This document shows, one piece after another, positions 1 to 64,000 of a stretch of 64,000 nucleotides of DNA. Numbering within the stretch: the stretch's first letter is position 1; the number at the start of each line of letters is the position of its first letter. The notes under the pieces were generated by a model, which was not told the origin of the DNA, searched no databases, and saw only the letters and a program-made list of their open reading frames with translations. Both the position numbers and the translations under genes were made by a program. Source of the DNA: a virus. Lineage: Duplodnaviria; Caudoviricetes. Where the stretch lies: IMG/VR virus record IMGVR_UViG_3300037067_021710; one strand, written 5' to 3'.

Positions 1-448
1 AATATATTCCCAGACCGGTTCCATTGTCAGCACAGTCGTATACAAGACAGGAATCGATAAGACAGGTTACTGATGCAATCAATCCCCGTACATAGTTACC
101 ATCTGCGTTGCTATTAGATAGTGCTACACCAATTACTCTTGTATATGGGTCTGCAATATTCAGGCAGCATCCATTATTAGCGTTAATAACTATTCTGTAT
201 CCGGTTCCCCTAACACTCGTGTGTCTATTTGCTTTTGCGACATTAACAGTTATAAAATGGGTTGCATCAGTTGTCCAACCGTCAATAACGCAAGCATTTG
301 CATCTAATCCACCGGAACAATTAAACGTAATGGTATTACCATCTCCCACCAGATTGGCGTAGGTGGCTTGCATCCCTGCTTCGGCAGCAGATAGTGATAC
401 ATAATCTGCTCCTCCATCTGGATTAACTGTGCAAGATATAGCAGCCAT
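1..448 (-). CDS. beta-helix/pectin-lyase-like virion or tailspike-type protein, runs off window start; paralog of 1008..1967
   Basis: Not in ORF track. ATG at 448 reads MAAISCTVNPDGGADYVSLSAAEAG...NRHTSVRGTGYR, open to position 1; shares DY.SLSAA.AG and RH...RGTGYR with 1008..1967. Confidence 0.7.
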   Translation of the reverse strand, partial: MAAISCTVNPDGGADYVSLSAAEAGMQATYANLVGDGNTITFNCSGGLDANACVIDGWTTDATHFITVNVAKANRHTSVRGTGYRIVINANNGCCLNIADPYTRVIGVALSNSNADGNYVRGLIASVTCLIDSCLVYDCADNGTGLGIY

Positions 449-861
449 TATTCTTTAACAACTTCCATAGCTGGCTTTAATACATCTAAAACTATTGCTT
501 TAGCTGATAATTCAGCTTTAATACTATCTAATTCTGTTTTTATAGATTCATTAGCTAAAACATGATTAGTTACTTCTAAAGGTAATGTTGCTTGAAAAGA
601 ACCTTCAGTTAATTTCATAGAATATTTAGGTCTTACTTCAAGTTTCTTAATTTCACCTGTAGTTGGATCTTCCCAACATTGAACTATTTTAGGTTGTAAA
701 GCACTTGCTTGAGCCTGAACTTCTTCTCTTGTACCCTCAATAGTAGTAAGATCAAATAGACCATTGGCTATTTGTGCTCTTTCCATTAAGCCTAATTCTT
801 GATCATCTTCGTAATAAGCAACTACGTCTGTTGTTGCTTTTAGTGTTAGTATTTTTGCCAT
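448..861 (-). CDS. small protein paired with beta-helix gene (possible chaperone/adaptor); paralog of 1951..2286
   Basis: GGGGG SD; shares D.V..Y.D.QE, G.FDL.T...TREE, W.D...G..K with 1951..2286. Confidence 0.7.
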   Translation of the reverse strand: MAKILTLKATTDVVAYYEDDQELGLMERAQIANGLFDLTTIEGTREEVQAQASALQPKIVQCWEDPTTGEIKKLEVRPKYSMKLTEGSFQATLPLEVTNHVLANESIKTELDSIKAELSAKAIVLDVLKPAMEVVKE

Positions 862-873
862 TTATATCCCCCC

Positions 874-933
874 TTAAAAATATCTATCCGCGTCGGCGTC
901 AAATGTGGTTGTATTGAGTGCGGTTATTGCCAT
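874..933 (-). CDS. 19-aa micro-ORF MAITALNTTTFDADADRYF
   Basis: Read manually; same length, position and MAI...NTTTF motif as 2283..2342. Confidence 0.4.
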   Translation of the reverse strand: MAITALNTTTFDADADRYF

Positions 934-1007
934 TGTCATTAACGCAAAAGGCCCGGCTCCCCATCTCTGGGAATTGCTGAGGCTATTTTAATTATATGTT
1001 GTTGCAT

Positions 1008-1967
1008 TTAACAAATACCTTGTTGTTGTAAATGATATATTACAATTGGTATTTTTATTCCAGTCGTCCCGCCGCCCTCCTCGACATACTCTGCCGCGCC
1101 CACCGCCGGAGGATTTGCTCTTGTGCGCCCGTAAAAGTCGGTGAGTACTGACGCAAGATACGTCCCCGCGCCCATGAGGTCGGACGTGGCGGCGATGTTC
1201 GCGTTTTCAGATCCCGCCGTGGCGTTGGTAAAATCACACGCGGCAACCTCGATCTCCGATGTGCCGGACGCGTCGGACGCCGGGGACGTGGCCTTTGTCA
1301 TCGCACCAAAGTAGCCAGCATCAGCGTCGTCGCCGTCGACGTAACAGTTGGTGACGTAGCACACGGCCCCACCAGACATATCAGCGTAAAATCCAACGTA
1401 TGATGGATTCAGAATTGTATTGTTGTAGCAGTAGATATTTCCGGTGCCAACCGCTTCAATCCCAAACTGTCCACCGTATGTGATATTATTGATTACATAA
1501 AATATTGATGCGCCGCCGTACATCTCAATACAGCCCTCGGAGGGATTGTACATAAGACAATTTTTTAACGTGTGAGTCAGGCCTGAGCGCGTAGTGTTGT
1601 CGGCGAGGAAGCAACATCCATAATCTGCGGTTGATGTATTGCGAGCCGCGATTCCATCGATAGTGACAGGACATTCTATATTTCTTAGATATATATTTTG
1701 TCCACCACCAATAGAATGGACATTTCTATATCCTGTTCCTCTTGTACCATTATGGCGTTCAGCAACAGGAACAGTTATGGTTAGTGCTGTAATATTCCAA
1801 CCCGCATCAAGCGTGATTTCTCCCGCCGTGTCCTCCATCGCGTAGCACTCTATGATAACGCTATTTGTGTTTACGTTGTCACCGCTCGCCTTTATCCCCG
1901 CATCAGCAGCAGATAGGCTGGCATAATCACCCGCAGATGATTTTACTGTTTTAACTATTACTGCCAT
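1008..1967 (-). CDS. beta-helix/pectin-lyase-like virion protein
   Basis: 319 aa with N/C-ladder repeats (KNCL, NNIT, NNTI, TNCY) and C-terminal DFYGRTR...VGAAEY. Confidence 0.65.
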   Translation of the reverse strand: MAVIVKTVKSSAGDYASLSAADAGIKASGDNVNTNSVIIECYAMEDTAGEITLDAGWNITALTITVPVAERHNGTRGTGYRNVHSIGGGQNIYLRNIECPVTIDGIAARNTSTADYGCCFLADNTTRSGLTHTLKNCLMYNPSEGCIEMYGGASIFYVINNITYGGQFGIEAVGTGNIYCYNNTILNPSYVGFYADMSGGAVCYVTNCYVDGDDADAGYFGAMTKATSPASDASGTSEIEVAACDFTNATAGSENANIAATSDLMGAGTYLASVLTDFYGRTRANPPAVGAAEYVEEGGGTTGIKIPIVIYHLQQQGIC

Positions 1968-2286
1968 TGACTATCTTTTTATTATCATCTTCGTTCCCGA
2001 AGTTATGAATTATTTTACCGTCGAAATACCGCAGTATAGCGGAAGGGTGCTTATTGATTTCTTTCCATTGCCCGTCGTCAGTGTCGAGCCATACTCGTTT
2101 AACGAGAGGCTTCATGGCATCGATTTCTTCGCGTGTCTGCGTGACTGTGACGAGGTCAAAAACCCCATCTTTGATTTGCTGTAATTCGTCACCGTAAATT
2201 TCTTGATTATCATCATATATGGAGACGATATCATTCTTGTTGTACTTTTTTAGTTTGGCTGTATTTTTAACCAGTAGTAATTTCAA
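1951..2286 (-). CDS. small protein, paralog of 448..861
   Basis: TTG start with GGGGG SD; sequence similarity to 448..861. Confidence 0.65.
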   Translation of the reverse strand: MKLLLVKNTAKLKKYNKNDIVSIYDDNQEIYGDELQQIKDGVFDLVTVTQTREEIDAMKPLVKRVWLDTDDGQWKEINKHPSAILRYFDGKIIHNFGNEDDNKKIVNGSNS

Positions 2287-2342
2287 TGGTTCCCCCTATT
2301 GGTGGCGGTGAATGTGGTGGTGTTTTTTGCAAGTATTGCCAT
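2283..2342 (-). CDS. 19-aa micro-ORF MAILAKNTTTFTATNRGNH
   Basis: Read manually; stop overlaps TTG start of the next gene; paralog of 874..933. Confidence 0.4.
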   Translation of the reverse strand: MAILAKNTTTFTATNRGNH

Positions 2343-2344
2343 AT

Positions 2345-2764
2345 TTATAGTTTACTATGTTTTTCTTCACAAAGATCTTTAAAATCTTTAATGCTTTGAT
2401 CAAGTCGTTTTAATTCAGAATCAATTTGTTTACGTAAACCTTCAATTGTAGAAGTATTGCTTGAAGTCTCTTGAACTAAATTTTTTACTGATCCTTTTAA
2501 ATCAACAAGTATTTCCTGCCAAAATGCTCTTTCAGTTTTTAAACCTTCACTAATGTTTTTAAATGAAATATGCATCTCATCAGCAAAAGTCTTAAATTTT
2601 TCATTAAGACGCATTTCTGATTCGGTTATTTTATCGTTTCGATGTTTTAAAGTAAGGCGTAGAACAACGACAAACAAAGAGACGATAGCGCCAACAGCAA
2701 CATTAGCCCACTTAAGAAAGATGTCCAAAAATTGAAACGTTGATTGTTCTTGTCCAGTTGCCAT
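2345..2764 (-). CDS. membrane-anchored coiled-coil protein
   Basis: One N-terminal hydrophobic helix followed by a heptad-rich tail. Confidence 0.65.
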   Translation of the reverse strand: MATGQEQSTFQFLDIFLKWANVAVGAIVSLFVVVLRLTLKHRNDKITESEMRLNEKFKTFADEMHISFKNISEGLKTERAFWQEILVDLKGSVKNLVQETSSNTSTIEGLRKQIDSELKRLDQSIKDFKDLCEEKHSKL

Positions 2765-2795
2765 GTAATTTCAAACTCACCATAAGCCATAGTTA

Positions 2796-3137
2796 TTATT
2801 CTCTCGCAAATATAAAACTTAAGCTTCCAGTATGGCCTGATGACCCTGAAGCTGTTACATATGAAATTTCTCCTTTTATATTTTCTAATGTTAGAGAAGC
2901 TGCACTTGCCAAAGACATCAATGTAGAAATTGATTTATCTGCTAACCATTTAGTGTATTCTGCAGCAGTCCATAAACCAAAATTAGCGCTTTTGCCACTA
3001 CTATTTGTAATGAAAACTTTAGTTGGCCGATAATTTCCTATTCCAGCCATAAGTGGGGTAGTATCTGTAAGAGCTTGAGAAACACAAGTTCCAGAATTTA
3101 AAGAGCCAGAAATAAATAAAATTTGTTCAAAAAGCAT
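2796..3137 (-). CDS. hypothetical late protein
   Basis: GAGG SD and TACTAATAA motif upstream. Confidence 0.7.
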   Translation of the reverse strand: MLFEQILFISGSLNSGTCVSQALTDTTPLMAGIGNYRPTKVFITNSSGKSANFGLWTAAEYTKWLADKSISTLMSLASAASLTLENIKGEISYVTASGSSGHTGSLSFIFARE

Positions 3138-3163
3138 ATATATTACCTCAAAATTTTCTTTAA

Positions 3164-3172
3164 TTATTAGTA
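3164..3172 (-). promoter_or_regulatory. putative late promoter TACTAATAA
   Basis: One of 11 exact minus-strand copies upstream of late genes. Confidence 0.6.
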
Positions 3173-3181
3173 AAAAATTAC

Positions 3182-3601
3182 TTAAATATAATTTAATACA
3201 TTTAGAATAGTTAAAAGCTCTACTTGATTTTCTTTTTCTAAAATATCAGTAACCTCTTTAGGGAAGAAGTCTAATTCAAATGATGTTAATAACACATATA
3301 GTTCTGAGGCATAGATTAAAATATAATAGCGATTTGTAGGATCTCGCTCATTTAAAAAATCTGATTGAAGTGTTATTTTTAAAGCTTCAACATAAGAAGT
3401 ATGTTTTTCAATGAGCCATAAAGCAAGAGCTTCAGGAGCCATATTTTGAACTACAAGTTTTTCTTTTTTGAAGTCTTTTTCACTACTTTCTAAAGCTTTC
3501 TCTATATTTTCACACTTTTGTATTTCAATCTTTAAAGCTTCTTGTTCAGCAGCTAATAGTTCCTTTTTAACTTCTTTTTTAATGCTTTTTATTGATTTCA
3601 T
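3182..3601 (-). CDS. hypothetical protein
   Basis: 139-aa ORF with TACTAATAA upstream. Confidence 0.65.
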   Translation of the reverse strand: MKSIKSIKKEVKKELLAAEQEALKIEIQKCENIEKALESSEKDFKKEKLVVQNMAPEALALWLIEKHTSYVEALKITLQSDFLNERDPTNRYYILIYASELYVLLTSFELDFFPKEVTDILEKENQVELLTILNVLNYI

Positions 3602-3639
3602 ACATTTTTTTTATTTATTTTGAATTGGTTTTGTATTAT

Positions 3640-3648
3640 TTATTAGTA
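3640..3648 (-). promoter_or_regulatory. putative late promoter TACTAATAA
   Basis: Exact motif in divergent intergenic region. Confidence 0.55.
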
Positions 3649-3662
3649 GAACATTGAAAATA

Positions 3663-3673
3663 TACTAACAATT
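3663..3673 (+). promoter_or_regulatory. possible late promoter variant TACTAACAATT for the sugar operon
   Basis: One mismatch to TACTAATAATT, about 50 nt upstream of the first operon gene. Confidence 0.35.
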
Positions 3674-3723
3674 ATAATAGAAAAAGTAAGTAATAACTTT
3701 TCTATATAAGGAGATTATTCAAT

Positions 3724-4326
3724 TTGCTAACAGTAGTTTGGGATGTAGACGAAACATTAAACCATTATATTCAAGAATTATTGGTTTATATAAATTTTTG
3801 TCTTGATAAAAATATAAATTTTGAAAATATAAAGTATTATAATCTGACTAAAAGTCTTCCTTTTTTAACGGAGGTAGAATGTTGGTATTATTTAGACAAG
3901 TTTAAGTTTATAGGAAAATATGAAGAGTTAAAACCAAATGAAAAAATATATGAATGGTTTCAAAAATATGGCCATAAAGCTTATCATATTGCTTTAACAG
4001 CAGCGTCATTACGAGCTTCGCATATCTCAGCTTCTTGGATATTTCAGAACTTTGGGCAATGGATTAGGGGAATACAAATAATACCCTCAGACCCAACTGA
4101 AAATGTTATAATTTATGATAAAAAGAAAATAGATTGGTTAAAAAGAAATAAAGCTGATATTTACATCGAGGATTGTGAAGAGAATTATATAGAAGCTAAA
4201 AAATTAGGATTTGAGAGCTTATTAATAAAAAAGCCGTGGAATAACGGTGAATCAATAGAAATAGTTTTAGAAAAATTGACTAATTTTCTAGGAGTTTATG
4301 ATACGAGTAGCAGACTACATTTTTAA
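3724..4326 (+). CDS. HAD-superfamily 5'(3')-nucleotidase-like phosphatase
   Basis: N-terminal WDVDETL (DxD) and IYIED motif; AGGAG SD, TTG start. Confidence 0.7.
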   Translation: MLTVVWDVDETLNHYIQELLVYINFCLDKNINFENIKYYNLTKSLPFLTEVECWYYLDKFKFIGKYEELKPNEKIYEWFQKYGHKAYHIALTAASLRASHISASWIFQNFGQWIRGIQIIPSDPTENVIIYDKKKIDWLKRNKADIYIEDCEENYIEAKKLGFESLLIKKPWNNGESIEIVLEKLTNFLGVYDTSSRLHF

Positions 4327-6076
4327 ATATCTTGCAGATTATGGTATTAAACATGTTTTTCTAGTAACGGGTGGGGGTTCCATGTTTCTTAATGAAGCTC
4401 TACGAAAAGAAACTAGAATTAAATATGTTTGTAATCATCATGAGCAAGCTTCCGCAATTGCTGCTGAAGGGTATGCAAGAACTTCAGGAAAACTAGCTGT
4501 TGTTAGTGTAACTTCTGGGCCAGGTGGAACTAATACTTTAACTGGAGTTTTGGGTCAATGGGCAGACTCAGTTCCAGTATTATACATATCGGGTCAAGTA
4601 AAATTTAAAACTACACTAGCTTCAGCATCAAATGCTAATTTAAGGCAGTTAGGTGATCAAGAAATTAACATAATTGATATTGTAAAGCCAATAACAAAAT
4701 ATGCTAAAATGATAACGGATCCAAAAACAATTAAAGAAGAATTAAAAAAAGCAATTTTTATTGCTACTTCAGGAAGGCCTGGGCCTGTTTGGCTTGATAT
4801 CCCTCTTGATGTTCAAGGAGCTTTAATAGATGAAAATGCTTTACTTACTTCTGACCAAATTTTTTGGTTAAAACCTAATAATAATATTTATCTAGTTATA
4901 GATGCTTTAAAACAAGCTAAAAGGCCTTTAATTATTGCAGGCCACGGCATTAGAATTGCTAAAGCAAAACAAGAATTGTTAGAATTAATAGAATTATTAC
5001 ACATTCCAGTAGTCACCACATTTAATGGTTTTGATTTAATACAATCTAATCATAATAATTTTATTGGTAGGATCGGAACTTTAGGAAGTAGAGCTGGAAA
5101 TTTTGCTTTACAAAATGCAGATTTAATTATTTGCTTAGGGACTCGAAATAATATTCGGCAAGTTAGTTATGATTGGAAAAATTTTGCTAAAAATGCTAAA
5201 AAGATTATTATAGATATTGATTCTTCTGAATTAAAAAAACCTACAATAATTGGAGACATTCGTATTAACACAGATGTTAAAGATTTTATAGAAGCCTTTC
5301 TTGAAAATTATCACAAAAATTTTATTATAAATCTTGATTGGTTATGGCTACTTTGGTGCCAAGATAAAAAAAAGAAATATCCTGTTATTCTTGATGAATA
5401 TAGAACACAAGAAAGTATAAACCCCTATTATTTTATAGAACAATTAACTACTGAAGCAAATGAAGATGCAATTATTATAGCTGGAAATGGGACTGCTTGT
5501 GTTACTTTATTTCAAGCAGGAATAGTTAAAAAGAATCAACGTATTTTTTGGAATTCAGGTTGTGCTGCTATGGGCTATGATTTGCCTGCAGCAATTGGAG
5601 CGGCTTTTGCTTCTAATAAGTCTGTTATTTGTTTAGCAGGTGATGGAAGTTTACAAATGAATCTTCAAGAATTACAAACTGTAAAGCATCATAATTTACC
5701 TATTAAACTTTTTGTACTAAATAACTCTGGCTATCAATCAATTTATCAAACTCAAAATAATTTATTTGAAGGTAATCTTATCGGATGTACTAAAGAATCT
5801 GGAGTCTCATTTCCTAGTATTCAAAAATTAGCAAAAGCTTATGATCTTAAATATTGCAAAATTAACTCAACTAAACGCTTAAATAAAAACATTACTAAAG
5901 TTTTAAATTATGATGGGCCTGTTATTTGTGAAGTTATTTTATCTAATAACTATATTTTTGCACCTAAACTTTCTTCTCAAAAACAAGAGGATGGAACTAT
6001 GCTATCTCAACCATTGGAAAATATGTTTCCTTTTTTAAGCAAAGAAGAATTAAAGGAGAATATGATTAATGTTTAA
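4298..6076 (+). CDS. thiamine-pyrophosphate-dependent enzyme (acetolactate synthase fold, YerE-like sugar C-branching)
   Basis: HHEQ, TSGPGGTN, GDGSLQMN...NN TPP motifs; lies in a CDP-sugar cluster. Confidence 0.85.
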   Translation: MIRVADYIFKYLADYGIKHVFLVTGGGSMFLNEALRKETRIKYVCNHHEQASAIAAEGYARTSGKLAVVSVTSGPGGTNTLTGVLGQWADSVPVLYISGQVKFKTTLASASNANLRQLGDQEINIIDIVKPITKYAKMITDPKTIKEELKKAIFIATSGRPGPVWLDIPLDVQGALIDENALLTSDQIFWLKPNNNIYLVIDALKQAKRPLIIAGHGIRIAKAKQELLELIELLHIPVVTTFNGFDLIQSNHNNFIGRIGTLGSRAGNFALQNADLIICLGTRNNIRQVSYDWKNFAKNAKKIIIDIDSSELKKPTIIGDIRINTDVKDFIEAFLENYHKNFIINLDWLWLLWCQDKKKKYPVILDEYRTQESINPYYFIEQLTTEANEDAIIIAGNGTACVTLFQAGIVKKNQRIFWNSGCAAMGYDLPAAIGAAFASNKSVICLAGDGSLQMNLQELQTVKHHNLPIKLFVLNNSGYQSIYQTQNNLFEGNLIGCTKESGVSFPSIQKLAKAYDLKYCKINSTKRLNKNITKVLNYDGPVICEVILSNNYIFAPKLSSQKQEDGTMLSQPLENMFPFLSKEELKENMINV

Positions 6077-6830
6077 AAAAGCAAAATTATTTGTTGTTGA
6101 TTTAGATGGTACTTTATGGTTAGGAAGTACTGTGCTTCCTGGAGCCTGGACACTTATAGATACTTTACAAAAAAAAGGTAAAGTTATTTTTTTTACTAAT
6201 ACTTCTACACAAACTTCATGGCAAATATATAAAAAACTTATTAGTTTAGGGTTTAATTGCGAATTAGAAGATGTATATACTTCATCATCATTAACTGCAA
6301 TATACTTATTTGAAAACAAAATAAATAACGTGTATATTATTGGTTCAAAAGCTCTTGAAACTGAAATTAACTCAGCTGGTGTTAAGATACTACGAGATGA
6401 AACTGCAATGAATCTAGTAGTAGGGTTAGATGTGAATTTCAATTATAAGAAAATAACAACTGCCTTAAATATTTTATTAAATGACGGAAAGTTTATTGTT
6501 TGTAATAAAGACAAATGTTTTCCTATTGAAAACGGGAAATTTTTACCTGGATGTGGGTCTATTGTAAGTTCCATTACTACTGCTTCTGATAGAGAACCTG
6601 ATTTTATAGTAGGGAAGCCAAATCCGTATTTACTTTCAAAGCTTTCAAAAAAATATAATATGCATAAAAGTCAAATTGTTGTAATTGGAGATTCTTATGA
6701 AAGTGATTTTCAATTAGCTCTAAATTTTGGGTGCTCTTACATTATCATTGGAAAAAATAACTTTCAATATAAAAATGGTATAGAGGTCACTAATTTAACG
6801 GAGATATTACATGAACACATTAGAATATGA
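6069..6830 (+). CDS. HAD-IIA (NagD-like) hydrolase
   Basis: DLDGTL, GKPN, IGDSYESD motifs. Confidence 0.85.
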   Translation: MFKKAKLFVVDLDGTLWLGSTVLPGAWTLIDTLQKKGKVIFFTNTSTQTSWQIYKKLISLGFNCELEDVYTSSSLTAIYLFENKINNVYIIGSKALETEINSAGVKILRDETAMNLVVGLDVNFNYKKITTALNILLNDGKFIVCNKDKCFPIENGKFLPGCGSIVSSITTASDREPDFIVGKPNPYLLSKLSKKYNMHKSQIVVIGDSYESDFQLALNFGCSYIIIGKNNFQYKNGIEVTNLTEILHEHIRI

Positions 6831-7593
6831 AATGATCGATTCTTTAAAAAGGCTTAAAAATGACTATGGAGTTTTTCAAATTAAAGCAGAATTTGAGAAT
6901 GAGGGTAGTCGACAAGTAGAACTTATGCGGCTTAAAGATGTTGCTGACTATGTTGGATTACCAATAATTCTTAAAATAGGTGGAGTAGAGGCAGTAACAG
7001 ATGTATATGAAGCTTTATCACTTGGAGCAAAAGGAATTATTGCTCCAATGGCTGAAACGGCTTTTGCAGTAAGTAAGTTCTTAGATGCTATCGACACTTT
7101 TATAGCTGAAGACAATCGTAAGGATATTGAGTTTGCTATTAATATAGAAACAATAACTGCTTTCAATAACTATAATGAAATTTTACAATTGGACAAAATA
7201 AAATTATTAAATAGTATTACTATTGGGAGAGTTGATTTTACAGGGTCTTTAAAAAAAGATAGAAGTTTTGCAAATAGTAAAGAAATGCTAGATTATTGCC
7301 TTTCAATTTTTCAAAAAACTAAAAATATAGATTTACATACTGCTTTAGGCGGGGCAATTACTCTTGAGTCTACTTCATTTATTCAAACTCTCATATCTAT
7401 GAGTCTTTTAGATAAATACGAAACTCGAAAATTAGTATATGATAAAAATGCTATTTATACAATTAAAGAAGGGTTGCTTGAAGGAATTAAATTTGAACTT
7501 TTATGGTTAAAAAGTAAAAAACGCTATTACCATCTAATTGCTATCGAGGATGAAAAACGAATTAAAATGATCGAGGCAAGACTTAATGGCTAA
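6811..7593 (+). CDS. HpcH/HpaI aldolase-citrate lyase family protein
   Basis: KIGG.EA, IIAPMAET, INIET, IGRVD motifs. Confidence 0.75.
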   Translation: MNTLEYEMIDSLKRLKNDYGVFQIKAEFENEGSRQVELMRLKDVADYVGLPIILKIGGVEAVTDVYEALSLGAKGIIAPMAETAFAVSKFLDAIDTFIAEDNRKDIEFAINIETITAFNNYNEILQLDKIKLLNSITIGRVDFTGSLKKDRSFANSKEMLDYCLSIFQKTKNIDLHTALGGAITLESTSFIQTLISMSLLDKYETRKLVYDKNAIYTIKEGLLEGIKFELLWLKSKKRYYHLIAIEDEKRIKMIEARLNG

Positions 7594-8686
7594 ATGTAAA
7601 ATTTGTAGTCATAAAATACCTGCATTAGAAAATATTGATTTATTATGTATTAAAGATGTGCCTGAAAGTACTTTTAATTTTTCAGATACAACAATAAATT
7701 TATATATTCATAATTGTAATTTTTGTGGAGCTGTATATTTATCAGATAATATTGTTCCTTTAAGTGTTGACTATGATGTTGTGTATAGAAGTATAGGGTT
7801 ATCTAGTTTACGAGAAACAAAAAAAGAACAACTAAAAAAGTTTATTAAGACTTATAATTTAACAGATAAAACTCTTGTTGAAATTGGTTGTGGTGATGGG
7901 CAATTTTTAGAAATATTTCGAGAACTTAAGATAAATATAGAAGGTATTGAAGTAGGATCGGGAAATTATAATAGGTGCCTTAATAAAAATCTTAAAGTTG
8001 AACATGGGGACATAAGTAGATTAAAAAAGAATAATTATGATGCTTTTTTTACTTTTTATTATTTAGAACATTTACCTTATCCAATTGAATTTATAAAACA
8101 ATTATATTCTATACTTAGACCTGGTGGAATAGGATTAATAGAAGTTCCCAGTTATGATTGTATAGAAAAAAATAATGTTTGGTTAGAATTCACAAAAGAC
8201 CATAGATTTTATTTTAGAAAAAGAACTCTTCAATATTTATTATGTAAATGCGGATTTCAAATAGAGTCTATAGAAACAGATGAAGATACTCTTTGTTTAA
8301 AAGCTATAGTAAAAAAGCCAAATACAACTAATTTTATTTCTATGTTAAATCAAATAAAAAATGATGTAAAAGATTTTAAAAATTTAGTAGATGTATATCA
8401 AGGGTCTTTTGCAATATATGGAGCAGGACATTATGCGCAGTTACTACTCAACCAAGTCTATGCTCAATATCAAATAAAACCAACAAGAATTTTTGATTCA
8501 AATGTGCAAAAGTGGGGAAATAAACTTTGTAATATTTGTATTGAAGATAAAGTTGCATTTGAAAATACTAATGATTATAAAGCAATAATTATTATTTGCG
8601 GCATATATAATAATGAAGTAAGTACTATGCTTACTAACATTAAAACAAAATTAAATAAATCAGTGGAGATTATGACATGGAAATGA
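7586..8686 (+). CDS. class I SAM methyltransferase (sugar C-methyltransferase-like)
   Basis: N-terminal CxxC...CxxC, EIGCGDG, LEH, C-terminal IYGAG Rossmann domain. Confidence 0.8.
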   Translation: MAKCKICSHKIPALENIDLLCIKDVPESTFNFSDTTINLYIHNCNFCGAVYLSDNIVPLSVDYDVVYRSIGLSSLRETKKEQLKKFIKTYNLTDKTLVEIGCGDGQFLEIFRELKINIEGIEVGSGNYNRCLNKNLKVEHGDISRLKKNNYDAFFTFYYLEHLPYPIEFIKQLYSILRPGGIGLIEVPSYDCIEKNNVWLEFTKDHRFYFRKRTLQYLLCKCGFQIESIETDEDTLCLKAIVKKPNTTNFISMLNQIKNDVKDFKNLVDVYQGSFAIYGAGHYAQLLLNQVYAQYQIKPTRIFDSNVQKWGNKLCNICIEDKVAFENTNDYKAIIIICGIYNNEVSTMLTNIKTKLNKSVEIMTWK

Positions 8687-9732
8687 CTGTAAGAGAAACA
8701 AAAAATAGGCTAACACTGCAAGAAAAAAAACCATTAGCTTATGCGAAGATTATTAAACACCCCGAAAAAATTCTAAAAAAAGAATGCGTAGCAATGATTC
8801 AACTCCAATATAATTACTTATGTAATATGCGTTGCAAGCACTGCAGCATCGAAAGACTTAAAAATAATCCTGGTAAAAATCAATTAACTGTTCCTGATGT
8901 AAAACGTATTGCTGATCAGGCTGATGCAATAGGATTAGGAAGTATTTGTATTACTGGTGGAGAGCCTCTTATGTTTCCAGATTTAAAAGAAGTAATGGAA
9001 GCAATTGGCCCAGAAAGATTTGTAATTTCTATGGATACTAATGGATGGTTACTTACTGAAGAAAAAGTTAAATGGTTAGCTGCTAATGGTTTAGATAGAA
9101 TACATTTAAGTATGGATGGTCTTGCAGAAAATCATGCTAAGTTTAGAAAAACTAAAGGTTCATGGGAAAGAAATTTAAAAGCTATAGAATACTGTAAAGC
9201 ATATGGTCTTGACACAATTATAAATATAGTTGCTACTAAAAGTCTAGTTATAAGCGGGGAGCTTATTAAACAACTTGATTATATAGCTCAATTTGGAGTA
9301 CATGCAAGCATAATATATGCAAAACCCATTGGGTCTTTTGAAGATAGTAAAAATGAAATTTTAAATACTGAAGATCTTGCTTTTATTCAATCTTTAACAA
9401 GTAAATATAATTGTTCAACTCATTTATCTTTAAATTGTGGACATTATTTTGGGTGCTTATGCTTAAAACGCCATTTATCAATTTCTGCTTCAGGTGATTT
9501 ACTGCCTTGTCCTTGGATACCAATTACACTTGGAAATATTTTTGAGGAAGACTTAGCCACAATTATAAATCGTGGTTTAGAAATGCCTTGGTTTTCTTAT
9601 GATCATCAACAAAGTTGCCTTTGTGGAAATGAAGATACTTTCTTTTATAAAAATATTATGCCTCAAATAAATAAAGCTACAACATATCCAGTTAAGTATA
9701 CTGAAATTGACTGGCATTTAGATAAAGCATAA
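8677..9732 (+). CDS. radical SAM/SPASM protein
   Basis: CNMRCKHC, TGGEP, C-terminal Cys cluster with GDLLPCP. Confidence 0.9.
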   Translation: MEMTVRETKNRLTLQEKKPLAYAKIIKHPEKILKKECVAMIQLQYNYLCNMRCKHCSIERLKNNPGKNQLTVPDVKRIADQADAIGLGSICITGGEPLMFPDLKEVMEAIGPERFVISMDTNGWLLTEEKVKWLAANGLDRIHLSMDGLAENHAKFRKTKGSWERNLKAIEYCKAYGLDTIINIVATKSLVISGELIKQLDYIAQFGVHASIIYAKPIGSFEDSKNEILNTEDLAFIQSLTSKYNCSTHLSLNCGHYFGCLCLKRHLSISASGDLLPCPWIPITLGNIFEEDLATIINRGLEMPWFSYDHQQSCLCGNEDTFFYKNIMPQINKATTYPVKYTEIDWHLDKA

Positions 9733-9751
9733 TAAAGTTGAGAAAACTAAA

Positions 9752-10765
9752 TTGATACTAGACGACCTACAATACATAATAAATCAACCCTTAGATTGGG
9801 ATATGTTTAAAGATAAAACTGTCTTAATCTCTGGGTCGTCTGGATTTTTAGCTTCTTACATAATTGATACATTTCTTTATCTTAATCAACAACAAAATCT
9901 TAATATAAAAATTATTGGAATACAACGAAATTTTTCAACTCGAGTGTCTAATAAAACTTTAAAACTAATTTATGAAGATATATGCAATGAAATCAGAATA
10001 ACAGAAGATATTGACTATATTATTCATACTGCAGGTTTAGCAACTCCGAAAGTATTTAATGAAAACCCAGTAGGGGTTGTTTTGCCAAACACATTAGGCA
10101 CAATAAATTTATTAAATTTAGCTATAGAAAAAAAAGTTAAAGGATTTTTATTTTTTAGTACTACAGGAGTTTACGGAGAATTAAATAAGGTTCAATATCC
10201 TGCTCATGAAAATTCTTTTAATGGATATTTAGATCCAACTGATGTTTCCTCATGCTATTTAGAAAGTAAACGTATGGGTGAAAATTTATGTATAGCATGG
10301 ATGCATCAATATGGAGTTCCAATAAAAATTGTTCGACCTTCTATAGTTTATGGGTATGGCATAAAATTAAATGATGGCAGATCCTTTGCTGATTTTATTT
10401 CTAATATTATCAATAAACAAGATATTGTTTTGTTTAGTGAAGGTAAAGCTTTAAGAAGTTTTTGTTATGTTGCCGATGCTATTGTTGGATTTTTTATAGT
10501 GCTACTCAAAGGTAAAGTAGGTGAGGCTTATAATATTGCTCCAGATTCAGAAATAAGCATTATAGATTTAGCTAATTTACTTATTAAAAAAGTATTTCCT
10601 GAGCTTAAATTAAAAGTTGTAATAAAAAAAGATGATTCAAAAACTTATTTAAGAAAAGAATTTCCCTGTACAGCAATGGACACAAGAAAATTAAAAGAAC
10701 TTGGATGGAACCCAAATTTTTCTTTAGAAGAAGGGTTTAAAAGAACTATTGAGAGTTATTTATGA
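9752..10765 (+). CDS. NAD-dependent epimerase/dehydratase
   Basis: ISGSSGFLA, YLESK (YxxxK), RSFCYVAD. Confidence 0.9.
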   Translation: MILDDLQYIINQPLDWDMFKDKTVLISGSSGFLASYIIDTFLYLNQQQNLNIKIIGIQRNFSTRVSNKTLKLIYEDICNEIRITEDIDYIIHTAGLATPKVFNENPVGVVLPNTLGTINLLNLAIEKKVKGFLFFSTTGVYGELNKVQYPAHENSFNGYLDPTDVSSCYLESKRMGENLCIAWMHQYGVPIKIVRPSIVYGYGIKLNDGRSFADFISNIINKQDIVLFSEGKALRSFCYVADAIVGFFIVLLKGKVGEAYNIAPDSEISIIDLANLLIKKVFPELKLKVVIKKDDSKTYLRKEFPCTAMDTRKLKELGWNPNFSLEEGFKRTIESYL

Positions 10766-11655
10766 AATTAAAAGAATTATATAAATTATATTCAGGAAAA
10801 TTTTTAGATAAGCAAGCTTATATAAACTCTATGTATGAAAAACATCAATTGCTTTTTGAATATAGCGAATTTATAAAAAAATCTGAGATTGAATCATTGC
10901 ATATTGAAGACAATTATGTTTATGCTATTATGCGAAATACAGGCATAAAATTACTTCTTAATAACCTCGATAAACGATTTATTCCAATTGAAATATTGAA
11001 CTTTCGTTCAATTGAGTCTACAGAAAAAGAAGTAGTGTATAATTTAGCTTCTAAATGTAAAACTATATTTGACATTGGGGCTAACATTGGATGGTATACA
11101 TTAAATTTTAGTAAATTTCTCTCTGTAGAAAAAATATATGCTTTTGAACCTATACCTATTACTTATGACTATTTAAAAAAGCATATTGAATTAAACAACA
11201 TACATAACGCTGAAATATATAATTTTGGCTTGTCTAATGAAGTAGCAGAAAAAACTTTTTATTGGACAAAGGAAGAGCTGGGCAGTTCTTCTTTGACTAA
11301 TCTTCGAGACAGAATTGAAATTGAAAAGACTGTATGTCAATTAAATACTATAGACAATTTTGTAAAAAATACAAATATTAAAATAGATTTTATAAAATGC
11401 GATGTTGAAGGGGCAGAGCTACTCGTATTTCAAGGAGGAATTGAAACTATAAAACGAGATAAACCAATTATATTTTCTGAAATGCTAAGAAAATGGTCAG
11501 CAAAATTTAGTTATCATCCTAATGATATTATTAAATTGCTTTCTGATATTGGGTATAATTGTTTTACAATAAATAATAATAAGTTAGTGCCTTTTAAAAA
11601 AATGACAGAAGAAACTAAAGAAACAAATTTTATATTTATACACGGAGAAAAATAG
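10762..11655 (+). CDS. FkbM-family methyltransferase
   Basis: DIGANIG, AFEP, IKCDVEGAE. Confidence 0.9.
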   Translation: MKLKELYKLYSGKFLDKQAYINSMYEKHQLLFEYSEFIKKSEIESLHIEDNYVYAIMRNTGIKLLLNNLDKRFIPIEILNFRSIESTEKEVVYNLASKCKTIFDIGANIGWYTLNFSKFLSVEKIYAFEPIPITYDYLKKHIELNNIHNAEIYNFGLSNEVAEKTFYWTKEELGSSSLTNLRDRIEIEKTVCQLNTIDNFVKNTNIKIDFIKCDVEGAELLVFQGGIETIKRDKPIIFSEMLRKWSAKFSYHPNDIIKLLSDIGYNCFTINNNKLVPFKKMTEETKETNFIFIHGEK

Positions 11656-12593
11656 TGAAGAAAAAATACTTAATTGTGGCTCCACACTATGACCGTCGAA
11701 GTAGTGGAATTAAAGCGTTATATGTGCTATGTTCAAGATTAAACTCATTAGGGTATGAAGCGTATATTACAGGTGAAAAATCTCCTTACCCAAATACTAA
11801 AAGAGTTTGGGATTTAAATAAAGAAGAATTAAAAGACTTACAACTTAATGGAGTAGTTGTATATCCTGATCATATTGTAAATAAAAATCCTTTAAGATTT
11901 ACAAATGTGGTCCGTTGGTTTTTAGGAATTACTCAAGAAGCTCCTGAAAATGAATTAGTTTTTTCTATGTCCCCTTCTCATAATTTTACAGTACAAGCAA
12001 AATACAATTTAATGATGCTTGATATAGAGCCTTTTTTTAAATTTCCTGAAGTTGAAAATAGGTCACATAAATGTTTTAGGGTTGGGAAGGGATCTGCAAT
12101 ATATCGATCACCGCTAACAAATGGTTGCACTGAAATAACAGCAGATTTTCCAATGTCAAGAGAAGGATTAGCCTATTTATTACAATCTTCTAAAATATTT
12201 TATACCTATGATAATTTTACTTTATTAATGTTAGAAGCTTTATTATGTGGATGCCCTGTAGTGATCTTGGGATACCCAATTACTGAAAAGAAAAACATAA
12301 TTGGTAATGTTTTAAATAAATATGGAACACGGTTTCATGAGGAAATATCATTTGATGATAATGGTATTCCATTAAATTATGACGAAATGAAAAGTGAAAT
12401 ACCACAACAAATTACTTTGTATAATGAACTAATGTTAAATGCACATCAAGAGTTATTAAAATTTATTGAACTTACTCAAAATATGCCTGATGTTTATGTT
12501 GAAGACTTAGGAGCCCATACTCCAAGTAATCCCCATCCTTGGATTGCTATGGGGTTTTGGAATGATTTTTTTACTTTATTTTCAGAACGATAA
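11655..12593 (+). CDS. glycosyltransferase-like (WavQ-like) protein
   Basis: SSGIKALYVLC..LN, VVYPD, VVRWFL, YTYD..T...EALLCGCPVV. Confidence 0.6.
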   Translation: MKKKYLIVAPHYDRRSSGIKALYVLCSRLNSLGYEAYITGEKSPYPNTKRVWDLNKEELKDLQLNGVVVYPDHIVNKNPLRFTNVVRWFLGITQEAPENELVFSMSPSHNFTVQAKYNLMMLDIEPFFKFPEVENRSHKCFRVGKGSAIYRSPLTNGCTEITADFPMSREGLAYLLQSSKIFYTYDNFTLLMLEALLCGCPVVILGYPITEKKNIIGNVLNKYGTRFHEEISFDDNGIPLNYDEMKSEIPQQITLYNELMLNAHQELLKFIELTQNMPDVYVEDLGAHTPSNPHPWIAMGFWNDFFTLFSER

Positions 12594-12607
12594 AAGGAGT
12601 CAATATT

Positions 12608-13252
12608 ATGCTACATATAATTACACCATTTTCAAGATTCGAAAATGCAAATTTTTATATAGATAATTTGCAAAATAAAAATGTTATTTGGCATCCTATT
12701 GTATATACTCCAATTGATATATTTTCTCAAAAATGGATTGAACCTTATATATTTTTTGATGAAGCCGCTTTTCCACCAAATATATGTAAGATTAACTCTT
12801 TTATGAAAAATTATCCAATCATTGATAATGATCGTTATTGTTTTATGAATGATGACGACTGGCTTGAAGATAATGTGTTTAGAGTTTTTAAAACTGAAAA
12901 TGACCCTGATGATGATGTTGTATTTATTAGTATGAAAAGAGGTTATGGAAAACAACCTGGTTTTCCTTGGGGTCATCCTACTTTTACACTAGAAGTTGAT
13001 ATGAATAGAATAATTATTGGAAATATTGGCTTTGAACAATATTTTATAAAAGGCAGAGTTTTAAAAACATTAGAATTTGATAATTACGGCTGTTTTGATG
13101 GGCTTATGGCTATGGAATTAAATTATAATTATAAAGTTAAGCCAATGCCTTATGTATATGCTATGTTTAATTATTTAGAACCTGGGCGTTGGGATATTTC
13201 TAAAAAAGGGGAAGTTGTTCAATGGAGACTTCCTGTTCCAGGTGTGGACTGA
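12608..13252 (+). CDS. GT-A-fold glycosyltransferase-like protein, paralog of 14076..14726
   Basis: LHIITP.SR start, FMNDDD (DxD), near-identical blocks with 14076..14726. Confidence 0.6.
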   Translation: MLHIITPFSRFENANFYIDNLQNKNVIWHPIVYTPIDIFSQKWIEPYIFFDEAAFPPNICKINSFMKNYPIIDNDRYCFMNDDDWLEDNVFRVFKTENDPDDDVVFISMKRGYGKQPGFPWGHPTFTLEVDMNRIIIGNIGFEQYFIKGRVLKTLEFDNYGCFDGLMAMELNYNYKVKPMPYVYAMFNYLEPGRWDISKKGEVVQWRLPVPGVD

Positions 13253-13254
13253 TT

Positions 13255-14073
13255 GTGAAAAAAATAGCTATTATAGGGTCTACGAGTCATGTAGCTAAAA
13301 ATTTAATTGAATATTTTAATAAAGAGCATCAACACATAGACTTATATTCACGTTCATTAAATAATCTCGATATTTTGCCGAATGGTTACGATTGCATAAT
13401 AAATTGTATTCTTGCAAAAGTAACAGAGCCCTTATATTTTGAGACTTCAGAGCATTTTGATAATTTAATTTTAGACTATTTACAATTAAATACTGATTGT
13501 TTATATATAAATTGTAGTTCTGGGGTTGTGCATGAAATTAGAAAATGTGATGTTGATAATCTTAGAGAAGAACACTATGCAATGGTTTCAAAGTTAAATT
13601 CAGAAATGAAGCACGCTGCACATAAAAATTTGAATGTAATTGATTTAAGATTTTATTCATTTTTTAGTAGATTTACTAACTTAGAAGCCCCCTATTTTAT
13701 GAATGAAATTATAAAAAGTGTCATTAATAAAGAAACTTTTATAACAACTAAAAAAAATTTTTCAAGAGATTATATTAACCCTTTGGATTTGTATAATATA
13801 ATTAAATACTTAATTGCAGTACAAAAAATAAGAGGTCATTTTGAAATTGGTAGTACACAGCCTACCTCAAAAGATGCTATTATAAATTACTTTATTAAAG
13901 ATTATAATTTAAAAATTAAATATGTTGATAAAATTGATTTTAAAGGGTATACAGCATCTAAAATAAACTATTTCCCTAAAGAAAGGACTTTACCATCATT
14001 AGTTAAATATTCATCTTTAGACACAATAAAAGAAGAGTCTCGAGTTATATTAGCAAAGTTTATGGAGAAATAA
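13255..14073 (+). CDS. NAD-dependent epimerase/reductase (divergent SDR)
   Basis: IAIIGSTSHVA, SSG, YAMVSK, RDYI; GTG start chosen to avoid overlap. Confidence 0.75.
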   Translation: MKKIAIIGSTSHVAKNLIEYFNKEHQHIDLYSRSLNNLDILPNGYDCIINCILAKVTEPLYFETSEHFDNLILDYLQLNTDCLYINCSSGVVHEIRKCDVDNLREEHYAMVSKLNSEMKHAAHKNLNVIDLRFYSFFSRFTNLEAPYFMNEIIKSVINKETFITTKKNFSRDYINPLDLYNIIKYLIAVQKIRGHFEIGSTQPTSKDAIINYFIKDYNLKIKYVDKIDFKGYTASKINYFPKERTLPSLVKYSSLDTIKEESRVILAKFMEK

Positions 14074-14075
14074 TT

Positions 14076-14726
14076 ATGTTGCATATTATTACAAGTTTTT
14101 CAAGATTAGATCGTAAAGATTGGTATATTAATATGCTAGAGTCAAAAAATATTATTTGGCATCCTATTTTACATTATAATACTGACCAAACAGATCCTTC
14201 AGATAAATTTCAACCTCTTACAAAAAAAGAAGATATTGAATTTAATAGACTTTGGATTCAACCACATTTTATAAAAAATATACCTTCAAATATAGATATT
14301 TGCTATTATAAATTAGATGACTTTATACAAAACAGTCAAACAATAATAGACTCAGATAGATATTGTTTTATGAATGATGATGATTGGATGGAAGATGATA
14401 CTTTTGATTTTTTTAACACTACTAAACTTAATGAAGATGTTGTTTTTGTATCTATGAAAAGAGGATATGGTCAACAACCAGGATATCCAAATGGCCATCC
14501 AACTTCTACATTAATAGCTCATCCAGCTAATATGCAAGTAGGAACTATAGGATTAGAACAATATTTTGTTAAAGGGAATATTTTAAAACAAATAAGATTT
14601 GACGTACATAATGGCTGTACTGATGGCCTTATTGCAGTATGGCTTTTTCAAAATTTTAAAGTTAGTTTTGCGCCATATCGTTATGTATGGTTTAATTATC
14701 TAGAACCGGGAAGGTGGGAAAAATAA
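14076..14726 (+). CDS. GT-A-fold glycosyltransferase-like protein, paralog of 12608..13252
   Basis: DRYCFMNDDDW, SMKRGYG.QPG, FNYLEPGRW shared. Confidence 0.6.
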   Translation: MLHIITSFSRLDRKDWYINMLESKNIIWHPILHYNTDQTDPSDKFQPLTKKEDIEFNRLWIQPHFIKNIPSNIDICYYKLDDFIQNSQTIIDSDRYCFMNDDDWMEDDTFDFFNTTKLNEDVVFVSMKRGYGQQPGYPNGHPTSTLIAHPANMQVGTIGLEQYFVKGNILKQIRFDVHNGCTDGLIAVWLFQNFKVSFAPYRYVWFNYLEPGRWEK

Positions 14727-15496
14727 TGAATTATTTATTAGGAACTTCTGCGTATAGTTGCCCAGAGCTGTTAGAAAAATGTATTGTGAGTTGGGATAAA
14801 CACATAGACCGAGTTGTGTATTTCGACGGTTATTATTATAAGAAAATTTTCAAGAGTTTGCTTGAAAATAATATTATTGAGAGTAACGTTAATTGTATTT
14901 TAGAACCAAAAATACCTGATCACATAGGAGTTAGTGGGTCATGGAATAGAATACTAAGATTTGGTTTTGAAGTATTAAATAAGGACTATGTAATAATGGT
15001 TGGCTCTGATACTGTTATGAAACCAGGATTTTTAGACACAGTACTAACAGACTTAGAATTAAAAAAACCTGATTTTGCTGTAGGATATAATTGTTGTTTT
15101 AATTGTTGGGCAATGAGTAGAAAATGCTATGATGTTGTGGGTTTATGGGATGAAAACTTCTTTCCTGCTTATTGGGAAGATCTTGATTACCATTTTCGAA
15201 TTGTAAATGCTAATTTGACTATGATACAAGTTGGGCAAGATGGACTACTTGAACATTGTGGATCTTCAACTATTAGAACTTGCCCAGAACGTGATCAAGC
15301 AAATAGCAGAACTTTTGTAAGAAATAAACATTATTTAGAAACAAAGTGGAATGGCCCTATTTTTACGAGTGAAAATTTTAAAACTCCGTTTAACGATCCA
15401 GAAGCCACATTAGAAGATTGGGAACTACAAGAAGCTGAATACGCAGAGAAAAGAAAAATTTGGAAAGAAGTTGAAGATAAACTAAATAAGGATTAA
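14714..15496 (+). CDS. glycosyltransferase family 2
   Basis: GVSGSWN, VGLWDENFFPAYWEDLDY, H.GSST. Confidence 0.8.
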   Translation: MGKIMNYLLGTSAYSCPELLEKCIVSWDKHIDRVVYFDGYYYKKIFKSLLENNIIESNVNCILEPKIPDHIGVSGSWNRILRFGFEVLNKDYVIMVGSDTVMKPGFLDTVLTDLELKKPDFAVGYNCCFNCWAMSRKCYDVVGLWDENFFPAYWEDLDYHFRIVNANLTMIQVGQDGLLEHCGSSTIRTCPERDQANSRTFVRNKHYLETKWNGPIFTSENFKTPFNDPEATLEDWELQEAEYAEKRKIWKEVEDKLNKD

Positions 15497-15499
15497 TAA

Positions 15500-16126
15500 A
15501 TGCTTATTACATTATTAACGACTTCAAGTGATTCTTTTTGGTATATATTTAGACATACTGTGCCAAATAAAATGGAGTACTGTTTACGTTGGGGAATACA
15601 ATTAACAATTAGAAAACAATTTCTACGAGATGGTGGGCCTACAATTGAACGACCACAATTCATTTTAGATGTTTTAGACACATGCGATTGGCTTTGGTTC
15701 ATGGGTGGAGATACTCTTATTATGAATCAAACTATTGATGTAAAGCGGTTTATTAATGACAAGCATAATCTTATTATTGGTCAAGATGTAAATGGTATAA
15801 ATAATGATGTTTTCTTTTTAAAAAATTCAGAGGCTTCAAAAGAGTTTTTACGACAAGTTATAGCTCTTAAAGACACTCATCATAACGATCAAGCAGCTAT
15901 GCAAGAAATTATAGATAAAAATTTAGTCCCTGAATTAAATCATTGTATTGTACCTCAAAAATTTTTTAATGCTTATCTATATGCTACTGAACCTGCTTAT
16001 TTTGCTTATCCAAAAGACTATGAAGGAAATTTTGTTATAGGAGATTTTGTTCTTCATTTAGCTGCTATTGATAATTATCGACGTGAAGAACTTATTAATG
16101 AATATTTGCCCAAAGTAATTAAATAA
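15500..16126 (+). CDS. nucleotide-diphospho-sugar transferase (GT34/GT77-like)
   Basis: WLWFMGGDTLIMN, QD.NGIN..VF, DQAA, FNAY, GDFVLHLA. Confidence 0.7.
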   Translation: MLITLLTTSSDSFWYIFRHTVPNKMEYCLRWGIQLTIRKQFLRDGGPTIERPQFILDVLDTCDWLWFMGGDTLIMNQTIDVKRFINDKHNLIIGQDVNGINNDVFFLKNSEASKEFLRQVIALKDTHHNDQAAMQEIIDKNLVPELNHCIVPQKFFNAYLYATEPAYFAYPKDYEGNFVIGDFVLHLAAIDNYRREELINEYLPKVIK

Positions 16127-17172
16127 TGAATAATAAAATTAGTATAATTATGCCTGTTTATAACTCTGAAAAATACTTAAAAGAGTCTATAGAAAGTGTT
16201 TTAAAACAAGAGTATATAAATTGGGAATTAATTTTAATTGATGATGGATCTACTGATCTTAGCTCGGTTATTTGCAACCAGTATACTATAGAAGACAATA
16301 GAATTAAATTTATAAGACACACTCATACAGGGCTACCTAGTGTTATAAGAAATATTGGTTTAAAGGTTTGTACTGGTAATTATATTACTTTTTTAGATTC
16401 AGATGATTATCTAAATGCTAATGCTCTTAGCTTACTAGATCATATGCTTACAGTGAGAGACAGTAGTATTTTTATAATTGGAAACTTTACTATTATAGAA
16501 AATAATAAAATTAAAGAGCGTGGTGATAAATTTCCTTCCAATCATAGATTTTTTACTTTTTCTATGATTATTGATTATATTTTAGCCTACTTAAAAGAAC
16601 CTAATAAATATACTTTATTTAACCCATGTTGGGGTAGATTATACAGCGCAAAAATTATAAATGAGAATAATCTTAAATTCGATGAAGACTTATGTATATT
16701 TGAAGATACAAAGTTTAATTTTGAATATTTACAATATATCAATAAAACTCTTTATATTAGCGATAAAATATATAACTATAGAATGCAAGATGAATTTAAG
16801 TCTCTTACTTTTAGTGTAAATAATATAAATAAGTTATTTGACTTTATTAAAGCATTAAAATTTATTAGACTTTTGTTACGAAATTATTTAAGTGAAGAAA
16901 CTATAACGGCTAAAGTAGGGCATACGATTATTTCTTTAACTATTATACAATTAATAAGAATATGCGGTCAGATAAATTTGCAAAATAAACAAAAAACATT
17001 TGAATTTTTAAAACAACTTTTACATAGTGAAGAATTAAGAAGCAATTTAAAATATTATTCTCCTAATAAAAATGATAGTCGTCTTATTCCCTTATTTCTA
17101 TTTTTAAAATTAAGATTTTTTCTTGTTCTTATTGCTAAATATAAATTTAAAAAACGGTATATAAAAATATGA
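16126..17172 (+). CDS. glycosyltransferase family 2
   Basis: ISIIMPVYN, IDDGSTD, RNIGL, FLDSDD, FED. Confidence 0.9.
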   Translation: MNNKISIIMPVYNSEKYLKESIESVLKQEYINWELILIDDGSTDLSSVICNQYTIEDNRIKFIRHTHTGLPSVIRNIGLKVCTGNYITFLDSDDYLNANALSLLDHMLTVRDSSIFIIGNFTIIENNKIKERGDKFPSNHRFFTFSMIIDYILAYLKEPNKYTLFNPCWGRLYSAKIINENNLKFDEDLCIFEDTKFNFEYLQYINKTLYISDKIYNYRMQDEFKSLTFSVNNINKLFDFIKALKFIRLLLRNYLSEETITAKVGHTIISLTIIQLIRICGQINLQNKQKTFEFLKQLLHSEELRSNLKYYSPNKNDSRLIPLFLFLKLRFFLVLIAKYKFKKRYIKI

Positions 17173-18311
17173 GTCTTGTTGAAAAAATAAAAAATAGCTC
17201 TTTTCCAATTGTAATATTCGGAGCTGGTATAGCTGGAAAATTTACTTTAGACTTTTGCAAAAAAAATAATATAGAAGTGGAGGGCTTTTGCGATAATAAC
17301 CAAAATAAAAGAGAGAAGTTGTTTTATGGTCTAAAAGTAAATTCTCTTTTACAAATAAACCATAAGCATAAAAATGTTTTATTTTTAATTTCTAATTTAG
17401 ATATAAATGACACAGTCCAGCAATTAAAACTTTATGGGTTTAATTATTGGATGTCGTGTAATGAAATACTAAAAGATGTTAATGATAGGATAGTTTCTAA
17501 TATGATTGTAAGTCATGATAACTACCTTAATCAAGATATTTTATTTATACGTGGAATAGATATTATAATCACTGAAAAGTGCTCTTTAAAATGTAAAGAT
17601 TGTTCTAATCTTATGAATTATTATGAAAAACCAAAAAATTGTGATACTAAAATTTTAAATCAAGAAATTAAAAACTTTTGTTTAATAGTAGATAAAATAG
17701 GAGAAGTAAGAATTATCGGTGGTGAGCCATTTATGAATAAAGATGTTCACTTAATTGTACAGCCACTATTAACAAATGATAAAATTAATCAAATTGTAAT
17801 TTATACAAATGGAACTTTTTTACCAACAATAAAACAGCTTGAAGTTTTTAAACATTCAAAAGTATCTTTTTATATTTCAAATTATGGCAATTTATCAAAA
17901 AAGTTTTCTCAGTTATGCGAGTTACTTACAAAGGAAAATATTCCTTTTGTTGTTCCAGAAATGCGATGGACTGAGTGCTCTATAATAGCTCAATTTAATA
18001 GAACAGTAGAAGAAAATCAGAAAGTATTTGATGATTGTTGTGTAAAAAATCTACTTACATTATCAAATAATAAGCTATATAGATGCCCATTTTTTGCTAA
18101 CGCAGATAGACTAAGAGCTATACCAGATTTTTTGGATGAATATATAAACTTATCGTACAATCCTACAAAGAATGAAATTAAAAAATATTTATTAGATACT
18201 TGTTATCTACACGCTTGTGAGTTTTGTGCAGGAAGAGCTTTCTATGATAAAGAGATAGAAGCAGCAATACAAACAAAACAGCCGATTTCATATATAAAAT
18301 ATTCGGAGTAA
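17169..18311 (+). CDS. radical SAM protein with N-terminal Rossmann-like domain
   Basis: IFGAGIAG; CSLKCKDC; IGGEP; C-terminal YRCP and CEFC. Confidence 0.85.
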   Translation: MSLVEKIKNSSFPIVIFGAGIAGKFTLDFCKKNNIEVEGFCDNNQNKREKLFYGLKVNSLLQINHKHKNVLFLISNLDINDTVQQLKLYGFNYWMSCNEILKDVNDRIVSNMIVSHDNYLNQDILFIRGIDIIITEKCSLKCKDCSNLMNYYEKPKNCDTKILNQEIKNFCLIVDKIGEVRIIGGEPFMNKDVHLIVQPLLTNDKINQIVIYTNGTFLPTIKQLEVFKHSKVSFYISNYGNLSKKFSQLCELLTKENIPFVVPEMRWTECSIIAQFNRTVEENQKVFDDCCVKNLLTLSNNKLYRCPFFANADRLRAIPDFLDEYINLSYNPTKNEIKKYLLDTCYLHACEFCAGRAFYDKEIEAAIQTKQPISYIKYSE

Positions 18312-18314
18312 TTA

Positions 18315-19082
18315 ATGAAAGTAGTAATTTTAGCTGGGGGTATGGGGTCTCGACTCTCTGAAGAAACTATAAAAATTCCTAAACCTATGGTTGAGATAGG
18401 TGGAAAACCTATTTTGTGGCATCTTATGAAATATTATTCTTCATACGGGCTTAATGATTTTATTATTTGCTGTGGTTATAAAGGCTATCTTATTAAAGAG
18501 TATTTTGCAAATTATCATATGCACAATTCAGATATGACAATTAACTTAAGTACTGGCAATGTTAAATATAAGTATTGTACCTCTGAAAATTGGAATGTTA
18601 CTTTAGTAGATACAGGCATTGATACATTAACAGAAGAACGTTTACTAAAAATAAAACAATATGTAGATACTGAAGCTTTTTGTTTAACTTACGGAGATGG
18701 GCTCTGTGATGTTAATATTCCAGAACTTGTAGGTTTCCATTTACGTGAAGGTAAATCTGCTACCGTAACGGCTATTAAAAGTCAAGGAAGATTCGGAGCA
18801 TTAAAAATTAATGAAGATGATAATGTTACTGCTTTTATGGAAAAAATTATAACTGAAGAGTCTTGGATTAATGGTGGATTTTTTGTTTTTGAGCCAAAAA
18901 TATTTCAATGGTTAAAACCTAATGCTATGTTAGAACAAAGCGTTTTACCTATGTTATCTCAAACTAATGATCTTATGGCCTATAGACATTTTGGAAATTG
19001 GCAATGTATGGATACAATGCATGATAGATTTGTTCTTGAAGATATGTGGAATTCAAAAAAAGCTTTTTGGAAAAATTGGTAA
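18315..19082 (+). CDS. rfbF: glucose-1-phosphate cytidylyltransferase
   Basis: ILAGGMGSRLSEET..PKPMVEIGGKPILWH, LTYGDG, WQCMDT. Confidence 0.93.
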   Translation: MKVVILAGGMGSRLSEETIKIPKPMVEIGGKPILWHLMKYYSSYGLNDFIICCGYKGYLIKEYFANYHMHNSDMTINLSTGNVKYKYCTSENWNVTLVDTGIDTLTEERLLKIKQYVDTEAFCLTYGDGLCDVNIPELVGFHLREGKSATVTAIKSQGRFGALKINEDDNVTAFMEKIITEESWINGGFFVFEPKIFQWLKPNAMLEQSVLPMLSQTNDLMAYRHFGNWQCMDTMHDRFVLEDMWNSKKAFWKNW

Positions 19083-20134
19083 TGTTTAATAATATTTACA
19101 AAAATAAAAAAGTTTTTATTACTGGTCATTCTGGGTTTTGTGGTACTTGGCTCACAACTTGGCTATTAAAATTAGGAGCTGATGTGTGCGGATATTCTCT
19201 TGACCCAAATACTAATCCAAATCACTTTTCATTATTAAATATGCAAGAAAAATCTAATTTAAAAAATTGGATTTGTGACATTAGATCTCTTGAGTCATTA
19301 AAACATTGTATTGGTTCATATGAACCTGATATAGTATTTCACTTAGCTGCAGAACCACTTGTAAAGCAGTCATATTTAACCCCAATGAAAACTTTTGAAG
19401 TAAATACTATTGGGACTTTAAATTTATTAGAAGCTTGCAGAGATGTCAAGTCTATTAAAGCAATATTGATTATAACGACAGACAAAGTGTATGAAAATCT
19501 AGAACAAGGAGAAAAATTTAAAGAGACTGATCGACTTGGTGCTCATGACCCATATTCTACATCTAAATCTTGTGCTGAACTTATTACAGAATCATATAAA
19601 AAATCTTTTTATGATACTAATACTTTAATTTCTACAGTTCGCGCAGGCAATATTATTGGAGGGGGTGATTGGGCCCAAGATAGATTAATTCCAGATCTTA
19701 TTAAAGCTACAATAAATAACAAAGAAGTTGAAATTCGAAATCCAAATTCAACAAGACCTTGGCAACATATACTTGATGCAATAAGTGGTTACTTACTTTT
19801 AGGAGAAAAATTATTAAATAATGAAAAAACTTATGAAGGAGCTTGGAATTTTGCTCCAGTAAATGAAGAAGCTATTTCAGTCAAAAAAGTTATAAATTAT
19901 GCAAAACAGGCTTGGATAAAAATTCAAAGGCCAATAGTAGCTTCAATAGAAACTACCCAACACGAAGCAACCTCATTACAATTAGATTCTACAAAAGCTT
20001 GGTTTTTATTATCATGGACTAATAAGTTTGCTACTCAACAAGCAGTTGAATGGACAATAGAATGGTATAAAGAATTTTATGAAAATAATAAAATTATAAC
20101 AATGGAGCAGCTTGAAAAATATGAGGGCCTCTGA
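19082..20134 (+). CDS. rfbG: CDP-glucose 4,6-dehydratase
   Basis: ITGHSGFCG, TTDKVY, DPYSTSK, RAGNIIGGGDW, RPWQH. Confidence 0.93.
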   Translation: MFNNIYKNKKVFITGHSGFCGTWLTTWLLKLGADVCGYSLDPNTNPNHFSLLNMQEKSNLKNWICDIRSLESLKHCIGSYEPDIVFHLAAEPLVKQSYLTPMKTFEVNTIGTLNLLEACRDVKSIKAILIITTDKVYENLEQGEKFKETDRLGAHDPYSTSKSCAELITESYKKSFYDTNTLISTVRAGNIIGGGDWAQDRLIPDLIKATINNKEVEIRNPNSTRPWQHILDAISGYLLLGEKLLNNEKTYEGAWNFAPVNEEAISVKKVINYAKQAWIKIQRPIVASIETTQHEATSLQLDSTKAWFLLSWTNKFATQQAVEWTIEWYKEFYENNKIITMEQLEKYEGL

Positions 20135-21422
20135 AATAATTAAGCATGAAATTTTTGAAAAAGTAAAAGAATATTATAAAGCTGAACAATTAGAAAAAAA
20201 ACCTTCTAATAAAATCAATTATGCTGGGCGAGTATATGATGAAAAAGAACTCATTAATTTGGTTGATGCTTCTCTAGAATTTTGGTTAACTTCTGGAAGA
20301 TTTACAAAAGAATTTGAAAAAAAGCTTGCTGATTTTTTAAATTTAAAATATTGCTTATTTGTAAATTCGGGTTCTTCTGCAAATCTTTTAGCTTTTATGG
20401 CTTTAACTTCCCCATTATTAAAAGAAAGAAAAATAAATAGAGGAGACGAGGTTCTTACTACAGCATGTGTATTCCCTACTACTATTTCTCCAATAGTACA
20501 ATATGGAGCAGTCCCTGTGTTTGTTGATGTTGACTTCGGAGGCAATATTAATTCTGATTTATTAGAAAGAGCTTTAACTTCAAAAACAAAAGCAGTAATG
20601 ACTGCGCATACTCTTGGATATCCATTTGACATAGACAAAGTAAAAGAATTTTGCAATAAAAATAATTTATGGCTTATTGAAGACAACTGTGATGCATTAG
20701 GCTCAAAATACAAAAATCAATATACTGGAACATTCGGAGATATAGGAACTTCTTCCTTTTTTCCAGCACATCACATTACCACGGGAGAAGGCGGAGCTAC
20801 TTATACAAATAATCCGCTTCTTTATAAAATTATGAAGTCTATGAGGGACTGGGGTAGAGATTATAAATGTGATAATTGCGTACCTGATTGTAATAAAAGA
20901 TATTCATATGAAGATGATCAATTAAAAAATTATGATTGCAGATATACCTATGCTTCATTTGGGTATAATCTAAAAGCAACAGATTTACAAGCTTCTATTG
21001 GAGTAATTCAATTAGATAAGCTTTTAAAATTTAAAAAAGCTCGACAAAATAATTGGGAAAAAATATACAGAGGCTTAAGTGATTTCCCTTTTAGAAGACA
21101 TGACTACTATGACCCTAATTGGTTTGGGTATTTATTTATAATACCAAATGAAGTTGGTTTTTCTAGAAATGATATTGTTGAGTATTTAGAAAATCATAAT
21201 ATTCAGACTAGAAATTTATTTGCTGGTAATATAACTAAACATAGTTGCTTTGACTCTTTAGAGTTAAATAAAGACTATAAAATTTGTGGTGAACTAACAA
21301 ATACGAATATACTAATGAATCAAGCTTTTTGGATAGGGGTATATCCAAGATTAGACGATAATCAAATAGACTATGTAATTGAAACTTTTAAAAATTTTTT
21401 AAATTTAAGAAAAAAGTGTTAA
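20121..21422 (+). CDS. rfbH: CDP-4-keto-6-deoxyglucose 3-dehydrase (E1/DdhC)
   Basis: VNSGSSANL, SFFPAHHITTGEGG (His in place of the aminotransferase Lys), RDWGRD, GYNLK. Confidence 0.9.
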   Translation: MRASEIIKHEIFEKVKEYYKAEQLEKKPSNKINYAGRVYDEKELINLVDASLEFWLTSGRFTKEFEKKLADFLNLKYCLFVNSGSSANLLAFMALTSPLLKERKINRGDEVLTTACVFPTTISPIVQYGAVPVFVDVDFGGNINSDLLERALTSKTKAVMTAHTLGYPFDIDKVKEFCNKNNLWLIEDNCDALGSKYKNQYTGTFGDIGTSSFFPAHHITTGEGGATYTNNPLLYKIMKSMRDWGRDYKCDNCVPDCNKRYSYEDDQLKNYDCRYTYASFGYNLKATDLQASIGVIQLDKLLKFKKARQNNWEKIYRGLSDFPFRRHDYYDPNWFGYLFIIPNEVGFSRNDIVEYLENHNIQTRNLFAGNITKHSCFDSLELNKDYKICGELTNTNILMNQAFWIGVYPRLDDNQIDYVIETFKNFLNLRKKC

Positions 21423-21453
21423 CTATTTTTTAAAAAAATGCCTATAATATAAT

Positions 21454-21645
21454 ATGAAGATATTAAATTATAAGGAGTTTTTAATGAAAAAATGTACTAT
21501 TTGTAAAAGGCCTCTTACGAACAAAGCAATGGACTTAACACAAATTCTAGATGAAAATGAAAGAAAAAGATTAGAAAAAATTAGGAGAAAACGGGGACTT
21601 TGCAGTGAGTGCTCAATTTCACTCGTACTTTTATCTCTTATATAA
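21454..21645 (+). CDS. small Zn-finger protein
   Basis: CTIC...CSEC; AGGAG SD before internal ATG 21484. Confidence 0.55.
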   Translation: MKILNYKEFLMKKCTICKRPLTNKAMDLTQILDENERKRLEKIRRKRGLCSECSISLVLLSLI

Positions 21646-21652
21646 TTCAATC

Positions 21653-21686
21653 AAAAAGCCTAGTAACTTAAATTGCTAGGCTTTTT
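21653..21686. terminator. bidirectional rho-independent terminator
   Basis: AAAAAGCCTAG...CTAGGCTTTTT inverted repeat at the convergence of the sugar operon and terminase. Confidence 0.85.
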
Positions 21687-21809
21687 CTATCTAAATATTA
21701 AATATAAAACCAAATAAAAAATAACTAAAAGTATAGTAATTTTTGCTGAAGCTGGCATTTGCAACTTTGAAAAATTAGAAATTTTTAAACCATTTCGAAA
21801 CATCATATT

Positions 21810-23864
21810 TTACGCCCTGTTAATATATTTAAAAGCATTTTGTAAAAGTATTTTTTGAAATTCAGGTTCTTTTGTGAATCTACGATTTTCATCTTCAAAT
21901 ATTGTAGTAGGTATTATATCAGAAGATATAATTGTATGGGCTACACTAGCTAATGGGTCAGAAGTATCTTTCGCATTTATTCCTGCTTTACTATTTTCCC
22001 AATCCCCAGAATAAGAATTATAAGTAACTCCCTTTTTATGGTCTATCATTTCTTTACCATTTTCTTTTCGAATTCTTTCTAAGCTTGTTAAATTGTTTTT
22101 TAAAAAAATATTTTTTCCTGCTTTTATTGTACCAGATAATAACATAGTTAATAATGACATATACGGATTTAATGAGGTATCTACTGACAAAATTTGAGCA
22201 TCAATATTAACTCTTTTTAAATTTTGCTTTGTCTGTTGACTTTGAAACGTATCCATGTTTACTCGAGTAATTGGTACATCACCTATAGTTTTTAAATCAA
22301 TAACAAATGCTTCTAATGCTGCTAAGTTTATTCCATCATCACCCGGTAATACTGGAAAACACAAGTCAATAATAACCATTGTTGTCTCTAACAATCTAGA
22401 CCACTCCCCATGCCCCATACAGAACCCATATAAGTCTCCTTTAACACTATGAGCAGAGTCTAGTGCGATGATCCTAGGTTCTCGTGGCGCTCTATATAAG
22501 ACAGTACTATTGATATTATACTTTGTAAATAATAACTTTTCAACTTTATTGTATAATAATTGCTGAGGAGAATCTGCTGCATTAGCAACTAGCCCACCTT
22601 CTATATTTCGTAAGTATGTGCAAGAAAACAAACCATCAATAATTGACTGGCTTTGTATAAATTTACTTTCATTAGAAGTTGGTTTTCCTGCTATATCTTT
22701 AATAGATTTTACTAAAGCATTGGCTCCGCGACTAAATTCTTTTTTAACATCAATTGGTATATAAGCAATAAGGTCTTTAGGTATTCCAACTATATCCTGT
22801 TCAGAGGTTACAAATTTAGCGGGTATATCTGCATTGCCTGTAATTACCTTAAACATTTTTCCTTGCTTATAAAGTAGTTCATCTAATTGTTCTTCTGGAA
22901 TTTTTTGTGCTTTTAATTCTTCTTGTGAGTGAAACCACTTTTTAAATTTTTGTGGTACTGCTTCCCATCGTGATCTCCACTTAAAATAAACATCATCTTC
23001 AAATTGAAGAGTTTTTATAATATAATTTTCTATAAGACTATCAGCATAGTTGGCACTCGAATCCAAAAAGACGTGTGTTAAATAATCTGCTCCAACAGTA
23101 GCTTTAATACGGTCAAGAGCATCTGTGTATAGCTGGAATATTTTTTCTTCAGTAGCTCCAGCCTCTTCAATAAAAAAAGCTATTTCAGAAATATAAGCTT
23201 GAATTATGTCTGCTCCAATAATTTCATTCGGGCTATCATTACCAAGAAGAAATTGAAGACCTGAAGCAAGAGTTATTTCACCAACAAGTGCAGACTCAGA
23301 ATAAACAATTTTTTCACACCCATATTTTGCTTGTTCTCGAGCTACTTGATCTCGTATTTTTACTTTTACAAAGCGTTTAGACTTTTCAAGAATTTTATAT
23401 AATGGTTGAAGATATAACTGACGAGTCTTTTCAAATTTAAAACTTATGAAGTAGATACACAAATCTGTAAGTGGAGAAAGACCGTAGTATAAAGCAGGTT
23501 CTCGAAGGTGATGAATAAAAACTACTGTATACATTATCAACAAACGAGCTAAGAATGTTTTACCAATACGAGTAGCTCCATAAAAACATAATTGAAAATA
23601 ATCTTTTTTACCATCAATAATCTTTAAAAAGTCTTCTCGAATGTGAGGGTAGATTGAAGACACAACATTTAATGGAAGCCATTGATTAATTGGATCAAGA
23701 AACTCTTCACCAGTAGGCGGGCGTTTTTTAAATATGATAGAAGATAAAGATCCTTCTAATTCTTTTCTAGTTTCAGGGTTTTTAAAAGCATCATAAAGAA
23801 TCTGTCTTTTTTCAATAGACAATTCATTATAATTTTTATCAATAAAGTCTTGCAATTCTATCAT
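21810..23864 (-). CDS. terL: terminase large subunit
   Basis: Walker A GATRIGKT, Walker B-like YISE, LDSSA coupling motif, RNase H-like ALDSA, MDTFQS and KDTSD. Confidence 0.85.
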   Translation of the reverse strand: MIELQDFIDKNYNELSIEKRQILYDAFKNPETRKELEGSLSSIIFKKRPPTGEEFLDPINQWLPLNVVSSIYPHIREDFLKIIDGKKDYFQLCFYGATRIGKTFLARLLIMYTVVFIHHLREPALYYGLSPLTDLCIYFISFKFEKTRQLYLQPLYKILEKSKRFVKVKIRDQVAREQAKYGCEKIVYSESALVGEITLASGLQFLLGNDSPNEIIGADIIQAYISEIAFFIEEAGATEEKIFQLYTDALDRIKATVGADYLTHVFLDSSANYADSLIENYIIKTLQFEDDVYFKWRSRWEAVPQKFKKWFHSQEELKAQKIPEEQLDELLYKQGKMFKVITGNADIPAKFVTSEQDIVGIPKDLIAYIPIDVKKEFSRGANALVKSIKDIAGKPTSNESKFIQSQSIIDGLFSCTYLRNIEGGLVANAADSPQQLLYNKVEKLLFTKYNINSTVLYRAPREPRIIALDSAHSVKGDLYGFCMGHGEWSRLLETTMVIIDLCFPVLPGDDGINLAALEAFVIDLKTIGDVPITRVNMDTFQSQQTKQNLKRVNIDAQILSVDTSLNPYMSLLTMLLSGTIKAGKNIFLKNNLTSLERIRKENGKEMIDHKKGVTYNSYSGDWENSKAGINAKDTSDPLASVAHTIISSDIIPTTIFEDENRRFTKEPEFQKILLQNAFKYINRA

Positions 23865-23869
23865 AATAA

Positions 23870-23878
23870 TTATTAGTA
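23870..23878 (-). promoter_or_regulatory. putative late promoter TACTAATAA
   Basis: 5 nt upstream of terminase ATG. Confidence 0.6.
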
Positions 23879-23902
23879 TTATGATAGAACTGCTTAGCTA
23901 GT

Positions 23903-24511
23903 TTAGTAAACGAAGTCTCCTTTCAAAATTTCCTGTTTCATAGCATTTTTAATTGAATTCAAGTGTTTCCCTACAGCTACAGGAGTAATTTTTAAAACTT
24001 CAGCTATTTCTTTTTGCGGCATTTTATTATCATAGTACATAGTCAAAATTTCTTGAGCGCGTAAAGAAAATTTTTGTTTAACGGAAGCTAATATTGTATT
24101 ATAAATAATTTCATGATTATACATTTGAAAGGATGTACTTTTTACATTAAATTCGTTTATATAGGCCTTTTCTACTTTTGATTCTCTTTTTGAATGATAA
24201 ATAGCTCGAGTAATAAATTTTCCTGTATAAATATTAAACCAATAGTATAAGTTAAAACTCTTTTTAAATTCTTCGGGGATTTTACATAATTGAAAATCTT
24301 GAATAGCTTCTAACATGTTAATGGTAAGTTCTTGTTTAATATCATCAAGTTCATATGATTGACTTAAAAGAGTAAAAACATATTTGGCTCGCTTATGAAG
24401 AAAAAATTTGTAGTGATTAATCATTGATATTGCATATTTTTCTTTGTTTTTTGAATCAGTGTTATACATATAAAGTAATTGATAATCACGAGAGCACTCA
24501 GTTAACACCAT
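23903..24511 (-). CDS. phage RNA polymerase sigma factor
   Basis: Region 2-like DDIKQE...LEAI..F; region 4 HTH QKEIAEVLKITPVAV. Confidence 0.75.
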   Translation of the reverse strand: MVLTECSRDYQLLYMYNTDSKNKEKYAISMINHYKFFLHKRAKYVFTLLSQSYELDDIKQELTINMLEAIQDFQLCKIPEEFKKSFNLYYWFNIYTGKFITRAIYHSKRESKVEKAYINEFNVKSTSFQMYNHEIIYNTILASVKQKFSLRAQEILTMYYDNKMPQKEIAEVLKITPVAVGKHLNSIKNAMKQEILKGDFVY

Positions 24512-24596
24512 AAAAATAATCTCCTTTTTAATAAATTTTAAAAAAGTATTAAAGTAAATCTTAACTGTTTACACTAATTAAACGTGGAGGTAAGTC

Positions 24597-25085
24597 TTAA
24601 ATAATATTATGAGTGTCATTATAGCATTTCATAATTTTATTAACATATCCCCAATTTTTATATCTTTGTATTTTACAATTAGGACCAGCATTATAAGCAA
24701 TTAAAGCTCGTTTCATATTACCTTTAGAAAAAGTTTTACACCATTTATAATATTTTGCCCCTATTGTTATATTCAGTTTAGGTTTAAAAAGGTCTTTAGG
24801 ATTTTTTCCTTTATAATGGTATTTTGCCATAATTTGCATTAATCCTCGTGCTTTACATCGAGATACGGCTTTTGTATTTCCTTCTGATTCTGCATGTATA
24901 ATAGCAAAAATCTCTGCTCTAGATATATTATTTATTTTTGCAATATGAGTTATGACTGTATAATATTGTTTATTCATCCAAGGATAATACGCTCTAGCAT
25001 AATCATATTTACTTAAATTTGGAGCAAAGGCAGGTTTTGCAATAAAAAGAAGTATAAGTATACCTAAATACATATATTTTTTCAT
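24597..25085 (-). CDS. lytic transglycosylase (SLT) with signal peptide
   Basis: AIIHAES, ARGLMQI, AYNAGP. Confidence 0.9.
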   Translation of the reverse strand: MKKYMYLGILILLFIAKPAFAPNLSKYDYARAYYPWMNKQYYTVITHIAKINNISRAEIFAIIHAESEGNTKAVSRCKARGLMQIMAKYHYKGKNPKDLFKPKLNITIGAKYYKWCKTFSKGNMKRALIAYNAGPNCKIQRYKNWGYVNKIMKCYNDTHNII

Positions 25086-25119
25086 AGTAAATTTCCTTTA
25101 GTTATTTATACAAGAGAGA

Positions 25120-25596
25120 TTAATCTTCTACAATTACTTCGTGCTCAACTTCTTCACGAATAAAATCATCTTCTGTTTCTTCAACCTGTTCTATTAGTCG
25201 TTTGCCATTTCTTTTTCTGCCAACTGTAAGCTTGCCAGCGTAAAATAACTCCTTTTCGATATCTTTTTTCTTTTTACGGGGTTTTTCTTTAAGAGGGTCT
25301 GAAATTTTAAAAGTTTCAAGAAGTTTTTTAACAGTTTTAGTATATTCATTATCTTCAATAATAGCAATAACTTCTCCACAATTTATGCATTCTAGTATAT
25401 CAAAGACTTGACCAGTTTCTATAAAAGTCATTGCAAAATCAAAAAGCTCTTGAGAAATTTTATAAGATTCTAACTTCTTTTTTAAACGAGATTTTCTTGC
25501 ACCAAGATCAAAAATAGAAGGGCGATCATTAAGAGATCTAAATCCAATATAAAATGCACTATCACATTTAGAGCATTTTAAAATTTCATTTTCCAT
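25120..25596 (-). CDS. Zn-ribbon protein
   Basis: CSKC...CINC; AGGAG SD. Confidence 0.65.
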   Translation of the reverse strand: MENEILKCSKCDSAFYIGFRSLNDRPSIFDLGARKSRLKKKLESYKISQELFDFAMTFIETGQVFDILECINCGEVIAIIEDNEYTKTVKKLLETFKISDPLKEKPRKKKKDIEKELFYAGKLTVGRKRNGKRLIEQVEETEDDFIREEVEHEVIVED

Positions 25597-25623
25597 TTAA
25601 TTCTCCTTATTTAATTTAAAAAT

Positions 25624-25660
25624 ACTATATCATAGGAGTTTAAAAATGTACATCACTTTT
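25624..25660 (-). promoter_or_regulatory. early sigma70-like promoter AAAAGTGA-TGTACA-N17-TATAGT
   Basis: One of 4 conserved copies with exact 17-nt spacer. Confidence 0.7.
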
Positions 25661-25857
25661 TATTCAAATTTAAAGTTTTTATCATTATGTTTTCGAGCCC
25701 ATACTCCATACCAAGTAGGGTTAGTAGAAATAAAAAGTATTCCGGGGTTATTATCAAAACATAAAACTTTTTCTGATGAAGTATAATATACCCAATCTTT
25801 TCGACGCTCTAAAATTGTTCTTCCATAATTAGATATAGCCTCAATTTTAAAACTCAT
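25660..25857 (-). CDS. hypothetical protein
   Basis: Start overlaps ligase stop. Confidence 0.55.
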   Translation of the reverse strand: MSFKIEAISNYGRTILERRKDWVYYTSSEKVLCFDNNPGILFISTNPTWYGVWARKHNDKNFKFE

Positions 25858-27713
25858 TTAAAAAACTCTGAATAGCTCATAAGCTTAACACCAAGTTTTT
25901 GAGCTTTTTGAAGTTTTCCACTACCAGAAGCGGGGTCTTCACAAAGTAGAATTGAAGTCTCCTTATTAACAGACTCCGCAAATTCATAACCCATTTCATT
26001 GAGTTTTTGAATCAATTCATTACGTTTTAATGGCCCAGTACCAGTCATTGCAACTTTTCCTTTACTTAACATATTGTTTTCTCCTTTTTCTTCAATATCG
26101 CTAATCTGGACGACTTCCAGCAAATTATTGATATAATCTACACCTTCTTCCTTAAATGCTTGCAGGCTCATCCCAGTTGCTTGCAGAGTACCTTTAAATG
26201 ACCAGAAGTCTGACATGGTATGAATTTTTAACTTTTTAATAGCTTTTTCACCTACATTTTCAATTCCTAGACGAGCAATAAACTGAACTGCAGTCATTGT
26301 CTTAGTTCGCTCAATTTCACTGATAATATTGTCAATTTTCTTTTGTCCTAGGCCGGGAATACCACTTAAATTTTTTGCTATTAGGTTATATAAAGCTTTG
26401 ATTGAATTTATAACTCCAAATTCGTACAAAGTTCGAATTGTAGCTGTACTCATTTGTTCCATTTCACAGTCTTTACACCAACTTGTAATTTGTTGAATAA
26501 CTTGCTCAGGGCATTGTTTATTACTACATTTAAGATTAACTCCTATAATTGAAAGTCCAGAACCACATGAAGGACAGCATTTAGGTAGTATATATGGAGC
26601 AGCTTCTTCATGAAAAGTCTTGTTTTCTTCTATATAAGGAATGACATCATTTGAGCGCTTGATTAAAAATATATCCCCAATATGTGGTTTAATATTCTCA
26701 ATAACGTTTTTGTAGTTATGTAGAGATGCTCGTTGAATAATTGCTCCCCCTAGCGTTATGGGTTCTACAATAGCTACTGGAGTTAATGTACCAAAACGAC
26801 TTATATTCCATTCAACATTAATCAATTTTGTTTCTTTAAATTCAGCCGTAGGCTTCAGAGCAATTTCATAGTTGTGATGGTGCGAGATAATATAACTAGC
26901 ATCAATTTTTTCATGAAGAGAGCAATTATTTACTTTTAGCACTAACCCATCAGTTTCAAAACCCCATTTACTTCGTAAAGTACTTTGATAATAATCATAA
27001 TACGCTTTAATTTCATCATATTGGGCACTAAAGAAATTACTATAGTCTACTGTTTGAAATCCTAGAGAATTTAAAAATTCAATTTTATCATCTTCATAGT
27101 TAAATTCTTTTCCAATATCTTTTCCAATAATTTGATATGCTATAAAATGAAGATATTTCAAATCTTCAAGACCAGTATCTTTTCTGTTTACAAGGCCTAT
27201 AGCTATATTACGAAGAGGTTTTCCATTAGTTTCATATTCTATATTAGTTGGCAAATATAATTCGCCGCGAACTTCAAAGTCTACACATATGTGAAGAGTT
27301 TTTGGAATTGTAGTCATGTATTTAGCAATATGAGTAACATCAACTCCTTCAGTACCAGTTCCTCTTGTTGCAGCATAAACTAATTTTCCATTTTTATATT
27401 TAATGGTACAAGAACCTCCATCGATCTTTGGTTCAATAATAAGTTGTTCTTCAATTGGGAGTTTTATTTTATTAAGCCATTTTTCAACTTCTTCAACTGT
27501 TTTAGCTTTTTGGCAACTTAACATTGGTATATTATGATGAACTTTTTTACCTTTAGCTACTATTCCTACAATTTTGAAATATTTATTGTTAGGATCAAGT
27601 TTTCGAAGGTCTTCCTCAAGATTATCAAATTCTTCATCACTTAAAATAGGCTCATTATTATAATAAGCTTCTTTTGCTTTTAGTAGTTGTTGTACTATTT
27701 CATTTATAGTCAT
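25854..27713 (-). CDS. ligA: NAD-dependent DNA ligase
   Basis: EPKIDG, ATRG.G..G, EVRGE, DGLVLK, Zn finger, C-terminal BRCT. Confidence 0.95.
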   Translation of the reverse strand: MTINEIVQQLLKAKEAYYNNEPILSDEEFDNLEEDLRKLDPNNKYFKIVGIVAKGKKVHHNIPMLSCQKAKTVEEVEKWLNKIKLPIEEQLIIEPKIDGGSCTIKYKNGKLVYAATRGTGTEGVDVTHIAKYMTTIPKTLHICVDFEVRGELYLPTNIEYETNGKPLRNIAIGLVNRKDTGLEDLKYLHFIAYQIIGKDIGKEFNYEDDKIEFLNSLGFQTVDYSNFFSAQYDEIKAYYDYYQSTLRSKWGFETDGLVLKVNNCSLHEKIDASYIISHHHNYEIALKPTAEFKETKLINVEWNISRFGTLTPVAIVEPITLGGAIIQRASLHNYKNVIENIKPHIGDIFLIKRSNDVIPYIEENKTFHEEAAPYILPKCCPSCGSGLSIIGVNLKCSNKQCPEQVIQQITSWCKDCEMEQMSTATIRTLYEFGVINSIKALYNLIAKNLSGIPGLGQKKIDNIISEIERTKTMTAVQFIARLGIENVGEKAIKKLKIHTMSDFWSFKGTLQATGMSLQAFKEEGVDYINNLLEVVQISDIEEKGENNMLSKGKVAMTGTGPLKRNELIQKLNEMGYEFAESVNKETSILLCEDPASGSGKLQKAQKLGVKLMSYSEFFK

Positions 27714-27890
27714 ATAGATCCTCTAAATGATTCTGTATCTTTGTTTTAATATATTTGCAAATTCAGAAAAAGTTAAACGATCAGAAGGGGCTAAATATAA
27801 AAATCCACAAACTCCTTTTGTAATATATTTTAAATAAACTTCCTCTAGAGTAATAAGTTCCATTTAAGTTCTCCTTAATTATTTTTTATT

Positions 27891-27976
27891 TGCCCAGAGA
27901 GGGAATTGAACCCTCACGACTTTAAAAGTCAAGGCATTTTAAGTGCCTTGTGTCTACCAAATTCCACCATCCGGGC
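27891..27976 (-). tRNA. trnL: tRNA-Leu(TAA), CCA not encoded
   Basis: GCCCGGA/TCTGGGC acceptor stem, AGGCA-CT-TAA-AA-TGCCT anticodon arm, long variable arm, GGTTCAA T-loop. Confidence 0.93.
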
Positions 27977-28127
27977 TAAGTTCAATTAGTTATCTTCATT
28001 AAATTTGATTTCAGCATTTGTAGTCACTTTAGCTACTTTACAAAATACAAAAGTTATAATTGATACTATCACAATAGCTACGATAACATAAATCATATAT
28101 TCTCCTTTGAATCATTTTAATAATTAT

Positions 28128-28166
28128 ATTAAACCATATTAATATTAAAATGTACATCACTTTTTT
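28128..28166 (-). promoter_or_regulatory. early promoter AAAAAAGTGA-TGTACA-N17-TTTAAT
   Basis: Conserved motif upstream of tRNA/ligase unit. Confidence 0.65.
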
Positions 28167-28256
28167 AGTAATTATGAAAATTTTTTAATAAAAATTCTTA
28201 TTATAAAATATACAAATTCAACATAAAAAGTTAACTAAAAATTTTTTTGTTATTTA

Positions 28257-28439
28257 TTAGTCTTTTTTAGCCTTTAATGCAGCCATTCTTTTCCACAATT
28301 CAGCTAGCATATTATCATCAGTAATTTCGCCATCAACTTTTTTAACATGCTCTGCTGCATAGTCTAAAATCAATTCATATAATTGACTTTTCTTAATTCC
28401 TCGAAAAAACTTTCCACTATAAATCGGCTTCATCAACAT
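28257..28439 (-). CDS. hypothetical early protein
   Basis: AGGAG SD, packed minus-strand ORF. Confidence 0.6.
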   Translation of the reverse strand: MLMKPIYSGKFFRGIKKSQLYELILDYAAEHVKKVDGEITDDNMLAELWKRMAALKAKKD

Positions 28440-28467
28440 AATATTTTTTACTCCTTTTGATTTATTC

Positions 28468-28698
28468 TTATTTATTTAATTCAATTTCTATTATTGGCTC
28501 TGGTTCTATTGTAATACATTCTCCCTTAACATAACGAATACGCTTTTCTTTCATTGTATGAGTTATAGAAACTATTTTTAAGCAAAGACCATTTGCTGCT
28601 TTTACATATTCACCTACTCTTGGTAAAGCTACAAATTCAGTAGGCCAAGTTACTCTTTTCCCTTCATCTACATTAGTATGACAAATAGCTTTTATCAT
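28468..28698 (-). CDS. hypothetical early protein
   Basis: AGGAG SD. Confidence 0.65.
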   Translation of the reverse strand: MIKAICHTNVDEGKRVTWPTEFVALPRVGEYVKAANGLCLKIVSITHTMKEKRIRYVKGECITIEPEPIIEIELNK

Positions 28699-28703
28699 TT
28701 CTT

Positions 28704-28916
28704 TTACTCCTTAATCCTTTTCTTATTACAAGCTACAAAGTAATCACCAGGAGCTTTGACAGTATAATTTCTTTTGCTACAAAGATTTCTGCAATACCCA
28801 GAATTAACCTTTGCTACTATACCGAAAAAAGTTACATAATTAAAAGGACAAGTAGAGATTAATCTTGAATCAATAACAATTGTATTATCATCTTCAAAAC
28901 AATTATCTTTTTTCAT
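28704..28916 (-). CDS. hypothetical early protein
   Basis: Coupled ORF. Confidence 0.55.
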   Translation of the reverse strand: MKKDNCFEDDNTIVIDSRLISTCPFNYVTFFGIVAKVNSGYCRNLCSKRNYTVKAPGDYFVACNKKRIKE

Positions 28917-29170
28917 TCAACATCTCCCTCAATAAATTCAGAAATAAATTTCTTAATAGATTCACATATACCAAGCTCTGCTAAAGACAGAGAAGCATAA
29001 TGCTCTGACTTCATATTTGATAATGTATATTTTACACTCCAAAAAAGAGTGGGTATTCCATTCACTTCTGTTGTATAACCCTGTTTTATTATACAGACTC
29101 TGATATTTTCACAATATACTTGCCAAAGTGTATCATTTATCCTTTTAAATCTAAATTTTTTAAGCTTCAT
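28913..29170 (-). CDS. hypothetical early protein
   Basis: AGGAG SD. Confidence 0.6.
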   Translation of the reverse strand: MKLKKFRFKRINDTLWQVYCENIRVCIIKQGYTTEVNGIPTLFWSVKYTLSNMKSEHYASLSLAELGICESIKKFISEFIEGDVE

Positions 29171-29185
29171 TTAACTCTCCTTAGT

Positions 29186-29764
29186 TTAATAATAACATTT
29201 TTCTCTGCGCTTTTGATATTGTAAATACTCTTTTCCCCATGAACCTTTCCATTTTGCTTTTCTTGCAAAACGACGGTGTAACATACTCATTTGTTCAAGA
29301 TTATCAGTGCATAAATGATTCCATACATCGAACCAAATTAAATCATATATAGTTTCTTTTAAAGGTTTCCATGTATAAATATCAGCACAGATTATTTCAA
29401 TTTTGTTTGGATACATTTCTAAATAGTGTTTTCCTACAAGATCAATAACTTCTTGAGAAATTTCAATAATTGTTATATGCTTAACTTCAGGTTTTAAACA
29501 CATTGCATTTAAAACCATTCCAATCCCTAAACCAGCTATTAAACAATTTCCTGTTGCTTGATATACTGCAGAATAATGATCTCGTTTTTCATCAGGAGTA
29601 TCACTCATAAGAAGAGTATCTTTATAATATAAAAAAGTATATTCTCCATTAGGAACATATCTTCCATCCATAGAAAATTGAAATCTAGGTTCCACATGTT
29701 TTCGGATTACCTTGAAATCACCTATTTGCCCATTAGGAATATTTACATTTGGGATTGAATTCAT
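29186..29764 (-). CDS. class I SAM-dependent methyltransferase / spermidine-synthase-like protein
   Basis: LMSDTP.E, LIAGLGIG, IIEIS.EVI.LV, ICAD, DLIWFD.W. Confidence 0.7.
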   Translation of the reverse strand: MNSIPNVNIPNGQIGDFKVIRKHVEPRFQFSMDGRYVPNGEYTFLYYKDTLLMSDTPDEKRDHYSAVYQATGNCLIAGLGIGMVLNAMCLKPEVKHITIIEISQEVIDLVGKHYLEMYPNKIEIICADIYTWKPLKETIYDLIWFDVWNHLCTDNLEQMSMLHRRFARKAKWKGSWGKEYLQYQKRREKCYY

Positions 29765-29783
29765 TTTAATCTCCTTTTATATA

Positions 29784-30464
29784 CTACGCTCTTTCTGAAT
29801 TAAAAAGACTTATTTGTTTTTTAGCTTCATCTGCATAAATACTTCTTAATTTTTGTTTATCTATCACAGAAAAAGTTTCTCCTCCAAGTTCATGGCCACG
29901 GCTATCAATAATATAAGCTTCTTCTTCAGTATAATGCATTACGCTTTTATAATCATAGGCAAAATCTTTATAATTATAAAACTTTGATTTTCTATACAAA
30001 AATTGTTGAGCCATACCGAGTGAATCACATTCTGACCAATTAATAGAAATATACAAATCTCTATCTTTACGTTGATGTTCATGCATTAGTCCTAAACTAT
30101 GCCCAAGTTCATGAGTTACTGTTCTTTTATTAAAATTTGCTAAAATCATCCCCATGAATTTATGTTTTCTATACCCTTCTACAGTAGAAAGCCCTTGAAA
30201 TTGAGATGAATCTACTGTGCCAATATGAAGTATTCCATCACCAAATTCTTGAGTTTCTTCAAATTTTATAAGGCCTTCTGTATCTTTTGTAATATCATCA
30301 AAAATTTTCTTTGTTGCATTTTGGTCTTCTTGTGAAACTTGCCAGAATGTATATCGTACGACTCCTTCTGGCCATGGCAAAGCACAAGTATCTGGATTAG
30401 CATAATAACAAGCTCCAGAAAATAAAAATAAAATAAACAATAAATATTTCATATTTTTCTCCAT
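29784..30464 (-). CDS. astacin-family (M12A) zinc metalloprotease, putative lipoprotein
   Basis: HELGHSLGLMHEHQRKDRD and Met-turn YDYKSVMHY; N-terminal hydrophobic stretch ending FSGAC. Confidence 0.85.
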   Translation of the reverse strand: MEKNMKYLLFILFLFSGACYYANPDTCALPWPEGVVRYTFWQVSQEDQNATKKIFDDITKDTEGLIKFEETQEFGDGILHIGTVDSSQFQGLSTVEGYRKHKFMGMILANFNKRTVTHELGHSLGLMHEHQRKDRDLYISINWSECDSLGMAQQFLYRKSKFYNYKDFAYDYKSVMHYTEEEAYIIDSRGHELGGETFSVIDKQKLRSIYADEAKKQISLFNSERA

Positions 30465-30487
30465 ATTTATTCAACTTTCTTAAATAT

Positions 30488-30526
30488 AATATACTATATT
30501 TTGATACAAAAGTACATCACTTTTTT
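30488..30526 (-). promoter_or_regulatory. early promoter AAAAAAGTGA-TGTACT-N17-TATATT
   Basis: Conserved motif upstream of astacin gene. Confidence 0.65.
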
Positions 30527-30589
30527 ATATATTTTAAGAAAAAATTGAATAAAAAATGGCTCATTTTTAATGATTTTAAACTATAAATT

Positions 30590-30772
30590 TCATATATCTA
30601 CTTTTAAAGTACCACATTTAGGGCATATAAATACAGTTTCTATTTTAATATCCTCATACTGATTATAAGGCAATTCGAATTTTGATATTAAAAATTCCTC
30701 ATCTCCTATTAAAATTTGCTCACCATTCTCGTCATAATCATCCGAATACTCATACCCACAAACACATTTCAT
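30590..30772 (-). CDS. small Zn-ribbon protein
   Basis: CVCG...CPKCG. Confidence 0.6.
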   Translation of the reverse strand: MKCVCGYEYSDDYDENGEQILIGDEEFLISKFELPYNQYEDIKIETVFICPKCGTLKVDI

Positions 30773-30775
30773 AAT

Positions 30776-31141
30776 TTAATCCTCTCTTTTAGGAAGTAAA
30801 GTGTAATCAGGTTCATCTAATTCTATCAATATTTTATTCCCTTCTTTGACAGGAATATTACTAAGAACACTTAAGCATACCTTTATAAAACGTTCAAATA
30901 CAGTCTGGTCTATATATAAAAACCCACTTATAATGTCTGAAAGAAATTCACGTAAAGGATGTTCTTCTTTTATATAAGGATAAACAATTCCAAAAAGAAC
31001 TATAAAAATATCTTTTTGATCAATATATTTAGGCTCAATACCACTCCTTTCTCCAATAAGTATTTTCATATCTTTAATAATATATCCTCTTTTATACCAA
31101 TGCTTAGCATAAAGTAGAATATGACTATTCGGATTCTTCAT
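30776..31141 (-). CDS. hypothetical early protein
   Basis: AGGAG SD. Confidence 0.65.
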   Translation of the reverse strand: MKNPNSHILLYAKHWYKRGYIIKDMKILIGERSGIEPKYIDQKDIFIVLFGIVYPYIKEEHPLREFLSDIISGFLYIDQTVFERFIKVCLSVLSNIPVKEGNKILIELDEPDYTLLPKRED

Positions 31142-31349
31142 ATATTGTCTCCTTTTCAGTAACTTCCATAAAGTTTTTTAATATTTCAATCAAAGCAAGT
31201 TGCCTCGCTTTTTCATATCCTTCTGAAACTTTACAAAGAACTTTTATATGTTTATTATAGTCAGTATAAGGAAGATCAATTTTATAATATTCACTATTTT
31301 CATGTGAATAGTCTTTTTTATAAATTGGATTTTTCATTTTAATCTCCAT
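31125..31349 (-). CDS. hypothetical early protein
   Basis: Coupled ORF. Confidence 0.55.
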   Translation of the reverse strand: MEIKMKNPIYKKDYSHENSEYYKIDLPYTDYNKHIKVLCKVSEGYEKARQLALIEILKNFMEVTEKETIYEESE

Positions 31350-31553
31350 TTAATATAGCTGAACAAAATCTTTATATTCAGGGTATTTTTCGTTAAAAAA
31401 ATTAAAAGCTTGTTTTTCTGCTTTCTTACGTGTAAAAGCTAAGATAGTAATTTGATCTAGCCATTTTACATAAATTCCACAAATAGTTAAATTATGATTT
31501 TCATCAAAGTAAACCAATCCTTGAAAATAGTATTTTCTATTAAAGATTTTCAT
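31350..31553 (-). CDS. hypothetical early protein
   Basis: Coupled ORF. Confidence 0.55.
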   Translation of the reverse strand: MKIFNRKYYFQGLVYFDENHNLTICGIYVKWLDQITILAFTRKKAEKQAFNFFNEKYPEYKDFVQLY

Positions 31554-32214
31554 TTTTACCGAACCTCATTTTTGTAAATGCAGAATTAACTAAGCGATTG
31601 CCCGATAAACATTCATTTTGTATCCATTGCCCAAACTGTTTAAAACAAGGAGCACAAATTACCGTAGTTGTTTCATCTGAAGTATATCCTATTTTACGAT
31701 CTCCATAGGCTTTTATTAAAACTTCTTTTGAAGCTTCTACTTGTGCTTGTGTTGTTAACCCTTCTGTATATGCTTTTGCTTCAGCTTGAACACTTTTTAA
31801 AAGAACATCTCCCCCTGATTGCATAAGTTCAATAAGAGAAATTATTTCAGTACCACAAAAACAACAATTTTTTTGTTTTCCCTCAAGAGACCAAACTCTT
31901 TCACTTTTAGAAAAAGGAATATGAGAACAAATAATGTGAAAAAGTTTTGCTGTGCCTTTCTCAATACAAGTTTGCTTTCGATCAGGAGCAGTAATATATT
32001 GCATATCAATAATATGCTGTTTAAATTTTGAGTACTCTTCTCTATCTTTATGATCTTGCAGATGTTGAAGCTTGAGATTTTCTTGTTTTCTTTTTTCAAG
32101 ACGTTCTTTTTCAAGTTGTTCTTGTTTTTCAGTTTCAATAACTTTATCTACAACTTCTTTGAATAAAGCTTTTTCTTCAAAAGCTTTTCGAAAAGGGCTA
32201 ATAGGTTTATCCAT
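31540..32214 (-). CDS. coiled-coil plus Zn-finger protein
   Basis: Start trimmed to MDKPISPF (AGGAG SD); CCFC...CAPC. Confidence 0.65.
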   Translation of the reverse strand: MDKPISPFRKAFEEKALFKEVVDKVIETEKQEQLEKERLEKRKQENLKLQHLQDHKDREEYSKFKQHIIDMQYITAPDRKQTCIEKGTAKLFHIICSHIPFSKSERVWSLEGKQKNCCFCGTEIISLIELMQSGGDVLLKSVQAEAKAYTEGLTTQAQVEASKEVLIKAYGDRKIGYTSDETTTVICAPCFKQFGQWIQNECLSGNRLVNSAFTKMRFGKNENL

Positions 32215-32470
32215 TAGTGTTTTCTCCTTCTTTAATAATTTCCCAATGATGTATATTTTCTGGTGTCCAATAAGAATGAAACATTGGTTTATGATCTGGA
32301 AGAGGGTATGCAATATTACAATCGAATTTCAATATAATATTTCTTCCAGTATGTTTACACCAATTTTTTGCAGAATTAATATTATTCCAACCTCTAACAG
32401 GCAATAAAATACATCCAGTAGAGATATACTTTTTTAATTTTTTATTTGTTGTACAATGATATAAAATCAT
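32207..32470 (-). CDS. hypothetical early protein
   Basis: GAGG SD; LYHCT start. Confidence 0.6.
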   Translation of the reverse strand: MILYHCTTNKKLKKYISTGCILLPVRGWNNINSAKNWCKHTGRNIILKFDCNIAYPLPDHKPMFHSYWTPENIHHWEIIKEGENTNG

Positions 32471-32472
32471 AA

Positions 32473-32682
32473 TTATTTATCTTTTGAAAGTTCATCACAA
32501 AAAAGTTTTTCAATTTGCTCTTCAAATGAAGTACTTTGATAATTGAAAACACTTCGTAAATCTGCATTTTTATCTAATTTTGCTAAAATCTCTGTCAGAT
32601 CTTTAACTGTAAATGAAACAGAAATCAATTTATTTTTATTTTGAATTTGTGAAAGTTTATTAAGGGCTTCTTGTATAATCAT
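32473..32682 (-). CDS. hypothetical early protein
   Basis: GAGG SD. Confidence 0.55.
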   Translation of the reverse strand: MIIQEALNKLSQIQNKNKLISVSFTVKDLTEILAKLDKNADLRSVFNYQSTSFEEQIEKLFCDELSKDK

Positions 32683-32694
32683 AAAAAAATCCTC

Positions 32695-32913
32695 TTATAT
32701 TAAATTATATCGTTTTAAAATTGAATTTACTTCTATTTCAATATAAGTATTGAGCAACTCTTTTATTTCATTTTTACTTCTCTCAACGGCCCGCGTTTCG
32801 TCATGAAGAAAATAATCTCTATCATATTCACAATTTTCTGCAGCTTTATTGTATTTAATTTTCTTTTCAAAATAATTATTACACGCTTCAAGCAAATCTT
32901 CAAGTGGATCCAT
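32695..32913 (-). CDS. hypothetical early protein
   Basis: AGGAG SD. Confidence 0.6.
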   Translation of the reverse strand: MDPLEDLLEACNNYFEKKIKYNKAAENCEYDRDYFLHDETRAVERSKNEIKELLNTYIEIEVNSILKRYNLI

Positions 32914-32926
32914 AAGTTAACTCCTT

Positions 32927-33115
32927 TTAATTTTTTATAAACTCTTCAAATGTTTTTCTTTTAGTGTACCATTTAATATACTTTTTTTTATATTTAAACC
33001 AAAAATAAAAAGAGAACTCAGACCCAATAATCATACTTTTTAATGCAATAAGACAAAATAAAATTTGAAGTATTAATATTAATTTTTCAACAATATTCCA
33101 TAAAATTTCAATCAT
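32927..33115 (-). CDS. small membrane protein
   Basis: AGGAG SD, hydrophobic N-half. Confidence 0.5.
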   Translation of the reverse strand: MIEILWNIVEKLILILQILFCLIALKSMIIGSEFSFYFWFKYKKKYIKWYTKRKTFEEFIKN

Positions 33116-33127
33116 ATTTTTTCTCCT

Positions 33128-33325
33128 TTAAATTAATCCAGCTTTTTTAAAACAAGCTTTACAATCTTGCCCGTTTTTCCAATGTTCTGTTCCTTTAAAT
33201 TCATCACATTGAGATTCATCAATTCGAAGCATTGCTACTTTTCCACATAATGATATATTATCTTTAGAATCAAAAATGTGAAATAATTGGCCATAAGACA
33301 GATTAGTTATGTATTTTCCTTTCAT
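33128..33325 (-). CDS. small Zn-binding protein
   Basis: H...LCG...CKAC; AGGAG SD. Confidence 0.6.
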   Translation of the reverse strand: MKGKYITNLSYGQLFHIFDSKDNISLCGKVAMLRIDESQCDEFKGTEHWKNGQDCKACFKKAGLI

Positions 33326-33505
33326 AAATTTTTCTCCTATTTATTTCCTAATTTTATATCTTCTAAAGTGCATCGAACATAGTCATCAATAGCCTCATTT
33401 TCTTTAAGAGACTTTTGAAGTTCTTCATTGTCGCATATTGGACATTTTCCATTTATAGTATAACTTTTTTCACAGCCGCAAATTTCACATTTCATTTTAA
33501 AACCC

Positions 33506-34006
33506 CTATTTAGGTAATCTCATAAATACTTCATCTCTCGGTAAAGGGCAATCTTTAATCCATTCTATATCATTCTTTACTTTCCATAGTGAGAGATTTC
33601 CATAGCTAATATTAATTCCTTTAAAAACATTAAGACGTAATGATTTATTTATAATTCCTTGACCAAGAAGTAGATCATTAAGTTTAACAAAGTCGAATAC
33701 ATCTTGTTGTTCATGAAGAGTAACAGTTACCCCATCAAGTATTGCTAAGAAAGCAAAAATAAGATCTGCTCTAGCAACATTTGCTGTGTATAGATAGATT
33801 TTAGCAGATGGGTTCTCTTCTTGTATACTCTCGATTGTAAGAAATAACAAAGAAGGAGTAAGTAGAGGTTCTCCTCCTGTAATAAGAATCTTTTCATATC
33901 CTTTGTAAGAAGTTACAATAGGAAGATTTTTCAAATCCCAATCTTTATTGCAACATCCTTCACAAGATCTATTACATTGTGAATGAAGCAAAAGCCTTAA
34001 CTTCAT
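33506..34006 (-). CDS. minimal radical SAM protein
   Basis: CNRSCEGC and ITGGEP. Confidence 0.8.
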   Translation of the reverse strand: MKLRLLLHSQCNRSCEGCCNKDWDLKNLPIVTSYKGYEKILITGGEPLLTPSLLFLTIESIQEENPSAKIYLYTANVARADLIFAFLAILDGVTVTLHEQQDVFDFVKLNDLLLGQGIINKSLRLNVFKGINISYGNLSLWKVKNDIEWIKDCPLPRDEVFMRLPK

Positions 34007-34007
34007 T

Positions 34008-34205
34008 TTATTCTTCCTTTTTTAAAAGTTCTTGAACGGCTTCTTCTTCAGTAGCCTGTGAAATTAAACACTTTGAATTTTTCGCATAGGGTTTACGCTC
34101 CATAACCATAAACCCATCAGAAGTATAAAACATCCATCGATGATTATATGTAATACGAATATCAAGATCATCAACATGAGTTTTTAAAGCTTCAATTATA
34201 GTCAT
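34008..34205 (-). CDS. hypothetical early protein
   Basis: Packed minus-strand ORF. Confidence 0.55.
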   Translation of the reverse strand: MTIIEALKTHVDDLDIRITYNHRWMFYTSDGFMVMERKPYAKNSKCLISQATEEEAVQELLKKEE

Positions 34206-34215
34206 TTATTTTTTC

Positions 34216-34416
34216 CTAATTAAAATTTAAATTTTTCTGTAATTCATCAAGAGTTTTATAAGTAGTATGACCTCGAGTTTGGTTTTTAGGAATATATTGC
34301 CAACCTTCGGGAGCAGGCATAATAACTCCTATATACATATCATCACAACTAACTGGTATTGAAGTATCTCTATCTCCAATTTTACCTTCAGTATACAAAT
34401 ATTTAATGATTGGCAT
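34216..34416 (-). CDS. hypothetical early protein
   Basis: AGGAG SD. Confidence 0.55.
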   Translation of the reverse strand: MPIIKYLYTEGKIGDRDTSIPVSCDDMYIGVIMPAPEGWQYIPKNQTRGHTTYKTLDELQKNLNFN

Positions 34417-34427
34417 TAAATTCTCCT

Positions 34428-34721
34428 TTAAAGCTGATGATTAGCAATTTTAGTCAATTGCTTTGCATATTTCAGAGTCTTATTTCGTGCTGAATTTAAG
34501 TGTTTACCATTAAGATGTTTCCCACTAAGAATCCACTTAGCATAATAAGAAAGAAGCTTAGCATCTGGTTTTGAAAATCCACGATGATTGGTAGTAAGAA
34601 CAGATTCATTTTTTTGTTCATCAAGCGTTTGTTGTTTGTATAAAGCTACGATTGCTCGTTCTAACCAGGCTTGATTTTGGATGAGATGTTCTTTAATTAT
34701 TTCGGGAGTGTAAGTTATCAT
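34428..34721 (-). CDS. hypothetical early protein
   Basis: GGAGG SD; RAIVALY..QT.DE, N..GF...DA, KYAKQL. Confidence 0.7.
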   Translation of the reverse strand: MITYTPEIIKEHLIQNQAWLERAIVALYKQQTLDEQKNESVLTTNHRGFSKPDAKLLSYYAKWILSGKHLNGKHLNSARNKTLKYAKQLTKIANHQL

Positions 34722-34757
34722 ATAGCCTCCTCTATAATATTATTACTTTTCTTTAAA

Positions 34758-35012
34758 TTAATTATTAGCAAATTCATAATCCCAAGCTTTTTGATACGAA
34801 TTAGAATTACCCTCTCTTTTTATCCACTCATCGTAACAAGCATCACATTGCCAATGATAATCAGATCGTATATTATTATGAGCATAGGCAGAAAGCCAAA
34901 TCATTGATTTTGTTTCTTCAAAAAGTTTTTTGTTATCCATAGCAGTTAATTTAGCAAGATAATCTGCTTTTGGCCTTTTATAATTATCATTACCAGAATA
35001 TTTAGTATCCAT
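34758..35012 (-). CDS. hypothetical early protein
   Basis: GGAG SD before MDTKY. Confidence 0.6.
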   Translation of the reverse strand: MDTKYSGNDNYKRPKADYLAKLTAMDNKKLFEETKSMIWLSAYAHNNIRSDYHWQCDACYDEWIKREGNSNSYQKAWDYEFANN

Positions 35013-35194
35013 AGCTATCTCCAATAAAATGTTCTAAGTTGATTTTTAAGACCTTGCTGAAATGCGATATAAAGATCTTTGAACTCTGTTTTAATATCTT
35101 TAATTAAAGAAGCAACTTCAGAGTCTGATAAACCACCGGTAATACTTGGATATAATTTACGAAAACTGTCAATAGCTTGTTGCATAATTATCCC

Positions 35195-35377
35195 CTAATT
35201 TTGTTTTTTAAGCCATAAATCTTTTTTCTCTCTTGCATGTTCTAAATTGCGAGCTAGGCATGAAAAAAGTTTACCCTTAAGTGAACAGTATTCATATTGA
35301 AGTAAATCTTTATTAAGAATTTCACTATAGTAAGGATTATAAAGTTCTTGACCAGGTTTACAATTTGATTTTATCAT
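35195..35377 (-). CDS. hypothetical early protein
   Basis: Coupled ORF. Confidence 0.55.
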   Translation of the reverse strand: MIKSNCKPGQELYNPYYSEILNKDLLQYEYCSLKGKLFSCLARNLEHAREKKDLWLKKQN

Positions 35378-35673
35378 TAATCCCCTAGTTTATATAATTT
35401 TAATTCTTGTGTTATAGACTCAAAGTTTGTATTTAAAAAATCTTTAGCTTCTTGTAAAGTCTCTGATTGTTTCTTTAATGTAGCCCATTTCCAAACGCAA
35501 TTAGGATTACCATTTTCATTAATATTTTCTTTAATAACCTGAAGTCGAATTTTATATGGTTTTTCATCAGATATATATCCAACATCTTTTTTGTTTAATT
35601 TAATATGATGATAATCAGGTTCAAAAGATTTATATTTGCCTGTGGGATGGTCTGTTTTAAATGTAAACTTCAT
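35377..35673 (-). CDS. hypothetical early protein
   Basis: GGAG SD before MKFTF. Confidence 0.6.
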   Translation of the reverse strand: MKFTFKTDHPTGKYKSFEPDYHHIKLNKKDVGYISDEKPYKIRLQVIKENINENGNPNCVWKWATLKKQSETLQEAKDFLNTNFESITQELKLYKLGD

Positions 35674-35875
35674 TTTGATTCTCCAATCTAGATTCACCTA
35701 ATCTATAATTATAAATATCAGTAGTAATTTTCTCCAAAGAAACTCCTGAAGCTTCAGACAAAGTAAGCACAGATAAAGTAACATGTGATAAATAGCATTC
35801 GCTAGAGGGTCTATTAATAAAACTATCATCACATAATGCAATAAATTTAATTGCTTTTTTATAATTCCACTTCAT
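35657..35875 (-). CDS. hypothetical early protein
   Basis: Coupled ORF. Confidence 0.5.
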   Translation of the reverse strand: MKWNYKKAIKFIALCDDSFINRPSSECYLSHVTLSVLTLSEASGVSLEKITTDIYNYRLGESRLENQNEVYI

Positions 35876-36072
35876 TGTACTCTCTCCCCTGCAGCTTTTA
35901 ATTTTTCAATGGCTTGAGTATACTCAGCTTCAGTATCATAAGGAAGCATATAATTATCTCCATAGCCAGGTTTTTCATATCTCTTAGCTTCTGCTTTTGA
36001 TATTTGGCCCATTAGTACATAATAAACTCCAAGTTGAGGATTATGGCGTTCTTTAATATAATATTTTTTCAT
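35872..36072 (-). CDS. hypothetical early protein
   Basis: AGGAG SD. Confidence 0.6.
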   Translation of the reverse strand: MKKYYIKERHNPQLGVYYVLMGQISKAEAKRYEKPGYGDNYMLPYDTEAEYTQAIEKLKAAGERVQ

Positions 36073-36082
36073 TTGGTTTCTC

Positions 36083-36274
36083 CTAGTCTCTCATTAAATT
36101 TTCAAGAGCTTCTTCAAAGGAATTATATGAAGCTAATTTAATTGACGGCCGATTTAATTGTTTTTTATAAATCACATATTCTCCACCAAGATATTGATTA
36201 TAAACATAAACTAAATATTCATGCTCATTTACTATTTTGAGATTTTTATTTTTAAGAGCTTCAGCTATATGCAT
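36083..36274 (-). CDS. hypothetical early protein
   Basis: First gene behind the early promoter at 36304. Confidence 0.55.
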   Translation of the reverse strand: MHIAEALKNKNLKIVNEHEYLVYVYNQYLGGEYVIYKKQLNRPSIKLASYNSFEEALENLMRD

Positions 36275-36303
36275 TTTGTTTCTTCTTATTACTTAATAAT
36301 GAA

Positions 36304-36342
36304 AGTGTATCATAATATCAATAAAATGTACACCACTTTTTT
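36304..36342 (-). promoter_or_regulatory. early promoter AAAAAAGTGG-TGTACA-N17-TACACT
   Basis: Conserved motif heading the small-gene block. Confidence 0.65.
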
Positions 36343-36414
36343 CATAAAAATAGAAAAAAGTGGTAATATTTTTTATGTATAAATCTAGCGTTTTTGTTAA
36401 TATTTAAACGTGTT

Positions 36415-36858
36415 TTATTTAGTTTCTTCATTTATATTGGTTTTTGATAATTCTGCCCTATAGTTTTCCATATATAAATCAATAAATTTTTGTTTAGCTT
36501 CTTTCCTCGAAATACCTTGATGTTCAGAAATAGTAATAACAGTATCTATAAAACCACATTCTATACATTTTCCATTATCATCAAAAATAGGAAATGAGCC
36601 ATCAGAAAACTCAAGATACACTTTTTTAGAAAGTTCATGAATCAATTTAAAATAAAATGAAATATAATAAATTTGTTCTGTGTCTTCAAAAACAGATATA
36701 TCTGGGTCATAAACCCATTCATTATCTACTAAAAGAATAGTTCCACATGGAAATACTATTAGTTCTGCTTTGTTGTCATATTCAACATATTCATCTTCAA
36801 AAAATCTTTTCAATACTCGTATGATCTTATCTCGTTGACTTCGTTGTTCTTTATTCAT
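36415..36858 (-). CDS. hypothetical protein
   Basis: AGGAG SD. Confidence 0.65.
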   Translation of the reverse strand: MNKEQRSQRDKIIRVLKRFFEDEYVEYDNKAELIVFPCGTILLVDNEWVYDPDISVFEDTEQIYYISFYFKLIHELSKKVYLEFSDGSFPIFDDNGKCIECGFIDTVITISEHQGISRKEAKQKFIDLYMENYRAELSKTNINEETK

Positions 36859-36951
36859 TGTGTTAACTCCTATTATTTTCTTCTATTAAAATATATACAA
36901 AAATGGAATTAAAATTTAACCAATTTATTATGGTTTTGTATATGTATTTAT

Positions 36952-38172
36952 ATGGAAACAAAAAAAGAATATATTTGCCAAATTTGTGGTTTTAAAACTG
37001 TAACTAATGGTTTAGGAATGCATTTGAGTCGTTCTCATAAAAAAGATATTACTCTTAAAGAATACTATGATAAATATATAAATACTTCTGACCATCTATG
37101 CGTTTGTGGTAAAGAACGTAAATGGTGGGGTTTAATGGGCGGATATGCTAAAACTTGTGGAAATTCAATGTGTATATATGAAGAACAAAAGAAAAGTAGA
37201 GTCATAACTACAGGTTACGAAAATTCTTGGCAAGATCCAAAAGTAATCGAAGAAATGAGAAAACGATGTAAAGAAAAAACGGGTTATGACCATCCTTGGA
37301 AAAATCCAAAAGTATTAAAAGAAAGAGAAGACAATTGGGAAAAGACTCTTGGGGTGAGGAATCCTGCAAAATGCCCACAAATAATTAAAAAAATGAAAGA
37401 GACTTTAGCTTGTAAAACTAAAGAGGAAATAACTGTAAGTAACAAAAAACGGGAGTGTACATGTTTAAAAATTTGTGGAGAAACTAATATTAGAAAAAGT
37501 AAAGAGTATAAAATATATACTAAAAAAATTAAATTAGAAAGATATGGTGATGAAAATTATGTTAATCCAAGAAAAGCAAGAGAAACTAATATAATAAAAT
37601 ACGGAGCCCCTATACGACCTTGGACAGAAGAAGAAAAACGAAAAGCAGTAATCGAAAGAGCAAAAAATAAACCCAAAAGAAGTGCGGGATACATAAATAC
37701 TAAAGCCACGAAATTTTTTCAAGCTTTAGAGCTTTTATTAAATTATATGGGGGCAGAATTTTCTATCGATTATGGAATAAAAGAAAATAAAAAAGTAATA
37801 CGCCATGAAAAGAAAATTAGAGTAAAACCTATAGAAGCATTAAAGAATACTGAATTTGAAAATATTTCTCTTAAAAAAGTTACAGTTAGATTTCTAGATT
37901 GCTATTTAGAAATAAATCATAGAAAAATTGCAATTGAATTTGATGAGCGTTCACATAAAAATCCAAAAATTAGAAAAAAGGATCTTCAAAGAGAACTAGA
38001 ACTTTTATATAGCATTTCTATTTTAGAAATTTTTCGAATTGATCAAGACGAAATAAAAAAGAATTATTTTAAAATCTTATTTGACTTATTAAATATCATA
38101 CTTACAACTTCTTCTAATCCAATTATTTATAACAGCTATTTACCACTTCATTTACAAAAACAAAAACCTTAG
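36952..38172 (+). CDS. putative free-standing homing endonuclease (Zn finger + repeats + PD-(D/E)xK-like C-terminus)
   Basis: CQICG...H...H; repeated TGY..PWK.PKV / KYG.EN units; FLDCY...IAIEFDE..H. Confidence 0.65.
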   Translation: METKKEYICQICGFKTVTNGLGMHLSRSHKKDITLKEYYDKYINTSDHLCVCGKERKWWGLMGGYAKTCGNSMCIYEEQKKSRVITTGYENSWQDPKVIEEMRKRCKEKTGYDHPWKNPKVLKEREDNWEKTLGVRNPAKCPQIIKKMKETLACKTKEEITVSNKKRECTCLKICGETNIRKSKEYKIYTKKIKLERYGDENYVNPRKARETNIIKYGAPIRPWTEEEKRKAVIERAKNKPKRSAGYINTKATKFFQALELLLNYMGAEFSIDYGIKENKKVIRHEKKIRVKPIEALKNTEFENISLKKVTVRFLDCYLEINHRKIAIEFDERSHKNPKIRKKDLQRELELLYSISILEIFRIDQDEIKKNYFKILFDLLNIILTTSSNPIIYNSYLPLHLQKQKP

Positions 38173-38193
38173 TAATTTCTTACTAAGGTTTTT
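38162..38193. terminator. bidirectional terminator
   Basis: AAAAACCTTAGTAA-TTTC-TTACTAAGGTTTTT between convergent endonuclease and capsid genes. Confidence 0.85.
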
Positions 38194-38226
38194 TATTTTC
38201 TTAACTAATTTTTAATTAATCTCTAA

Positions 38227-39699
38227 TTAAACTGCCCAGTTAGGAAGTGACGCTAGGGTGAGAAGACGAATGAACCCTTTATTTAGAATAAGGTAGTCCT
38301 CCACGGAGGCAGTATTTCCATCTATATAAAATTGGGGATATGCAAGAGACGCGCTGATTTCACATAGAGTTCCAAAACATAAGGAAGTATCAAGGCCCTC
38401 TAAAGGATTTTTGTAGGTGAGTAGCATCTCAGTAGGCTGAACTAATGCAGTATCACCATCTTCAGCGGGGACTTGATATACTTCGATTCCATCAAGTGTT
38501 CCAGCTAAATATAATCCAGTTTTATTTGCGCTTTCATTACTCTTCCAAAGGTCATGGTATGTTAAATACGTTACGGCTTTATAACCAGCAACGATCTTAT
38601 TAACTTCACCGCGTTTTATGCTCTGGTAAATTGCTCCACCAATGTCTCTGATGACTGCAAGAATTTTCTGTGCGTGTGACTTATAGCTAAGTTCACCAGC
38701 AGCAGCGAAGTCAGTGTCAAACGAGTATTGGGTATTTACTTTTGCAATGCTCTTTGCAATTCGAATAGCTTTATAGTCTTTCGACTTGGCATGCTCATCA
38801 CCTACAGCCCCAAGAAGAAGAGCTTCAGCATCATCAAGACCAGTCGTTCCTAGTAACAACTCAGTCATAGTAGTATATGAATACCCTAACATTTGAGGAG
38901 TTGCTTGAAAACGTTTCTTAGAAATACTTAAGCTTACTTTTGGATATGAAGAGTCAGTAAAACGAGCTGATTGCTCAGAGTCCCATTCAAAGTGAACAGT
39001 TACAGTGCTAGTAGCAGGAACAGCAACTGAAGTAACGATAGTCACAACGCCAGTAGCAAGAACACAAGTTCCACTCGATACAGTCCAAGTAGTATTCGCA
39101 ACAGCAGTTAAAGTACCATCACCAACGGTATCCATAGCAACAAGAATACCATCAATTAAAACTAAGGTTTTAAAAGGAAGAATTGGGTAATAACCACAAG
39201 TAATAGCATTCGAAGTAGAAGCATTACCAGCAGCAGACTTATCACCAGCAGTACCAGCTGAGTTGTAATATGCTTTTTCATAAATCTTATCAGCAGCTGT
39301 CTGACCTTTATCAGTAACAGTATTTTCATAAGTCATATCAATGAAGAACAATGCATCATCAGTCGTTGATAGGGGAACTTCAGTGAAAATATCTCCACGA
39401 TGAGAGTTAGCAGTACCGATTCGAACTATCTTTAGAACATTTTCAGGAGTTGTAGAAAAGTTCTGAGAGATAATAGTTTCATTAAGTTGTTTTAAATGGT
39501 TCTCTACGTTTTGAAGTGCACAAGCTACTCGACGAGCTTTATTTGCATTTTCATTATAAAGATCTTTAAGACCAATACCAATATCAGTCTTGACCCATTT
39601 TTCTAAAAGTCTTTGGCCACGTAATTGCTGGTTCTTCAAATGCTGTTTAGCTTGTTCATGAAGAACATCCTTACGGCCATGTTTTTGTATAGTTTTCAT
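38227..39699 (-). CDS. major capsid protein (T4 gp23-like)
   Basis: 490 aa; LLEKW, ALQNVE..L..LNE propeptide; downstream of protease-scaffold; highly expressed codon style; GAGG SD. Confidence 0.8.
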   Translation of the reverse strand: MKTIQKHGRKDVLHEQAKQHLKNQQLRGQRLLEKWVKTDIGIGLKDLYNENANKARRVACALQNVENHLKQLNETIISQNFSTTPENVLKIVRIGTANSHRGDIFTEVPLSTTDDALFFIDMTYENTVTDKGQTAADKIYEKAYYNSAGTAGDKSAAGNASTSNAITCGYYPILPFKTLVLIDGILVAMDTVGDGTLTAVANTTWTVSSGTCVLATGVVTIVTSVAVPATSTVTVHFEWDSEQSARFTDSSYPKVSLSISKKRFQATPQMLGYSYTTMTELLLGTTGLDDAEALLLGAVGDEHAKSKDYKAIRIAKSIAKVNTQYSFDTDFAAAGELSYKSHAQKILAVIRDIGGAIYQSIKRGEVNKIVAGYKAVTYLTYHDLWKSNESANKTGLYLAGTLDGIEVYQVPAEDGDTALVQPTEMLLTYKNPLEGLDTSLCFGTLCEISASLAYPQFYIDGNTASVEDYLILNKGFIRLLTLASLPNWAV

Positions 39700-39825
39700 A
39701 TAGTTTTCGTTTCCTCGATAAATTTCAAAATATTAAATTGTTTACGCTTGAGAGATTTCTCACGCTAAAGGAAGGTCTTCTTGACTTAAATCCTGTATAA
39801 TTGCAAAAGCAATAAACTTATTTTA

Positions 39826-39834
39826 TTATTAGTA
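39826..39834 (-). promoter_or_regulatory. putative late promoter TACTAATAA
   Basis: Upstream of major capsid gene. Confidence 0.65.
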
Positions 39835-39888
39835 ATGTGAAAAAATAAATTTATTTTATTTTTGATAATAAAAAATTTTTAAAATAAG

Positions 39889-40476
39889 TTATTTTAATAG
39901 ATTTTTTATAAAATTACCTTTATGGTCTTTTCCTTGTTTAACTTTAGCGGGCCAACTATGTAGAATATCTTTTAATAAAGCTCTTTGTTTTTCATACGCT
40001 TCATCTTCGTCTGGGCCCATCCAAAAAGATAAATACAATTGGTCTTCATCTATAACAATTTGTTCAACATATTTTTTTAAATTTGTTATGCGTTTAGGGA
40101 CATGTAATTCATTTTCAATTTTACCGTAATATTGTGCACCATGATCAATTATTTTATAATTATTGCTTAGAGTATCTCCATCCAAAATAAATAATACTCC
40201 CGAGTCTTGATAAACTTTATTATTTGGATGTCTGGAAAAGAATACTAAATCAGCTTCGTGCGGAGGAATTGGCTGAGTTGCAATAGTACTAAACGTACCT
40301 GGAGGGCTATCATTGTGAGCCATATATTCAAAATAAGCTAACTCTAATTCTTTTTGTTGCTCTTTATTAAGCCCTAAGGTATTTGTTTTACAAATATTAA
40401 AAAAACTATCAACAGTAGTATAATGGTAAATATTCCCAACTTGTTTAGCTTCTTTTAATGAAATATATCTTTTCAT
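39889..40476 (-). CDS. leader-bearing putative internal head protein; possible ADP-ribosyltransferase fold
   Basis: Leader MKRYISLKE; YHYT...FFSR...ENE. Confidence 0.65.
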   Translation of the reverse strand: MKRYISLKEAKQVGNIYHYTTVDSFFNICKTNTLGLNKEQQKELELAYFEYMAHNDSPPGTFSTIATQPIPPHEADLVFFSRHPNNKVYQDSGVLFILDGDTLSNNYKIIDHGAQYYGKIENELHVPKRITNLKKYVEQIVIDEDQLYLSFWMGPDEDEAYEKQRALLKDILHSWPAKVKQGKDHKGNFIKNLLK

Positions 40477-40478
40477 AA

Positions 40479-40487
40479 TTATTAGTA
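40479..40487 (-). promoter_or_regulatory. putative late promoter TACTAATAA
   Basis: 2 nt upstream of ATG 40476. Confidence 0.55.
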
Positions 40488-40495
40488 ACTTTAGC

Positions 40496-40531
40496 AAAAA
40501 AAAAAGCTACTGTGTTTTAAACAGTAGCTTT
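40496..40531 (-). terminator. rho-independent terminator after protease-scaffold gene
   Basis: AAAGCTACTGT/ACAGTAGCTTT stem with 10-nt T tract on minus strand. Confidence 0.8.
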
Positions 40532-40561
40532 AAATATATTTACAATTTTAAGGAGTCTTTG

Positions 40562-42040
40562 TTATTTACGGCCTTGTAACCAAGCGGGTTTTTCGGATTT
40601 TTTAGATTCAGAGAATTTTTTAATCTTCATACCATCTTGTGTCTTTACTTTACTTTTACTTTCAAATCTCATTAACTTCGCAACAGCTTCTTTAAGAGTT
40701 TTTGACTCAAGCAGATATTTTTTAATATCTTTTATTGCAGGGTTCTTTTTCATTTCCCGAGCAACAAAAGCATTAACATATGTTTTTTCTGCTAAAGGCT
40801 GTTTCTTAGAAGGACGAGGGTCTGAATTTCTTATAATTCTCTTTTCGCCATGATTGTAAGAAAACTGATAACGGCGTACTGATTCAGCTTTACGACCAGG
40901 TTCAGCAATCATTTCTTCATCATTTACTACTTCATCATCTTCATTAAGAGTTTCAGAATCCGCTACAACTGCATCAGGGTCTTCATTTACTTGGTCAAAG
41001 TCTTCTTCGATAATTTCTTCATCAGGATTGATAGCGTCGATATCTTCATCTTCATCAAGCCCATTAGGAACTTTATCTTCTATTTGACCATCATCAGTAA
41101 TTGTTTGCCCATTTTCATCTTCGTCTTCAGTTATTTCATCGGGTAGTTCATCAGTCATTTCATCATCTTCAGTAATAGGCTCTTCATCACCATCACCATC
41201 AATACCCATAACTTCTTCGTCTTCTTCCGCAATTTTTTCGTCTGAGTCCATATTACCGAGTTCTTCTTCAATCACTTCTTCTTCAGGAGTCATAGCATCA
41301 ATATCTTCGTCTTCAGCAAGTGAATTAGACCCAGAAGCTATAGTAGCTGCCGCTTTATTTTCTTTAGGATAGTCTTGGCGTTTTTCTTCTGAAGAATCCA
41401 TTTCTTCTTCAAATTTAAAACCACGTTTAATAAGCATCTGTTCATAAATCTTAATTCGTTTCTCTGCTTTAGCAAGAGACTCTTTGAATTTTTTAGATTT
41501 TTCTTTAAGATAATTAATATCAGAATCACGTTTGAGAGTGTCTTCCATAAGGTCAGTCATCTCACTTAATTTAGTGATTTCTAATTTTTTTGCAAGCTTA
41601 TGTTCAAAAAGCTTTTCAACTGCAGTAATGTCTTTTAACATCTCAGTTTCATTTTCTTTAAGACTAGAAACTTCTTCAGACATCTTCTTAACGTTTTCTT
41701 TAAGTTCGTCTACATTAACAGATTCATCAAGACCCACTTTTTCGATAATAGCTTTCGCTTTAGAATATTTTTCGTTAAGAGTTTTAAGTGCATTTTCATT
41801 TTCAATAACTTTAGCAGAAAGTTCTACAACTTTTCCCTCTGCAGTTTTCTTTTGTTCTTCAAGTTTTCCTTGAAGTTCAACAACAGTGCTATCTACACGT
41901 TCAGAAAGATCTTTAAGTTCTACAGGAACTTCAATATCTCTTAAAGTTTCAATAGCTTCTTTTAGATTTTCATTTTTACGTGCCATACGAATAGCTTCTT
42001 TAATACTATTTCGTAGTGTAGATTCTTGAAATTTTTCCAT
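40562..42040 (-). CDS. putative nested in-frame scaffold-only product (492 aa, MEKFQE...)
   Basis: Internal ATG 42040 with GAGGG SD and intragenic TACTAATAA at 42117-42125. Confidence 0.55.
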   Translation of the reverse strand: MEKFQESTLRNSIKEAIRMARKNENLKEAIETLRDIEVPVELKDLSERVDSTVVELQGKLEEQKKTAEGKVVELSAKVIENENALKTLNEKYSKAKAIIEKVGLDESVNVDELKENVKKMSEEVSSLKENETEMLKDITAVEKLFEHKLAKKLEITKLSEMTDLMEDTLKRDSDINYLKEKSKKFKESLAKAEKRIKIYEQMLIKRGFKFEEEMDSSEEKRQDYPKENKAAATIASGSNSLAEDEDIDAMTPEEEVIEEELGNMDSDEKIAEEDEEVMGIDGDGDEEPITEDDEMTDELPDEITEDEDENGQTITDDGQIEDKVPNGLDEDEDIDAINPDEEIIEEDFDQVNEDPDAVVADSETLNEDDEVVNDEEMIAEPGRKAESVRRYQFSYNHGEKRIIRNSDPRPSKKQPLAEKTYVNAFVAREMKKNPAIKDIKKYLLESKTLKEAVAKLMRFESKSKVKTQDGMKIKKFSESKKSEKPAWLQGRK

Positions 42041-42766
42041 ATGTTTCTTACCCTCATTTTCGTTTATATTAGAATCTTCAATTGCTTCTTTCAAAGATTG
42101 AATATTTTTTTCTTTATTATTAGTAATAGTTGCTTCTTTTGTTTCACTTAATTCATCATTTTTTTTATCAGTTTCACTATTGGGAGCCTGTTCTAAATTT
42201 TCATACGTGGCAAACACTTGTTGGGAGGGATTAATTACCGCGTCTCCCCAACGTTGTAAATCGTACGAATCTGGGTCAACAGTTTTTTCATCTTGTAAAA
42301 ACTCACCAAATCCCACACGACTTACTCCAATGGACCCACCAGCTTCAATAGTTTCTTTTATTAAGTCTCCATTATCTCCAACTAAATACCAATCACCATA
42401 ACTACAATGTTCCCCTAATTTAGGATTATGCCATACTCCACAAATGTTAAGGATAGAGCCATCTTCATCATCACCTGGATGATCAGCTAATGAAAGTGTG
42501 CCTTCAGCTATTCCTTCTTTTATAATCTTTTCATCTAAAGCTCTAGGGTATATACGGCCATTGAGATTTTCTGTATATTTGCTAACAGGAACATTTCTAA
42601 TTATATGTCTTGCTTTATATTGTTTTCCATCAACAGATTCAGTGAGAACTTCTTTTAAAGTTTCAATTTGGTTTGGCAATATATTTAATTGGCAATTCTC
42701 AATAAGAAGAATTTTACCTTTTGATTTAGCTTTTTCTTCTAAGGCTTGTCTTCGCTTTATATTCAT
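40562..42766 (-). CDS. prohead protease fused to scaffold/core protein
   Basis: gp21-like NLNGRIYP, LADHP, IGVSRVGFG, DAVINPS; then coiled-coil and acidic region rich in (L/I/F/V)xE. Confidence 0.85.
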   Translation of the reverse strand: MNIKRRQALEEKAKSKGKILLIENCQLNILPNQIETLKEVLTESVDGKQYKARHIIRNVPVSKYTENLNGRIYPRALDEKIIKEGIAEGTLSLADHPGDDEDGSILNICGVWHNPKLGEHCSYGDWYLVGDNGDLIKETIEAGGSIGVSRVGFGEFLQDEKTVDPDSYDLQRWGDAVINPSQQVFATYENLEQAPNSETDKKNDELSETKEATITNNKEKNIQSLKEAIEDSNINENEGKKHMEKFQESTLRNSIKEAIRMARKNENLKEAIETLRDIEVPVELKDLSERVDSTVVELQGKLEEQKKTAEGKVVELSAKVIENENALKTLNEKYSKAKAIIEKVGLDESVNVDELKENVKKMSEEVSSLKENETEMLKDITAVEKLFEHKLAKKLEITKLSEMTDLMEDTLKRDSDINYLKEKSKKFKESLAKAEKRIKIYEQMLIKRGFKFEEEMDSSEEKRQDYPKENKAAATIASGSNSLAEDEDIDAMTPEEEVIEEELGNMDSDEKIAEEDEEVMGIDGDGDEEPITEDDEMTDELPDEITEDEDENGQTITDDGQIEDKVPNGLDEDEDIDAINPDEEIIEEDFDQVNEDPDAVVADSETLNEDDEVVNDEEMIAEPGRKAESVRRYQFSYNHGEKRIIRNSDPRPSKKQPLAEKTYVNAFVAREMKKNPAIKDIKKYLLESKTLKEAVAKLMRFESKSKVKTQDGMKIKKFSESKKSEKPAWLQGRK
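42117..42125 (-). promoter_or_regulatory. intragenic putative late promoter TACTAATAA
   Basis: In protease-scaffold linker, about 77 nt upstream of the internal ATG. Confidence 0.55.
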
Positions 42767-42791
42767 GTTTTTACCTTATTCATAATAGTAT

Positions 42792-42800
42792 TTATTAGTA
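42792..42800 (-). promoter_or_regulatory. putative late promoter TACTAATAA
   Basis: Upstream of protease-scaffold ATG. Confidence 0.65.
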
Positions 42801-42822
42801 TAAATTTTTAAATTTACAAACT

Positions 42823-42853
42823 AAAAAAGCTTAGGTTTTAATACCTAAGCTTT
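42823..42853 (-). terminator. rho-independent terminator ending the leader-gene array
   Basis: AAAGCTTAGGT/ACCTAAGCTTT stem plus T tract. Confidence 0.8.
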
Positions 42854-42878
42854 ATTCTTTAATTATTGTTTATATTTT

Positions 42879-43175
42879 TTATTGATATACTATACCAGAA
42901 TCATCTAAAATAGAAATGTCTTTAGAATCTAATTTCTGTTTATGTAGTAATTTACCCCGGATTCTTATAAGTTGGCGTATATTATAAGCTTCATCTTCTA
43001 AGTGTTTATTATCTTTAACATATTGATCAATAGCCCCAATTATATTTATGCCTTCTTTTAAATGAACACTATAAGGTGATTTCCATTTCTTATGACCTTG
43101 ATTATACCCATCAAGATGATTTTCTGCAAATTTGAATTTGTATTCTTTTGATTGATTTTTCATAGTACCTTTCAT
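42879..43175 (-). CDS. putative internal head protein (variant leader)
   Basis: ...KEYKFKFAE. Confidence 0.55.
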   Translation of the reverse strand: MKGTMKNQSKEYKFKFAENHLDGYNQGHKKWKSPYSVHLKEGINIIGAIDQYVKDNKHLEDEAYNIRQLIRIRGKLLHKQKLDSKDISILDDSGIVYQ

Positions 43176-43190
43176 ATGTTATATTTGTTT

Positions 43191-43457
43191 TTACGCTTGT
43201 CTAATAAAGTCAATTTCAATTTTATTGCTAACTTGTTCTACATTTCCACAAGCGAATCCACCGCCAAATTTAGCTCTTATTTCGTCTGTAATTTTGTCTA
43301 CTGTTTTAGAGTCAGTGCCATCTCCAGTACCTAAAGCAGTCTTAATATCTCCGAAGTCTTGAGGATAAGCAATTGTTATACTATTTTTACTGTGTGATAA
43401 TATTCTTCCTTTCGAAAGAATACTACTTTCTTTTAACTGTGACTTATATCGTTTCAT
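43191..43457 (-). CDS. leader-bearing putative internal head protein
   Basis: MKRYKSQLKE. Confidence 0.7.
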   Translation of the reverse strand: MKRYKSQLKESSILSKGRILSHSKNSITIAYPQDFGDIKTALGTGDGTDSKTVDKITDEIRAKFGGGFACGNVEQVSNKIEIDFIRQA

Positions 43458-43639
43458 TTTTTCTTTCCCCCAAATAATAATTTACCAGCTCCAAATAGAT
43501 ATCCTATTTGTTTTAATCTCTTAATATCAACAGCCATACTTTTTAGTACTGAGATAATAGTGTCTTCTTTATTTTCAAACGTCTCTTTATCAAGTGCTGA
43601 AAAGTCTGCTTTTTCTGTGTATTTGCTTTTGTATTTCAT
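43454..43639 (-). CDS. leader-bearing putative internal head protein
   Basis: MKYKSKYTE. Confidence 0.65.
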   Translation of the reverse strand: MKYKSKYTEKADFSALDKETFENKEDTIISVLKSMAVDIKRLKQIGYLFGAGKLLFGGKKK

Positions 43640-43645
43640 ACTAAC

Positions 43646-43858
43646 TTATTGTGTAATTTCAATTTTTTGTTTTTGTAAAGCTTCTAATGCATTTTGATAA
43701 TCATTTTTATTATTAAAAACAATTCTATTTGAATAGTCTTGTTTAAAAGGAATTCTTATATCATGCAATATATCCAAAGTTTTTTGTACATTGCCTCTAT
43801 ATAAAGAAACTTCTATAATAAACTTTGCTTCTTTTAAAATTGATTTATATCTTTTCAT
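43646..43858 (-). CDS. leader-bearing putative internal head protein
   Basis: MKRYKSILKE. Confidence 0.7.
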   Translation of the reverse strand: MKRYKSILKEAKFIIEVSLYRGNVQKTLDILHDIRIPFKQDYSNRIVFNNKNDYQNALEALQKQKIEITQ

Positions 43859-43889
43859 TATTTACCTCAAAAAGTTTTCTAATAATTTT

Positions 43890-44261
43890 TTAATCATAAA
43901 CGGGCCCTCTATAATTATCAGCTTTTAATGTGCTAATTGAAATATAGATATAGGGCGTATTTTTATTATCACTTAAATTATCTTCATTCATATGAACCTG
44001 AATTTTATCTTTTAAATTTTCATATGATGTAACATCACTTTGTTTATATGAGTCATCATAAATATGAAAATCATTCTTTTCTAACCAATGTTCAATAGCT
44101 TTAAAAGCAGAATCTTTTGCCTTCACTCGGTAAAAATCTTTTCTGTCAGGTACTTTAAATGGCTTTAAACTATCTTTATCTAACCCAAAATTCTTAGCTA
44201 ACTCATTAGCTACTTTTTGTGGTGAAGTTGATTCTTTCAAAACTGATTTATATCTTTTCAT
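43890..44261 (-). CDS. leader-bearing putative internal head protein
   Basis: MKRYKSVLKE. Confidence 0.7.
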   Translation of the reverse strand: MKRYKSVLKESTSPQKVANELAKNFGLDKDSLKPFKVPDRKDFYRVKAKDSAFKAIEHWLEKNDFHIYDDSYKQSDVTSYENLKDKIQVHMNEDNLSDNKNTPYIYISISTLKADNYRGPVYD

Positions 44262-44537
44262 AGTTCTCTTTTATATTGCTTTAATATTGTTAAGACCATA
44301 TTCTATTGAGACTCCTTTAAGTTCTGGTAAGTTAAATTTTACATTTGCTTTATGAGCAATCCTATCAACAAAAGTAACAATACCTTTAGTACCTTTCTTA
44401 ATTTTAACATTTGTAAGAGTATTTTTTCTAAAAGGCTGTTCTATAATTTTATCTATTAAAGTTTTAACTTCTTTACCTTCAAGAGTATCGTTGTCCAAAG
44501 AGGTATTTTCTTTCAAAACTGATTTATATCTTTTCAT
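44232..44537. repeat. identical 30-nt direct repeat (44232-44261 and 44508-44537) encoding the leader MKRYKSVLKE
   Basis: ttctttcaaaactgatttatatcttttcat twice; identity ends exactly at the Glu codon. Confidence 0.9.
44271..44537 (-). CDS. leader-bearing putative internal head protein
   Basis: MKRYKSVLKE. Confidence 0.7.
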   Translation of the reverse strand: MKRYKSVLKENTSLDNDTLEGKEVKTLIDKIIEQPFRKNTLTNVKIKKGTKGIVTFVDRIAHKANVKFNLPELKGVSIEYGLNNIKAI

Positions 44538-44778
44538 CATCAATCACCCTCCGAGGTTCTTCTAATAATTCTTCACCAAGCTCTGTACAATAATTCCCTA
44601 ATCGCTTAAAGAATAATCGAGCTTCTTTAGAATTTATATGGAATAAATTTATAATAAGCTTAACGAATTTTCTTCGTTGAGCATCATTTCCAAAATTCTC
44701 ATCACGTAGCATACGGACTATTTCTGCTACTTCTGAATCTTCTAGTTGTTCATTGTATTTTGATTTGTATTGGGTCAT
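44524..44778 (-). CDS. leader-bearing putative internal head protein
   Basis: MTQYKSKYNE. Confidence 0.65.
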   Translation of the reverse strand: MTQYKSKYNEQLEDSEVAEIVRMLRDENFGNDAQRRKFVKLIINLFHINSKEARLFFKRLGNYCTELGEELLEEPRRVIDDEKI

Positions 44779-44952
44779 TTATTTTAAATAGTGCTTTTTA
44801 AAATATTCAACAAGATTTTTAAATACAAATTCTTCATCATCATTAGGAAAATAGTCTGCTATATTACTGTGTAAAAGCTCACAAACTGACTTAATATCAC
44901 CTATATTTAGCTGAGCAGATACTTCACTAAGTTTACTTTTGTACTTTTTCAT
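44779..44952 (-). CDS. leader-bearing putative internal head protein
   Basis: MKKYKSKLSE. Confidence 0.65.
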   Translation of the reverse strand: MKKYKSKLSEVSAQLNIGDIKSVCELLHSNIADYFPNDDEEFVFKNLVEYFKKHYLK

Positions 44953-44957
44953 TATTA

Positions 44958-45299
44958 TCACCTATTTGAATAAGCTTTATTTACTATTTTATTTAAAAAT
45001 CCTATATTTCTCCAGGACCCTAGATATTTGTTATTAATATTTTCGATGTCTCTACCATATTCTTTTGCTATCTGAGCTAAAATTATGCTATTAAGCTGTC
45101 CCTCAATGAAATCATCATCATAGTCTAGCTCAATTACTTTGTCAGGCAATTCTTCTTTAGTATGAGCATCAATATACTTTGATAACTTAGCAGAACCTTT
45201 TACATTTATTTGAATTTTAAAATTAAATTCTCCCAAGTCTTCAGATCCGTTGTAAGAAGCATTTTTTGTTTCTGTTAATCTACTTTTGTACTTTTCCAT
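44958..45299 (-). CDS. leader-bearing putative internal head protein
   Basis: MEKYKSRLTE. Confidence 0.7.
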   Translation of the reverse strand: MEKYKSRLTETKNASYNGSEDLGEFNFKIQINVKGSAKLSKYIDAHTKEELPDKVIELDYDDDFIEGQLNSIILAQIAKEYGRDIENINNKYLGSWRNIGFLNKIVNKAYSNR

Positions 45300-45662
45300 T
45301 TATATTACCTCTTGTTGTATTATTGCTTTACCACTTACAGTAAAAGCTGTTTTTGCATCATTATACATTATATTAGTAAGACCATACTTGGCCAATGTTT
45401 CATTCACTATTTGAAAGGCTTCATCAGTTGGGTATACAATCGTTTCACCAGAATAAATTGCATCTTTCACAAATTTATCATCTTTGACTGAATACTTAAA
45501 TGTAAACGTAAACTTTACATTGTCTTTATCAGAAGTGCTATCCTTCTCTGGTACAATAAATAGTACTGAGGTTTTGAATGCTTTGTTGAAGTCATTCATT
45601 ATTTCAGTAAGAATTGAATGAGACTCTGGAACAGCTTCTGAAAATCTTGATTTATATTTCAT
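45300..45662 (-). CDS. leader-bearing putative internal head protein
   Basis: MKYKSRFSE. Confidence 0.7.
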   Translation of the reverse strand: MKYKSRFSEAVPESHSILTEIMNDFNKAFKTSVLFIVPEKDSTSDKDNVKFTFTFKYSVKDDKFVKDAIYSGETIVYPTDEAFQIVNETLAKYGLTNIMYNDAKTAFTVSGKAIIQQEVI

Positions 45663-45669
45663 AATTCCT

Positions 45670-45855
45670 TTATTTATAAGTCTTCATTTTATCTAAAATT
45701 TCAACAAATTTATCTCTTGCATATCCTGGGGTTACAACAAACACATGAGCAATTTTTTTAATGTCTGGCATAAGGGATTTGGCTAAATCTTCAAGTTCAC
45801 TTTCTAATGTTGCATCTTTAGTTGCTTCTGAAAATCTTGATTTATACTTCATCAT
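45670..45855 (-). CDS. leader-bearing putative internal head protein
   Basis: MKYKSRFSE. Confidence 0.65.
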   Translation of the reverse strand: MMKYKSRFSEATKDATLESELEDLAKSLMPDIKKIAHVFVVTPGYARDKFVEILDKMKTYK

Positions 45856-46076
45856 TTTTCCTCTATAATTTTCTTTAAATCATTAATACATTTAGTAATA
45901 ATAGCTTGATATTTACTACCATCATCTTCGTCTATAAGCCCTTGAATAGTTTTTTGTCTTCCTAAAGTTACCCATACTTGCCATAACCCTGACCCCTGAT
46001 CTTTATTGCCAAAAGACACTTCAAAATTTATTAAATGAAGACTATTTTCTGTCAATTTACTTTTGTATTTTTCCAT
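45852..46076 (-). CDS. leader-bearing putative internal head protein
   Basis: MEKYKSKLTE. Confidence 0.7.
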   Translation of the reverse strand: MEKYKSKLTENSLHLINFEVSFGNKDQGSGLWQVWVTLGRQKTIQGLIDEDDGSKYQAIITKCINDLKKIIEEK

Positions 46077-46077
46077 A

Positions 46078-46431
46078 TTATAACGCTCCAGCCATTTTTT
46101 GAAGATCTTTTAATGATACATTGATATAATTTGTTTCGGAATTGTCTCCATTTAATTTAATTCGTGGATAAAATTCTCCCGCCTTATTTTCTTTTATAAA
46201 ATCTAGTATTGCTTTTTTTAAATATTTTGTATCTGAAGAATCACTAAATTCAGTTAATTTACTTTTATACTTTTCCATTTTAAACTCCTCTGATAATTTA
46301 TCGTAATCTACATTGTTAGTCCAATCACTATCAAAAACCCATTTGTCTTTTTCTGAAGCTTTATCTTTAGAGCCATGCTTAGAACGCAGAGACTGTATCA
46401 TTTTAAATTGAGATTTTGATTTTGCTGGCAT
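46078..46431 (-). CDS. MPAKSK-type peptide fused in frame to a leader-bearing protein (internal start 46278)
   Basis: Internal MEKYKSKLTE at residue 52 with GAGGAG SD. Confidence 0.65.
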   Translation of the reverse strand: MPAKSKSQFKMIQSLRSKHGSKDKASEKDKWVFDSDWTNNVDYDKLSEEFKMEKYKSKLTEFSDSSDTKYLKKAILDFIKENKAGEFYPRIKLNGDNSETNYINVSLKDLQKMAGAL

Positions 46432-46437
46432 TATCTT

Positions 46438-46746
46438 CTACATTTCTGGAGTGATATATACAGTCCCAGAGTCATACCATTCTAATTCAAATTTGTATTT
46501 TTTAAGTAAAGATGCAAACTCTTTTAAAACACCAAATTCATCGTATAGTGCAGGATATTCATCATAGCCGTATGCGTCAAAAATGTTTATATCATCTTTA
46601 TTTAAAGACACATCTCCACCAAGTATAACTTTAGTATCATTGACTGTAGCTAATTTAAAATGTCCTTTTGGGTATTTTGACTTTAACACAGATAAAAAAG
46701 ACTCGAACGATGTTGATTCTAGCAATTGTGGTTTATAACGTTTCAT
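46438..46746 (-). CDS. leader-bearing putative internal head protein
   Basis: MKRYKPQLLE. Confidence 0.7.
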   Translation of the reverse strand: MKRYKPQLLESTSFESFLSVLKSKYPKGHFKLATVNDTKVILGGDVSLNKDDINIFDAYGYDEYPALYDEFGVLKEFASLLKKYKFELEWYDSGTVYITPEM

Positions 46747-46766
46747 TTTACCCTCAAATAGTTTAA

Positions 46767-46775
46767 TTATTAGTA
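46767..46775 (-). promoter_or_regulatory. putative late promoter TACTAATAA
   Basis: Intergenic, within the leader array. Confidence 0.6.
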
Positions 46776-46781
46776 CAAATT

Positions 46782-47063
46782 CTATTCTTTTTCACTCTCT
46801 TGTTCATCTTGAATTTTAGCAATTTCAAGTTCTTTTTGCTTAACTACAATGTCTTGTTGAGCTTTACGCTGCTGGTCTTTTAATGAACGTATTGTGTCAG
46901 GATCAGTATCTTCTTTGTCATTTTCTCTTTTTATTTTATACTGAAGGTCTTTTAATTTTTGTTGCAAATCTTGAATAGCCAACTTAGTAGTTTCAGATTT
47001 GTCTGGCTTATCTGAACTAGTTGTGTCTTCAGCTTCGTTTAATATTGGTTTATATCGTATCAT
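46782..47063 (-). CDS. leader-bearing coiled-coil protein
   Basis: MIRYKPILNE. Confidence 0.7.
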   Translation of the reverse strand: MIRYKPILNEAEDTTSSDKPDKSETTKLAIQDLQQKLKDLQYKIKRENDKEDTDPDTIRSLKDQQRKAQQDIVVKQKELEIAKIQDEQESEKE

Positions 47064-47074
47064 TATTTTACCTT

Positions 47075-47284
47075 TTATAATTTTTCAACGGCTAAACTAT
47101 CTCCAGAAGCATAAGTAGCAAAGCCTTTCTTTTCTATCTTTTTAATAAAATCTTGCAATTTACTTCCTGAAGTTTTACTTATATCAAACCAAGCTTTATC
47201 ACCTTTCTTAAGTTTTAAAATTTCTTTGTAAAAATCTTGAAGAGATTGTTAAGTTTCTTTTAGTTGTGGTTTGTATCGTTTCAT
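47075..47284 (-). pseudogene. leader-bearing gene interrupted by TAA at codon 12
   Basis: MKRYKPQLKET*QSLQDFYKEILK...SLAVEKL*; stop at 47249-47251, frame otherwise open. Confidence 0.75.
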
Positions 47285-47288
47285 TTAT

Positions 47289-47612
47289 TTACCTTTGATT
47301 TATAGAACCTATATGTCTTCCACCCTTAGATGGTATAAAGTCTTTTTCGATCACTGGGTATACTTCAAATTTATCTGTAGCTTTATTAATATGAACGAAC
47401 CATTTTTCGTTAGTACTTTTATCAAGCTCTTCTTGTAAAGTTTTAAAATCATCTAAATCAAAACAAATAATTTTTGAGCTCGTTATTTTATAGTCAATAC
47501 TAAATTTTTTCAATATTTGTTCAACAATCGTTGTTTTAAATACTCTAGTATTACCACCAGGTGTTTTAATCTTAAGCTCAGTTTCTTTTAATTGTGGTTT
47601 GTATCGTTTCAT
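47289..47612 (-). CDS. leader-bearing putative internal head protein
   Basis: MKRYKPQLKE. Confidence 0.7.
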   Translation of the reverse strand: MKRYKPQLKETELKIKTPGGNTRVFKTTIVEQILKKFSIDYKITSSKIICFDLDDFKTLQEELDKSTNEKWFVHINKATDKFEVYPVIEKDFIPSKGGRHIGSINQR

Positions 47613-48238
47613 TTAGAATTCCTATCTAAATATTTTTTAATCATTTGTCTCATCATTGGTATAAAAAACTTTATACCGTTTACAATTCCAGCAGCATGTT
47701 TGTCTAATAGTTGATTTCCCCCATGATATTTATTCCAATGATTAGGGGGTCGATGCTCAGGATAAATAGCTGCATCAAATTGAGTCATATTAAAATTCAT
47801 CCCTTGAAACTGAAACGCAGGGACATCCGACCAAACTTTTATATCACAATTTAAAAATACTTCTTCAATATCTTTGTCTGTTACATTTGGGTACCCAGGA
47901 GTTGTCTCAAGAAGTTTAAAAAAATCTAATACACGAATTTCAATAGTATATAAATTTCCATTTTCCAAACTCATTGAAGTTGGCTCAACAACTTTTGCAT
48001 TGAAATTATCAGGGTATTTCGGAGTGCGTTCAGTGAGCCAAATAAATGTCACATAATCTTCTGCTTTATTTATTCGTAATTGAGTAAGCTTTGCTCTATT
48101 CGTTGGATTACCCATAAGCTTATTAGTTTCTTTGGCAAATTTTCTTGTGAAAGCAGACATTGAGGCATTTTTCATTAGATCTGTGAATCTAAGATTTTCG
48201 AGAAGAAGCCATTTATTTATTTGTTTATAACGTATCAT
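47609..48238 (-). CDS. leader-bearing protein, degenerate SWIM-like family
   Basis: MIRYKQINKWLLLE; DIKVWSDVPAF...E.RPP...LDKH. Confidence 0.6.
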   Translation of the reverse strand: MIRYKQINKWLLLENLRFTDLMKNASMSAFTRKFAKETNKLMGNPTNRAKLTQLRINKAEDYVTFIWLTERTPKYPDNFNAKVVEPTSMSLENGNLYTIEIRVLDFFKLLETTPGYPNVTDKDIEEVFLNCDIKVWSDVPAFQFQGMNFNMTQFDAAIYPEHRPPNHWNKYHGGNQLLDKHAAGIVNGIKFFIPMMRQMIKKYLDRNSK

Positions 48239-48975
48239 TAATTTTCTTCTAAATACATATACATATATTTGTAAAGAAGTTTCAAAGGGTCTTCATTAAT
48301 TTCAAAATTTTTATGGTATTCTTTCAACATACCATTAAACTTAAATTTTACAATATTATCAGCTTTAAGAATATTCGCAATAGTAGAACTAGATTTTCCA
48401 GTTAATTTAAAAGAATATATTATTTGCCAAGCATAAGCCATTATTTCTTGTTTAGAACCCAAATATTTTTTATTATCAGCTTTACTTTTTGTAAGCATTT
48501 TATTTCTAATTTCTTCATTTTCAATTCTCAAACTTTGTTCTCTATGTATTAATTCATGCCCTAAAATTTCTTTAAATTGAAGTATAAAATTATTAAAATT
48601 TTCTTCTGAATTTGCTATAGTTAAAAGATTAGAAAAATAAAAAATAAAAATTAATTGAGATTTTATATTTATACCACCAGTAGTAATAAATCTTTCATTA
48701 TTTACTGGAGAATACTTAAAAAGTATTTTATCAAATTCAAGAACTTTATTTAATGATCTTTGAATTTCATTTAAGTCTAATCGAGACCCAAACGTCTTAA
48801 AATGTTTTTTTAGCTGCCTTACTTTTTCTATAATTTCAGTAATGTGATTTTCAGGGCTAATAACAGCTTCTTGAAATAATTCTAAAGAATTAACTTCATA
48901 CCCATTATCTAACAATACTGCTAATTGTTCATCAAAGTCTTCAATGTTTTCTATACAAGAAAGATAACGTTTCAT
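48238..48975 (-). CDS. leader-bearing zincin (HExxH) protein, paralog of 51225..51905
   Basis: MKRYLSCIE; HELIHREQ...QEIMAYA; LKLLYKYMYMYL. Confidence 0.7.
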   Translation of the reverse strand: MKRYLSCIENIEDFDEQLAVLLDNGYEVNSLELFQEAVISPENHITEIIEKVRQLKKHFKTFGSRLDLNEIQRSLNKVLEFDKILFKYSPVNNERFITTGGINIKSQLIFIFYFSNLLTIANSEENFNNFILQFKEILGHELIHREQSLRIENEEIRNKMLTKSKADNKKYLGSKQEIMAYAWQIIYSFKLTGKSSSTIANILKADNIVKFKFNGMLKEYHKNFEINEDPLKLLYKYMYMYLEEN

Positions 48976-49409
48976 ACAGATATTACATCACCGATTTCAT
49001 TAATAAAAATTGCAGTATCAATTAGGTCTTGTAAAATATTATTTTTAACTTTTATTGCTCTTAAAATATTTGGGTATGCTCTTCTTAAAAGAGCAAGTTG
49101 CCTATTATTTATTTCTACTTGGCCTTCTCCGTAAATTACAATATAAATAATGTCCCCAATTAAGGCAGCTCTACCACGTAAATTGCCTTTATGAGTTTTG
49201 TGAGAAAGAATACTTTTATCTCCATTTGGTGGATTATCATGATGAGCTTCTTTAGCATCAATTATTTTACCTTCAGGAGAAACCCAGAAAACTAGAAGAG
49301 GTTTTGTGTGAGTAATAGCTCTTATAGCTTTGTCTGTATCAGCTTCTTTAAGAATTTTAAGAAATTCTTTTGAATGTTGTATAATAGATATTTGTTTATA
49401 TCGTTTCAT
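48972..49409 (-). CDS. leader-bearing putative internal head protein
   Basis: MKRYKQ...ILKE; FWVSPEG...H...LRGR. Confidence 0.65.
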   Translation of the reverse strand: MKRYKQISIIQHSKEFLKILKEADTDKAIRAITHTKPLLVFWVSPEGKIIDAKEAHHDNPPNGDKSILSHKTHKGNLRGRAALIGDIIYIVIYGEGQVEINNRQLALLRRAYPNILRAIKVKNNILQDLIDTAIFINEIGDVISV

Positions 49410-49638
49410 TTATTTTATTTTTTAAATTTTGTATAATACTTTCTATTGAAGGTATTTGCTTTATAGAATAATACAATAATGATTCATCCTTTAACTGCGG
49501 AGTATTTGGATTTTTAAAATCTAATGGCCAAAAATAAAAGTACCCTTTACCTTTTATTAATTCATACCCTAAAGGAAGTAGGGCTTTATTTATTTTAATA
49601 AGAGTTATACTTTCAATTAATGAATTATAGCGTCGCAT
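49396..49638 (-). CDS. leader-bearing putative internal head protein
   Basis: MRRYNSLIE; LIKGKGYFYF. Confidence 0.65.
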   Translation of the reverse strand: MRRYNSLIESITLIKINKALLPLGYELIKGKGYFYFWPLDFKNPNTPQLKDESLLYYSIKQIPSIESIIQNLKNKINETI

Positions 49639-49661
49639 AATTCTCTTTTTGCTTTATAAAT

Positions 49662-49699
49662 AAATAGCTCTATTAATTTATTAACTAATAGAGCTATTT
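49662..49699. terminator. 14-bp stem hairpin (terminator or RNA stabiliser)
   Basis: AAATAGCTCTATTA/TAATAGAGCTATTT inverted repeat. Confidence 0.6.
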
Positions 49700-49720
49700 T
49701 AAAATACAGTCTCTATCGTA

Positions 49721-49873
49721 TTATTTATTAGTAATACGACTTTGCTTCTTAACTTGACGCGCAGCTTCCATGATTTTGTTCATAGTAGCTCTTCCAGCTC
49801 GATTAAGCTTACGAAGCTCTCTAACTGCATGCTCAAGCTCCTGCGCCTTTTTTAGTACAATCGCTTTTGCCAT
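49721..49873 (-). CDS. small basic helical protein (50 aa), not in ORF track
   Basis: MAKAIVLKKAQELEHAVRELRKLNRAGRATMNKIMEAARQVKKQSRITNK; AGGAGG SD. Confidence 0.7.
   Translation of the reverse strand: MAKAIVLKKAQELEHAVRELRKLNRAGRATMNKIMEAARQVKKQSRITNK
49725..49733 (-). promoter_or_regulatory. putative late promoter TACTAATAA
   Basis: Overlaps final codons (TNK) of the 50-aa ORF. Confidence 0.45.
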
Positions 49874-49902
49874 GTCTATACCTCCTATAGTATAAAGTGC
49901 AT

Positions 49903-50115
49903 TTAGGTAGTCTTCTCCACTTCACCATTTATATGTAGAATGTAGTTACCATCAAGATCTTTTAATAGAACCTTTTGTATATTTTGAGGCTTCATAACAT
50001 GCTCAACGATTTCAGAAATACATCCAACAGGGCCTTGACCATTACAACGATATTCACGTTGATCCATTGGCCAATCCTTTTTACCATAAGAAACTCGTTT
50101 AAATATTATAGCCAT
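49903..50115 (-). CDS. hypothetical protein
   Basis: AGGAG SD; no leader. Confidence 0.65.
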   Translation of the reverse strand: MAIIFKRVSYGKKDWPMDQREYRCNGQGPVGCISEIVEHVMKPQNIQKVLLKDLDGNYILHINGEVEKTT

Positions 50116-50210
50116 ATAAAGTTTTTCTCCTTAAAATATATATCCTAAAAACAATATATATTATATTGTTTAAAAAGTAAACAAAAAAATGTAAATTTAT
50201 TGAAATTTTT

Positions 50211-50858
50211 TTATGCTTTTTTAGGTTCTGGAACCTTATCTATATAGGCCTGAGCTTCTTTTTCAGTCTCAAATTCTCGCCATTTAGAGTCTTTATTATT
50301 TGGTTTTGCATAATAGATTGTATCATCAAACATATCTTTTCCTTTTATTAGGCCAAACTCTTTTCCTTTTAATTCATCTACTTCTTCAGGTTTTCGAACT
50401 ACATTCATATCAGCTGATCCTTTGCCTTTGCTTGGTTTTTCTGCGCCAGAAGAATAGTCTTTTGCATCGTCTTCATCATCAAATTTTAACCATTTTTTGT
50501 GACCACCATCTTTTGGATCAGGTCTTCCAAACCATTCACCAGTTTCTTCATTTTGAAACATTCCAAACCCTTTACCATATTTAACTATAGAAGCTTTGTC
50601 CTCTTCTTCAACTTCATCACTTGAATAGGCCCAAGGATCTCTTCCTTTGCCTTTCTTTTTTGGTTTTTCATCTTCATCTTCTGCTTCTTCACCAGTCATA
50701 GTATGCCCATTTTTAGCATAATAAATAGCTTCCTCAGAAGTATCAAAATAGTCTATTTTATCTCCAGACTTACCAGCATACATGCCTTTACCTAAGCTCC
50801 AGTGTTCACCGTTGTCTCTCCGTTCTCCGCCCTCTTTAATTGAAATATATCTTTTCAT
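50211..50858 (-). CDS. leader-bearing protein with three internal repeats
   Basis: MKRYISIKE; GK..G...F(D/E)T..(E/D)A..Y three times. Confidence 0.7.
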   Translation of the reverse strand: MKRYISIKEGGERRDNGEHWSLGKGMYAGKSGDKIDYFDTSEEAIYYAKNGHTMTGEEAEDEDEKPKKKGKGRDPWAYSSDEVEEEDKASIVKYGKGFGMFQNEETGEWFGRPDPKDGGHKKWLKFDDEDDAKDYSSGAEKPSKGKGSADMNVVRKPEEVDELKGKEFGLIKGKDMFDDTIYYAKPNNKDSKWREFETEKEAQAYIDKVPEPKKA

Positions 50859-50865
50859 ACTTTAC

Positions 50866-51228
50866 CTATCGATATAATGTCTGAACTTTAATTGTCTTTG
50901 GTAAAAAAACATTCACAATACTATTATATAATTTCTGTATAGTCTCAATACTTTTCACTTGAGCTTCTGGAATATAAATATCTACTTGCACAAGTAATTT
51001 GTTAGGCCATGTTCTTAAATTTACAAAAAAAGTATTACAAATATTTATTAATAAAAAACCTTCTTCACCAAAAATAGTTACAATTGGCTTTAGCATTTTA
51101 AAACAAATATCGTCATTAACTAAAGATGAAAAATATAATTCAGCAAATTCTTTATTTTTCAAACATTCGAGATCACATTGGCAATCTTTAAGATCAGCAA
51201 TAAAATGAATGCTTTCTAAAGTTTTCAT
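50866..51228 (-). CDS. S-adenosylmethionine decarboxylase (SpeD)-like protein lacking the ESH site
   Basis: H.IADL..C start and RTWP...VQVDIY, but no ESH. Confidence 0.6.
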   Translation of the reverse strand: MKTLESIHFIADLKDCQCDLECLKNKEFAELYFSSLVNDDICFKMLKPIVTIFGEEGFLLINICNTFFVNLRTWPNKLLVQVDIYIPEAQVKSIETIQKLYNSIVNVFLPKTIKVQTLYR

Positions 51229-51905
51229 AATTCTATTTTTATAGGTTCTTTCAAATACATATAAATATATTTATATAGTAACTTTAATATTTGAGGTTCA
51301 TCTTCAAATGTTTCTTGATAAAAAATTAAAAACCCAGAACCATATTTATTTAAAGAATTATTTTGAAGCCCTTTTAATATCATTTCATTCGTATAGCCAT
51401 TAAAACGTAGTTCTTCAATTATCATATTTGCAAAAGCCATAAGCTCATGTTTGTTTCTATAATATTTTAAATCTTCAGGAATTAAACTTACGTTTTTGTT
51501 TAAATGAACTCGTTCAACATTTTGTAAGTATTGGCCTCTATGGACTAATTCATGAGCAAATACTAACCCGCAAGTGTTTAAAAATCTAGCAAAAAATTTT
51601 CTATCTTTAAAATATTTATTAAAATCTTCAGTAACAAAAATAATTATACTATGCTCAATAGATTTTCCACGTACAATACCATTTCGGCCTTCTTCATTAA
51701 CTATTTTAAAAAGTATATTATATGAAGAAAACACAGAGTTTAATTTTTTAATAATTTCATCTGATGATTTATTAATCAAAGGGTAGTCAAATACAGAAAA
51801 TAAAGCTTCTTCTAAAACTTCTTGGTATTTTTCAGTGTGTATAACTGCTTCATTAAGATTAGAAAAATAATGTAAAGCTTCAAAAATTCTTCTATATTTT
51901 CTCAC
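51225..51905 (-). CDS. leader-bearing zincin (HExxH) protein
   Basis: MRKYRRIFE..LNE; HELVHRGQ...HELMAFA; LKLLYKYIYMYL. Confidence 0.7.
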   Translation of the reverse strand: MRKYRRIFEALHYFSNLNEAVIHTEKYQEVLEEALFSVFDYPLINKSSDEIIKKLNSVFSSYNILFKIVNEEGRNGIVRGKSIEHSIIIFVTEDFNKYFKDRKFFARFLNTCGLVFAHELVHRGQYLQNVERVHLNKNVSLIPEDLKYYRNKHELMAFANMIIEELRFNGYTNEMILKGLQNNSLNKYGSGFLIFYQETFEDEPQILKLLYKYIYMYLKEPIKIEL

Positions 51906-51914
51906 ATAGATCTC

Positions 51915-52616
51915 CTATAAATTAATATAAACTTTCCACAATTGAGTGTACAAAAACTTTTCTATTTCACCAGGACTTGGGTCTTTATGTGGAGCAATTA
52001 GTATTCCCGCTAGTCTACAGGCAGCATCGACTTCTTCACTACAATAATAAGTATATTTATCATCTCCACTTTTTGATAACCACCCAAGTAATCCAGTGAA
52101 ATCATAAGCTTTTCCAATAATGTTAGTTAGAAATTTTAAAATAAGCTTATTTTGAAATTCATTTGCTGGTATTTTACGGAGAGTCATCTTACGAAGTTGG
52201 TAATGAGAAAAATTAAAACATGTCATCCCTATAGCATCAGCGCTTGAGACAACTAAAGTTTTCATATCACCAGTAAATACTATATTCTTACCATAGCACT
52301 CATAAAGACTTTTTTCTATTTTGAGCCAATCAAGTTCAGAAAACCATTTCTTTAAATCTTCAGAGTATAGAAAAATAACACAATGAGAATATCCACTACT
52401 AAAATATCCAATGATTTTAGAAAGGATATCTTTTGAATCAGCTTTTAAACAACAAAGGTAAAGTCCTTCACCATGTTTTTTAAGAAGATCTTCAAATGGG
52501 GTTAAAAGAGGTATATAGGATTTTGGCTTATGATTCTTTTTATAAGATTCAGATATTTTTTTATTTAACCACGTTAACAACATTATTAACCTCTTCTTTA
52601 AAATATATTTTACCAC
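51915..52616 (-). CDS. permuted papain-like amidase (YaeF/YiiX-like)
   Basis: SGYSHC (His) precedes GKAYDF and YYCSE (Cys), PSP; real start possibly 52583. Confidence 0.7.
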   Translation of the reverse strand: MVKYILKKRLIMLLTWLNKKISESYKKNHKPKSYIPLLTPFEDLLKKHGEGLYLCCLKADSKDILSKIIGYFSSGYSHCVIFLYSEDLKKWFSELDWLKIEKSLYECYGKNIVFTGDMKTLVVSSADAIGMTCFNFSHYQLRKMTLRKIPANEFQNKLILKFLTNIIGKAYDFTGLLGWLSKSGDDKYTYYCSEEVDAACRLAGILIAPHKDPSPGEIEKFLYTQLWKVYINL

Positions 52617-52695
52617 ATAATTGACAAATACAACTTAATTCAGAATCTTGATATTGGTATGTAAAACATTTACAATATGGGCATTCTTTGACCAT
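52561..52695 (-). CDS. 44-aa Zn-ribbon protein, not in ORF track
   Basis: MVKECPYC...CQLCGKIY. Confidence 0.45.
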   Translation of the reverse strand: MVKECPYCKCFTYQYQDSELSCICQLCGKIYFKEEVNNVVNVVK

Positions 52696-52700
52696 GATAA

Positions 52701-53081
52701 TTATTTTAGTTCGTCAAATATACCACAACTTTTTCCAAATGAGTAATAGTCTTCTCTTTCGCTTAAATGGTCCATACTGATTCGCTTTGCAAGTATTGAA
52801 CAAGTAGTATGTTCTTTTTCGACTTCAAGACCCATTTCAATTTCTTTAGGATCAAAATCAGACTCTTTCTTACCACTTTTAACAAACTTACCAGTTCCTA
52901 AAAAGTCACCAAGAAAAGCATAAATTTCAGTTTCAAGTTCACTAGGCTCCATACCTTTTTCTTGAGCTAAAGCATGAATCATATCGTCAGTAGGGTGTGG
53001 AGTTTTTACAAAAAAATCTACAAGCTCTTTTCGAAGAGTTTGAGTATCTGACTGTTCTGAGAATTTGCTTTTGTAGTTCAT
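52701..53081 (-). CDS. leader-bearing protein with DUF5661-like C-terminus
   Basis: MNYKSKFSE; MGLEVEKEHT...AKRISMDHL.E..DYY. Confidence 0.65.
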   Translation of the reverse strand: MNYKSKFSEQSDTQTLRKELVDFFVKTPHPTDDMIHALAQEKGMEPSELETEIYAFLGDFLGTGKFVKSGKKESDFDPKEIEMGLEVEKEHTTCSILAKRISMDHLSEREDYYSFGKSCGIFDELK

Positions 53082-53082
53082 A

Positions 53083-53367
53083 TTATTTTTTATAATCTAT
53101 TGTTCCAAGAGATTTATAAGAATGTGAATTCCAATCAATAATTGAAACTTTATAAAAATCTCCAAAATCATAAACCTCAAAGTCTCCACCACTCAACTCA
53201 CTTTTTGGAAATTTCTTATGCGCATTTTTATCTGTTTGTAATTTATCATAAATTAAATTGTAAATATTTCTACCTTTAGAATCCTTTTGATCTACAGTTA
53301 TTATTTTGTCTGTAAATTTTGGTAATGTACTGAGACCGCCTTCTTTTAATGATTTGTATCGTTTCAT
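53083..53367 (-). CDS. leader-bearing putative internal head protein
   Basis: MKRYKSLKE with GAGG SD. Confidence 0.7.
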   Translation of the reverse strand: MKRYKSLKEGGLSTLPKFTDKIITVDQKDSKGRNIYNLIYDKLQTDKNAHKKFPKSELSGGDFEVYDFGDFYKVSIIDWNSHSYKSLGTIDYKK

Positions 53368-53369
53368 AT

Positions 53370-53639
53370 TTACCTCGTGTAAGTTGCCCATCCTTGCGAA
53401 TGAGATAATTCTTTTATAATAAACTGAAATACTTTTATATTGTTATCACTACCACATTTTTCAACAATTTTTTGACCATCAAGTTGAAGAAGTTCTACAA
53501 GACCAATACCATCACGAGCATCAACTAAGTCATCAATTTCTTGTTCAAGATTTCCAGCTTTACGACCTAGCCATCGGTATGCTTGCTTTTTAAAATCTTC
53601 GATTTTGTCTGACTCTTTAAGTGAATTATATCTTTTCAT
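53370..53639 (-). CDS. leader-bearing putative internal head protein
   Basis: MKRYNSLKE. Confidence 0.7.
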   Translation of the reverse strand: MKRYNSLKESDKIEDFKKQAYRWLGRKAGNLEQEIDDLVDARDGIGLVELLQLDGQKIVEKCGSDNNIKVFQFIIKELSHSQGWATYTR

Positions 53640-53654
53640 TTGTAAACTTCCTTT

Positions 53655-54020
53655 TTATAAATGGCCAAACATATTTTGTTTAAATTCTTTTAATCGAATT
53701 TTTAAATATTTCATTACATCACCATAATTATGAAAATCTTTATCTGTCATTCCCTCATTTACATAAACAATAAATTCATAACTATCTTCTTCGGGTACAA
53801 TCAAAATTTCTATTGCAAAATCAGCATAATGGCCTTGTTTAGAAGTTCTAATAGTTGTATAAATAGTATCATGATCAGTCAACTCTATTATCTTCTTTTG
53901 AGCGGGTTGATATTTGAAATAGACTAATTTACCAAACTTAGAAATATCTAGTTTAAATTGTTTAACTATCGATACAATTTTATTATCTTCTTTTTCTTGT
54001 AATGTAAGGTATCTATTCAT
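53655..54020 (-). CDS. leader-bearing putative internal head protein
   Basis: MNRYLTLQE. Confidence 0.65.
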   Translation of the reverse strand: MNRYLTLQEKEDNKIVSIVKQFKLDISKFGKLVYFKYQPAQKKIIELTDHDTIYTTIRTSKQGHYADFAIEILIVPEEDSYEFIVYVNEGMTDKDFHNYGDVMKYLKIRLKEFKQNMFGHL

Positions 54021-54450
54021 AAGCTTTCTTTATTTCTTCTCCCCAATTATAATCAAGTAACGGTTTGATATCTATAGCGGGCATTGATTTTTTTCCTAAT
54101 TCATAATAAGCTTGTACTCTATGCCCCCCGTCTAAGAACTTAATTCCTGATACTATAATGGGATCGAACTCTGTACCTGATTGAATCATCTTTTTATACT
54201 TGTCTATAACTTTTTTAGATATAGTCCTGTTCTTAAATTGTTTGAACATTGCTTCAGGGCTTACCTTTTTTATTTTAAGCTCTGGTAGGTCTGGAGTATC
54301 TTTAACGAAATCAATGATATCACTATCATTCCAAAATTTGGAAGTGTCTTTAAATCCTGAGTACTTCAACTTTAATTCTTCTACGATGTCTTCTTGAACA
54401 TCTGATTGTAGGTCATCAAAAGATTCTGTTAATGAATAATAACGTTTCAT
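54013..54450 (-). CDS. leader-bearing ParB/Srx-like domain protein
   Basis: MKRYYSLTE; DPIIV...LDGGHRVQAY..LG. Confidence 0.7.
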   Translation of the reverse strand: MKRYYSLTESFDDLQSDVQEDIVEELKLKYSGFKDTSKFWNDSDIIDFVKDTPDLPELKIKKVSPEAMFKQFKNRTISKKVIDKYKKMIQSGTEFDPIIVSGIKFLDGGHRVQAYYELGKKSMPAIDIKPLLDYNWGEEIKKAYE

Positions 54451-54452
54451 TT

Positions 54453-54812
54453 TTATTCACCATAAATAGTTTTATAATATTCATCAACAAAAGAAGCTCT
54501 TACAGGGACTCCATTGCCAATAGACTTCATCATACGAGCAAGACCAGCAACAAAAGTTTTTTCATCAGCAGATTGTGCTTTATACCCAAGAGCAAATGCT
54601 TTGTGTTGTATAAGTTTAAATCGTTTGGTTATATTGGGCTCAGAGAGAATTTCTTTAACCCCAGTGCTATGAGGATCTATTTCAAATCTGCGATCACCTT
54701 TGGGCCCTTTCATTGTGTCTACTCGTAAAGGATTGTTTATAGACCCTGCAGTAGAACCCGAAGTATTTATTTTAAGGTCTAAGGGCTCTTGTATTGATTT
54801 ATATCGTTTCAT
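54453..54812 (-). CDS. leader-bearing putative internal head protein
   Basis: MKRYKSIQE. Confidence 0.7.
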   Translation of the reverse strand: MKRYKSIQEPLDLKINTSGSTAGSINNPLRVDTMKGPKGDRRFEIDPHSTGVKEILSEPNITKRFKLIQHKAFALGYKAQSADEKTFVAGLARMMKSIGNGVPVRASFVDEYYKTIYGE

Positions 54813-54827
54813 TTTAATTTTTACCTA

Positions 54828-55088
54828 TTATATATAACTTTTTAAAGTATCTGTAAGATCATCAATTATATAAAGTGTAATAAGTCTTGCTGGAATATTG
54901 TAATTTTTTGTTATAAAACTTGATAATTCAGAATATGATTTTAATAAATCATGAGCATATAAACTATATACTTTAGACTCTGGGTATTTTCCATATTTCA
55001 TTCTTATTATTTTAGCAGTTTTGTCTAAAAGTTTTAAATATTGTTTTTCATCTAATGCTTCTTTTAATATTGTTTTATATCGTTTCAT
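54828..55088 (-). CDS. leader-bearing protein, paralog of 55674..55928
   Basis: MKRYKTILKE; DEK.YL..LDK..KII. Confidence 0.7.
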   Translation of the reverse strand: MKRYKTILKEALDEKQYLKLLDKTAKIIRMKYGKYPESKVYSLYAHDLLKSYSELSSFITKNYNIPARLITLYIIDDLTDTLKSYI

Positions 55089-55109
55089 TTATTTACTCAT
55101 AATTAAAAT

Positions 55110-55367
55110 CTATAAATGTAAGTCTTTGTTTAACTCTATCATACTATTGATATATTCATCTATTTCTGAAATTTTAAATACATAGTTTTCTCTTGGAACT
55201 TCTCCTAAATAGATTGCATAAGCTATATCATTAAGACCGCCATAATTATTTTTTCCAAATAATTTACGAGCATAGTTTTTACTTGCTTGAATATCATTAA
55301 TTATCTTATTTAATTTTAAATAGCTCCATGGGTGAAAAGATTCTTGTATTGATTTATATCGTTTCAT
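55110..55367 (-). CDS. leader-bearing putative internal head protein
   Basis: MKRYKSIQE. Confidence 0.7.
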   Translation of the reverse strand: MKRYKSIQESFHPWSYLKLNKIINDIQASKNYARKLFGKNNYGGLNDIAYAIYLGEVPRENYVFKISEIDEYINSMIELNKDLHL

Positions 55368-55369
55368 AT

Positions 55370-55660
55370 TTAATCTTCTCCAAAAGTTTTGTCCAATAAT
55401 TTTAAGGTTTTTGTATATGCTAAGTTATTCGGTAAACTTAATTCTGCATTCATATCTTTATAATTAGACTTTGTATTAAGCTTACCATGAGGTATATTAT
55501 TTTTTGTCAAGAGTTTTTCTACTATTTTAGCATCATCTAAAAGTTCAAAGCTCATTATAAAGAATTGCTTAGTTTTTCCATTTGAGTCAACCCCGTTAAC
55601 AGGGTCAATATTATAATAGCCAATCTTAGCTTCTTTTAATAATGATTTATATCTTTTCAT
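55370..55660 (-). CDS. leader-bearing putative internal head protein
   Basis: MKRYKSLLKE. Confidence 0.7.
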   Translation of the reverse strand: MKRYKSLLKEAKIGYYNIDPVNGVDSNGKTKQFFIMSFELLDDAKIVEKLLTKNNIPHGKLNTKSNYKDMNAELSLPNNLAYTKTLKLLDKTFGED

Positions 55661-55673
55661 TATTTTTCTTCTC

Positions 55674-55928
55674 TTATTTAATATTATTGTGCTCTATTAT
55701 ATCTTCTATAAAATGACCTGCAACAAGCCTACTAGGACTGTCATATCTATCTCTAACATACTTAAATAAGTCATGAGAGCTAAACATTAAAGTAGATGCT
55801 ATATTTTCAATGTCTTTAGAAGAAGGGTGATTTGCAAATCTTTGATGAATAATTTTTCCAGCTTTGTCAAGAATTTCTAGATATTTCTTTTCGTCAAAAG
55901 ACTCTTTTAATGATTTATATCTTTTCAT
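55674..55928 (-). CDS. leader-bearing protein, paralog of 54828..55088
   Basis: MKRYKSLKE. Confidence 0.7.
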   Translation of the reverse strand: MKRYKSLKESFDEKKYLEILDKAGKIIHQRFANHPSSKDIENIASTLMFSSHDLFKYVRDRYDSPSRLVAGHFIEDIIEHNNIK

Positions 55929-56095
55929 AAAGAAGCACCCAGCACTTTAATAATTTTATCTAATTTTTTTCGTTCTGAAGTAGTTGCAGCTCCCATTGCT
56001 TTCTGATCAACAAAGTTTATTAAAAATTCTAAGTCATCATAACCAATAGTAACAGACACAGAGGACTCAGTTAACTTACTTTTGTATTTTTGCAT
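55925..56095 (-). CDS. leader-bearing putative internal head protein (first gene of array)
   Basis: MQKYKSKLTE; start trimmed from 56134. Confidence 0.65.
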   Translation of the reverse strand: MQKYKSKLTESSVSVTIGYDDLEFLINFVDQKAMGAATTSERKKLDKIIKVLGASL

Positions 56096-56144
56096 AATTA
56101 TACCTATGTTAATATATAATACAAATTTGAACACTATTTTGTAT

Positions 56145-56477
56145 TTATTTATTAGTAAAAGAAAGGAATTTTTTAATTATTGGGAGTAATTCGTCAGACA
56201 AGACTTTTGATAAAATACAAGAACCACCTTCTTCACTATAAAGTACATGAGAACCATCAGGTTGCTTTATTAAGTCTCGTTCTGAGCGGATAGGGTAGTA
56301 ATTATCTTCAGTCATAATATATACATCTTCTCCTAAGACTAATTCACCATTTGGAAGTCCTAAAGAAGTTAAATTGTATACATGCTCATCTGGATGTATT
56401 TCTAATTGTTCAATTGGTAGGTCATTAAAGAGGGTATCGGGAAAATCATTCATATTTTTATATTTCCACTTGCCCAT
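56145..56477 (-). CDS. hypothetical protein
   Basis: 110-aa ORF. Confidence 0.6.
   Translation of the reverse strand: MGKWKYKNMNDFPDTLFNDLPIEQLEIHPDEHVYNLTSLGLPNGELVLGEDVYIMTEDNYYPIRSERDLIKQPDGSHVLYSEEGGSCILSKVLSDELLPIIKKFLSFTNK
56149..56157 (-). promoter_or_regulatory. putative late promoter TACTAATAA heading the leader array
   Basis: Overlaps TNK codons at the end of the upstream gene. Confidence 0.55.
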
Positions 56478-56899
56478 GGGCTAGAAAGTGAGTTTCTATA
56501 TCCATGTCGTGACTGTTGCATCTGTTTTGCATCTTTTGGAGCAATTGGTAAACCCGCATAGGTTTTTATTTTACTATGTTTAAAAATTGCCGTTTTTATT
56601 TTATCAAGCTTTGTATTTTCTTCTGGTTTATTTTCATTTAAAGACAATAAATCTTCAAACGTAGCTTCCTGTTTTTCTATATCAGCTTTATATTCTTCCC
56701 ATATATGATCATCAATGTTAATAAATAAAACTTTAAATTTATTAAGTTCTTCTTTAAATGACCCAAAATCTATTAAGGAGAATGTGCTAATAAACTCTAT
56801 AAATCTGTAATATCCTAAATAAGAAGCATCTTCAGGTGCTTCAGAACTTATAAATCTTACTGAATCATGCAATGTTTGTTTACAAAGAATCCATCTCAT
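56450..56899 (-). CDS. hypothetical protein
   Basis: 149-aa coupled ORF. Confidence 0.6.
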   Translation of the reverse strand: MRWILCKQTLHDSVRFISSEAPEDASYLGYYRFIEFISTFSLIDFGSFKEELNKFKVLFINIDDHIWEEYKADIEKQEATFEDLLSLNENKPEENTKLDKIKTAIFKHSKIKTYAGLPIAPKDAKQMQQSRHGYRNSLSSPWASGNIKI

Positions 56900-57285
56900 G
56901 CATTACACTCGAGAGTTACTTCAATATCTTCAAGATTCAAGTTATTCTGAATATTTTTTACTATTTGATTTTTAATATATTTTTCAACAGGAGAAATATC
57001 TCCCTCTGAAATACATTTAATCTCTTCACATAGCCCATCAAGCGGCTCTGCTTCTAATTCAGTTACTACTTTCATACCGCTGGTAGTATCTTTATCATAA
57101 AATTTAAGTTTTAATCTACAAAGGTATGGAATAATCAATTCGCATTCATTTGAGTCTTGAGTATAGATTTCTAAAGTTGTAGCTATCAAAAAAGCTTTTA
57201 AAACTTCTTGAACTATTTTATACTCTTTACCCGATATTGCACTAATTTTTTCTATAAACTGTTTTTCTTGATGTGAAAGTCTCAA
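56896..57285 (-). CDS. possible HU/IHF-like DNA-binding protein
   Basis: K.FIEKIS..SG...K.V..VL.AF...then I.IP.L..L pattern; AGGAG SD. Confidence 0.4.
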   Translation of the reverse strand: MRLSHQEKQFIEKISAISGKEYKIVQEVLKAFLIATTLEIYTQDSNECELIIPYLCRLKLKFYDKDTTSGMKVVTELEAEPLDGLCEEIKCISEGDISPVEKYIKNQIVKNIQNNLNLEDIEVTLECNA

Positions 57286-57307
57286 TAGAGAACTCCTTAA
57301 TATTTTT

Positions 57308-57550
57308 TTAATAACTCATTTTAACATTTGAACTTGAAGAATACCACACAGTAGTCGGGATAGCATTTGGATAAAAGGGGCTTTGGAAATACGGAACAAC
57401 TTCTCTTACTGGAACAGGATAACCTATTGTAACATAAGACTTTTCATAAACTTCTTTGAGTTTCAGATATAACTCATAGGCTTCGCAATCATTTAAAATA
57501 ATTTCTTTACAATTATCTAATTTAATTTTAATTTGTACTTCTGCTCTCAT
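57308..57550 (-). CDS. hypothetical protein
   Basis: GGAGG SD. Confidence 0.6.
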   Translation of the reverse strand: MRAEVQIKIKLDNCKEIILNDCEAYELYLKLKEVYEKSYVTIGYPVPVREVVPYFQSPFYPNAIPTTVWYSSSSNVKMSY

Positions 57551-57559
57551 ACTTCCTCC

Positions 57560-58132
57560 TTAGAATCTATATTCAAATTTTAAATTTGTTGCAACTGAGA
57601 ACATTGACTTATCAATTGTGCTATATACTCCTACTTCAGGCCCAAGAGATACATTTCCCCAATGTCGTTGAAATCCAATAAGACCGCCAACTTGAGGATA
57701 AAACTTTTTACCAATAGAGTCATAACTAATAAGGGCTCCTAATCCTAATGCAACTGACCATTTTGGATTTGGGCATGTCCAATTAACATCGAAATATGAA
57801 GTATATTCTTTACACTTATCTTGCCCAAATATTTTCAATGTAAGCTTATTTGCTTTATATTTATCAATAGAAGCAGTCATATTTATTTTTGTACCACAAA
57901 TGCTATTTTTGTCTACTGGAGGGTACACTTTTCCCTTATCTTTACTTTCATCTTTTTCTACAGAAGGCGGGGTTGTACGAGCACAAGAATTTGCCCCCAA
58001 TATATACATTCCAAATCCGTATCCAACTAATAATACAACTACAGCACTTGAAATAATTAAAACTTTTTTCCATTTAGCTATAGAGGTTAACTTTTGCATA
58101 AAAGATGTTGAAGCAATAATTTCAGTAGCCAT
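57560..58132 (-). CDS. envelope protein with N-terminal anchor and C-terminal amphipathic beta strands
   Basis: One TM segment; Gly/aromatic strands ending LKFEYRF. Confidence 0.55.
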   Translation of the reverse strand: MATEIIASTSFMQKLTSIAKWKKVLIISSAVVVLLVGYGFGMYILGANSCARTTPPSVEKDESKDKGKVYPPVDKNSICGTKINMTASIDKYKANKLTLKIFGQDKCKEYTSYFDVNWTCPNPKWSVALGLGALISYDSIGKKFYPQVGGLIGFQRHWGNVSLGPEVGVYSTIDKSMFSVATNLKFEYRF

Positions 58133-58141
58133 AAAATATTC

Positions 58142-58357
58142 CTATTGTTTTTTCAAGTAGAACTCTGAAAGAATTTTCCAATTTTCATATGTCATTTTTT
58201 CTACTTTTCCTTTAACAATAATAGTAACCATGCCATCATTAGTAGACTTTGATTTAATTGGAGTTTCTATTTTGTTAACAGAACTACAAGCACAAAGGCA
58301 AGTAAATGCTAGACTTATAAACACACTAATTAATTTTTTCATATAAAGTTTCTCCAT
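58142..58357 (-). CDS. lipoprotein, o-spanin-like
   Basis: MKKLISVFISLAFTCLCAC lipobox. Confidence 0.55.
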   Translation of the reverse strand: MEKLYMKKLISVFISLAFTCLCACSSVNKIETPIKSKSTNDGMVTIIVKGKVEKMTYENWKILSEFYLKKQ

Positions 58358-58887
58358 TATTCGTTGATTATCTTATTAATATTCTCTAAAGTTTTTACTA
58401 AACTTTTATGTTGCTTTAACTCTTTAGTTTTTAATTCAATTTGTTGTTTTTGATATTTAACAATAGCTGCATTAGCAATCTTTTTGTTTATAAAATAACA
58501 TACGACGCTTAAACTCACTATAACTATAATGCTAGCAACTCCAATAGCCACAACTTTAATAATTGCTTTTGCATCCATAGCTTTTAATTTTACAAGCAAC
58601 TCTTTAAGTTTAGCAATTAAAGAAGTAAATAACTTTTTAATTGTTGATATTTTAGAAAAAAGATCTACAAAAAAAGTTTTTATTTTACTCAAAATACTTA
58701 TTGAAGAAGTAGCAACTTCTGTAGTACTCTCTGTAGTACCTTGAGGAATTCCCTTTTGAAGAGCAGCTTCTACTGCCATTCGTACTGCATCAGCTTGTGA
58801 AACAGTAGATGAAGTAACCTGCTCACCCGTAACTGTAGATGATAAACTAGAACTTTCTGTAAGTGACCCTTGCTCATTTTCTGCCAT
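58357..58887 (-). CDS. i-spanin-like membrane protein
   Basis: Single TM followed by coiled-coil, between holin-like gene and lipoprotein. Confidence 0.45.
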   Translation of the reverse strand: MAENEQGSLTESSSLSSTVTGEQVTSSTVSQADAVRMAVEAALQKGIPQGTTESTTEVATSSISILSKIKTFFVDLFSKISTIKKLFTSLIAKLKELLVKLKAMDAKAIIKVVAIGVASIIVIVSLSVVCYFINKKIANAAIVKYQKQQIELKTKELKQHKSLVKTLENINKIINE

Positions 58888-58902
58888 GATATATCTCTCC
58901 GT

Positions 58903-59340
58903 TTATTTTGTTTTTATTTTATTAATAATCTCAATAGCTTTCGTAAGTACCGTATTTGTATCAAGATCTCCAGTATCTACTGAAGATTTATTTTCTTGTC
59001 TTACTTTAAAGACATACATTACAGCGCCAAATATAGTAATTAAAAAATACCAAAATTCAGAAGGATATCCTTGTAATGACTCCATGATAAGTTTCCCAGT
59101 AGTTGGGTCATACTTTCTAAGTGGGGTCGTAGCAATTTTAGAGGCAATAGCTACAACATACATAGAAGCTGCTGTAATAATACTTGCTATAGTTATTGTA
59201 ATAGAGGGATTCCCCGTAGAATCAGGTAATAAAAATTGCCGAATAATAAACTGCCATAAGCTCTCATTAGGGTTTGGCGGGACGAGCAAAAAGCCTTTTA
59301 TTCTTTTAAGTATCGTTTCTTTAGTTGAAGAAAATGTCAT
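58903..59340 (-). CDS. holin-like membrane protein
   Basis: Two TM segments, directly after endolysin-like gene. Confidence 0.5.
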   Translation of the reverse strand: MTFSSTKETILKRIKGFLLVPPNPNESLWQFIIRQFLLPDSTGNPSITITIASIITAASMYVVAIASKIATTPLRKYDPTTGKLIMESLQGYPSEFWYFLITIFGAVMYVFKVRQENKSSVDTGDLDTNTVLTKAIEIINKIKTK

Positions 59341-59975
59341 ACCATATCCTCATTAAAAAGCATATAACTAAATTTACAAGCTTTATTAGTTTTGTACATT
59401 TCACTATTTTTTATCATTGCCATAAATTCTAAAAATTCATTATGAAAACGAAATACTTGACAACCAGCTGAATATTTATTAACTTCTTTTGGATCATTTA
59501 ACCCAGCTCTATGACAATTTATACCAACATATCCAGTTTGTATTGGGTCATTATCATCTTTTATATTGTCTTTATTTACATCACGCCAAAAAGTAATTAC
59601 ATTCCCAGTCTGTACTAAAGCTTCATGAGCAAAACTAGTTCCAGAAGCATGAATACCAACTTGCCAAATATTTTTATGAAACCCCTCAACTACATGAGCA
59701 GCTCCTTTAACTCCTTTATAAGTAACTGGGTTTAGAACCCACCATTTACCGGGATCAGTAGTTGCAGTGTATACCTTAAGTTTAAAGTCTGAAGCAAGAA
59801 TAATTTTATCATCAAAAAAGTCTTCTTCTAAAAGAACTTTATCTACTGAAGCAAGTACAGCATCAAGAGCGGTACCCGAATTATACAGTTTAGTATTTCT
59901 AATTCCAATAATATTTATTTCTTGCCAATCAACATTATTAGAAGCATACAAGTCTTTTAGTTGTGAAATTTCCAT
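59337..59975 (-). CDS. putative endolysin (His...SxGC, L,D-transpeptidase-like)
   Basis: IIGIR, FDD, TTDPG, H.ALVQ, GINCHRA, SAGCQV. Confidence 0.65.
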   Translation of the reverse strand: MEISQLKDLYASNNVDWQEINIIGIRNTKLYNSGTALDAVLASVDKVLLEEDFFDDKIILASDFKLKVYTATTDPGKWWVLNPVTYKGVKGAAHVVEGFHKNIWQVGIHASGTSFAHEALVQTGNVITFWRDVNKDNIKDDNDPIQTGYVGINCHRAGLNDPKEVNKYSAGCQVFRFHNEFLEFMAMIKNSEMYKTNKACKFSYMLFNEDMV

Positions 59976-60124
59976 TAACCAAACATGCGCTTAAGAGTTT
60001 TAAAAGTGTTTTCACCTAGCTTCTTTAATCTAATACCAGGATTTTTAGTCATCTCGTTAAGCTCTTCTTCGTTAACTTCTTGGTCGTCAACTTTATACAA
60101 AGGTTCAATTTTGGATTTATCCAT
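59975..60124 (-). CDS. 49-aa hypothetical protein, not in ORF track
   Basis: MDKSKIEPLYKVDDQEV...KRMFG; GAGGAG SD; stop overlaps endolysin start. Confidence 0.65.
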   Translation of the reverse strand: MDKSKIEPLYKVDDQEVNEEELNEMTKNPGIRLKKLGENTFKTLKRMFG

Positions 60125-60128
60125 TCTT

Positions 60129-62165
60129 TTACTCCTCATTTTTTATTTTTGTTCGCCGAGGTCTTTTCATTTGATCTTTTGATTCTGACCCATAACTAAA
60201 CTTATACTTTTTAACTTCAAATTTTTCTTCTGCTTCTTTTAATGTTTTTCTCTTGGCTGTAACTCCAGGCTTTTTTGAATCGTCACAAGCTAATTTAATA
60301 TCTATTTCTCTTAAAATTTTTGGATCAAAATATGGGTCTTGATTACATGAAGAATAATAATGCTTTCCAAGCAATACTCCTTCGCGAAGTTTTAATTGTT
60401 TATGATCATAGATATGATTTTGAATAGTTTCATTAAGCTTAGTTTTAGTCTCATGTTCAGCTTCAACACTTTCCCATAGTTCTCTCAAAATAAGTTTCTT
60501 AGCTTTTTTAGTTTCAGCATCTACTTTTGCATCTTCATCTTCTTCTTGCCCAGCTTCAGGGGGAGTGTCAGTATTTTTTTGTTTCTGGTCTAATATATCT
60601 TTCATCCATTTATAAATTGTCTTATCATCATAAGGCAAGAATTTTGTATAAATCGTTTTGATAACTTCTGGAGGAATAGCTGCAATTTCTCCGCCAGTTA
60701 ACTTGTCTGCTAATGATTGAATAACATCATTTGCTAATCCAAGTAAATCTTTTTGATTATTAATCATATCAGAATTAGTCATAGTTTCGGGGTATGGCAT
60801 ACTTAAAATAAAATCAAGGTCATCTAATGCAAATTCATTAGAATGAATCATATGAATTTTAACTAATTGTGAAACTTGTTGTAATACAAGTTGTTGTATT
60901 CTATATACTAATCTCGCTAATGGCTTCCATTCTTGAATTGCAGAAACTCCACTTGTACCAAAACCACTATCTTTAGGGTCTAATAAGAAACGCGGCAATA
61001 ATGTAGATAATATTAAATCATCACGCAATAAATCAATGTCATCTATTTTACCAAGATCAATATTTGAAACTTTTTGCTCAAATTCAAATAAGTCTTCGAT
61101 TGTAATAACAGTAGACCCAACACCGTTCTCTTCTTTATTAACAGCATTTATTCCTGAGTTTTGCCATTCATTCATAAACTCAAGAGCACGATTAAGCTTT
61201 TCAGTAGGATGTAAAGTATTAGGAAATTTTAACTTGTACATATCTATTGGCAGTCGAGCCCCACGAGCAGCTATTTGCATAGTCATCGCAGAGTCAAACT
61301 GCCGATAAGGAGCTATTGAATGAATAAATACTGGAACTCCAAAAGGTTTAAATGGAGATTCAGTAGTAAAATTTCTAAAATGTAAAAATCTCCAAGGTGG
61401 TATTGCATAATCTCCTACCACAAAGCCAAATAAATACTCTTTAAAATATGATACTATATTATCATTGTTTTGTATCATATCTACGAGTTGGTCAATTCGA
61501 AGAATTTTAGATTTATAAGCAGTAAAGAATTTGTCATTTCGTTCAACTAATTGCTTTACTCTATATGCGGAAAACTCTAGCCTATCTTTTAAATCAAAAA
61601 TACTTATAGGGATAATCCCATCAATTCCATTCTCTGCTAAAGCTAAAATCCAACCAGCATTCCCATATTTTATAATGTTTAATGCAGTAGGCCTTAAAAA
61701 ACTATATATATTTAATGTATCAAAAAGCTTTTGTATAAATTGTTTTTGTTTTGGCTTTGCTTCAATAGTAATAGGCTGCTCATGAGTATCCGCTTGAATA
61801 ACTTCGTCAGCAATAAGTTCCATTGCTTTAGCTATTAATGGTGAATTATAATATAATAAATCACAATCATACCAAAGATCATTGCGATTTTTCCACGATT
61901 GAGCATCATCATGAGAAGAAAATAACCACTTATCATAGTATTTTCTAACTTCAGGGGGAAAAACTTCCCTGACTCTGTGAGATTCTCCAGTTTGCTTATC
62001 TTTAACAAGGTCAGTAGGAAAAACTTTAGCTGATACTACATTTTGTTTTCCTTGTACTCCTATATTAAAGAAGCGAAGAAACTTTCGAGTAACAGACTTG
62101 TCTTCTTTATTAAAACCAAAGTCCTTATCAGCAGTTATATTTTTATTTGAAATTAAGTCAGCCAT
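60129..62165 (-). CDS. portal protein (T4 gp20-like)
   Basis: IAKAMELIADE, KYGN, PPWRFLHFR, PFG.P...S...YRQ, DDIDLLRD.L; late motif upstream. Confidence 0.8.
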   Translation of the reverse strand: MADLISNKNITADKDFGFNKEDKSVTRKFLRFFNIGVQGKQNVVSAKVFPTDLVKDKQTGESHRVREVFPPEVRKYYDKWLFSSHDDAQSWKNRNDLWYDCDLLYYNSPLIAKAMELIADEVIQADTHEQPITIEAKPKQKQFIQKLFDTLNIYSFLRPTALNIIKYGNAGWILALAENGIDGIIPISIFDLKDRLEFSAYRVKQLVERNDKFFTAYKSKILRIDQLVDMIQNNDNIVSYFKEYLFGFVVGDYAIPPWRFLHFRNFTTESPFKPFGVPVFIHSIAPYRQFDSAMTMQIAARGARLPIDMYKLKFPNTLHPTEKLNRALEFMNEWQNSGINAVNKEENGVGSTVITIEDLFEFEQKVSNIDLGKIDDIDLLRDDLILSTLLPRFLLDPKDSGFGTSGVSAIQEWKPLARLVYRIQQLVLQQVSQLVKIHMIHSNEFALDDLDFILSMPYPETMTNSDMINNQKDLLGLANDVIQSLADKLTGGEIAAIPPEVIKTIYTKFLPYDDKTIYKWMKDILDQKQKNTDTPPEAGQEEDEDAKVDAETKKAKKLILRELWESVEAEHETKTKLNETIQNHIYDHKQLKLREGVLLGKHYYSSCNQDPYFDPKILREIDIKLACDDSKKPGVTAKRKTLKEAEEKFEVKKYKFSYGSESKDQMKRPRRTKIKNEE

Positions 62166-62194
62166 TTAATACCTGTTTAGCCACATTTATATAA

Positions 62195-62203
62195 TTATTA
62201 GTA
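62195..62203 (-). promoter_or_regulatory. putative late promoter TACTAATAA
   Basis: Upstream of portal ATG. Confidence 0.65.
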
Positions 62204-62213
62204 CTTTTTTAAA

Positions 62214-63410
62214 TTACTTAGAGACAAAATCTTTTATAGGATGTTTACTGTCTACTTGAATTCCTGATTTAGCTAAAGTCAATTTAGTAGATATTTTACC
62301 ATTTTCATTCACAAGAATATGATCCCGAACAATTAACCATTTGCCTGACCATTCAGTAGATACTTCTTTATTTGGTAAATTGCTGTATACTTTCAAATCG
62401 ATACAATATCCAGCTACAGCTTTTGGATTAAACTGTATAACCATCGGCATTCTATAAGATAATGCTGAGTTTTTATACATTGCATTTAATTTACCTTGCC
62501 GTATTTGTTTATCATCTGTTCCTATTAACCCAAGGTCAACTACATCTGTCACTTGTTGATAACTAGAGCGAATAAGTAGTTTCTCATTCTTAAGTTTTGT
62601 ATAATAGTCTTTTATGTCTTCATCAGAGGTTACATATGCTCCTGACTTATCAATTGAATAGGCTTTCTTCTTATAATTTTTATAGTTAACTGGTACTCCC
62701 CCTAATAATAAAGTAAATTTTTTCATTGCAAAAGGGTCTAATGAGGTTTCCTTATTAAATGTAAATTCATATGTGCCTATTGGCTGCTGATTAAAAAATT
62801 CAGTTACTGATTGAAAATAAAATTCTCCAATAGTATTAATAAAAGTAAAGAAAGGACTCTTTTGATTGTTTTGATCTACAGCTAAATTTGCTAATCGTAA
62901 TAAAAACTCTCGATTAGTTTCATTTAATTGCATAAAGTCATTTGACCCAATTGTAGGAGTTATATAAATTTTATCTGCAGATAACTTAAACTGTGAAGTA
63001 GCAATCTCTTGAACTATATCGCTAATCTTATAATTTTTCCACATTTTTGAAATAGGCTTATCATACATCCGTTCTCGTGAAAGAAACATAAAGGTGTTAT
63101 TTCCAGATAATGTAGCTTGAACATTAGTGTCTAATAATTGGTTCTCAGCCCAAACCATTGTAGTTTCTAAATAACCATCATCTTTACAACCTAGTTTAAA
63201 ATCAAAGGGAAGTCCTTCTACAAAATTAATTGAATCAGTTACAATTCCATAATTATCTACAAATATAACTTCACCATAAGCATAAAATTTAAACAGATCA
63301 CTTCTTAATTCAATTTTTGGAAAAAGTTTAAAGGTGCTATCATCAAAAGTTAAAATTTTTGGATTTGAAATAAAAGAAAATTCATATGGTGAGCCAAAAC
63401 TTGTAATCAA
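62214..63410 (-). CDS. baseplate hub-like (gp27/GPD-type) protein
   Basis: KISDIV..I, Q.NET..EFL.RLA, SGKWLI...H, T.L.L.K pattern. Confidence 0.6.
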   Translation of the reverse strand: MITSFGSPYEFSFISNPKILTFDDSTFKLFPKIELRSDLFKFYAYGEVIFVDNYGIVTDSINFVEGLPFDFKLGCKDDGYLETTMVWAENQLLDTNVQATLSGNNTFMFLSRERMYDKPISKMWKNYKISDIVQEIATSQFKLSADKIYITPTIGSNDFMQLNETNREFLLRLANLAVDQNNQKSPFFTFINTIGEFYFQSVTEFFNQQPIGTYEFTFNKETSLDPFAMKKFTLLLGGVPVNYKNYKKKAYSIDKSGAYVTSDEDIKDYYTKLKNEKLLIRSSYQQVTDVVDLGLIGTDDKQIRQGKLNAMYKNSALSYRMPMVIQFNPKAVAGYCIDLKVYSNLPNKEVSTEWSGKWLIVRDHILVNENGKISTKLTLAKSGIQVDSKHPIKDFVSK

Positions 63411-63430
63411 ATTATTAAAGCCTCTTAAAA

Positions 63431-64000
63431 TTATTTTAATCTAAGACAAATCTCTCCGTCAATTCCTTCATCATCAATAATAAGTACAAGCTGTTCTTTC
63501 TTTGCAACTGACTTTATCTTATATAGACTAAATTCATTTGTGCCAATCACTGATCCTCCAACAAAACAAAATCCCCCATTGAACAATGGAATTTTAGCTG
63601 AAGTATGTAAATGCCCGCAAAGTACATGATTAAATTGAGTAGTCTCTTCTACTCCAATTTGTTGAAGTACTCCATAAAATTTAGCTGAACTCATACATAT
63701 AGAGTAAAATGGAATTCCAGCAAATCCTCCATTTCCTTCGCCAGTAAGAATATCCCCATGGGTTATAAGGAACTTTGTATTCTTAATTTTCTTTACTATG
63801 AAAGCAGACTCAGGGACATTAATAAAAATCTTTGTATTCTTCTTTTGCTCTCGTAATAAGTCATAATACATTTGAAGTTGACGTCCAAGAATATACTCAA
63901 AGTTCATTTGTACTTTTTCTTTAAAGTAGGGTTTTCCTTGCAAAATTCTAGGATGATTTCCTACTATGACGTCAATATAAATATTATCAAAATGTTTTGA
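63431..64000 (-). CDS. calcineurin-like metallophosphoesterase, 5' end outside window
   Basis: VIVGNHPR (upstream of the ORF-track start), THGD, CGHLH. Confidence 0.8.
   Translation of the reverse strand, partial: SKHFDNIYIDVIVGNHPRILQGKPYFKEKVQMNFEYILGRQLQMYYDLLREQKKNTKIFINVPESAFIVKKIKNTKFLITHGDILTGEGNGGFAGIPFYSICMSSAKFYGVLQQIGVEETTQFNHVLCGHLHTSAKIPLFNGGFCFVGGSVIGTNEFSLYKIKSVAKKEQLVLIIDDEGIDGEICLRLK

Follow-up and report, generated by a model that had tools for sequence, protein, structure and literature searches.

A putative cytoplasmic glycan-building operon in an uncultured T4-related phage, tentatively assigned to virion glycosylation

Background

YerE-like enzymes, among which JanthE is counted, are described as serving lipopolysaccharide (LPS) sugars in the available part of a review (PMC12247030), and the PDB entry 8RPH is named in the available part of a paper on JanthE. 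According to the accessible text of PMC9306805, ErwE takes 4-hydroxy-2-oxo acids made by an aldolase and does not accept pyruvate, and the corresponding gene arrangement is read there as the source of a longer hydroxy-2-oxo-acid donor. Virion glycosylation has been established in mycobacteriophages (Freeman et al. 2023, as cited in the accessible part of PMC12619734).

In this study, a window of 64,000 nt from a viral contig of 89.8 kb (CheckV completeness 41%) was investigated. A preliminary description had proposed that the window holds an operon of rare-sugar and glycosyltransferase genes that glycosylates the virion or, alternatively, DNA or a host glycan intermediate. The gene content, integrity, relatives and probable target of this operon are presented here.

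Results

Judged by its genes, the element is a phage, as already described, and an uncultured T4-related one; matches to a capsid protein, a T4-type portal, an NAD ligase and a sigma factor were obtained. The phage looks lytic and T4-like, and a diderm host is suggested by its genes for an OmpA-family protein and an SLT lysin.

The operon occupies positions 3724-21645 of the plus strand and contains 19 tightly packed enzyme genes and one 63-aa ORF (Table 1). The 19 plus-strand ORFs form an unbroken chain from 3724 to 21422, followed by the small ORF at 21454-21645, with gaps of -37 to +31 nt at the junctions and overlaps at 13 of the 19. Neighbouring ORFs are nearly all on the minus strand, so the operon is inverted relative to its flanks. 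GC skew is positive at 4-22 kb; the rest is negative apart from 36-38 kb, a stretch that coincides with another plus-strand gene. The tightly coupled, inverted operon of the preliminary description is thereby borne out, with its count of 18 genes raised and its end moved to 21645.

Table 1 Features of the operon and its borders (positions in the window)
Feature	Position	Strand	Assignment	Basis
Motif	3663..3673	+	TACTAACAATT, promoter-like	one-base variant of recurrent TACTAATAAT(T/A)
p1	3724..4326	+	HAD-like phosphatase (tentative), 200 aa	N-terminal DVDET motif
p2	4298..6076	+	YerE/JanthE-type ThDP carboligase, 592 aa	three TPP domains
p3	6069..6830	+	HAD-IIA phosphatase, 253 aa	Pfam Hydrolase_6 1.2e-21
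p4	6811..7593	+	class II pyruvate-aldolase-like, HpcH/HpaI fold, 260 aa	Pfam HpcH_HpaI 1.1e-6
p5	7586..8686	+	Zn-ribbon, class I methyltransferase and C-terminal Rossmann-like domain, 366 aa	Methyltransf_23 4.5e-19
p6	8677..9732	+	radical SAM/SPASM enzyme, 351 aa	Pfam Radical_SAM 2e-28, SPASM 9e-6
p7	9752..10765	+	extended SDR, 337 aa	Epimerase family 8e-40
p8	10762..11655	+	FkbM-family methyltransferase, 297 aa	TIGR01444 95.6 bits vs cut-off 37.7
p9	11655..12593	+	GT-B-like glycosyltransferase (tentative), 312 aa	ESM Atlas, structure
p10	12608..13252	+	GT-A-fold glycosyltransferase, family without Pfam domain, 214 aa	AF2 pLDDT 91.7
p11	13222..14073	+	extended SDR (NDP-sugar reductase/epimerase type), 283 aa	ESM Atlas
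p12	14076..14726	+	p10 paralogue (54% identity), 216 aa	comparison with p10
p13	14714..15496	+	GT-A-type glycosyltransferase, 260 aa	phrog_29879 'galactosyl transferase' 1.3e-17
p14	15500..16126	+	GT34-like glycosyltransferase, 208 aa	Pfam Glyco_transf_34 2.2e-16, 60.8 bits vs cut-off 23
p15	16126..17172	+	GT2 with hydrophobic C-terminal stretch, 348 aa	Glycos_transf_2 5e-31
p16	17169..18311	+	N-terminal Rossmann-like and radical SAM domain, 380 aa	Radical_SAM 3.6e-7, PglD_N 0.0049
p17	18315..19082	+	RfbF, glucose-1-phosphate cytidylyltransferase	TIGR02623 349.8 bits vs cut-off 300.25, full length
p18	19046..20134	+	RfbG, CDP-glucose 4,6-dehydratase	TIGR02622 454.5 bits vs cut-off 278.45
p19	20112..21422	+	RfbH/E1-type CDP-4-keto-6-deoxyglucose 3-dehydrase	NF011936 577.7 bits vs cut-off 423
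p20	21454..21645	+	63-aa ORF with CxxC...CxxC	sequence read
Hairpin	21655..21690	.	hairpin with A-run and T-run flanks	read directly in sequence

The operon appears to be led by an imperfect match to a recurrent structural-gene promoter-like motif. The near-match, which had been noticed before, lies one base from the recurrent form and 50 nt before the TTG start of the operon. Of the 11 sites of the recurrent form in the 89.8-kb contig, 8 are followed within 150 nt by an ORF that starts with ATG; these ORFs include the portal gene, the capsid gene (at 125 nt) and the immediate upstream neighbour of the capsid gene. The hairpin beyond p20 is likely a bidirectional terminator closing the operon; an automated scan did not list it, probably since loops longer than 8 lay outside its settings.

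The inversion of the block, its position 3.7 kb from the contig end and a GC content of 43% in window positions 1-2000, against about 29% elsewhere, would suit host DNA misjoined to phage DNA. Two runs, each from a different and unrelated metagenome study (landfill 2018 and groundwater 2022), have Logan contigs that cover positions 2801-22700 with zero differences, at even depth within and outside the operon (11-13 and 41-55); one of these runs may itself be the source of the window. The 3.6-kb junction is spanned by single contigs in both runs, and the 21.7-kb junction by one 33-kb contig in one run, being met in the other only by two contigs with a 30-nt overlap. The GC content of the operon (0.24-0.30) resembles that of the rest of the phage, the phage's own promoter-like motif precedes it, and other viral contigs hold related cassettes. 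An assembly artefact is thus barely credible, and the block is a real phage operon of 20 genes, counting the 63-aa ORF.

The enzymes comprise RfbF, RfbG and RfbH, one TPP enzyme, one HpcH/HpaI-like protein, two methyltransferases (p5 and p8), two radical SAM enzymes (p6 and p16), one clear HAD-IIA phosphatase (p3), one weakly HAD-like protein (p1) that has DVDET at its N-terminus and three SDRs besides RfbG. Six GT-like proteins were assigned (one GT2, one GT34-like, one PHROG galactosyltransferase-like, one GT-B-like and two paralogous GT-A-fold proteins). The inventory in the preliminary description is largely recovered, although it had listed two SDRs, and its second HAD phosphatase (p1) and one of its approximately six transferases (p9) are tentative. 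In agreement with it, no flippase, polymerase or ABC exporter was matched by Pfam in the operon, nor was an initiating phosphoglycosyltransferase; family searches and a hydropathy scan found neither a ligase nor a Gtr-type membrane protein there. By a crude 19-residue hydropathy scan, no operon protein has two separate hydrophobic segments, and five of the six transferases have none. The exception is p15, with a single hydrophobic, K/R-interrupted C-terminal stretch at about residues 320-340 (KD maximum 2.05 at residue 320), and the earlier label 'all-soluble', as far as hydropathy indicates, needs this stretch as a caveat.

RfbF, RfbG and RfbH all exceed the NCBIfam equivalog cut-offs, and their conversion of glucose-1-phosphate to CDP-4-keto-3,6-dideoxyglucose would be a well-supported first step. 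In p19, His stands where the DegT aminotransferase has Lys, and the Cys-rich insert has C-x2-C-x3-C spacing against C-x-C-x7-C in relatives. A reductase of the DdhD type, the E3 of the established pathway, was not found within the 89.8-kb contig and would come from the host or the unsequenced part of the genome; owing to this absence and the divergent Cys spacing, C3 deoxygenation is not assured. The small ORF p20 gave no family match in Pfam, NCBIfam or PHROG searches.

The best PDB match of p2 is 8rph (2.1e-122), whereas the top-scoring acetolactate synthase reaches 4.2e-80. The GDG and NN motif columns of p2 are invariant in the alignment. Among 80 bacterial loci with a p2 homologue, RfbF, RfbG and RfbH lie within 10 kb in 27, 30 and 34, respectively. 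In the phage and in bacterial relatives, this ThDP enzyme is linked with two HAD phosphatases and a p4-like protein. Family matches of p1 are weak (phrog_420 at 0.0017, Pfam NIF at 0.26), and in the bacterial loci L096 and L101 its homologues (36-38% identity) come immediately after that of p2. The second phosphatase, p3, scores 133.6 bits against a TIGR01460 cut-off of 100.15 and has syntenic homologues in L076 (44%) and L096 (37%). The aldolase-family assignment of p4 was upheld by profile and fold, through remote similarity (12-17% identity, TM 0.52-0.61): its family profile matches PDB HpcH/HpaI aldolases at 6e-6, and the best folds for its AF2 model (pLDDT 93.4) are HpaI, SwHKA and YfaU. 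Homologues of p4 occur in 8 loci, every one beside a p2 homologue. In the bacterial locus L085, NeuB and a HAD protein follow the p2 homologue, in the p4/HAD place.

Because p2 travels with two HAD proteins and a p4-like aldolase, the branch is probably longer than the C2 branch of yersiniose. The CDP-yersiniose route invoked earlier is recovered in its RfbF/G/H and YerE-type enzymes, and the product is probably a different sugar with a longer branch, like erwiniose or caryophyllose. As a member of its family, p2 would place an acyl branch on C4; the donor is probably a hydroxylated 2-oxo acid of greater length than pyruvate, predicted to be made by p4 and dephosphorylated by p1 and p3, which would give an erwiniose- or caryophyllose-type branch.

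The positional counterpart of p5 in L076 (26% identity) carries the C-methyltransferase domains PF08421 and PF08484; direct similarity of p5 to a PF08484 protein is weak (9e-4), and p5 is probably a sugar C-methyltransferase. A homologue of p6 (61% identical) stands beside p2 and p4 homologues in viral locus L004, and the nearest PDB entries of p6 are MoaA, SuiB, SkfB and BlsE. The other radical SAM enzyme, p16, matches 7wzv (5.8e-6), then MoaA and BtrN, and a radical SAM gene occupies the equivalent place in L076. A candidate YerF-like reductase is p7: viral loci L017 and L018 have a homologue of it (45% and 31%, respectively) immediately after that of p2, and in bacterial loci L111, L108, L133 and L124 the p7 homologue (39-46%) lies within about 4.8 kb of the p2 homologue. 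Methyltransf_21 was matched by p8 at 3.5e-18. No Pfam match at 0.01 was obtained for p11, which scored 0.98-0.99 to PF01370 clusters in the ESM Atlas (structure TM 0.91). In a third step, p7 and p11 may reduce the sugar, p5 and p8 methylate it, and the radical SAM enzymes tailor it further.

Among the transferases, p9 has neither a Pfam nor a PDB sequence match; among ESM Atlas clusters it falls closest to viral hypotheticals and the 'WavQ family' (0.97), and its structure reaches TM 0.65-0.72 to GT1-family clusters. Its homologues in L017 (64%) and L018 (41%) each adjoin a p10 homologue. Together, p10 and p12 appear to found a family without a Pfam domain and with a modelled GT-A fold, reported here for the first time. 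A total of 247 p10 homologues were found, of which the best 120 have no Pfam domain; 11 of 34 longer relatives have one (GT2, SAM methyltransferase, GT92 or PF27674). The DDD motif is invariant, and fold matches include AvpGT (3.9e-8), GlcAT-P, WrtF, SpsA and TarP. Homologues of p13 adjoin p10 homologues in L017, L018, L028 and L065, with Pfam GT2 in three of the four. The nearest NCBIfam families of p15 (WaaH-, TuaG-, EpsE- and PglI-type GT2s) act on lipid-linked or LPS acceptors, and p15 is 41% identical to a GT2 of an Omnitrophota LPS cluster holding a Wzy_C ligase.

The bacterial contig L076 keeps the sugar-gene order of the phage, with identities of 63% (p2), 44% (p3) and 68% (p4), and continues in phage order with genes for a C-methyltransferase, a radical SAM/SPASM enzyme, an SDR, a radical SAM enzyme, a GT2 and RfbF/G/H. 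Compared with L076, the phage has an extra seven-gene block, p8-p14, in which the FkbM methyltransferase and an SDR accompany five of the six transferases. After that of L076, the closest p2 homologue (60%) is the one in L085, where it belongs to an LPS cluster that also has Wzy_C, PMT_2 and GT9 genes. The sugar genes appear to be copied from a bacterial LPS-type cluster, with a phage-typical block, p8-p14, inserted into the copy; both the gene order shared with L076 and the putative addition are new here.

Discussion

The operon is best read, at slightly less than even confidence, as a phage-encoded cytoplasmic system for virion glycosylation. Here p9, p10, p12, p13, p14 and p15 would build an oligosaccharide on an acceptor needing no flippase or exporter, most likely proteins of the phage's own virion, at a late stage of infection. 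A virion target is supported by the one-base variant of the portal/capsid-region motif, by finding no exporter, flippase or initiating transferase in the operon and, indirectly, by the place of the p10/p12 family in virion gene modules of other phages. Of 24 long-flank viral loci, 8 have their p10-family gene inside a head, neck or tail module, and in four of these (L021, L051, L063 and L074) a SAM methyltransferase lies upstream. Virion-unrelated genes (morons) can occupy structural modules too. Against a virion target, p10-family genes lie in sugar-gene cassettes away from structural genes in 11 of the 24 loci, and the cassette stands beside replication genes in L017 and beside a portal gene in L018. 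Glycosylated mycobacteriophage proteins have a reported C-terminal tail, whereas the capsid, portal and neighbouring putative structural proteins of this phage share none.

Alternatively, the branched sugar might be added at the inner membrane face to host lipid-linked O-antigen, LPS-core or capsule intermediates, exported by a host flippase and ligase, and so alter the cell surface, which could block superinfection or stop progeny adsorbing to debris. This is unlikely, albeit well short of negligible. The LPS role described for YerE-like enzymes, the synteny with L076, the LPS setting of the L085 homologue and the probable diderm host speak for it, and a membrane-bound host acceptor fits p15 because of its hydrophobic, K/R-interrupted helix and its LPS or lipid-linked relatives. 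Large transferase and sugar clusters of T4-like cyanophages are likewise interpreted as cell-surface modification in the available part of PMC12801897. Nevertheless, neither a flippase, polymerase or ligase nor an initiating phosphoglycosyltransferase or Gtr-type membrane protein was found in the operon, five of its six transferases are free of hydrophobic segments, p10-family genes lie within virion modules in 8 of 24 loci, and an apparently lytic, T4-like phage carries the operon behind a structural-gene-type motif.

Transfer of the sugar or glycan onto a base of the phage DNA prepared by hydroxymethylation or in another way, as in T-even phages and TET/ThyS-linked phage clusters, is improbable, even though the phage is T4-related and its contig incomplete. 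The accessible part of bioRxiv 10.1101/2023.12.21.572611 describes DNA GT-A enzymes with R...DDD...EDY/F and TarP as best PDB match; in the p10 family, at least 90% of 40 members have R10 and DDD is invariant at 82-84, p10 itself has E-Q-Y at 143-145 (only Q144 being invariant family-wide), and TarP ranks 41 among its fold matches. These motifs are, however, generic to GT-A enzymes. No ThyA-like hydroxymethylase, TET/JBP or C5-methyltransferase was found in the 89.8 kb, the TET search having no positive control, and ThyX and a dCMP deaminase indicate an ordinary dTMP supply. Base-preparing enzymes almost never co-occur with the p10 family: among 50 records, TET/JBP was found in two (in L036 about 2 kb away) and ThyA-like genes in none, and the six records at least 90% complete have neither. 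Fused p10 relatives bear transferase and methyltransferase domains, none of them DNA-related. A glycosylated metabolite or free oligosaccharide, soluble or lipid, as the product in place of a decorated macromolecule, for instance with signalling, anti-defence or antimicrobial functions, is improbable. The ThDP enzyme, aldolase-like protein, radical SAM enzymes, C-/O-methyltransferases and transferases do resemble natural-product sugar tailoring, antibiotics are among the compounds with branched sugars (available parts of PMC9306805 and PMC12247030), and the top PDB fold of p10, AvpGT, was crystallised with a nucleoside. Yet no PKS, NRPS or terpene aglycone genes and no exporter were found in the operon, the six transferases point to an oligosaccharide, and the p10 family has its place in virion modules.

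Structure of the operon and integrity of the assembly

The operon consists of 19 plus-strand ORFs without a break, followed by a 63-aa ORF (numbered p1 to p20 in order), and almost every other ORF in the window lies on the minus strand (see the table of feature coordinates). Junctions between the ORFs range from −37 to +31 nt, 13 of the 19 being overlapping, and the block ends at a hairpin with an A-run and a T-run on its flanks. GC skew is positive at 4–22 kb and negative elsewhere except at 36–38 kb. The GC content of the operon is 0.24–0.30 against 0.27–0.34 in the remainder of the window, where the outlier is the contig end at 0.43. The sole tRNA in the window is a tRNA-Leu, and none lies within the operon.

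Coordinates of the operon and of the other features discussed in the text
Feature	Position	Strand
Uninterrupted ORFs p1 to p19	3724-21422	+
p19 (RfbH)	20112-21422	+
63-aa ORF (p20)	21454-21645	+
Hairpin ending the operon block	~21655-21690	
Contig end of deviating GC content	1-2000	
ORFs in the contig end	1008-1967; 448-861; 2-448	-
684-aa Walker-A protein	21810-23864	-
tRNA-Leu	27891-27976	
Astacin-family metalloprotease	29784-30464	-
Lone plus-strand gene beside the capsid gene	36952-38172	+
Capsid protein	38227-39699	-
Sites of TACTAATAATT before two genes	40487; 23878	-
S-adenosylmethionine decarboxylase-like gene and PTH2 peptidyl-tRNA hydrolase	50866-51228 (-) and L015:5922-6473	
Methyltransferase fragment and homing endonuclease	L017:7784-9084	
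TET/JBP dioxygenase	L036:10790-12091	
Tandem p10 homologues with radical SAM genes	L069:10648-15276	

The preliminary description attributed the block to the phage and proposed an assembly check, which was run on two metagenome runs from two studies (landfill, 2018; groundwater, 2022) and bears the attribution out. All sampled words of window positions 2501–12500 were present in both runs, and contigs from both spanned 2801–22700. The left junction was bridged by a single contig in each run (2801–5113 and 2801–5527); the right junction was bridged by a 33-kb contig (5084–22700) in one run and reached only by two contigs sharing 30 nt in the other. Because one run may itself be where the window came from, no more than one of the two counts as independent. 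With zero differences, even depth (11–13 and 41–55, both operon flanks included) and bridged junctions, an assembly artefact is extremely improbable as an explanation of the operon, and a chimera is very unlikely.

At 89,842 bp, the record is a viral contig that lacks terminal repeats and has a CheckV completeness of 41%. Phage genes in the window encode a capsid protein (phrog_138), an NAD-dependent ligase, a sigma-70-type factor, an SLT lysin and a tail protein, together with a weak match to a T4-type portal. Neither megablast with the operon nor tblastn with the capsid protein retrieved a close relative from the annotated phage records searched, which may exclude near-identical entries. The capsid protein was not found in the records of five loci related through the cassette (L017, L018, L004, L069 and L053), nor p2 in those of the capsid relatives L001–L003; these negatives are uninformative because all of the records are fragments. 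The only hints of the host are the low GC content, Shine-Dalgarno sites, a gene resembling OmpA and the sampling of landfill and groundwater.

CDP-sugar genes and the putative branching module

The RfbF, RfbG and RfbH functions named in the preliminary description are encoded by p17, p18 and p19, which all exceed curated equivalog cut-offs: 349.8 bits for TIGR02623 (glucose-1-phosphate cytidylyltransferase; cut-off, 300.25), 454.5 bits for TIGR02622 (CDP-glucose 4,6-dehydratase; cut-off, 278.45) and 577.7 bits for NF011936 (E1 3-dehydrase; cut-off, 423). In the alignment, PAHH of p19 stands against PGKN of a DegT aminotransferase; His thus replaces the Schiff-base Lys, which we take to be the hallmark of E1. 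The Cys-rich insert of p19 has the spacing C-x2-C-x3-C, and three RfbH-type relatives have C-x-C-x7-C. An E3 reductase (DdhD; Fer2 plus FAD/NAD-binding) was not found: the 89.8-kb record, which is 41% complete, matched neither PF00175 nor PF00111; controls for these searches were positive in 11 and 12 of 14 genomes. Together with the spacing in p19, this may reflect a variant electron-transfer arrangement.

The ThDP enzyme p2 contains three TPP domains and a GDG...NN cofactor motif, and scores below the cut-off of every acetolactate synthase equivalog. Its top PDB relative is 8rph (2.1e-122), with acetolactate synthases (AHAS) far behind (4.2e-80). The entry 8RPH is named in a paper on JanthE. 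A review counts JanthE among the YerE-like enzymes and presents YerE-like lyases as the decarboxylase subclass that uses isolated ketones (PMC12247030). Judged by sequence, p2 is best placed with the YerE-like ThDP carboligases, closer to YerE-group structures than to acetolactate synthases. Genes for CDP-4-keto-3,6-dideoxyglucose are its neighbours in the operon. Within 10 kb of a p2 homologue, RfbF, RfbG and RfbH homologues were detected at 27, 30 and 34 of the 80 bacterial loci kept, and DegT-family matches occurred in all 11 viral loci with p2 homologues.

Three further genes accompany p2. The p3 product is a HAD-IIA phosphatase, and p1 has a DVDET start and weak family matches. The p4 product matched Pfam HpcH/HpaI at 28.5 bits (cut-off, 25), and a family profile of ten members matched HpcH/HpaI aldolases in the PDB (6e-6) over a region covering the invariant E113 and D142, which the alignment suggests to be metal ligands. 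The nearest folds to the p4 model (pLDDT 93.4) are HpaI, SwHKA, YfaU and HpcH (TM 0.52–0.61). We predict p4 to be a remote HpcH/HpaI member of the class II pyruvate-aldolase type, with a TIM-barrel fold and conserved Glu and Asp.

The module is conserved in bacteria. Locus L076, on a contig binned as Candidatus Omnitrophota, carries in the phage order homologues of p2 (63%), p3 (44%) and p4 (68%), a C-methyltransferase with PF08421 and PF08484 (26% to p5), an rSAM/SPASM enzyme, an SDR, an rSAM enzyme, a GT2, RfbF, RfbG and RfbH. The phage operon therefore corresponds to the L076 module plus an inserted block, p8–p14, of five transferases, an FkbM methyltransferase and the SDR p11. Homologues of p1 directly follow p2 homologues in two further bacteria, those of p4 occur in eight loci, each near a p2 homologue, and the viral contig L004 retains p2, p4, an SDR, p6 and an RfbH-type gene. 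The p2 homologue of another Omnitrophota contig (L085) belongs to an LPS cluster that also contains Wzy_C, PMT_2 and GT9; next in order come a NeuB-family enzyme and a HAD phosphatase, a pair that is an alternative route to a dephosphorylated 2-oxo sugar acid. The sugar module was apparently captured from an LPS-type cluster, and as a conserved unit it seems to point beyond yersiniose.

Published passages on erwiniose synthesis state that the ErwE gene adjoins a pyruvate aldolase, that ErwE takes 4-hydroxy-2-oxo acids and refuses pyruvate, and that in a 'unifying scheme' polyhydroxylated 2-oxo acids are proposed as donors for caryophyllose-type sugars (PMC9306805). Family membership, synteny and fold are observed directly, and the substrates and the order of steps are inferred by analogy with ErwE: p4 with p1 and p3 would supply a hydroxylated 2-oxo-acid donor to p2, and the product would be a long-branched 3,6-dideoxyhexose that is then methylated and tailored. 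The conserved p1–p3–p4 module of phosphatases and an aldolase-like protein would argue for a donor other than pyruvate. The YerE-group enzyme and RfbF/G/H of the CDP-yersiniose pathway cited earlier are present, but yersiniose itself, with pyruvate as donor and a C2 branch, is probably not the product on this reading of the module.

Tailoring enzymes and glycosyltransferases

The p5 product combines a zinc ribbon, a class I methyltransferase and an extra C-terminal domain; its direct homology to PF08484 C-methyltransferases is weak (9e-4), and its assignment as a C-methyltransferase is made because of its position in L076. An FkbM methyltransferase is encoded by p8, and extended SDRs by p7 and p11. 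Two radical SAM enzymes are present: p6, of the SPASM type, matches another phage rSAM/SPASM protein at 3e-4 over the radical SAM core only, and p16 has a Rossmann-like N-terminal domain. In the viral locus L017, an FkbM methyltransferase is reduced to a C-terminal fragment followed by a GIY-YIG/NUMOD3 homing endonuclease, by which the gene seems to have been disrupted.

Among the transferases, p15 belongs to GT2, p14 is GT34-like (2.2e-16), p13 matches phrog_29879 'galactosyl transferase' (1.3e-17), and p9 is GT-B-like by the ESM Atlas only. Sequence searches of the PDB gave nothing usable for p9, p10, p11 and p13. The p10 and p12 products are paralogues (54% identity), and their profile retrieved 247 proteins at E ≤ 0.001 among 717 candidates; the best 120 of the 247 have no Pfam domain and are all named 'hypothetical'. 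D82-D83-D84 is invariant in 40 p10-family sequences, which also share R, G and Q positions. The p10 model (pLDDT 91.7) has a Rossmann-like GT-A fold with DxD, matching AvpGT, GlcAT-P, WrtF and SpsA with a Foldseek probability of 1.00; TarP is also among the best, and GT2-like domains of giant viruses and phages are matched as well. Pfam domains (GT2, SAM methyltransferase, GT92 or PF27674) were detected in 11 of 34 longer p10 relatives, which suggests that a p10-type enzyme works in series with transferases and sugar methyltransferases. The family has no Pfam model and may already fall under the viral GT-A profile of Pyle et al.

Genomic context of the p10 family

Of 70 candidate p10 loci, 59 were confirmed by scanning viral contigs, and a metagenome scan found no p10 relatives. 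Among viral loci, the core p2-p7-p9-(p8)-p10-p13 is common to the phage with L017 and L018 only. Context was analysed at the 24 p10 loci with the longest flanks, where 107 neighbour proteins were examined by Pfam and 78 by PHROGs. A head/neck/tail module holds the p10-family gene in 8 of the 24 (L020, L021, L032, L038, L043, L051, L063 and L074). The gene order is tail terminator, methyltransferase, p10 homologue, major tail protein and tape measure in L074, and capsid, methyltransferase, p10 homologue and head-tail adaptor in L051. The homologue follows the large terminase gene in L066 and lies two genes ahead of the portal gene in L018. Eleven p10 loci are situated among NDP-sugar genes (GDP-mannose dehydratase, PF08484 C-methyltransferase, RmlC, GT2 and radical SAM), two lie beside replication or other non-structural genes (L028 and L029), and the context of L052 and L058 is ambiguous. 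Downstream of two tandem p10 homologues, the viral locus L069 carries an rSAM/SPASM gene, a methyltransferase gene and a B12-binding radical SAM gene split by an intein with an HNH endonuclease.

Promoter-like motifs

The motif TACTAATAAT has 11 sites in the contig, 8 of them with an ATG ORF start ≤150 nt downstream; the genes preceded in this way include those for the portal and the capsid protein (125 nt for the latter), the one immediately upstream of the capsid gene and the 684-aa gene on the right flank. A one-base variant of this structural-gene motif, TACTAACAATT, is located 50 nt ahead of the operon start. With one mismatch allowed, the 11-mer has 8 matches in the window against 5.2 expected, a count attained by 12 of 100 shuffles, and is thus no rarer than chance; the signal is therefore the placement of the sites and not their number. 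The near-match to the late motif reported earlier before the operon stands in this sense, as a variant at a fitting position but with a count at chance level. A scan for sigma-70 promoters and terminators was likewise at chance level (promoter-like, 114 against 122 expected; terminator-like, 4 against 5.5). The promoter-like motif TACTAATAATT stops just 1 nt and 4 nt ahead of the start codon in two minus-strand genes that begin with ATG, the latter encoding the 684-aa protein; if it is a −10 element, it would imply leaderless or very short-leader mRNAs.

Candidate targets of the glycan

Virion proteins are the acceptor that we favour, with a confidence close to but short of even. The habit of the p10 family of sitting in structural modules, the variant of the structural-gene motif and the lack of export genes speak for this target, as does, by analogy, the mycobacteriophage precedent. 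The neighbours of the operon, namely a beta-helix protein, coiled-coil proteins and the 684-aa Walker-A protein, for which there is no Pfam or PHROG name, look structural or packaging-related and are in line with the same target. No C-terminal acceptor tail common to 14 candidate virion proteins (capsid, tail) was found. Remodelling of a host glycolipid or of the envelope is possible but unlikely: the p15 C-terminus is of membrane type, p15 is kin to the GT2s of LPS clusters, the sugar module is of LPS origin, and clusters of T4-like cyanophages are read as surface modification in a passage by their authors (PMC12801897). Against it, and in agreement with the preliminary description, no flippase, polymerase, exporter or initiating transferase was matched by Pfam or NCBIfam across the 20 ORFs. 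Genes of a Wzx/Wzy- or ABC-dependent O-antigen or capsule cluster, a ligase included, were likewise not matched, and a crude hydropathy scan revealed no polytopic protein but single buried-helix-like peaks only, plus the hydrophobic C-terminus of p15.

The enzyme making a hydroxymethyl or hydroxy-pyrimidine (ThyA-like, TET/JBP) usually clusters with the DNA transferase. The record of this phage (89.8 kb, 41% complete) contains ThyX and dCMP deaminase genes, and no TET/JBP, ThyA-like or C5-methyltransferase gene was found in it. Across the p10 family, 50 of the 59 p10-locus records were searched, with TET/JBP genes in 2 of the 50 and ThyA-like genes in none; the 6 p10 records that are at least 90% complete had neither. 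The absence is not proof, because the record has an estimated completeness of 41% and none of the 14 control genomes gave a positive in the TET search, which did match two viral records. Published passages give R...DDD...EDY/F as the motifs of DNA GT-A enzymes (bioRxiv 10.1101/2023.12.21.572611); the likeness of p10 to them is a generic GT-A feature. With no base-preparing enzyme found in the record and so sparse a family link, DNA glycosylation is still less probable than a small-molecule product, itself improbable, and the remaining probability belongs to something else. In the viral record with L036, a TET/JBP dioxygenase gene lies approximately 2 kb downstream of genes for a GDP-mannose dehydratase, a C-methyltransferase and a p10 homologue, and that with L061 also combines a p10-family gene and a TET/JBP dioxygenase gene; in these two, a DNA target is worth its own look.

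Taken together with virion proteins as acceptor, a more specific and rather doubtful reading is that a T4-like phage makes an undescribed higher-carbon sugar and displays it on capsid or tail in an oligosaccharide built by six soluble transferases, with p10 and p12 as the virion transferases. The sugar would, equally tentatively, be a 3,6-dideoxyhexose activated as its CDP derivative; it would bear a long hydroxyacyl branch and undergo C- and O-methylation and remodelling by radical SAM enzymes. If this were true, the p10/p12 family (at least 247 members, 59 viral loci, no Pfam domain) would represent widespread unrecognised virion-protein glycosyltransferases, and sugar-coated particles would be common in environmental phages, far beyond mycobacteriophages.

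Comparison with known systems

CDP-yersiniose and CDP-erwiniose of Gram-negative O-antigens are made by DdhA-D plus YerE/YerF in Yersinia pseudotuberculosis and by ErwE/ErwF/ErwI/ErwJ in Pectobacterium atrosepticum. The phage operon shares with these pathways the RfbF/G/H equivalogs, a ThDP carboligase of the YerE group, a neighbouring SDR that is a candidate for the side-chain reductase and, as in the ErwE cluster, an aldolase-type partner. It differs in being phage-encoded, in that DdhD/E3 was not found, in having no Wzx, Wzy or ligase, and in its additional methyltransferases (C- and O-type) and pair of radical SAM enzymes; unlike in the erwiniose cluster, the aldolase-like p4 has an HpcH/HpaI-type and not a BphI-type fold, and two HAD phosphatases lie alongside.

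Freeman et al. in 2023 reportedly described virion glycosylation in mycobacteriophages (Che8, Corndog and Myrna), where soluble phage transferases, presumed cytoplasmic as here, act on capsid or tail proteins. In contrast, the present operon greatly exceeds those systems in size and supplies a rare nucleotide sugar of its own, the capsid and tail candidates have no common C-terminal tail, and the phage is T4-like with a probably diderm host. In the chlorovirus PBCV-1, soluble virus-encoded GT-A transferases and sugar methyltransferases (A064R and partners) build a methylated capsid oligosaccharide in the cytoplasm. The p10-family relatives fused to transferase and methyltransferase domains resemble the multidomain A064R, but PBCV-1 is a eukaryotic virus with different sugars. 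Phage DNA hypermodification (T4 alpha/beta-GT; 5mYOX/ThyS-linked systems) likewise uses phage GT-A and GT-B enzymes with shared generic GT-A motifs, sometimes with sugar-nucleotide genes; unlike there, a base-preparing enzyme was not found here and the p10 family is almost never linked to one. The cell-wall synthesis or modification clusters of the T4-like cyanophages S-SCSM2R, S-SCSM1 and P-SSM2 similarly contain many transferases and NDP-sugar enzymes; they rely on UDP, dTDP, GDP and Kdo-type enzymes, and published passages on them mention no CDP-3,6-dideoxy pathway or ThDP branching (PMC12801897).

Both glycan islands in phages and the glycosylation of virions have been described before, the targets of the islands being almost never established. 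Literature searches turned up cellular work and no report of a phage-encoded YerE or yersiniose branched-sugar pathway. The present case is set apart by a phage CDP-3,6-dideoxy pathway with YerE-type branching, its apparent capture from an LPS-type cluster, the putative donor-forming module and the p10 family, for which Pfam has no model. Among phage sugar-and-transferase islands, the operon is unusually complete and chemically unusual, a case of a bacterial LPS sugar module apparently captured and rewired with phage transferases. Its ThDP enzyme, aldolase-like protein and phosphatases form a compact syntenic set for testing the 'unifying scheme' of long acyl-branched sugars, and the p10 GT-A family in virion modules makes particle glycosylation testable across many phage lineages. 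A virion glycan coat, if real, would matter for host recognition and stability and for escape from recognition by hosts or grazers.

Other features of the phage genome

The phage sequence is identical over 19.9 kb in the landfill (2018) and groundwater (2022) metagenomes. Serine and threonine make up 17% of the capsid protein, whose central stretch is rich in Ser, Thr, Ala and Gly and could conceivably, if exposed, form an O-glycosylation surface. A GATRIGKT sequence resembling Walker A and a Walker B of the DE type occur in the 684-aa protein, which looks like a divergent large terminase but has no Pfam or PHROG match. The contig end has 43% GC against approximately 29% elsewhere, which suggests a recent acquisition because the composition differs; it encodes a 319-aa Ala/Gly-rich protein with a right-handed beta-helix (Pfam Beta_helix, 4.6e-5) that may be a tail spike or depolymerase. 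The lone plus-strand gene beside the capsid gene has a weak homing-endonuclease PHROG match and a DUF7487 domain, and probably arrived as a mobile endonuclease. The phage genome also has a gene resembling S-adenosylmethionine decarboxylase (3.6e-7) and one for a PTH2 peptidyl-tRNA hydrolase (3.6e-27), and the window encodes an astacin-family (M12A) metalloprotease (Pfam, 6.2e-22), which is unusual in a phage.

Follow-up and report, generated by a model that had tools for sequence, protein, structure and literature searches.

A large array of unrelated small genes sharing one N-terminal leader beside the head genes of an uncultured T4-like phage: a probable capsid-targeting system

Why should dozens of small, largely unrelated phage genes, lying next to the head genes, all begin with the same short peptide? 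The question is raised by a 64,000-nucleotide stretch of DNA (the window) from an 89.8-kb viral record. ORF listing and pattern scans revealed 33 genes between positions 39889 and 56095, on the minus strand, whose products start with an MKRYKSxLxE-type leader of 9 to 10 residues (longer in 2 of the 33). The initial annotation had counted 35 leader-type genes, and this number is recovered when an N-extended variant (42879-43175) and a stop-interrupted gene (47064-47284) are added. We propose, with a probability of about 0.7, that the shared peptide is part of an enlarged T4-type capsid-targeting and clipping system.

The pattern scans covered the whole 89.8-kb record and were compared with 100 second-order Markov simulations. 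A strict leader pattern gave 33 matches against a simulated mean of 0.04 (maximum, 1) and a loose pattern gave 41 against 5.7, which, together with the ORF listing, confirmed that the array is real. The same scans revealed that the leader is not confined to positions 39889 to 56157; at least 7 more leader genes form a second cluster just beyond the window, on the plus strand (about 64804-67954). Composition was measured on 36 standard leaders. These begin with Met, are rich in Lys and Arg, and carry Tyr at position 4 (32/36) or position 3 (4/36). The P3 residue is hydrophobic in 35 leaders (Leu in 26, Ile in 4, Phe in 3, and Tyr in 2), P1 is Glu in all 36, and P1' is mainly Ser or Ala.

The head genes beside the array were analyzed in turn. 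The gene at 38227-39699 (minus strand) encodes a gp23-like major capsid protein of 490 amino acids (Pfam Gp23, E 3.3e-9; PHROG major head protein), for which tblastn gave no match in cultured phages at 1e-5. Its N-terminal region of about 74 residues ends in a conserved Leu72-x-Glu74; both residues are invariant in 3 relatives, and the LxE is retained in more distant ones. The alignment of this region with T4 gp23 is too weak (probability, 6.9%) to place the cut site. The gene at 40562-42766 (minus strand) encodes a 734-amino-acid fusion protein in which a prohead protease with the gp21 fold (residues 1 to about 190) precedes a coiled-coil and acidic scaffold. The protease was not detected by the Pfam Peptidase_S77 model. 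A structural model of its domain (pLDDT 81) had T4 gp21 (5JBL) as its sole significant PDB match (Foldseek E 4e-8, probability 1.00), hhalign against T4 gp21 aligned the His and Ser motifs (E 1.5e-5), and the best 20 of 66 tblastn matches in cultured T4-like phages all fell on annotated gp21-type prohead protease/scaffold genes. The fusion protein contains 39 (L/I)xE motifs against 16.3 expected (z 6.6), and other spacings are not comparably enriched (the largest being 26 against 16.5, z 2.8). The excess is seen in relatives too, and T4 gp22, a known substrate, has 16 against 5.6 expected (z 5.0). The motif in the leader matches both the scaffold excess and the conserved capsid site.

The late-promoter-like motif TACTAATAA occurs 12 times in the window, always on the minus strand, against 3 expected. 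It heads the main array (56149-56157), the capsid gene (39826-39834), the protease-scaffold gene (42792-42800), the second leader cluster, which is preceded by a divergent pair, and the gene block, including a tail-protein match, that the second cluster adjoins. This supports the earlier suggestion that one motif feeds both the array and the head genes, with TACTAATAA as a putative promoter. Another copy (40479-40487, minus strand) lies 2 nucleotides before the ATG of the leader gene at 39889-40476 and cannot serve that gene because it is too near; a further copy is found within the protease-scaffold gene (42117-42125, minus strand), together with GAGGG and an in-frame ATG at 42040, so that a nested scaffold-only product (42040-42125, minus strand) is possible. 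The units are bounded by terminator-like hairpins, which follow the capsid gene (38162-38193), follow the protease-scaffold gene (40503-40531), and close the long leader-gene array (42826-42853), all on the minus strand.

The leader genes are described here in the order in which they would be read on the minus strand, with lengths given as leader plus mature residues. The first is 55925-56095 (10 + 46), whose start was the same in an independent gene call. It is followed by 55674-55928 (9 + 75), 55370-55660 (10 + 86), 55110-55367 (9 + 76), 54828-55088 (10 + 76), 54453-54812 (9 + 110), 54013-54450 (9 + 136), 53655-54020 (9 + 112), 53370-53639 (9 + 80), 53083-53367 (9 + 85), 52701-53081 (9 + 117), the GTG-started 51225-51905 (9 + 217), and 50211-50858 (9 + 206), which is acidic (net charge, -12). 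Leaderless genes also occur within the array, e.g., 50866-51228 and 51915-52616. Beyond 49396-49638 (9 + 71) lies a leader variant (48972-49409) in which the first four residues are standard and the first hydrophobic-x-Glu|Ala site is found only at residues 20 to 22. Then come 48238-48975 (245 amino acids), 47609-48238 (a 14-residue leader and a 195-residue conserved domain, 209 amino acids in all), and 47289-47612 (10 + 97). In 47064-47284, an in-frame TAA at codon 12 is followed by 57 open codons, making it a pseudogene or a case of read-through. Next are 46782-47063 (10 + 83) and 46438-46746 (10 + 92), the latter with its own TACTAATAA at 46767-46775.

The 117-amino-acid ORF at 46078-46431 comprises an N-terminal domain of about 50 residues, an internal leader (Met at 46278), and a 56-residue tail. 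It had been described as an internal start; the internal leader is indeed there, but the ORF may encode a real two-part protein, because the same N-terminal domain and internal leader are present in relatives L036 and L037. The array continues with 45852-46076 (10 + 64), 45670-45852 (9 + 51), and 45300-45662 (9 + 111). Orthologues of the last of these keep the leader Tyr, Lys, Ser, and Glu, and the residue two before Glu is Phe in four of them and Ile in the fifth. The remaining genes are 44958-45299 (10 + 103), 44779-44952 (10 + 47), 44524-44778 (10 + 74, with homologues in 4 related phages), 44271-44537 (10 + 78), 43890-44261 (10 + 113), 43646-43858 (10 + 60), 43454-43639 (9 + 52), 43191-43457 (10 + 78), and the N-extended variant at 42879-43175 (98 amino acids), which has Tyr-Lys-x-Lys-Phe-x-Glu at residues 12 to 18. 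In relatives, this position just upstream of the protease is occupied by a 148-amino-acid gene that resembles it in its Tyr-Lys-Phe N terminus. Finally, ORF listing and the pattern scan place one leader gene (39889-40476, 9 + 186) between the protease-scaffold and capsid genes, so that the array does flank the protease-scaffold gene as first described.

All-against-all BLASTP of the parts after the Glu, even at E values up to 20, linked 48238-48975 to 51225-51905 and 54828-55088 to 55674-55928 and detected no other relationship, in agreement with the two paralogue pairs in an otherwise unrelated cargo that the initial annotation had noted. Almost no array protein has a recognizable family, and none of 38 array proteins matched the T4 internal-protein families in Pfam. 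Net charges of the mature parts range from -12 to +9 and center near 0. T4 internal proteins, in contrast, are basic, and the DNA compaction role suggested in the initial annotation is not favored. Several cargos could be described further. The protein encoded by 48238-48975 belongs to a virus-only family with an invariant HExxH and a later Glu and is a candidate zinc peptidase by its sequence; a second, conserved hydrophobic-x-Glu|Ala site lies at its residue 36. Members of this family combine a Met-Lys-x-Tyr head with a conserved hydrophobic-x-Glu|Ala site, either adjoining or separated by a spacer, a layout that fits a two-part signal for targeting and cleavage. The product of 54013-54450 contains a ParB-N/sulfiredoxin-fold domain with a conserved DGGHR; all top Foldseek matches of its model were to ParB-N or Srx (probability about 1.0, E 3e-3 to 0.1), and PHROG gave a weak ParB match. 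The model has a pLDDT of 85 with residues 1 to 8 below 50, suggesting that the leader is a disordered extension on a folded domain. The protein from 52701-53081 matches DUF5661 (Pfam E 1.3e-6) and locally matches a fused homologue, P0157.

Comparison with metagenomic relatives whose protease domains are 37 to 74% identical revealed that leader genes adjoin head genes there as well, and in several the main array is an immediate neighbor of the protease-scaffold and capsid genes. These phages retain the leader and swap most of the cargo; only 7 of 38 cargos are common to phages with capsid proteins 51 to 72% identical. Homologues of the 209-amino-acid cargo (47609-48238) elsewhere form the C-terminal modules of leader-started proteins with ART-PolyVal or DUF5661. 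The conserved domain begins exactly at the predicted cut site, and multimodule homologues have hydrophobic-x-Glu at their domain junctions. T4 Alt is a head-packaged, injected ADP-ribosyltransferase. Polyvalent-protein domains, too, have been predicted to be virion packaged (PMC5512222).

These observations bear on whether the proteins are delivered to the host. The leader could be a prohead-targeting and cleavage signal on proteins that are mostly core components or fillers, degraded or expelled at maturation like T4 gp67, gp68, and most of gp22. In T4, the core proteins gp67 and gp68 undergo processing and mostly leave the head (PMC9026906). Most cargos here are very small (46 to 120 residues) and without a recognizable family. 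Many could also be cut further, since (L/I)xE is not depleted in the mature parts (53 against 50 expected) and there is therefore no sign of selection against internal cutting. Core components, however, are normally conserved, which is at odds with the cargo turnover described above, and the ParB/Srx fold and the invariant HExxH family point to enzymes or DNA-binding proteins. The fusion of a cargo domain to ADP-ribosyltransferases in relatives also fits delivered effectors, and we consider the core or filler explanation unlikely.

Could the conserved start instead lack any role in the protein? It might be an expression or recombination cassette, either a short homology block for cassette swaps or, the phage being AT-rich, an A-rich 5' coding segment that promotes translation initiation. 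Leader codons are A-rich, neighboring genes tend to have the same leader subtype, some neighbors have identical leader DNA (30 nucleotides in 43890-44261 and 44271-44537), cargo turnover is rapid, and recombination at conserved elements beside T-even internal-protein genes is documented (PMC2839356). Yet leader codons also vary synonymously without a change of residue (Arg as AGA, CGA, or CGT; Ser as TCA or AGT), and therefore the conserved entity is the peptide. Translation efficiency does not explain an invariant P1 Glu with a hydrophobic P3 in 35 of 36 leaders, the internal occurrence of the motif at domain junctions of fused homologues and in 46078-46431, or its match to the scaffold excess and the capsid site. 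We regard a cassette without a protein role as quite improbable; recombination could well be an added benefit of targeting rather than an alternative to it. A signal unrelated to the capsid has the least chance of all, whether it is a degron or recognition tag read by a protease or chaperone of host or phage origin or directs proteins to the membrane or to another virion part such as the tail: the second cluster does adjoin the block with the tail-protein match, but the leader has neither a hydrophobic segment nor a lipobox and so is not a secretion signal, its closest match in form is the T4 capsid-targeting sequence, and in several relatives the genes for the protease-scaffold and the capsid adjoin the main array.

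Under the T4-type reading, the leader would be a capsid-targeting sequence and a propeptide at once. TACTAATAA-type promoters appear to drive late transcription of the leader genes and the head genes alike. During prohead formation, each protein would be docked by the N-terminal part of its leader (Met-Lys-Arg-Tyr...) onto the scaffolding core, putatively the C-terminal part of the protease-scaffold fusion. The gp21-fold protease would then cut after the Glu of the hydrophobic-x-Glu site; it would also remove the capsid propeptide and, acting at the numerous (L/I)xE sites, degrade the scaffold. Once freed, the mature proteins would remain inside the head and probably accompany the DNA into the host. 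With a short address that suits unrelated proteins, the phage could gain, lose, and exchange cargo genes rapidly and still retain the leader. Docking, cleavage, head retention, injection, and effector function are all steps that we infer. Since the leader closely matches the T4 head-loading signal, this uncultured T4-like phage probably loads a very large and rapidly changing set of proteins into its head along with the DNA. About 40 protein species in one head would mean a low copy number for each, which counts against this reading. The T4 zip-code analogy drawn in the initial annotation thus holds for leader length and key positions, the gp21-fold protease, the scaffold (L/I)xE excess, and the late-unit layout.

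The T4 targeting sequence, in which targeting depends on residues 4 and 7 and processing on residues 8 and 10 (PMC9026906), is likewise a 10-residue N-terminal peptide on otherwise unrelated small proteins. In the T4 record, the IPII/IPIII sequence has the same length as the leader, with Met1, Lys2, Tyr4, a hydrophobic residue at 8, and Glu10. Both phages have a gp21-fold protease, an (L/I)xE-rich scaffold, and a gp23-like capsid protein with an N-terminal propeptide region. There are also differences. T4 has three internal proteins and Alt, whereas here there are about 40 tagged genes in 89.8 kb; the leader here is basic and the T4 sequence slightly acidic; the cargos here are not uniformly basic, unlike T4 internal proteins. 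Protease and scaffold are one gene here. In T4, the ip genes are located away from the head genes, but here the tagged genes are grouped next to them in long, late, operon-like arrays.

Domain types overlap with those of polyvalent proteins and the P1 Dar/Ddr head-packaged anti-restriction proteins (Iyer et al. 2017, PMC5512222), namely, ART-PolyVal (in fused homologues), ParB-like, HExxH peptidase-like, and a weak resemblance to LPD23. Polyvalent proteins are also encoded among late or virion genes, with predicted delivery alongside DNA (PMC5512222). They join 2 to 15 domains per chain, whereas here most domains are separate genes with one leader each. The head-internal proteins of the giant phages phiKZ and SPN3US have individual propeptides and are not known to share one short leader; they are larger and mostly conserved within the group. 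The likeness lies in many head-internal proteins, with about 50 head proteins in SPN3US, and in a T4-like gp21-related protease cutting after Glu (PMC5694885, PMC7411985).

Our literature search found no paper describing such leader-gene arrays in uncultured T4-like phages. For T-even phages, it is already established that a single conserved targeting sequence can precede diverse cargo. As far as the citing papers relate it, T-even coliphages have more than 30 internal-protein variants over many phages, with few per genome (Repoila 1994 and Comeau 2007, cited in PMC2839356 and PMC3012670), at a hyperplastic locus where the conserved targeting sequence precedes highly variable cargo, interpreted as an arms race. 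Here, a comparable cargo number is found in one genome of a distant uncultured lineage. The principle is thus known, and the novelty lies in the lineage and in the number of tagged genes in one genome.

Inspection of the ORF listing, together with a six-frame pattern scan of the record, revealed that 33 minus-strand genes between positions 39889 and 56095 share an N-terminal leader. This leader runs from Met through one or two basic residues to Tyr and then Lys-Ser or a similar pair, and it ends in hydrophobic-x-Glu 5 to 6 residues past the Tyr. Among 36 standard leaders, the residue preceding the predicted cut (P1) was Glu in all 36, P3 was Leu (26), Ile (4), Phe (3) or Tyr (2) in 35, and P1' was mostly Ser or Ala; the Tyr occupied position 4 in 32/36 and position 3 in 4/36. 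The strict leader pattern gave 33 matches, whereas 100 genomes simulated with a second-order Markov model gave 0.04 on average; a loose pattern gave 41, compared with a mean of 5.7 and a maximum of 14 in the same simulations. The ORF listing, pattern scans and simulations confirmed the leader array proposed in the initial annotation.

The count of 35 leader genes put forward there is reached when an N-extended variant (42879-43175, minus strand) and a gene broken by a stop codon (47064-47284, minus strand) are added to the 33. In the latter, TAA interrupts the frame at codon 12 and the next 57 codons are open, in agreement with the pseudogene that had been claimed; either recent decay of the gene or stop-codon read-through could explain it. 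Two more minus-strand variants (47609-48238 and 48972-49409) have the standard first four residues and a longer stretch to the first hydrophobic-x-Glu. The interior of the array also holds five genes with no leader: an S-adenosylmethionine (AdoMet) decarboxylase-like gene (50866-51228; Pfam E 3.6e-7), a gene for a 233-aa protein that matches phrog_1128 (51915-52616), a 44-aa Cys-rich ORF (52561-52695) and two small ORFs (49721-50115). The gene at 46078-46431, which had been described as an internal start, does contain an internal leader, and a domain of approximately 50 residues lies ahead of it. The same two-part layout was found in two related phage contigs (L036, 9126-9563; L037, 9374-9547), and the N-terminal domain alone forms a 99-aa gene in two others (L008 and L009). 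As judged from these layouts, 46078-46431 may encode a genuine two-part protein that is cut internally, instead of marking an internal start.

The initial annotation called for a test of whether the leader is confined to this locus. Over the 89.8-kb record, the six-frame scan placed the pattern, save for a few weak matches, in the array and in a second cluster of at least seven plus-strand genes with the same start (approximately 64804-67954, beyond the window end), and the leader is therefore not limited to 39889-56157. At least 41 of the approximately 174 ORFs of 50 or more residues in the record are leader genes. Two small minus-strand ORFs beyond the array (34428-34721 and 35872-36072) are possible outlying members: their products open with peptides resembling the leader, 11 and 8 residues long, that have Tyr4 and finish in Ile-Lys-Glu. 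The window corresponds to positions 25776-89775 of the 89,842-base record, taken on the reverse strand. CheckV rates the record as 41% complete, and a 165,394-base contig holds proteins identical to window proteins. An independent Logan assembly contig, though possibly from the same sample, was 100% identical to the window over 19,988 bases, with concordant gene calls.

Codon usage within the leader varies among the genes (Arg is AGA, CGA or CGT; Tyr is TAT or TAC; Ser is TCA, AGT or AGC), and the conserved unit is the peptide, not the DNA. One group of orthologues, drawn from four phages, has leaders in which Tyr, Lys, Ser and Glu are constant and the free positions vary; two residues ahead of the Glu, four of its five members have Phe and the fifth has Ile. 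After the Glu, BLASTP among the 38 array proteins (E up to 20) recovered two related pairs alone, and no hidden paralogy past these pairs was seen at this low stringency. An exact 30-nt pattern of leader DNA had no match in IMG/VR. An 18-nt pattern matched 18 stretches, of which 13 lacked any ORF with a leader; three matches were in leader genes (of one known relative and one further contig), and the few others were chance-like. Neighboring genes at 43890-44537, 45300-45852, 45852-46278 and 46438-47612 tend to have a leader subtype in common, with unrelated mature parts and, in one case, 30 identical nucleotides, an arrangement that points to local copying of leaders or to exchange of cassettes.

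The 734-residue product of 40562-42766 (minus strand) had no match in Pfam or PHROG, the Pfam S77 model did not detect a protease in the genome, and sequence searches of the PDB gave only E 1.2 (phmmer) and E 0.44 to 5JBL (profile). Because sequence-only searches failed, fold and profile-profile comparisons were needed. A model of the N-terminal protease domain built from the alignment (pLDDT 81) had a sole PDB match in Foldseek, the T4 capsid assembly protease gp21 (5JBL; E 4e-8, probability 1.00), the next being at E 0.1. Profile comparison with gp21 from the T4 record (hhalign) gave E 1.5e-5, and the invariant His of Asp-His-Pro and Ser of Gly-Val-Ser lined up with the T4 catalytic motifs. 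A tblastn search of cultured phages with the protease returned 66 records at 27 to 32% identity, and all 20 listed matches of these 66 were on annotated gp21-type prohead protease/scaffold genes. The N-terminal 200 residues have 465 relatives after clustering at 50% identity, and most of the 150 listed sit in proteins of 500 to 900 residues. The modeled fold identifies the predicted product as a prohead protease of the gp21 family (herpesvirus-protease fold). Since this gp21-fold domain of 200 residues is followed by a coiled-coil and then a strongly acidic remainder, one gene fuses the roles of T4 gp21 and gp22; in T4, genes 21 and 22 are separate. Within the gene (42040-42125), an internal copy of the late-promoter-like motif TACTAATAA, together with a GAGGG and an ATG in frame at 42040, points to an extra, nested scaffold-only product, a candidate arrangement that resembles lambda C/Nu3.

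The protease-scaffold itself is rich in potential cut sites, with 39 (L/I)xE triplets where its composition predicts 16.3 (z 6.6). Control patterns with neighboring spacings, with reversed order, or with Glu replaced by Asp or Lys were not comparably enriched, the largest value being that of Glu-x-(Leu/Ile) (z 2.8). T4 gp22, which is degraded by gp21 at (L/I)xE-type sites, has 16 such triplets versus 5.6 expected (z 5.0), and homologues of the protease-scaffold in three relatives also have an excess (z 2.3 to 5.0). The gene at 38227-39699 (minus strand) encodes a major capsid protein of the gp23 type (Pfam Gp23, E 3.3e-9; PHROG major head protein). Its N-terminal region of approximately 74 residues is less conserved and ends in Leu72-x-Glu74, right before a highly conserved stretch; the region weakly resembles the start of T4 gp23, to whose cut site it aligns ambiguously. 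Leu72 and Glu74 are invariant in three relatives, and Leu-x-Glu is retained where the protease domain is merely 37 to 56% identical. The scaffold excess and the capsid site fit a predicted T4-like cleavage specificity. Depletion of (L/I)xE in the mature cargos, sought as a sign of protease exposure, was not seen.

There are 12 copies of TACTAATAA in the window, all on the minus strand, compared with 3 expected. Copies precede the first array gene (56149-56157), an internal array gene (46767-46775), the protease-scaffold gene and the capsid gene; others lie ahead of large minus-strand ORFs, with that at 62195-62203 just upstream of a 678-aa ORF adjoining a tail-protein match. The motif is typically 20 to 25 nt ahead of the ATG, approximately, with a Shine-Dalgarno sequence in between, and one copy is too near its gene to serve that gene. 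Terminator-like minus-strand hairpins follow the array (42826-42853), the protease-scaffold gene (40503-40531) and the capsid gene (38162-38193). No enrichment of sigma-70-type sites was observed in the array. Given the placement of TACTAATAA and the hairpins, the array resembles a late unit and, as inferred from these motifs only, looks like one of 13 kb. Just beyond the window, copies on both strands form a palindromic pair (64715/64732; approximately 64715-64740 in window-oriented G000 coordinates) that separates the second leader cluster from an opposite-strand gene block that includes the tail-protein match; this pair looks like a divergent late promoter.

We also noted a 406-aa Cys/His-rich ORF (36952-38172, plus strand) that immediately follows the capsid gene and is encoded on the other strand. 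Similar Cys/His-rich N-termini, noted without alignment comparison, occur near the capsid region in two related contigs (L002, 198-1208; L014, 5913-7598, which carries DUF7487). The position of the ORF recalls segD, the homing-endonuclease gene that adjoins T4 gene 23.

Three IMG/VR fragments encode capsid proteins that are 72, 72 and 52% identical to that of the window phage in whole-protein alignments. CheckV rates them as 19 to 21% complete at 30 to 35 kb, which corresponds to genomes of approximately 160 kb or more, and in all three, as in the window, the leader array immediately precedes the protease-scaffold gene. Capsid-profile scans of IMG/VR and a metagenome set returned the same three contigs and none new, and no cultured relative was found via capsid search. 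More distant relatives have leader genes beside head genes, with a lineage-specific consensus (e.g., Phe at P3) and always a Glu end; in one distant contig, the portal gene is directly upstream of the protease, and a single leader-like gene is nearby. Homologues of 7 of the 38 cargos were found in relatives. The leader, or address, is stable, and the cargo turns over. In the related contig L036 (Ga0598242_0000014), the interval 8004-13867 holds an array of approximately 11 leader genes, whose consensus is of the Phe-Phe type, upstream of the protease-scaffold gene; they include a DUF5661 protein, a DUF6582 protein and a protein composed of a leader, ART-PolyVal and a conserved C-terminal domain.

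Pfam, PHROG and NCBIfam analysis of the 38 array proteins yielded only a DUF5661 cargo (52701-53081, minus strand; Pfam), the leaderless AdoMet decarboxylase-like gene and two PHROGs, and no member of the IPI, IPII, IPIII or Alt families. Modeling of the cargo at 54013-54450 (pLDDT 85) left its leader disordered, and the top Foldseek matches were all ParB-N or sulfiredoxin domains (probability approximately 1.0; E 3e-3 to 0.1); its homologues share an invariant DGGHR motif. Equating this ParB-like cargo with the N-terminal module of P0158, a fused cargo homologue, was considered and dropped, the comparison not being significant. A virus-only family with an invariant HExxH and a later Glu has members at 48238-48975 and 51225-51905 (minus strand) and a third copy in the second cluster (64804-65538). 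It weakly resembles peptidases and LPD23 in structure (TM 0.3 to 0.44), and its profile had no match among PDB sequences. In short members, the Met-Lys-x-Tyr head adjoins a conserved hydrophobic-x-Glu|Ala site, and in long members up to approximately 25 residues separate the two, a spacing that fits a putative two-part signal. The 209-residue cargo at 47609-48238 is conserved across the lineage. Its homology begins exactly at the predicted mature N-terminus, and its homologues elsewhere form the C-terminal module of leader-starting proteins of 376 to 460 residues with ART-PolyVal (E 5e-26) or DUF5661; these fused homologues have hydrophobic-x-Glu motifs at module junctions. The net charges of the cargos center on zero, so the DNA-compaction role suggested for them in the initial annotation is not indicated.

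We consider one mechanism most likely (probability about 0.7): the leader would be a T4-type signal for capsid targeting and clipping that acts with a scaffold-fused protease of the gp21 fold and serves approximately 40 rapidly exchanged proteins. On this reading, the leader proteins would be packaged, cleaved and injected and may have effector roles. A wider reading is tentative, and we would not rate it quite as high as an even chance: a widespread uncultured T4-like lineage (465 protease-scaffold clusters at 50% identity) might use the head as a multi-effector injection device, in which about a quarter of the fragment's genes are addressed by a portable two-part code. The code would consist of a Met-Lys-Arg-Tyr docking head and a hydrophobic-x-Glu cut site (adjacent, spaced or internal), and the cargo would be an unbundled, fast-exchanged polyvalent arsenal. 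If so, each phage would supply a catalogue of dozens of new injected anti-defense or takeover proteins. Proteins that enter with phage DNA are hard to find and include counterdefense factors such as T4 IPI*. If the leader proteins are packaged, the leader would be a sequence-only marker of proteins that arrive in the host at DNA entry, with approximately 40 candidates from one phage and thousands from the lineage. The T4 targeting principle would then scale roughly 10-fold and be tied to the polyvalent idea, with separate tagged genes here and fused cut-site modules elsewhere. A second tag with its cognate protease-scaffold could also widen the T4-based protein-packaging tools, this tag being basic rather than acidic.

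In the T4 record (NC_000866), the N-terminal peptide of IPII and IPIII is 10 residues long, with Met1, Lys2, Tyr4, Ile8 and Glu10; the IPI version has 19 residues, and that of gp24 has 10 and ends in Leu-x-Glu. The first 10 residues of IPIII are enough for head incorporation, targeting is governed mainly by residues 4 and 7 and processing by residues 8 and 10, and the sequence is possibly a general route by which T4-like phages load various proteins (PMC9026906). The internal proteins of T-even phages are highly diverse defense proteins with the conserved targeting sequence alone in common (PMC3012670), and more than 30 internal-protein variants among these phages are cited elsewhere (PMC2839356). 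The principle of diverse cargo behind one targeting sequence is therefore known; we found no description of tens of tagged genes in one genome, which appears to be undescribed as far as the searchable literature shows. The window phage resembles T4 in having a short N-terminal peptide on otherwise unrelated proteins, with an aromatic residue at position 4 (Tyr in 32/36) and a hydrophobic-x-Glu end. It differs in that its leader is basic whereas the T4 tag is acidic, and in that none of its 38 array proteins matched an IPI, IPII, IPIII or Alt family in Pfam, PHROG or NCBIfam. T4 Alt is an ADP-ribosyltransferase that is packaged in the head and injected; relatives of the window phage carry a different one, ART-PolyVal.

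Phage polyvalent proteins with ART-type domains are likewise predicted to be packaged and injected (Iyer et al. 2017, PMC5512222). Unlike these, which carry 2 to 15 conflict-related domains per chain, the window genes mostly encode single small domains, and multimodule homologues of window cargo occur in other phages. The polyvalent repertoire includes ART, ParB-like, metallopeptidase and LPD domains, found with virion genes. Candidate counterparts here are the ParB/Srx fold, supported by a model, the HExxH family, with invariant motif residues and weak structural leads, and ART-PolyVal, in relatives only. By analogy, the parallels with T4 Alt and the polyvalent proteins offer the best, but indirect, support for the proposed delivery of the cargo.
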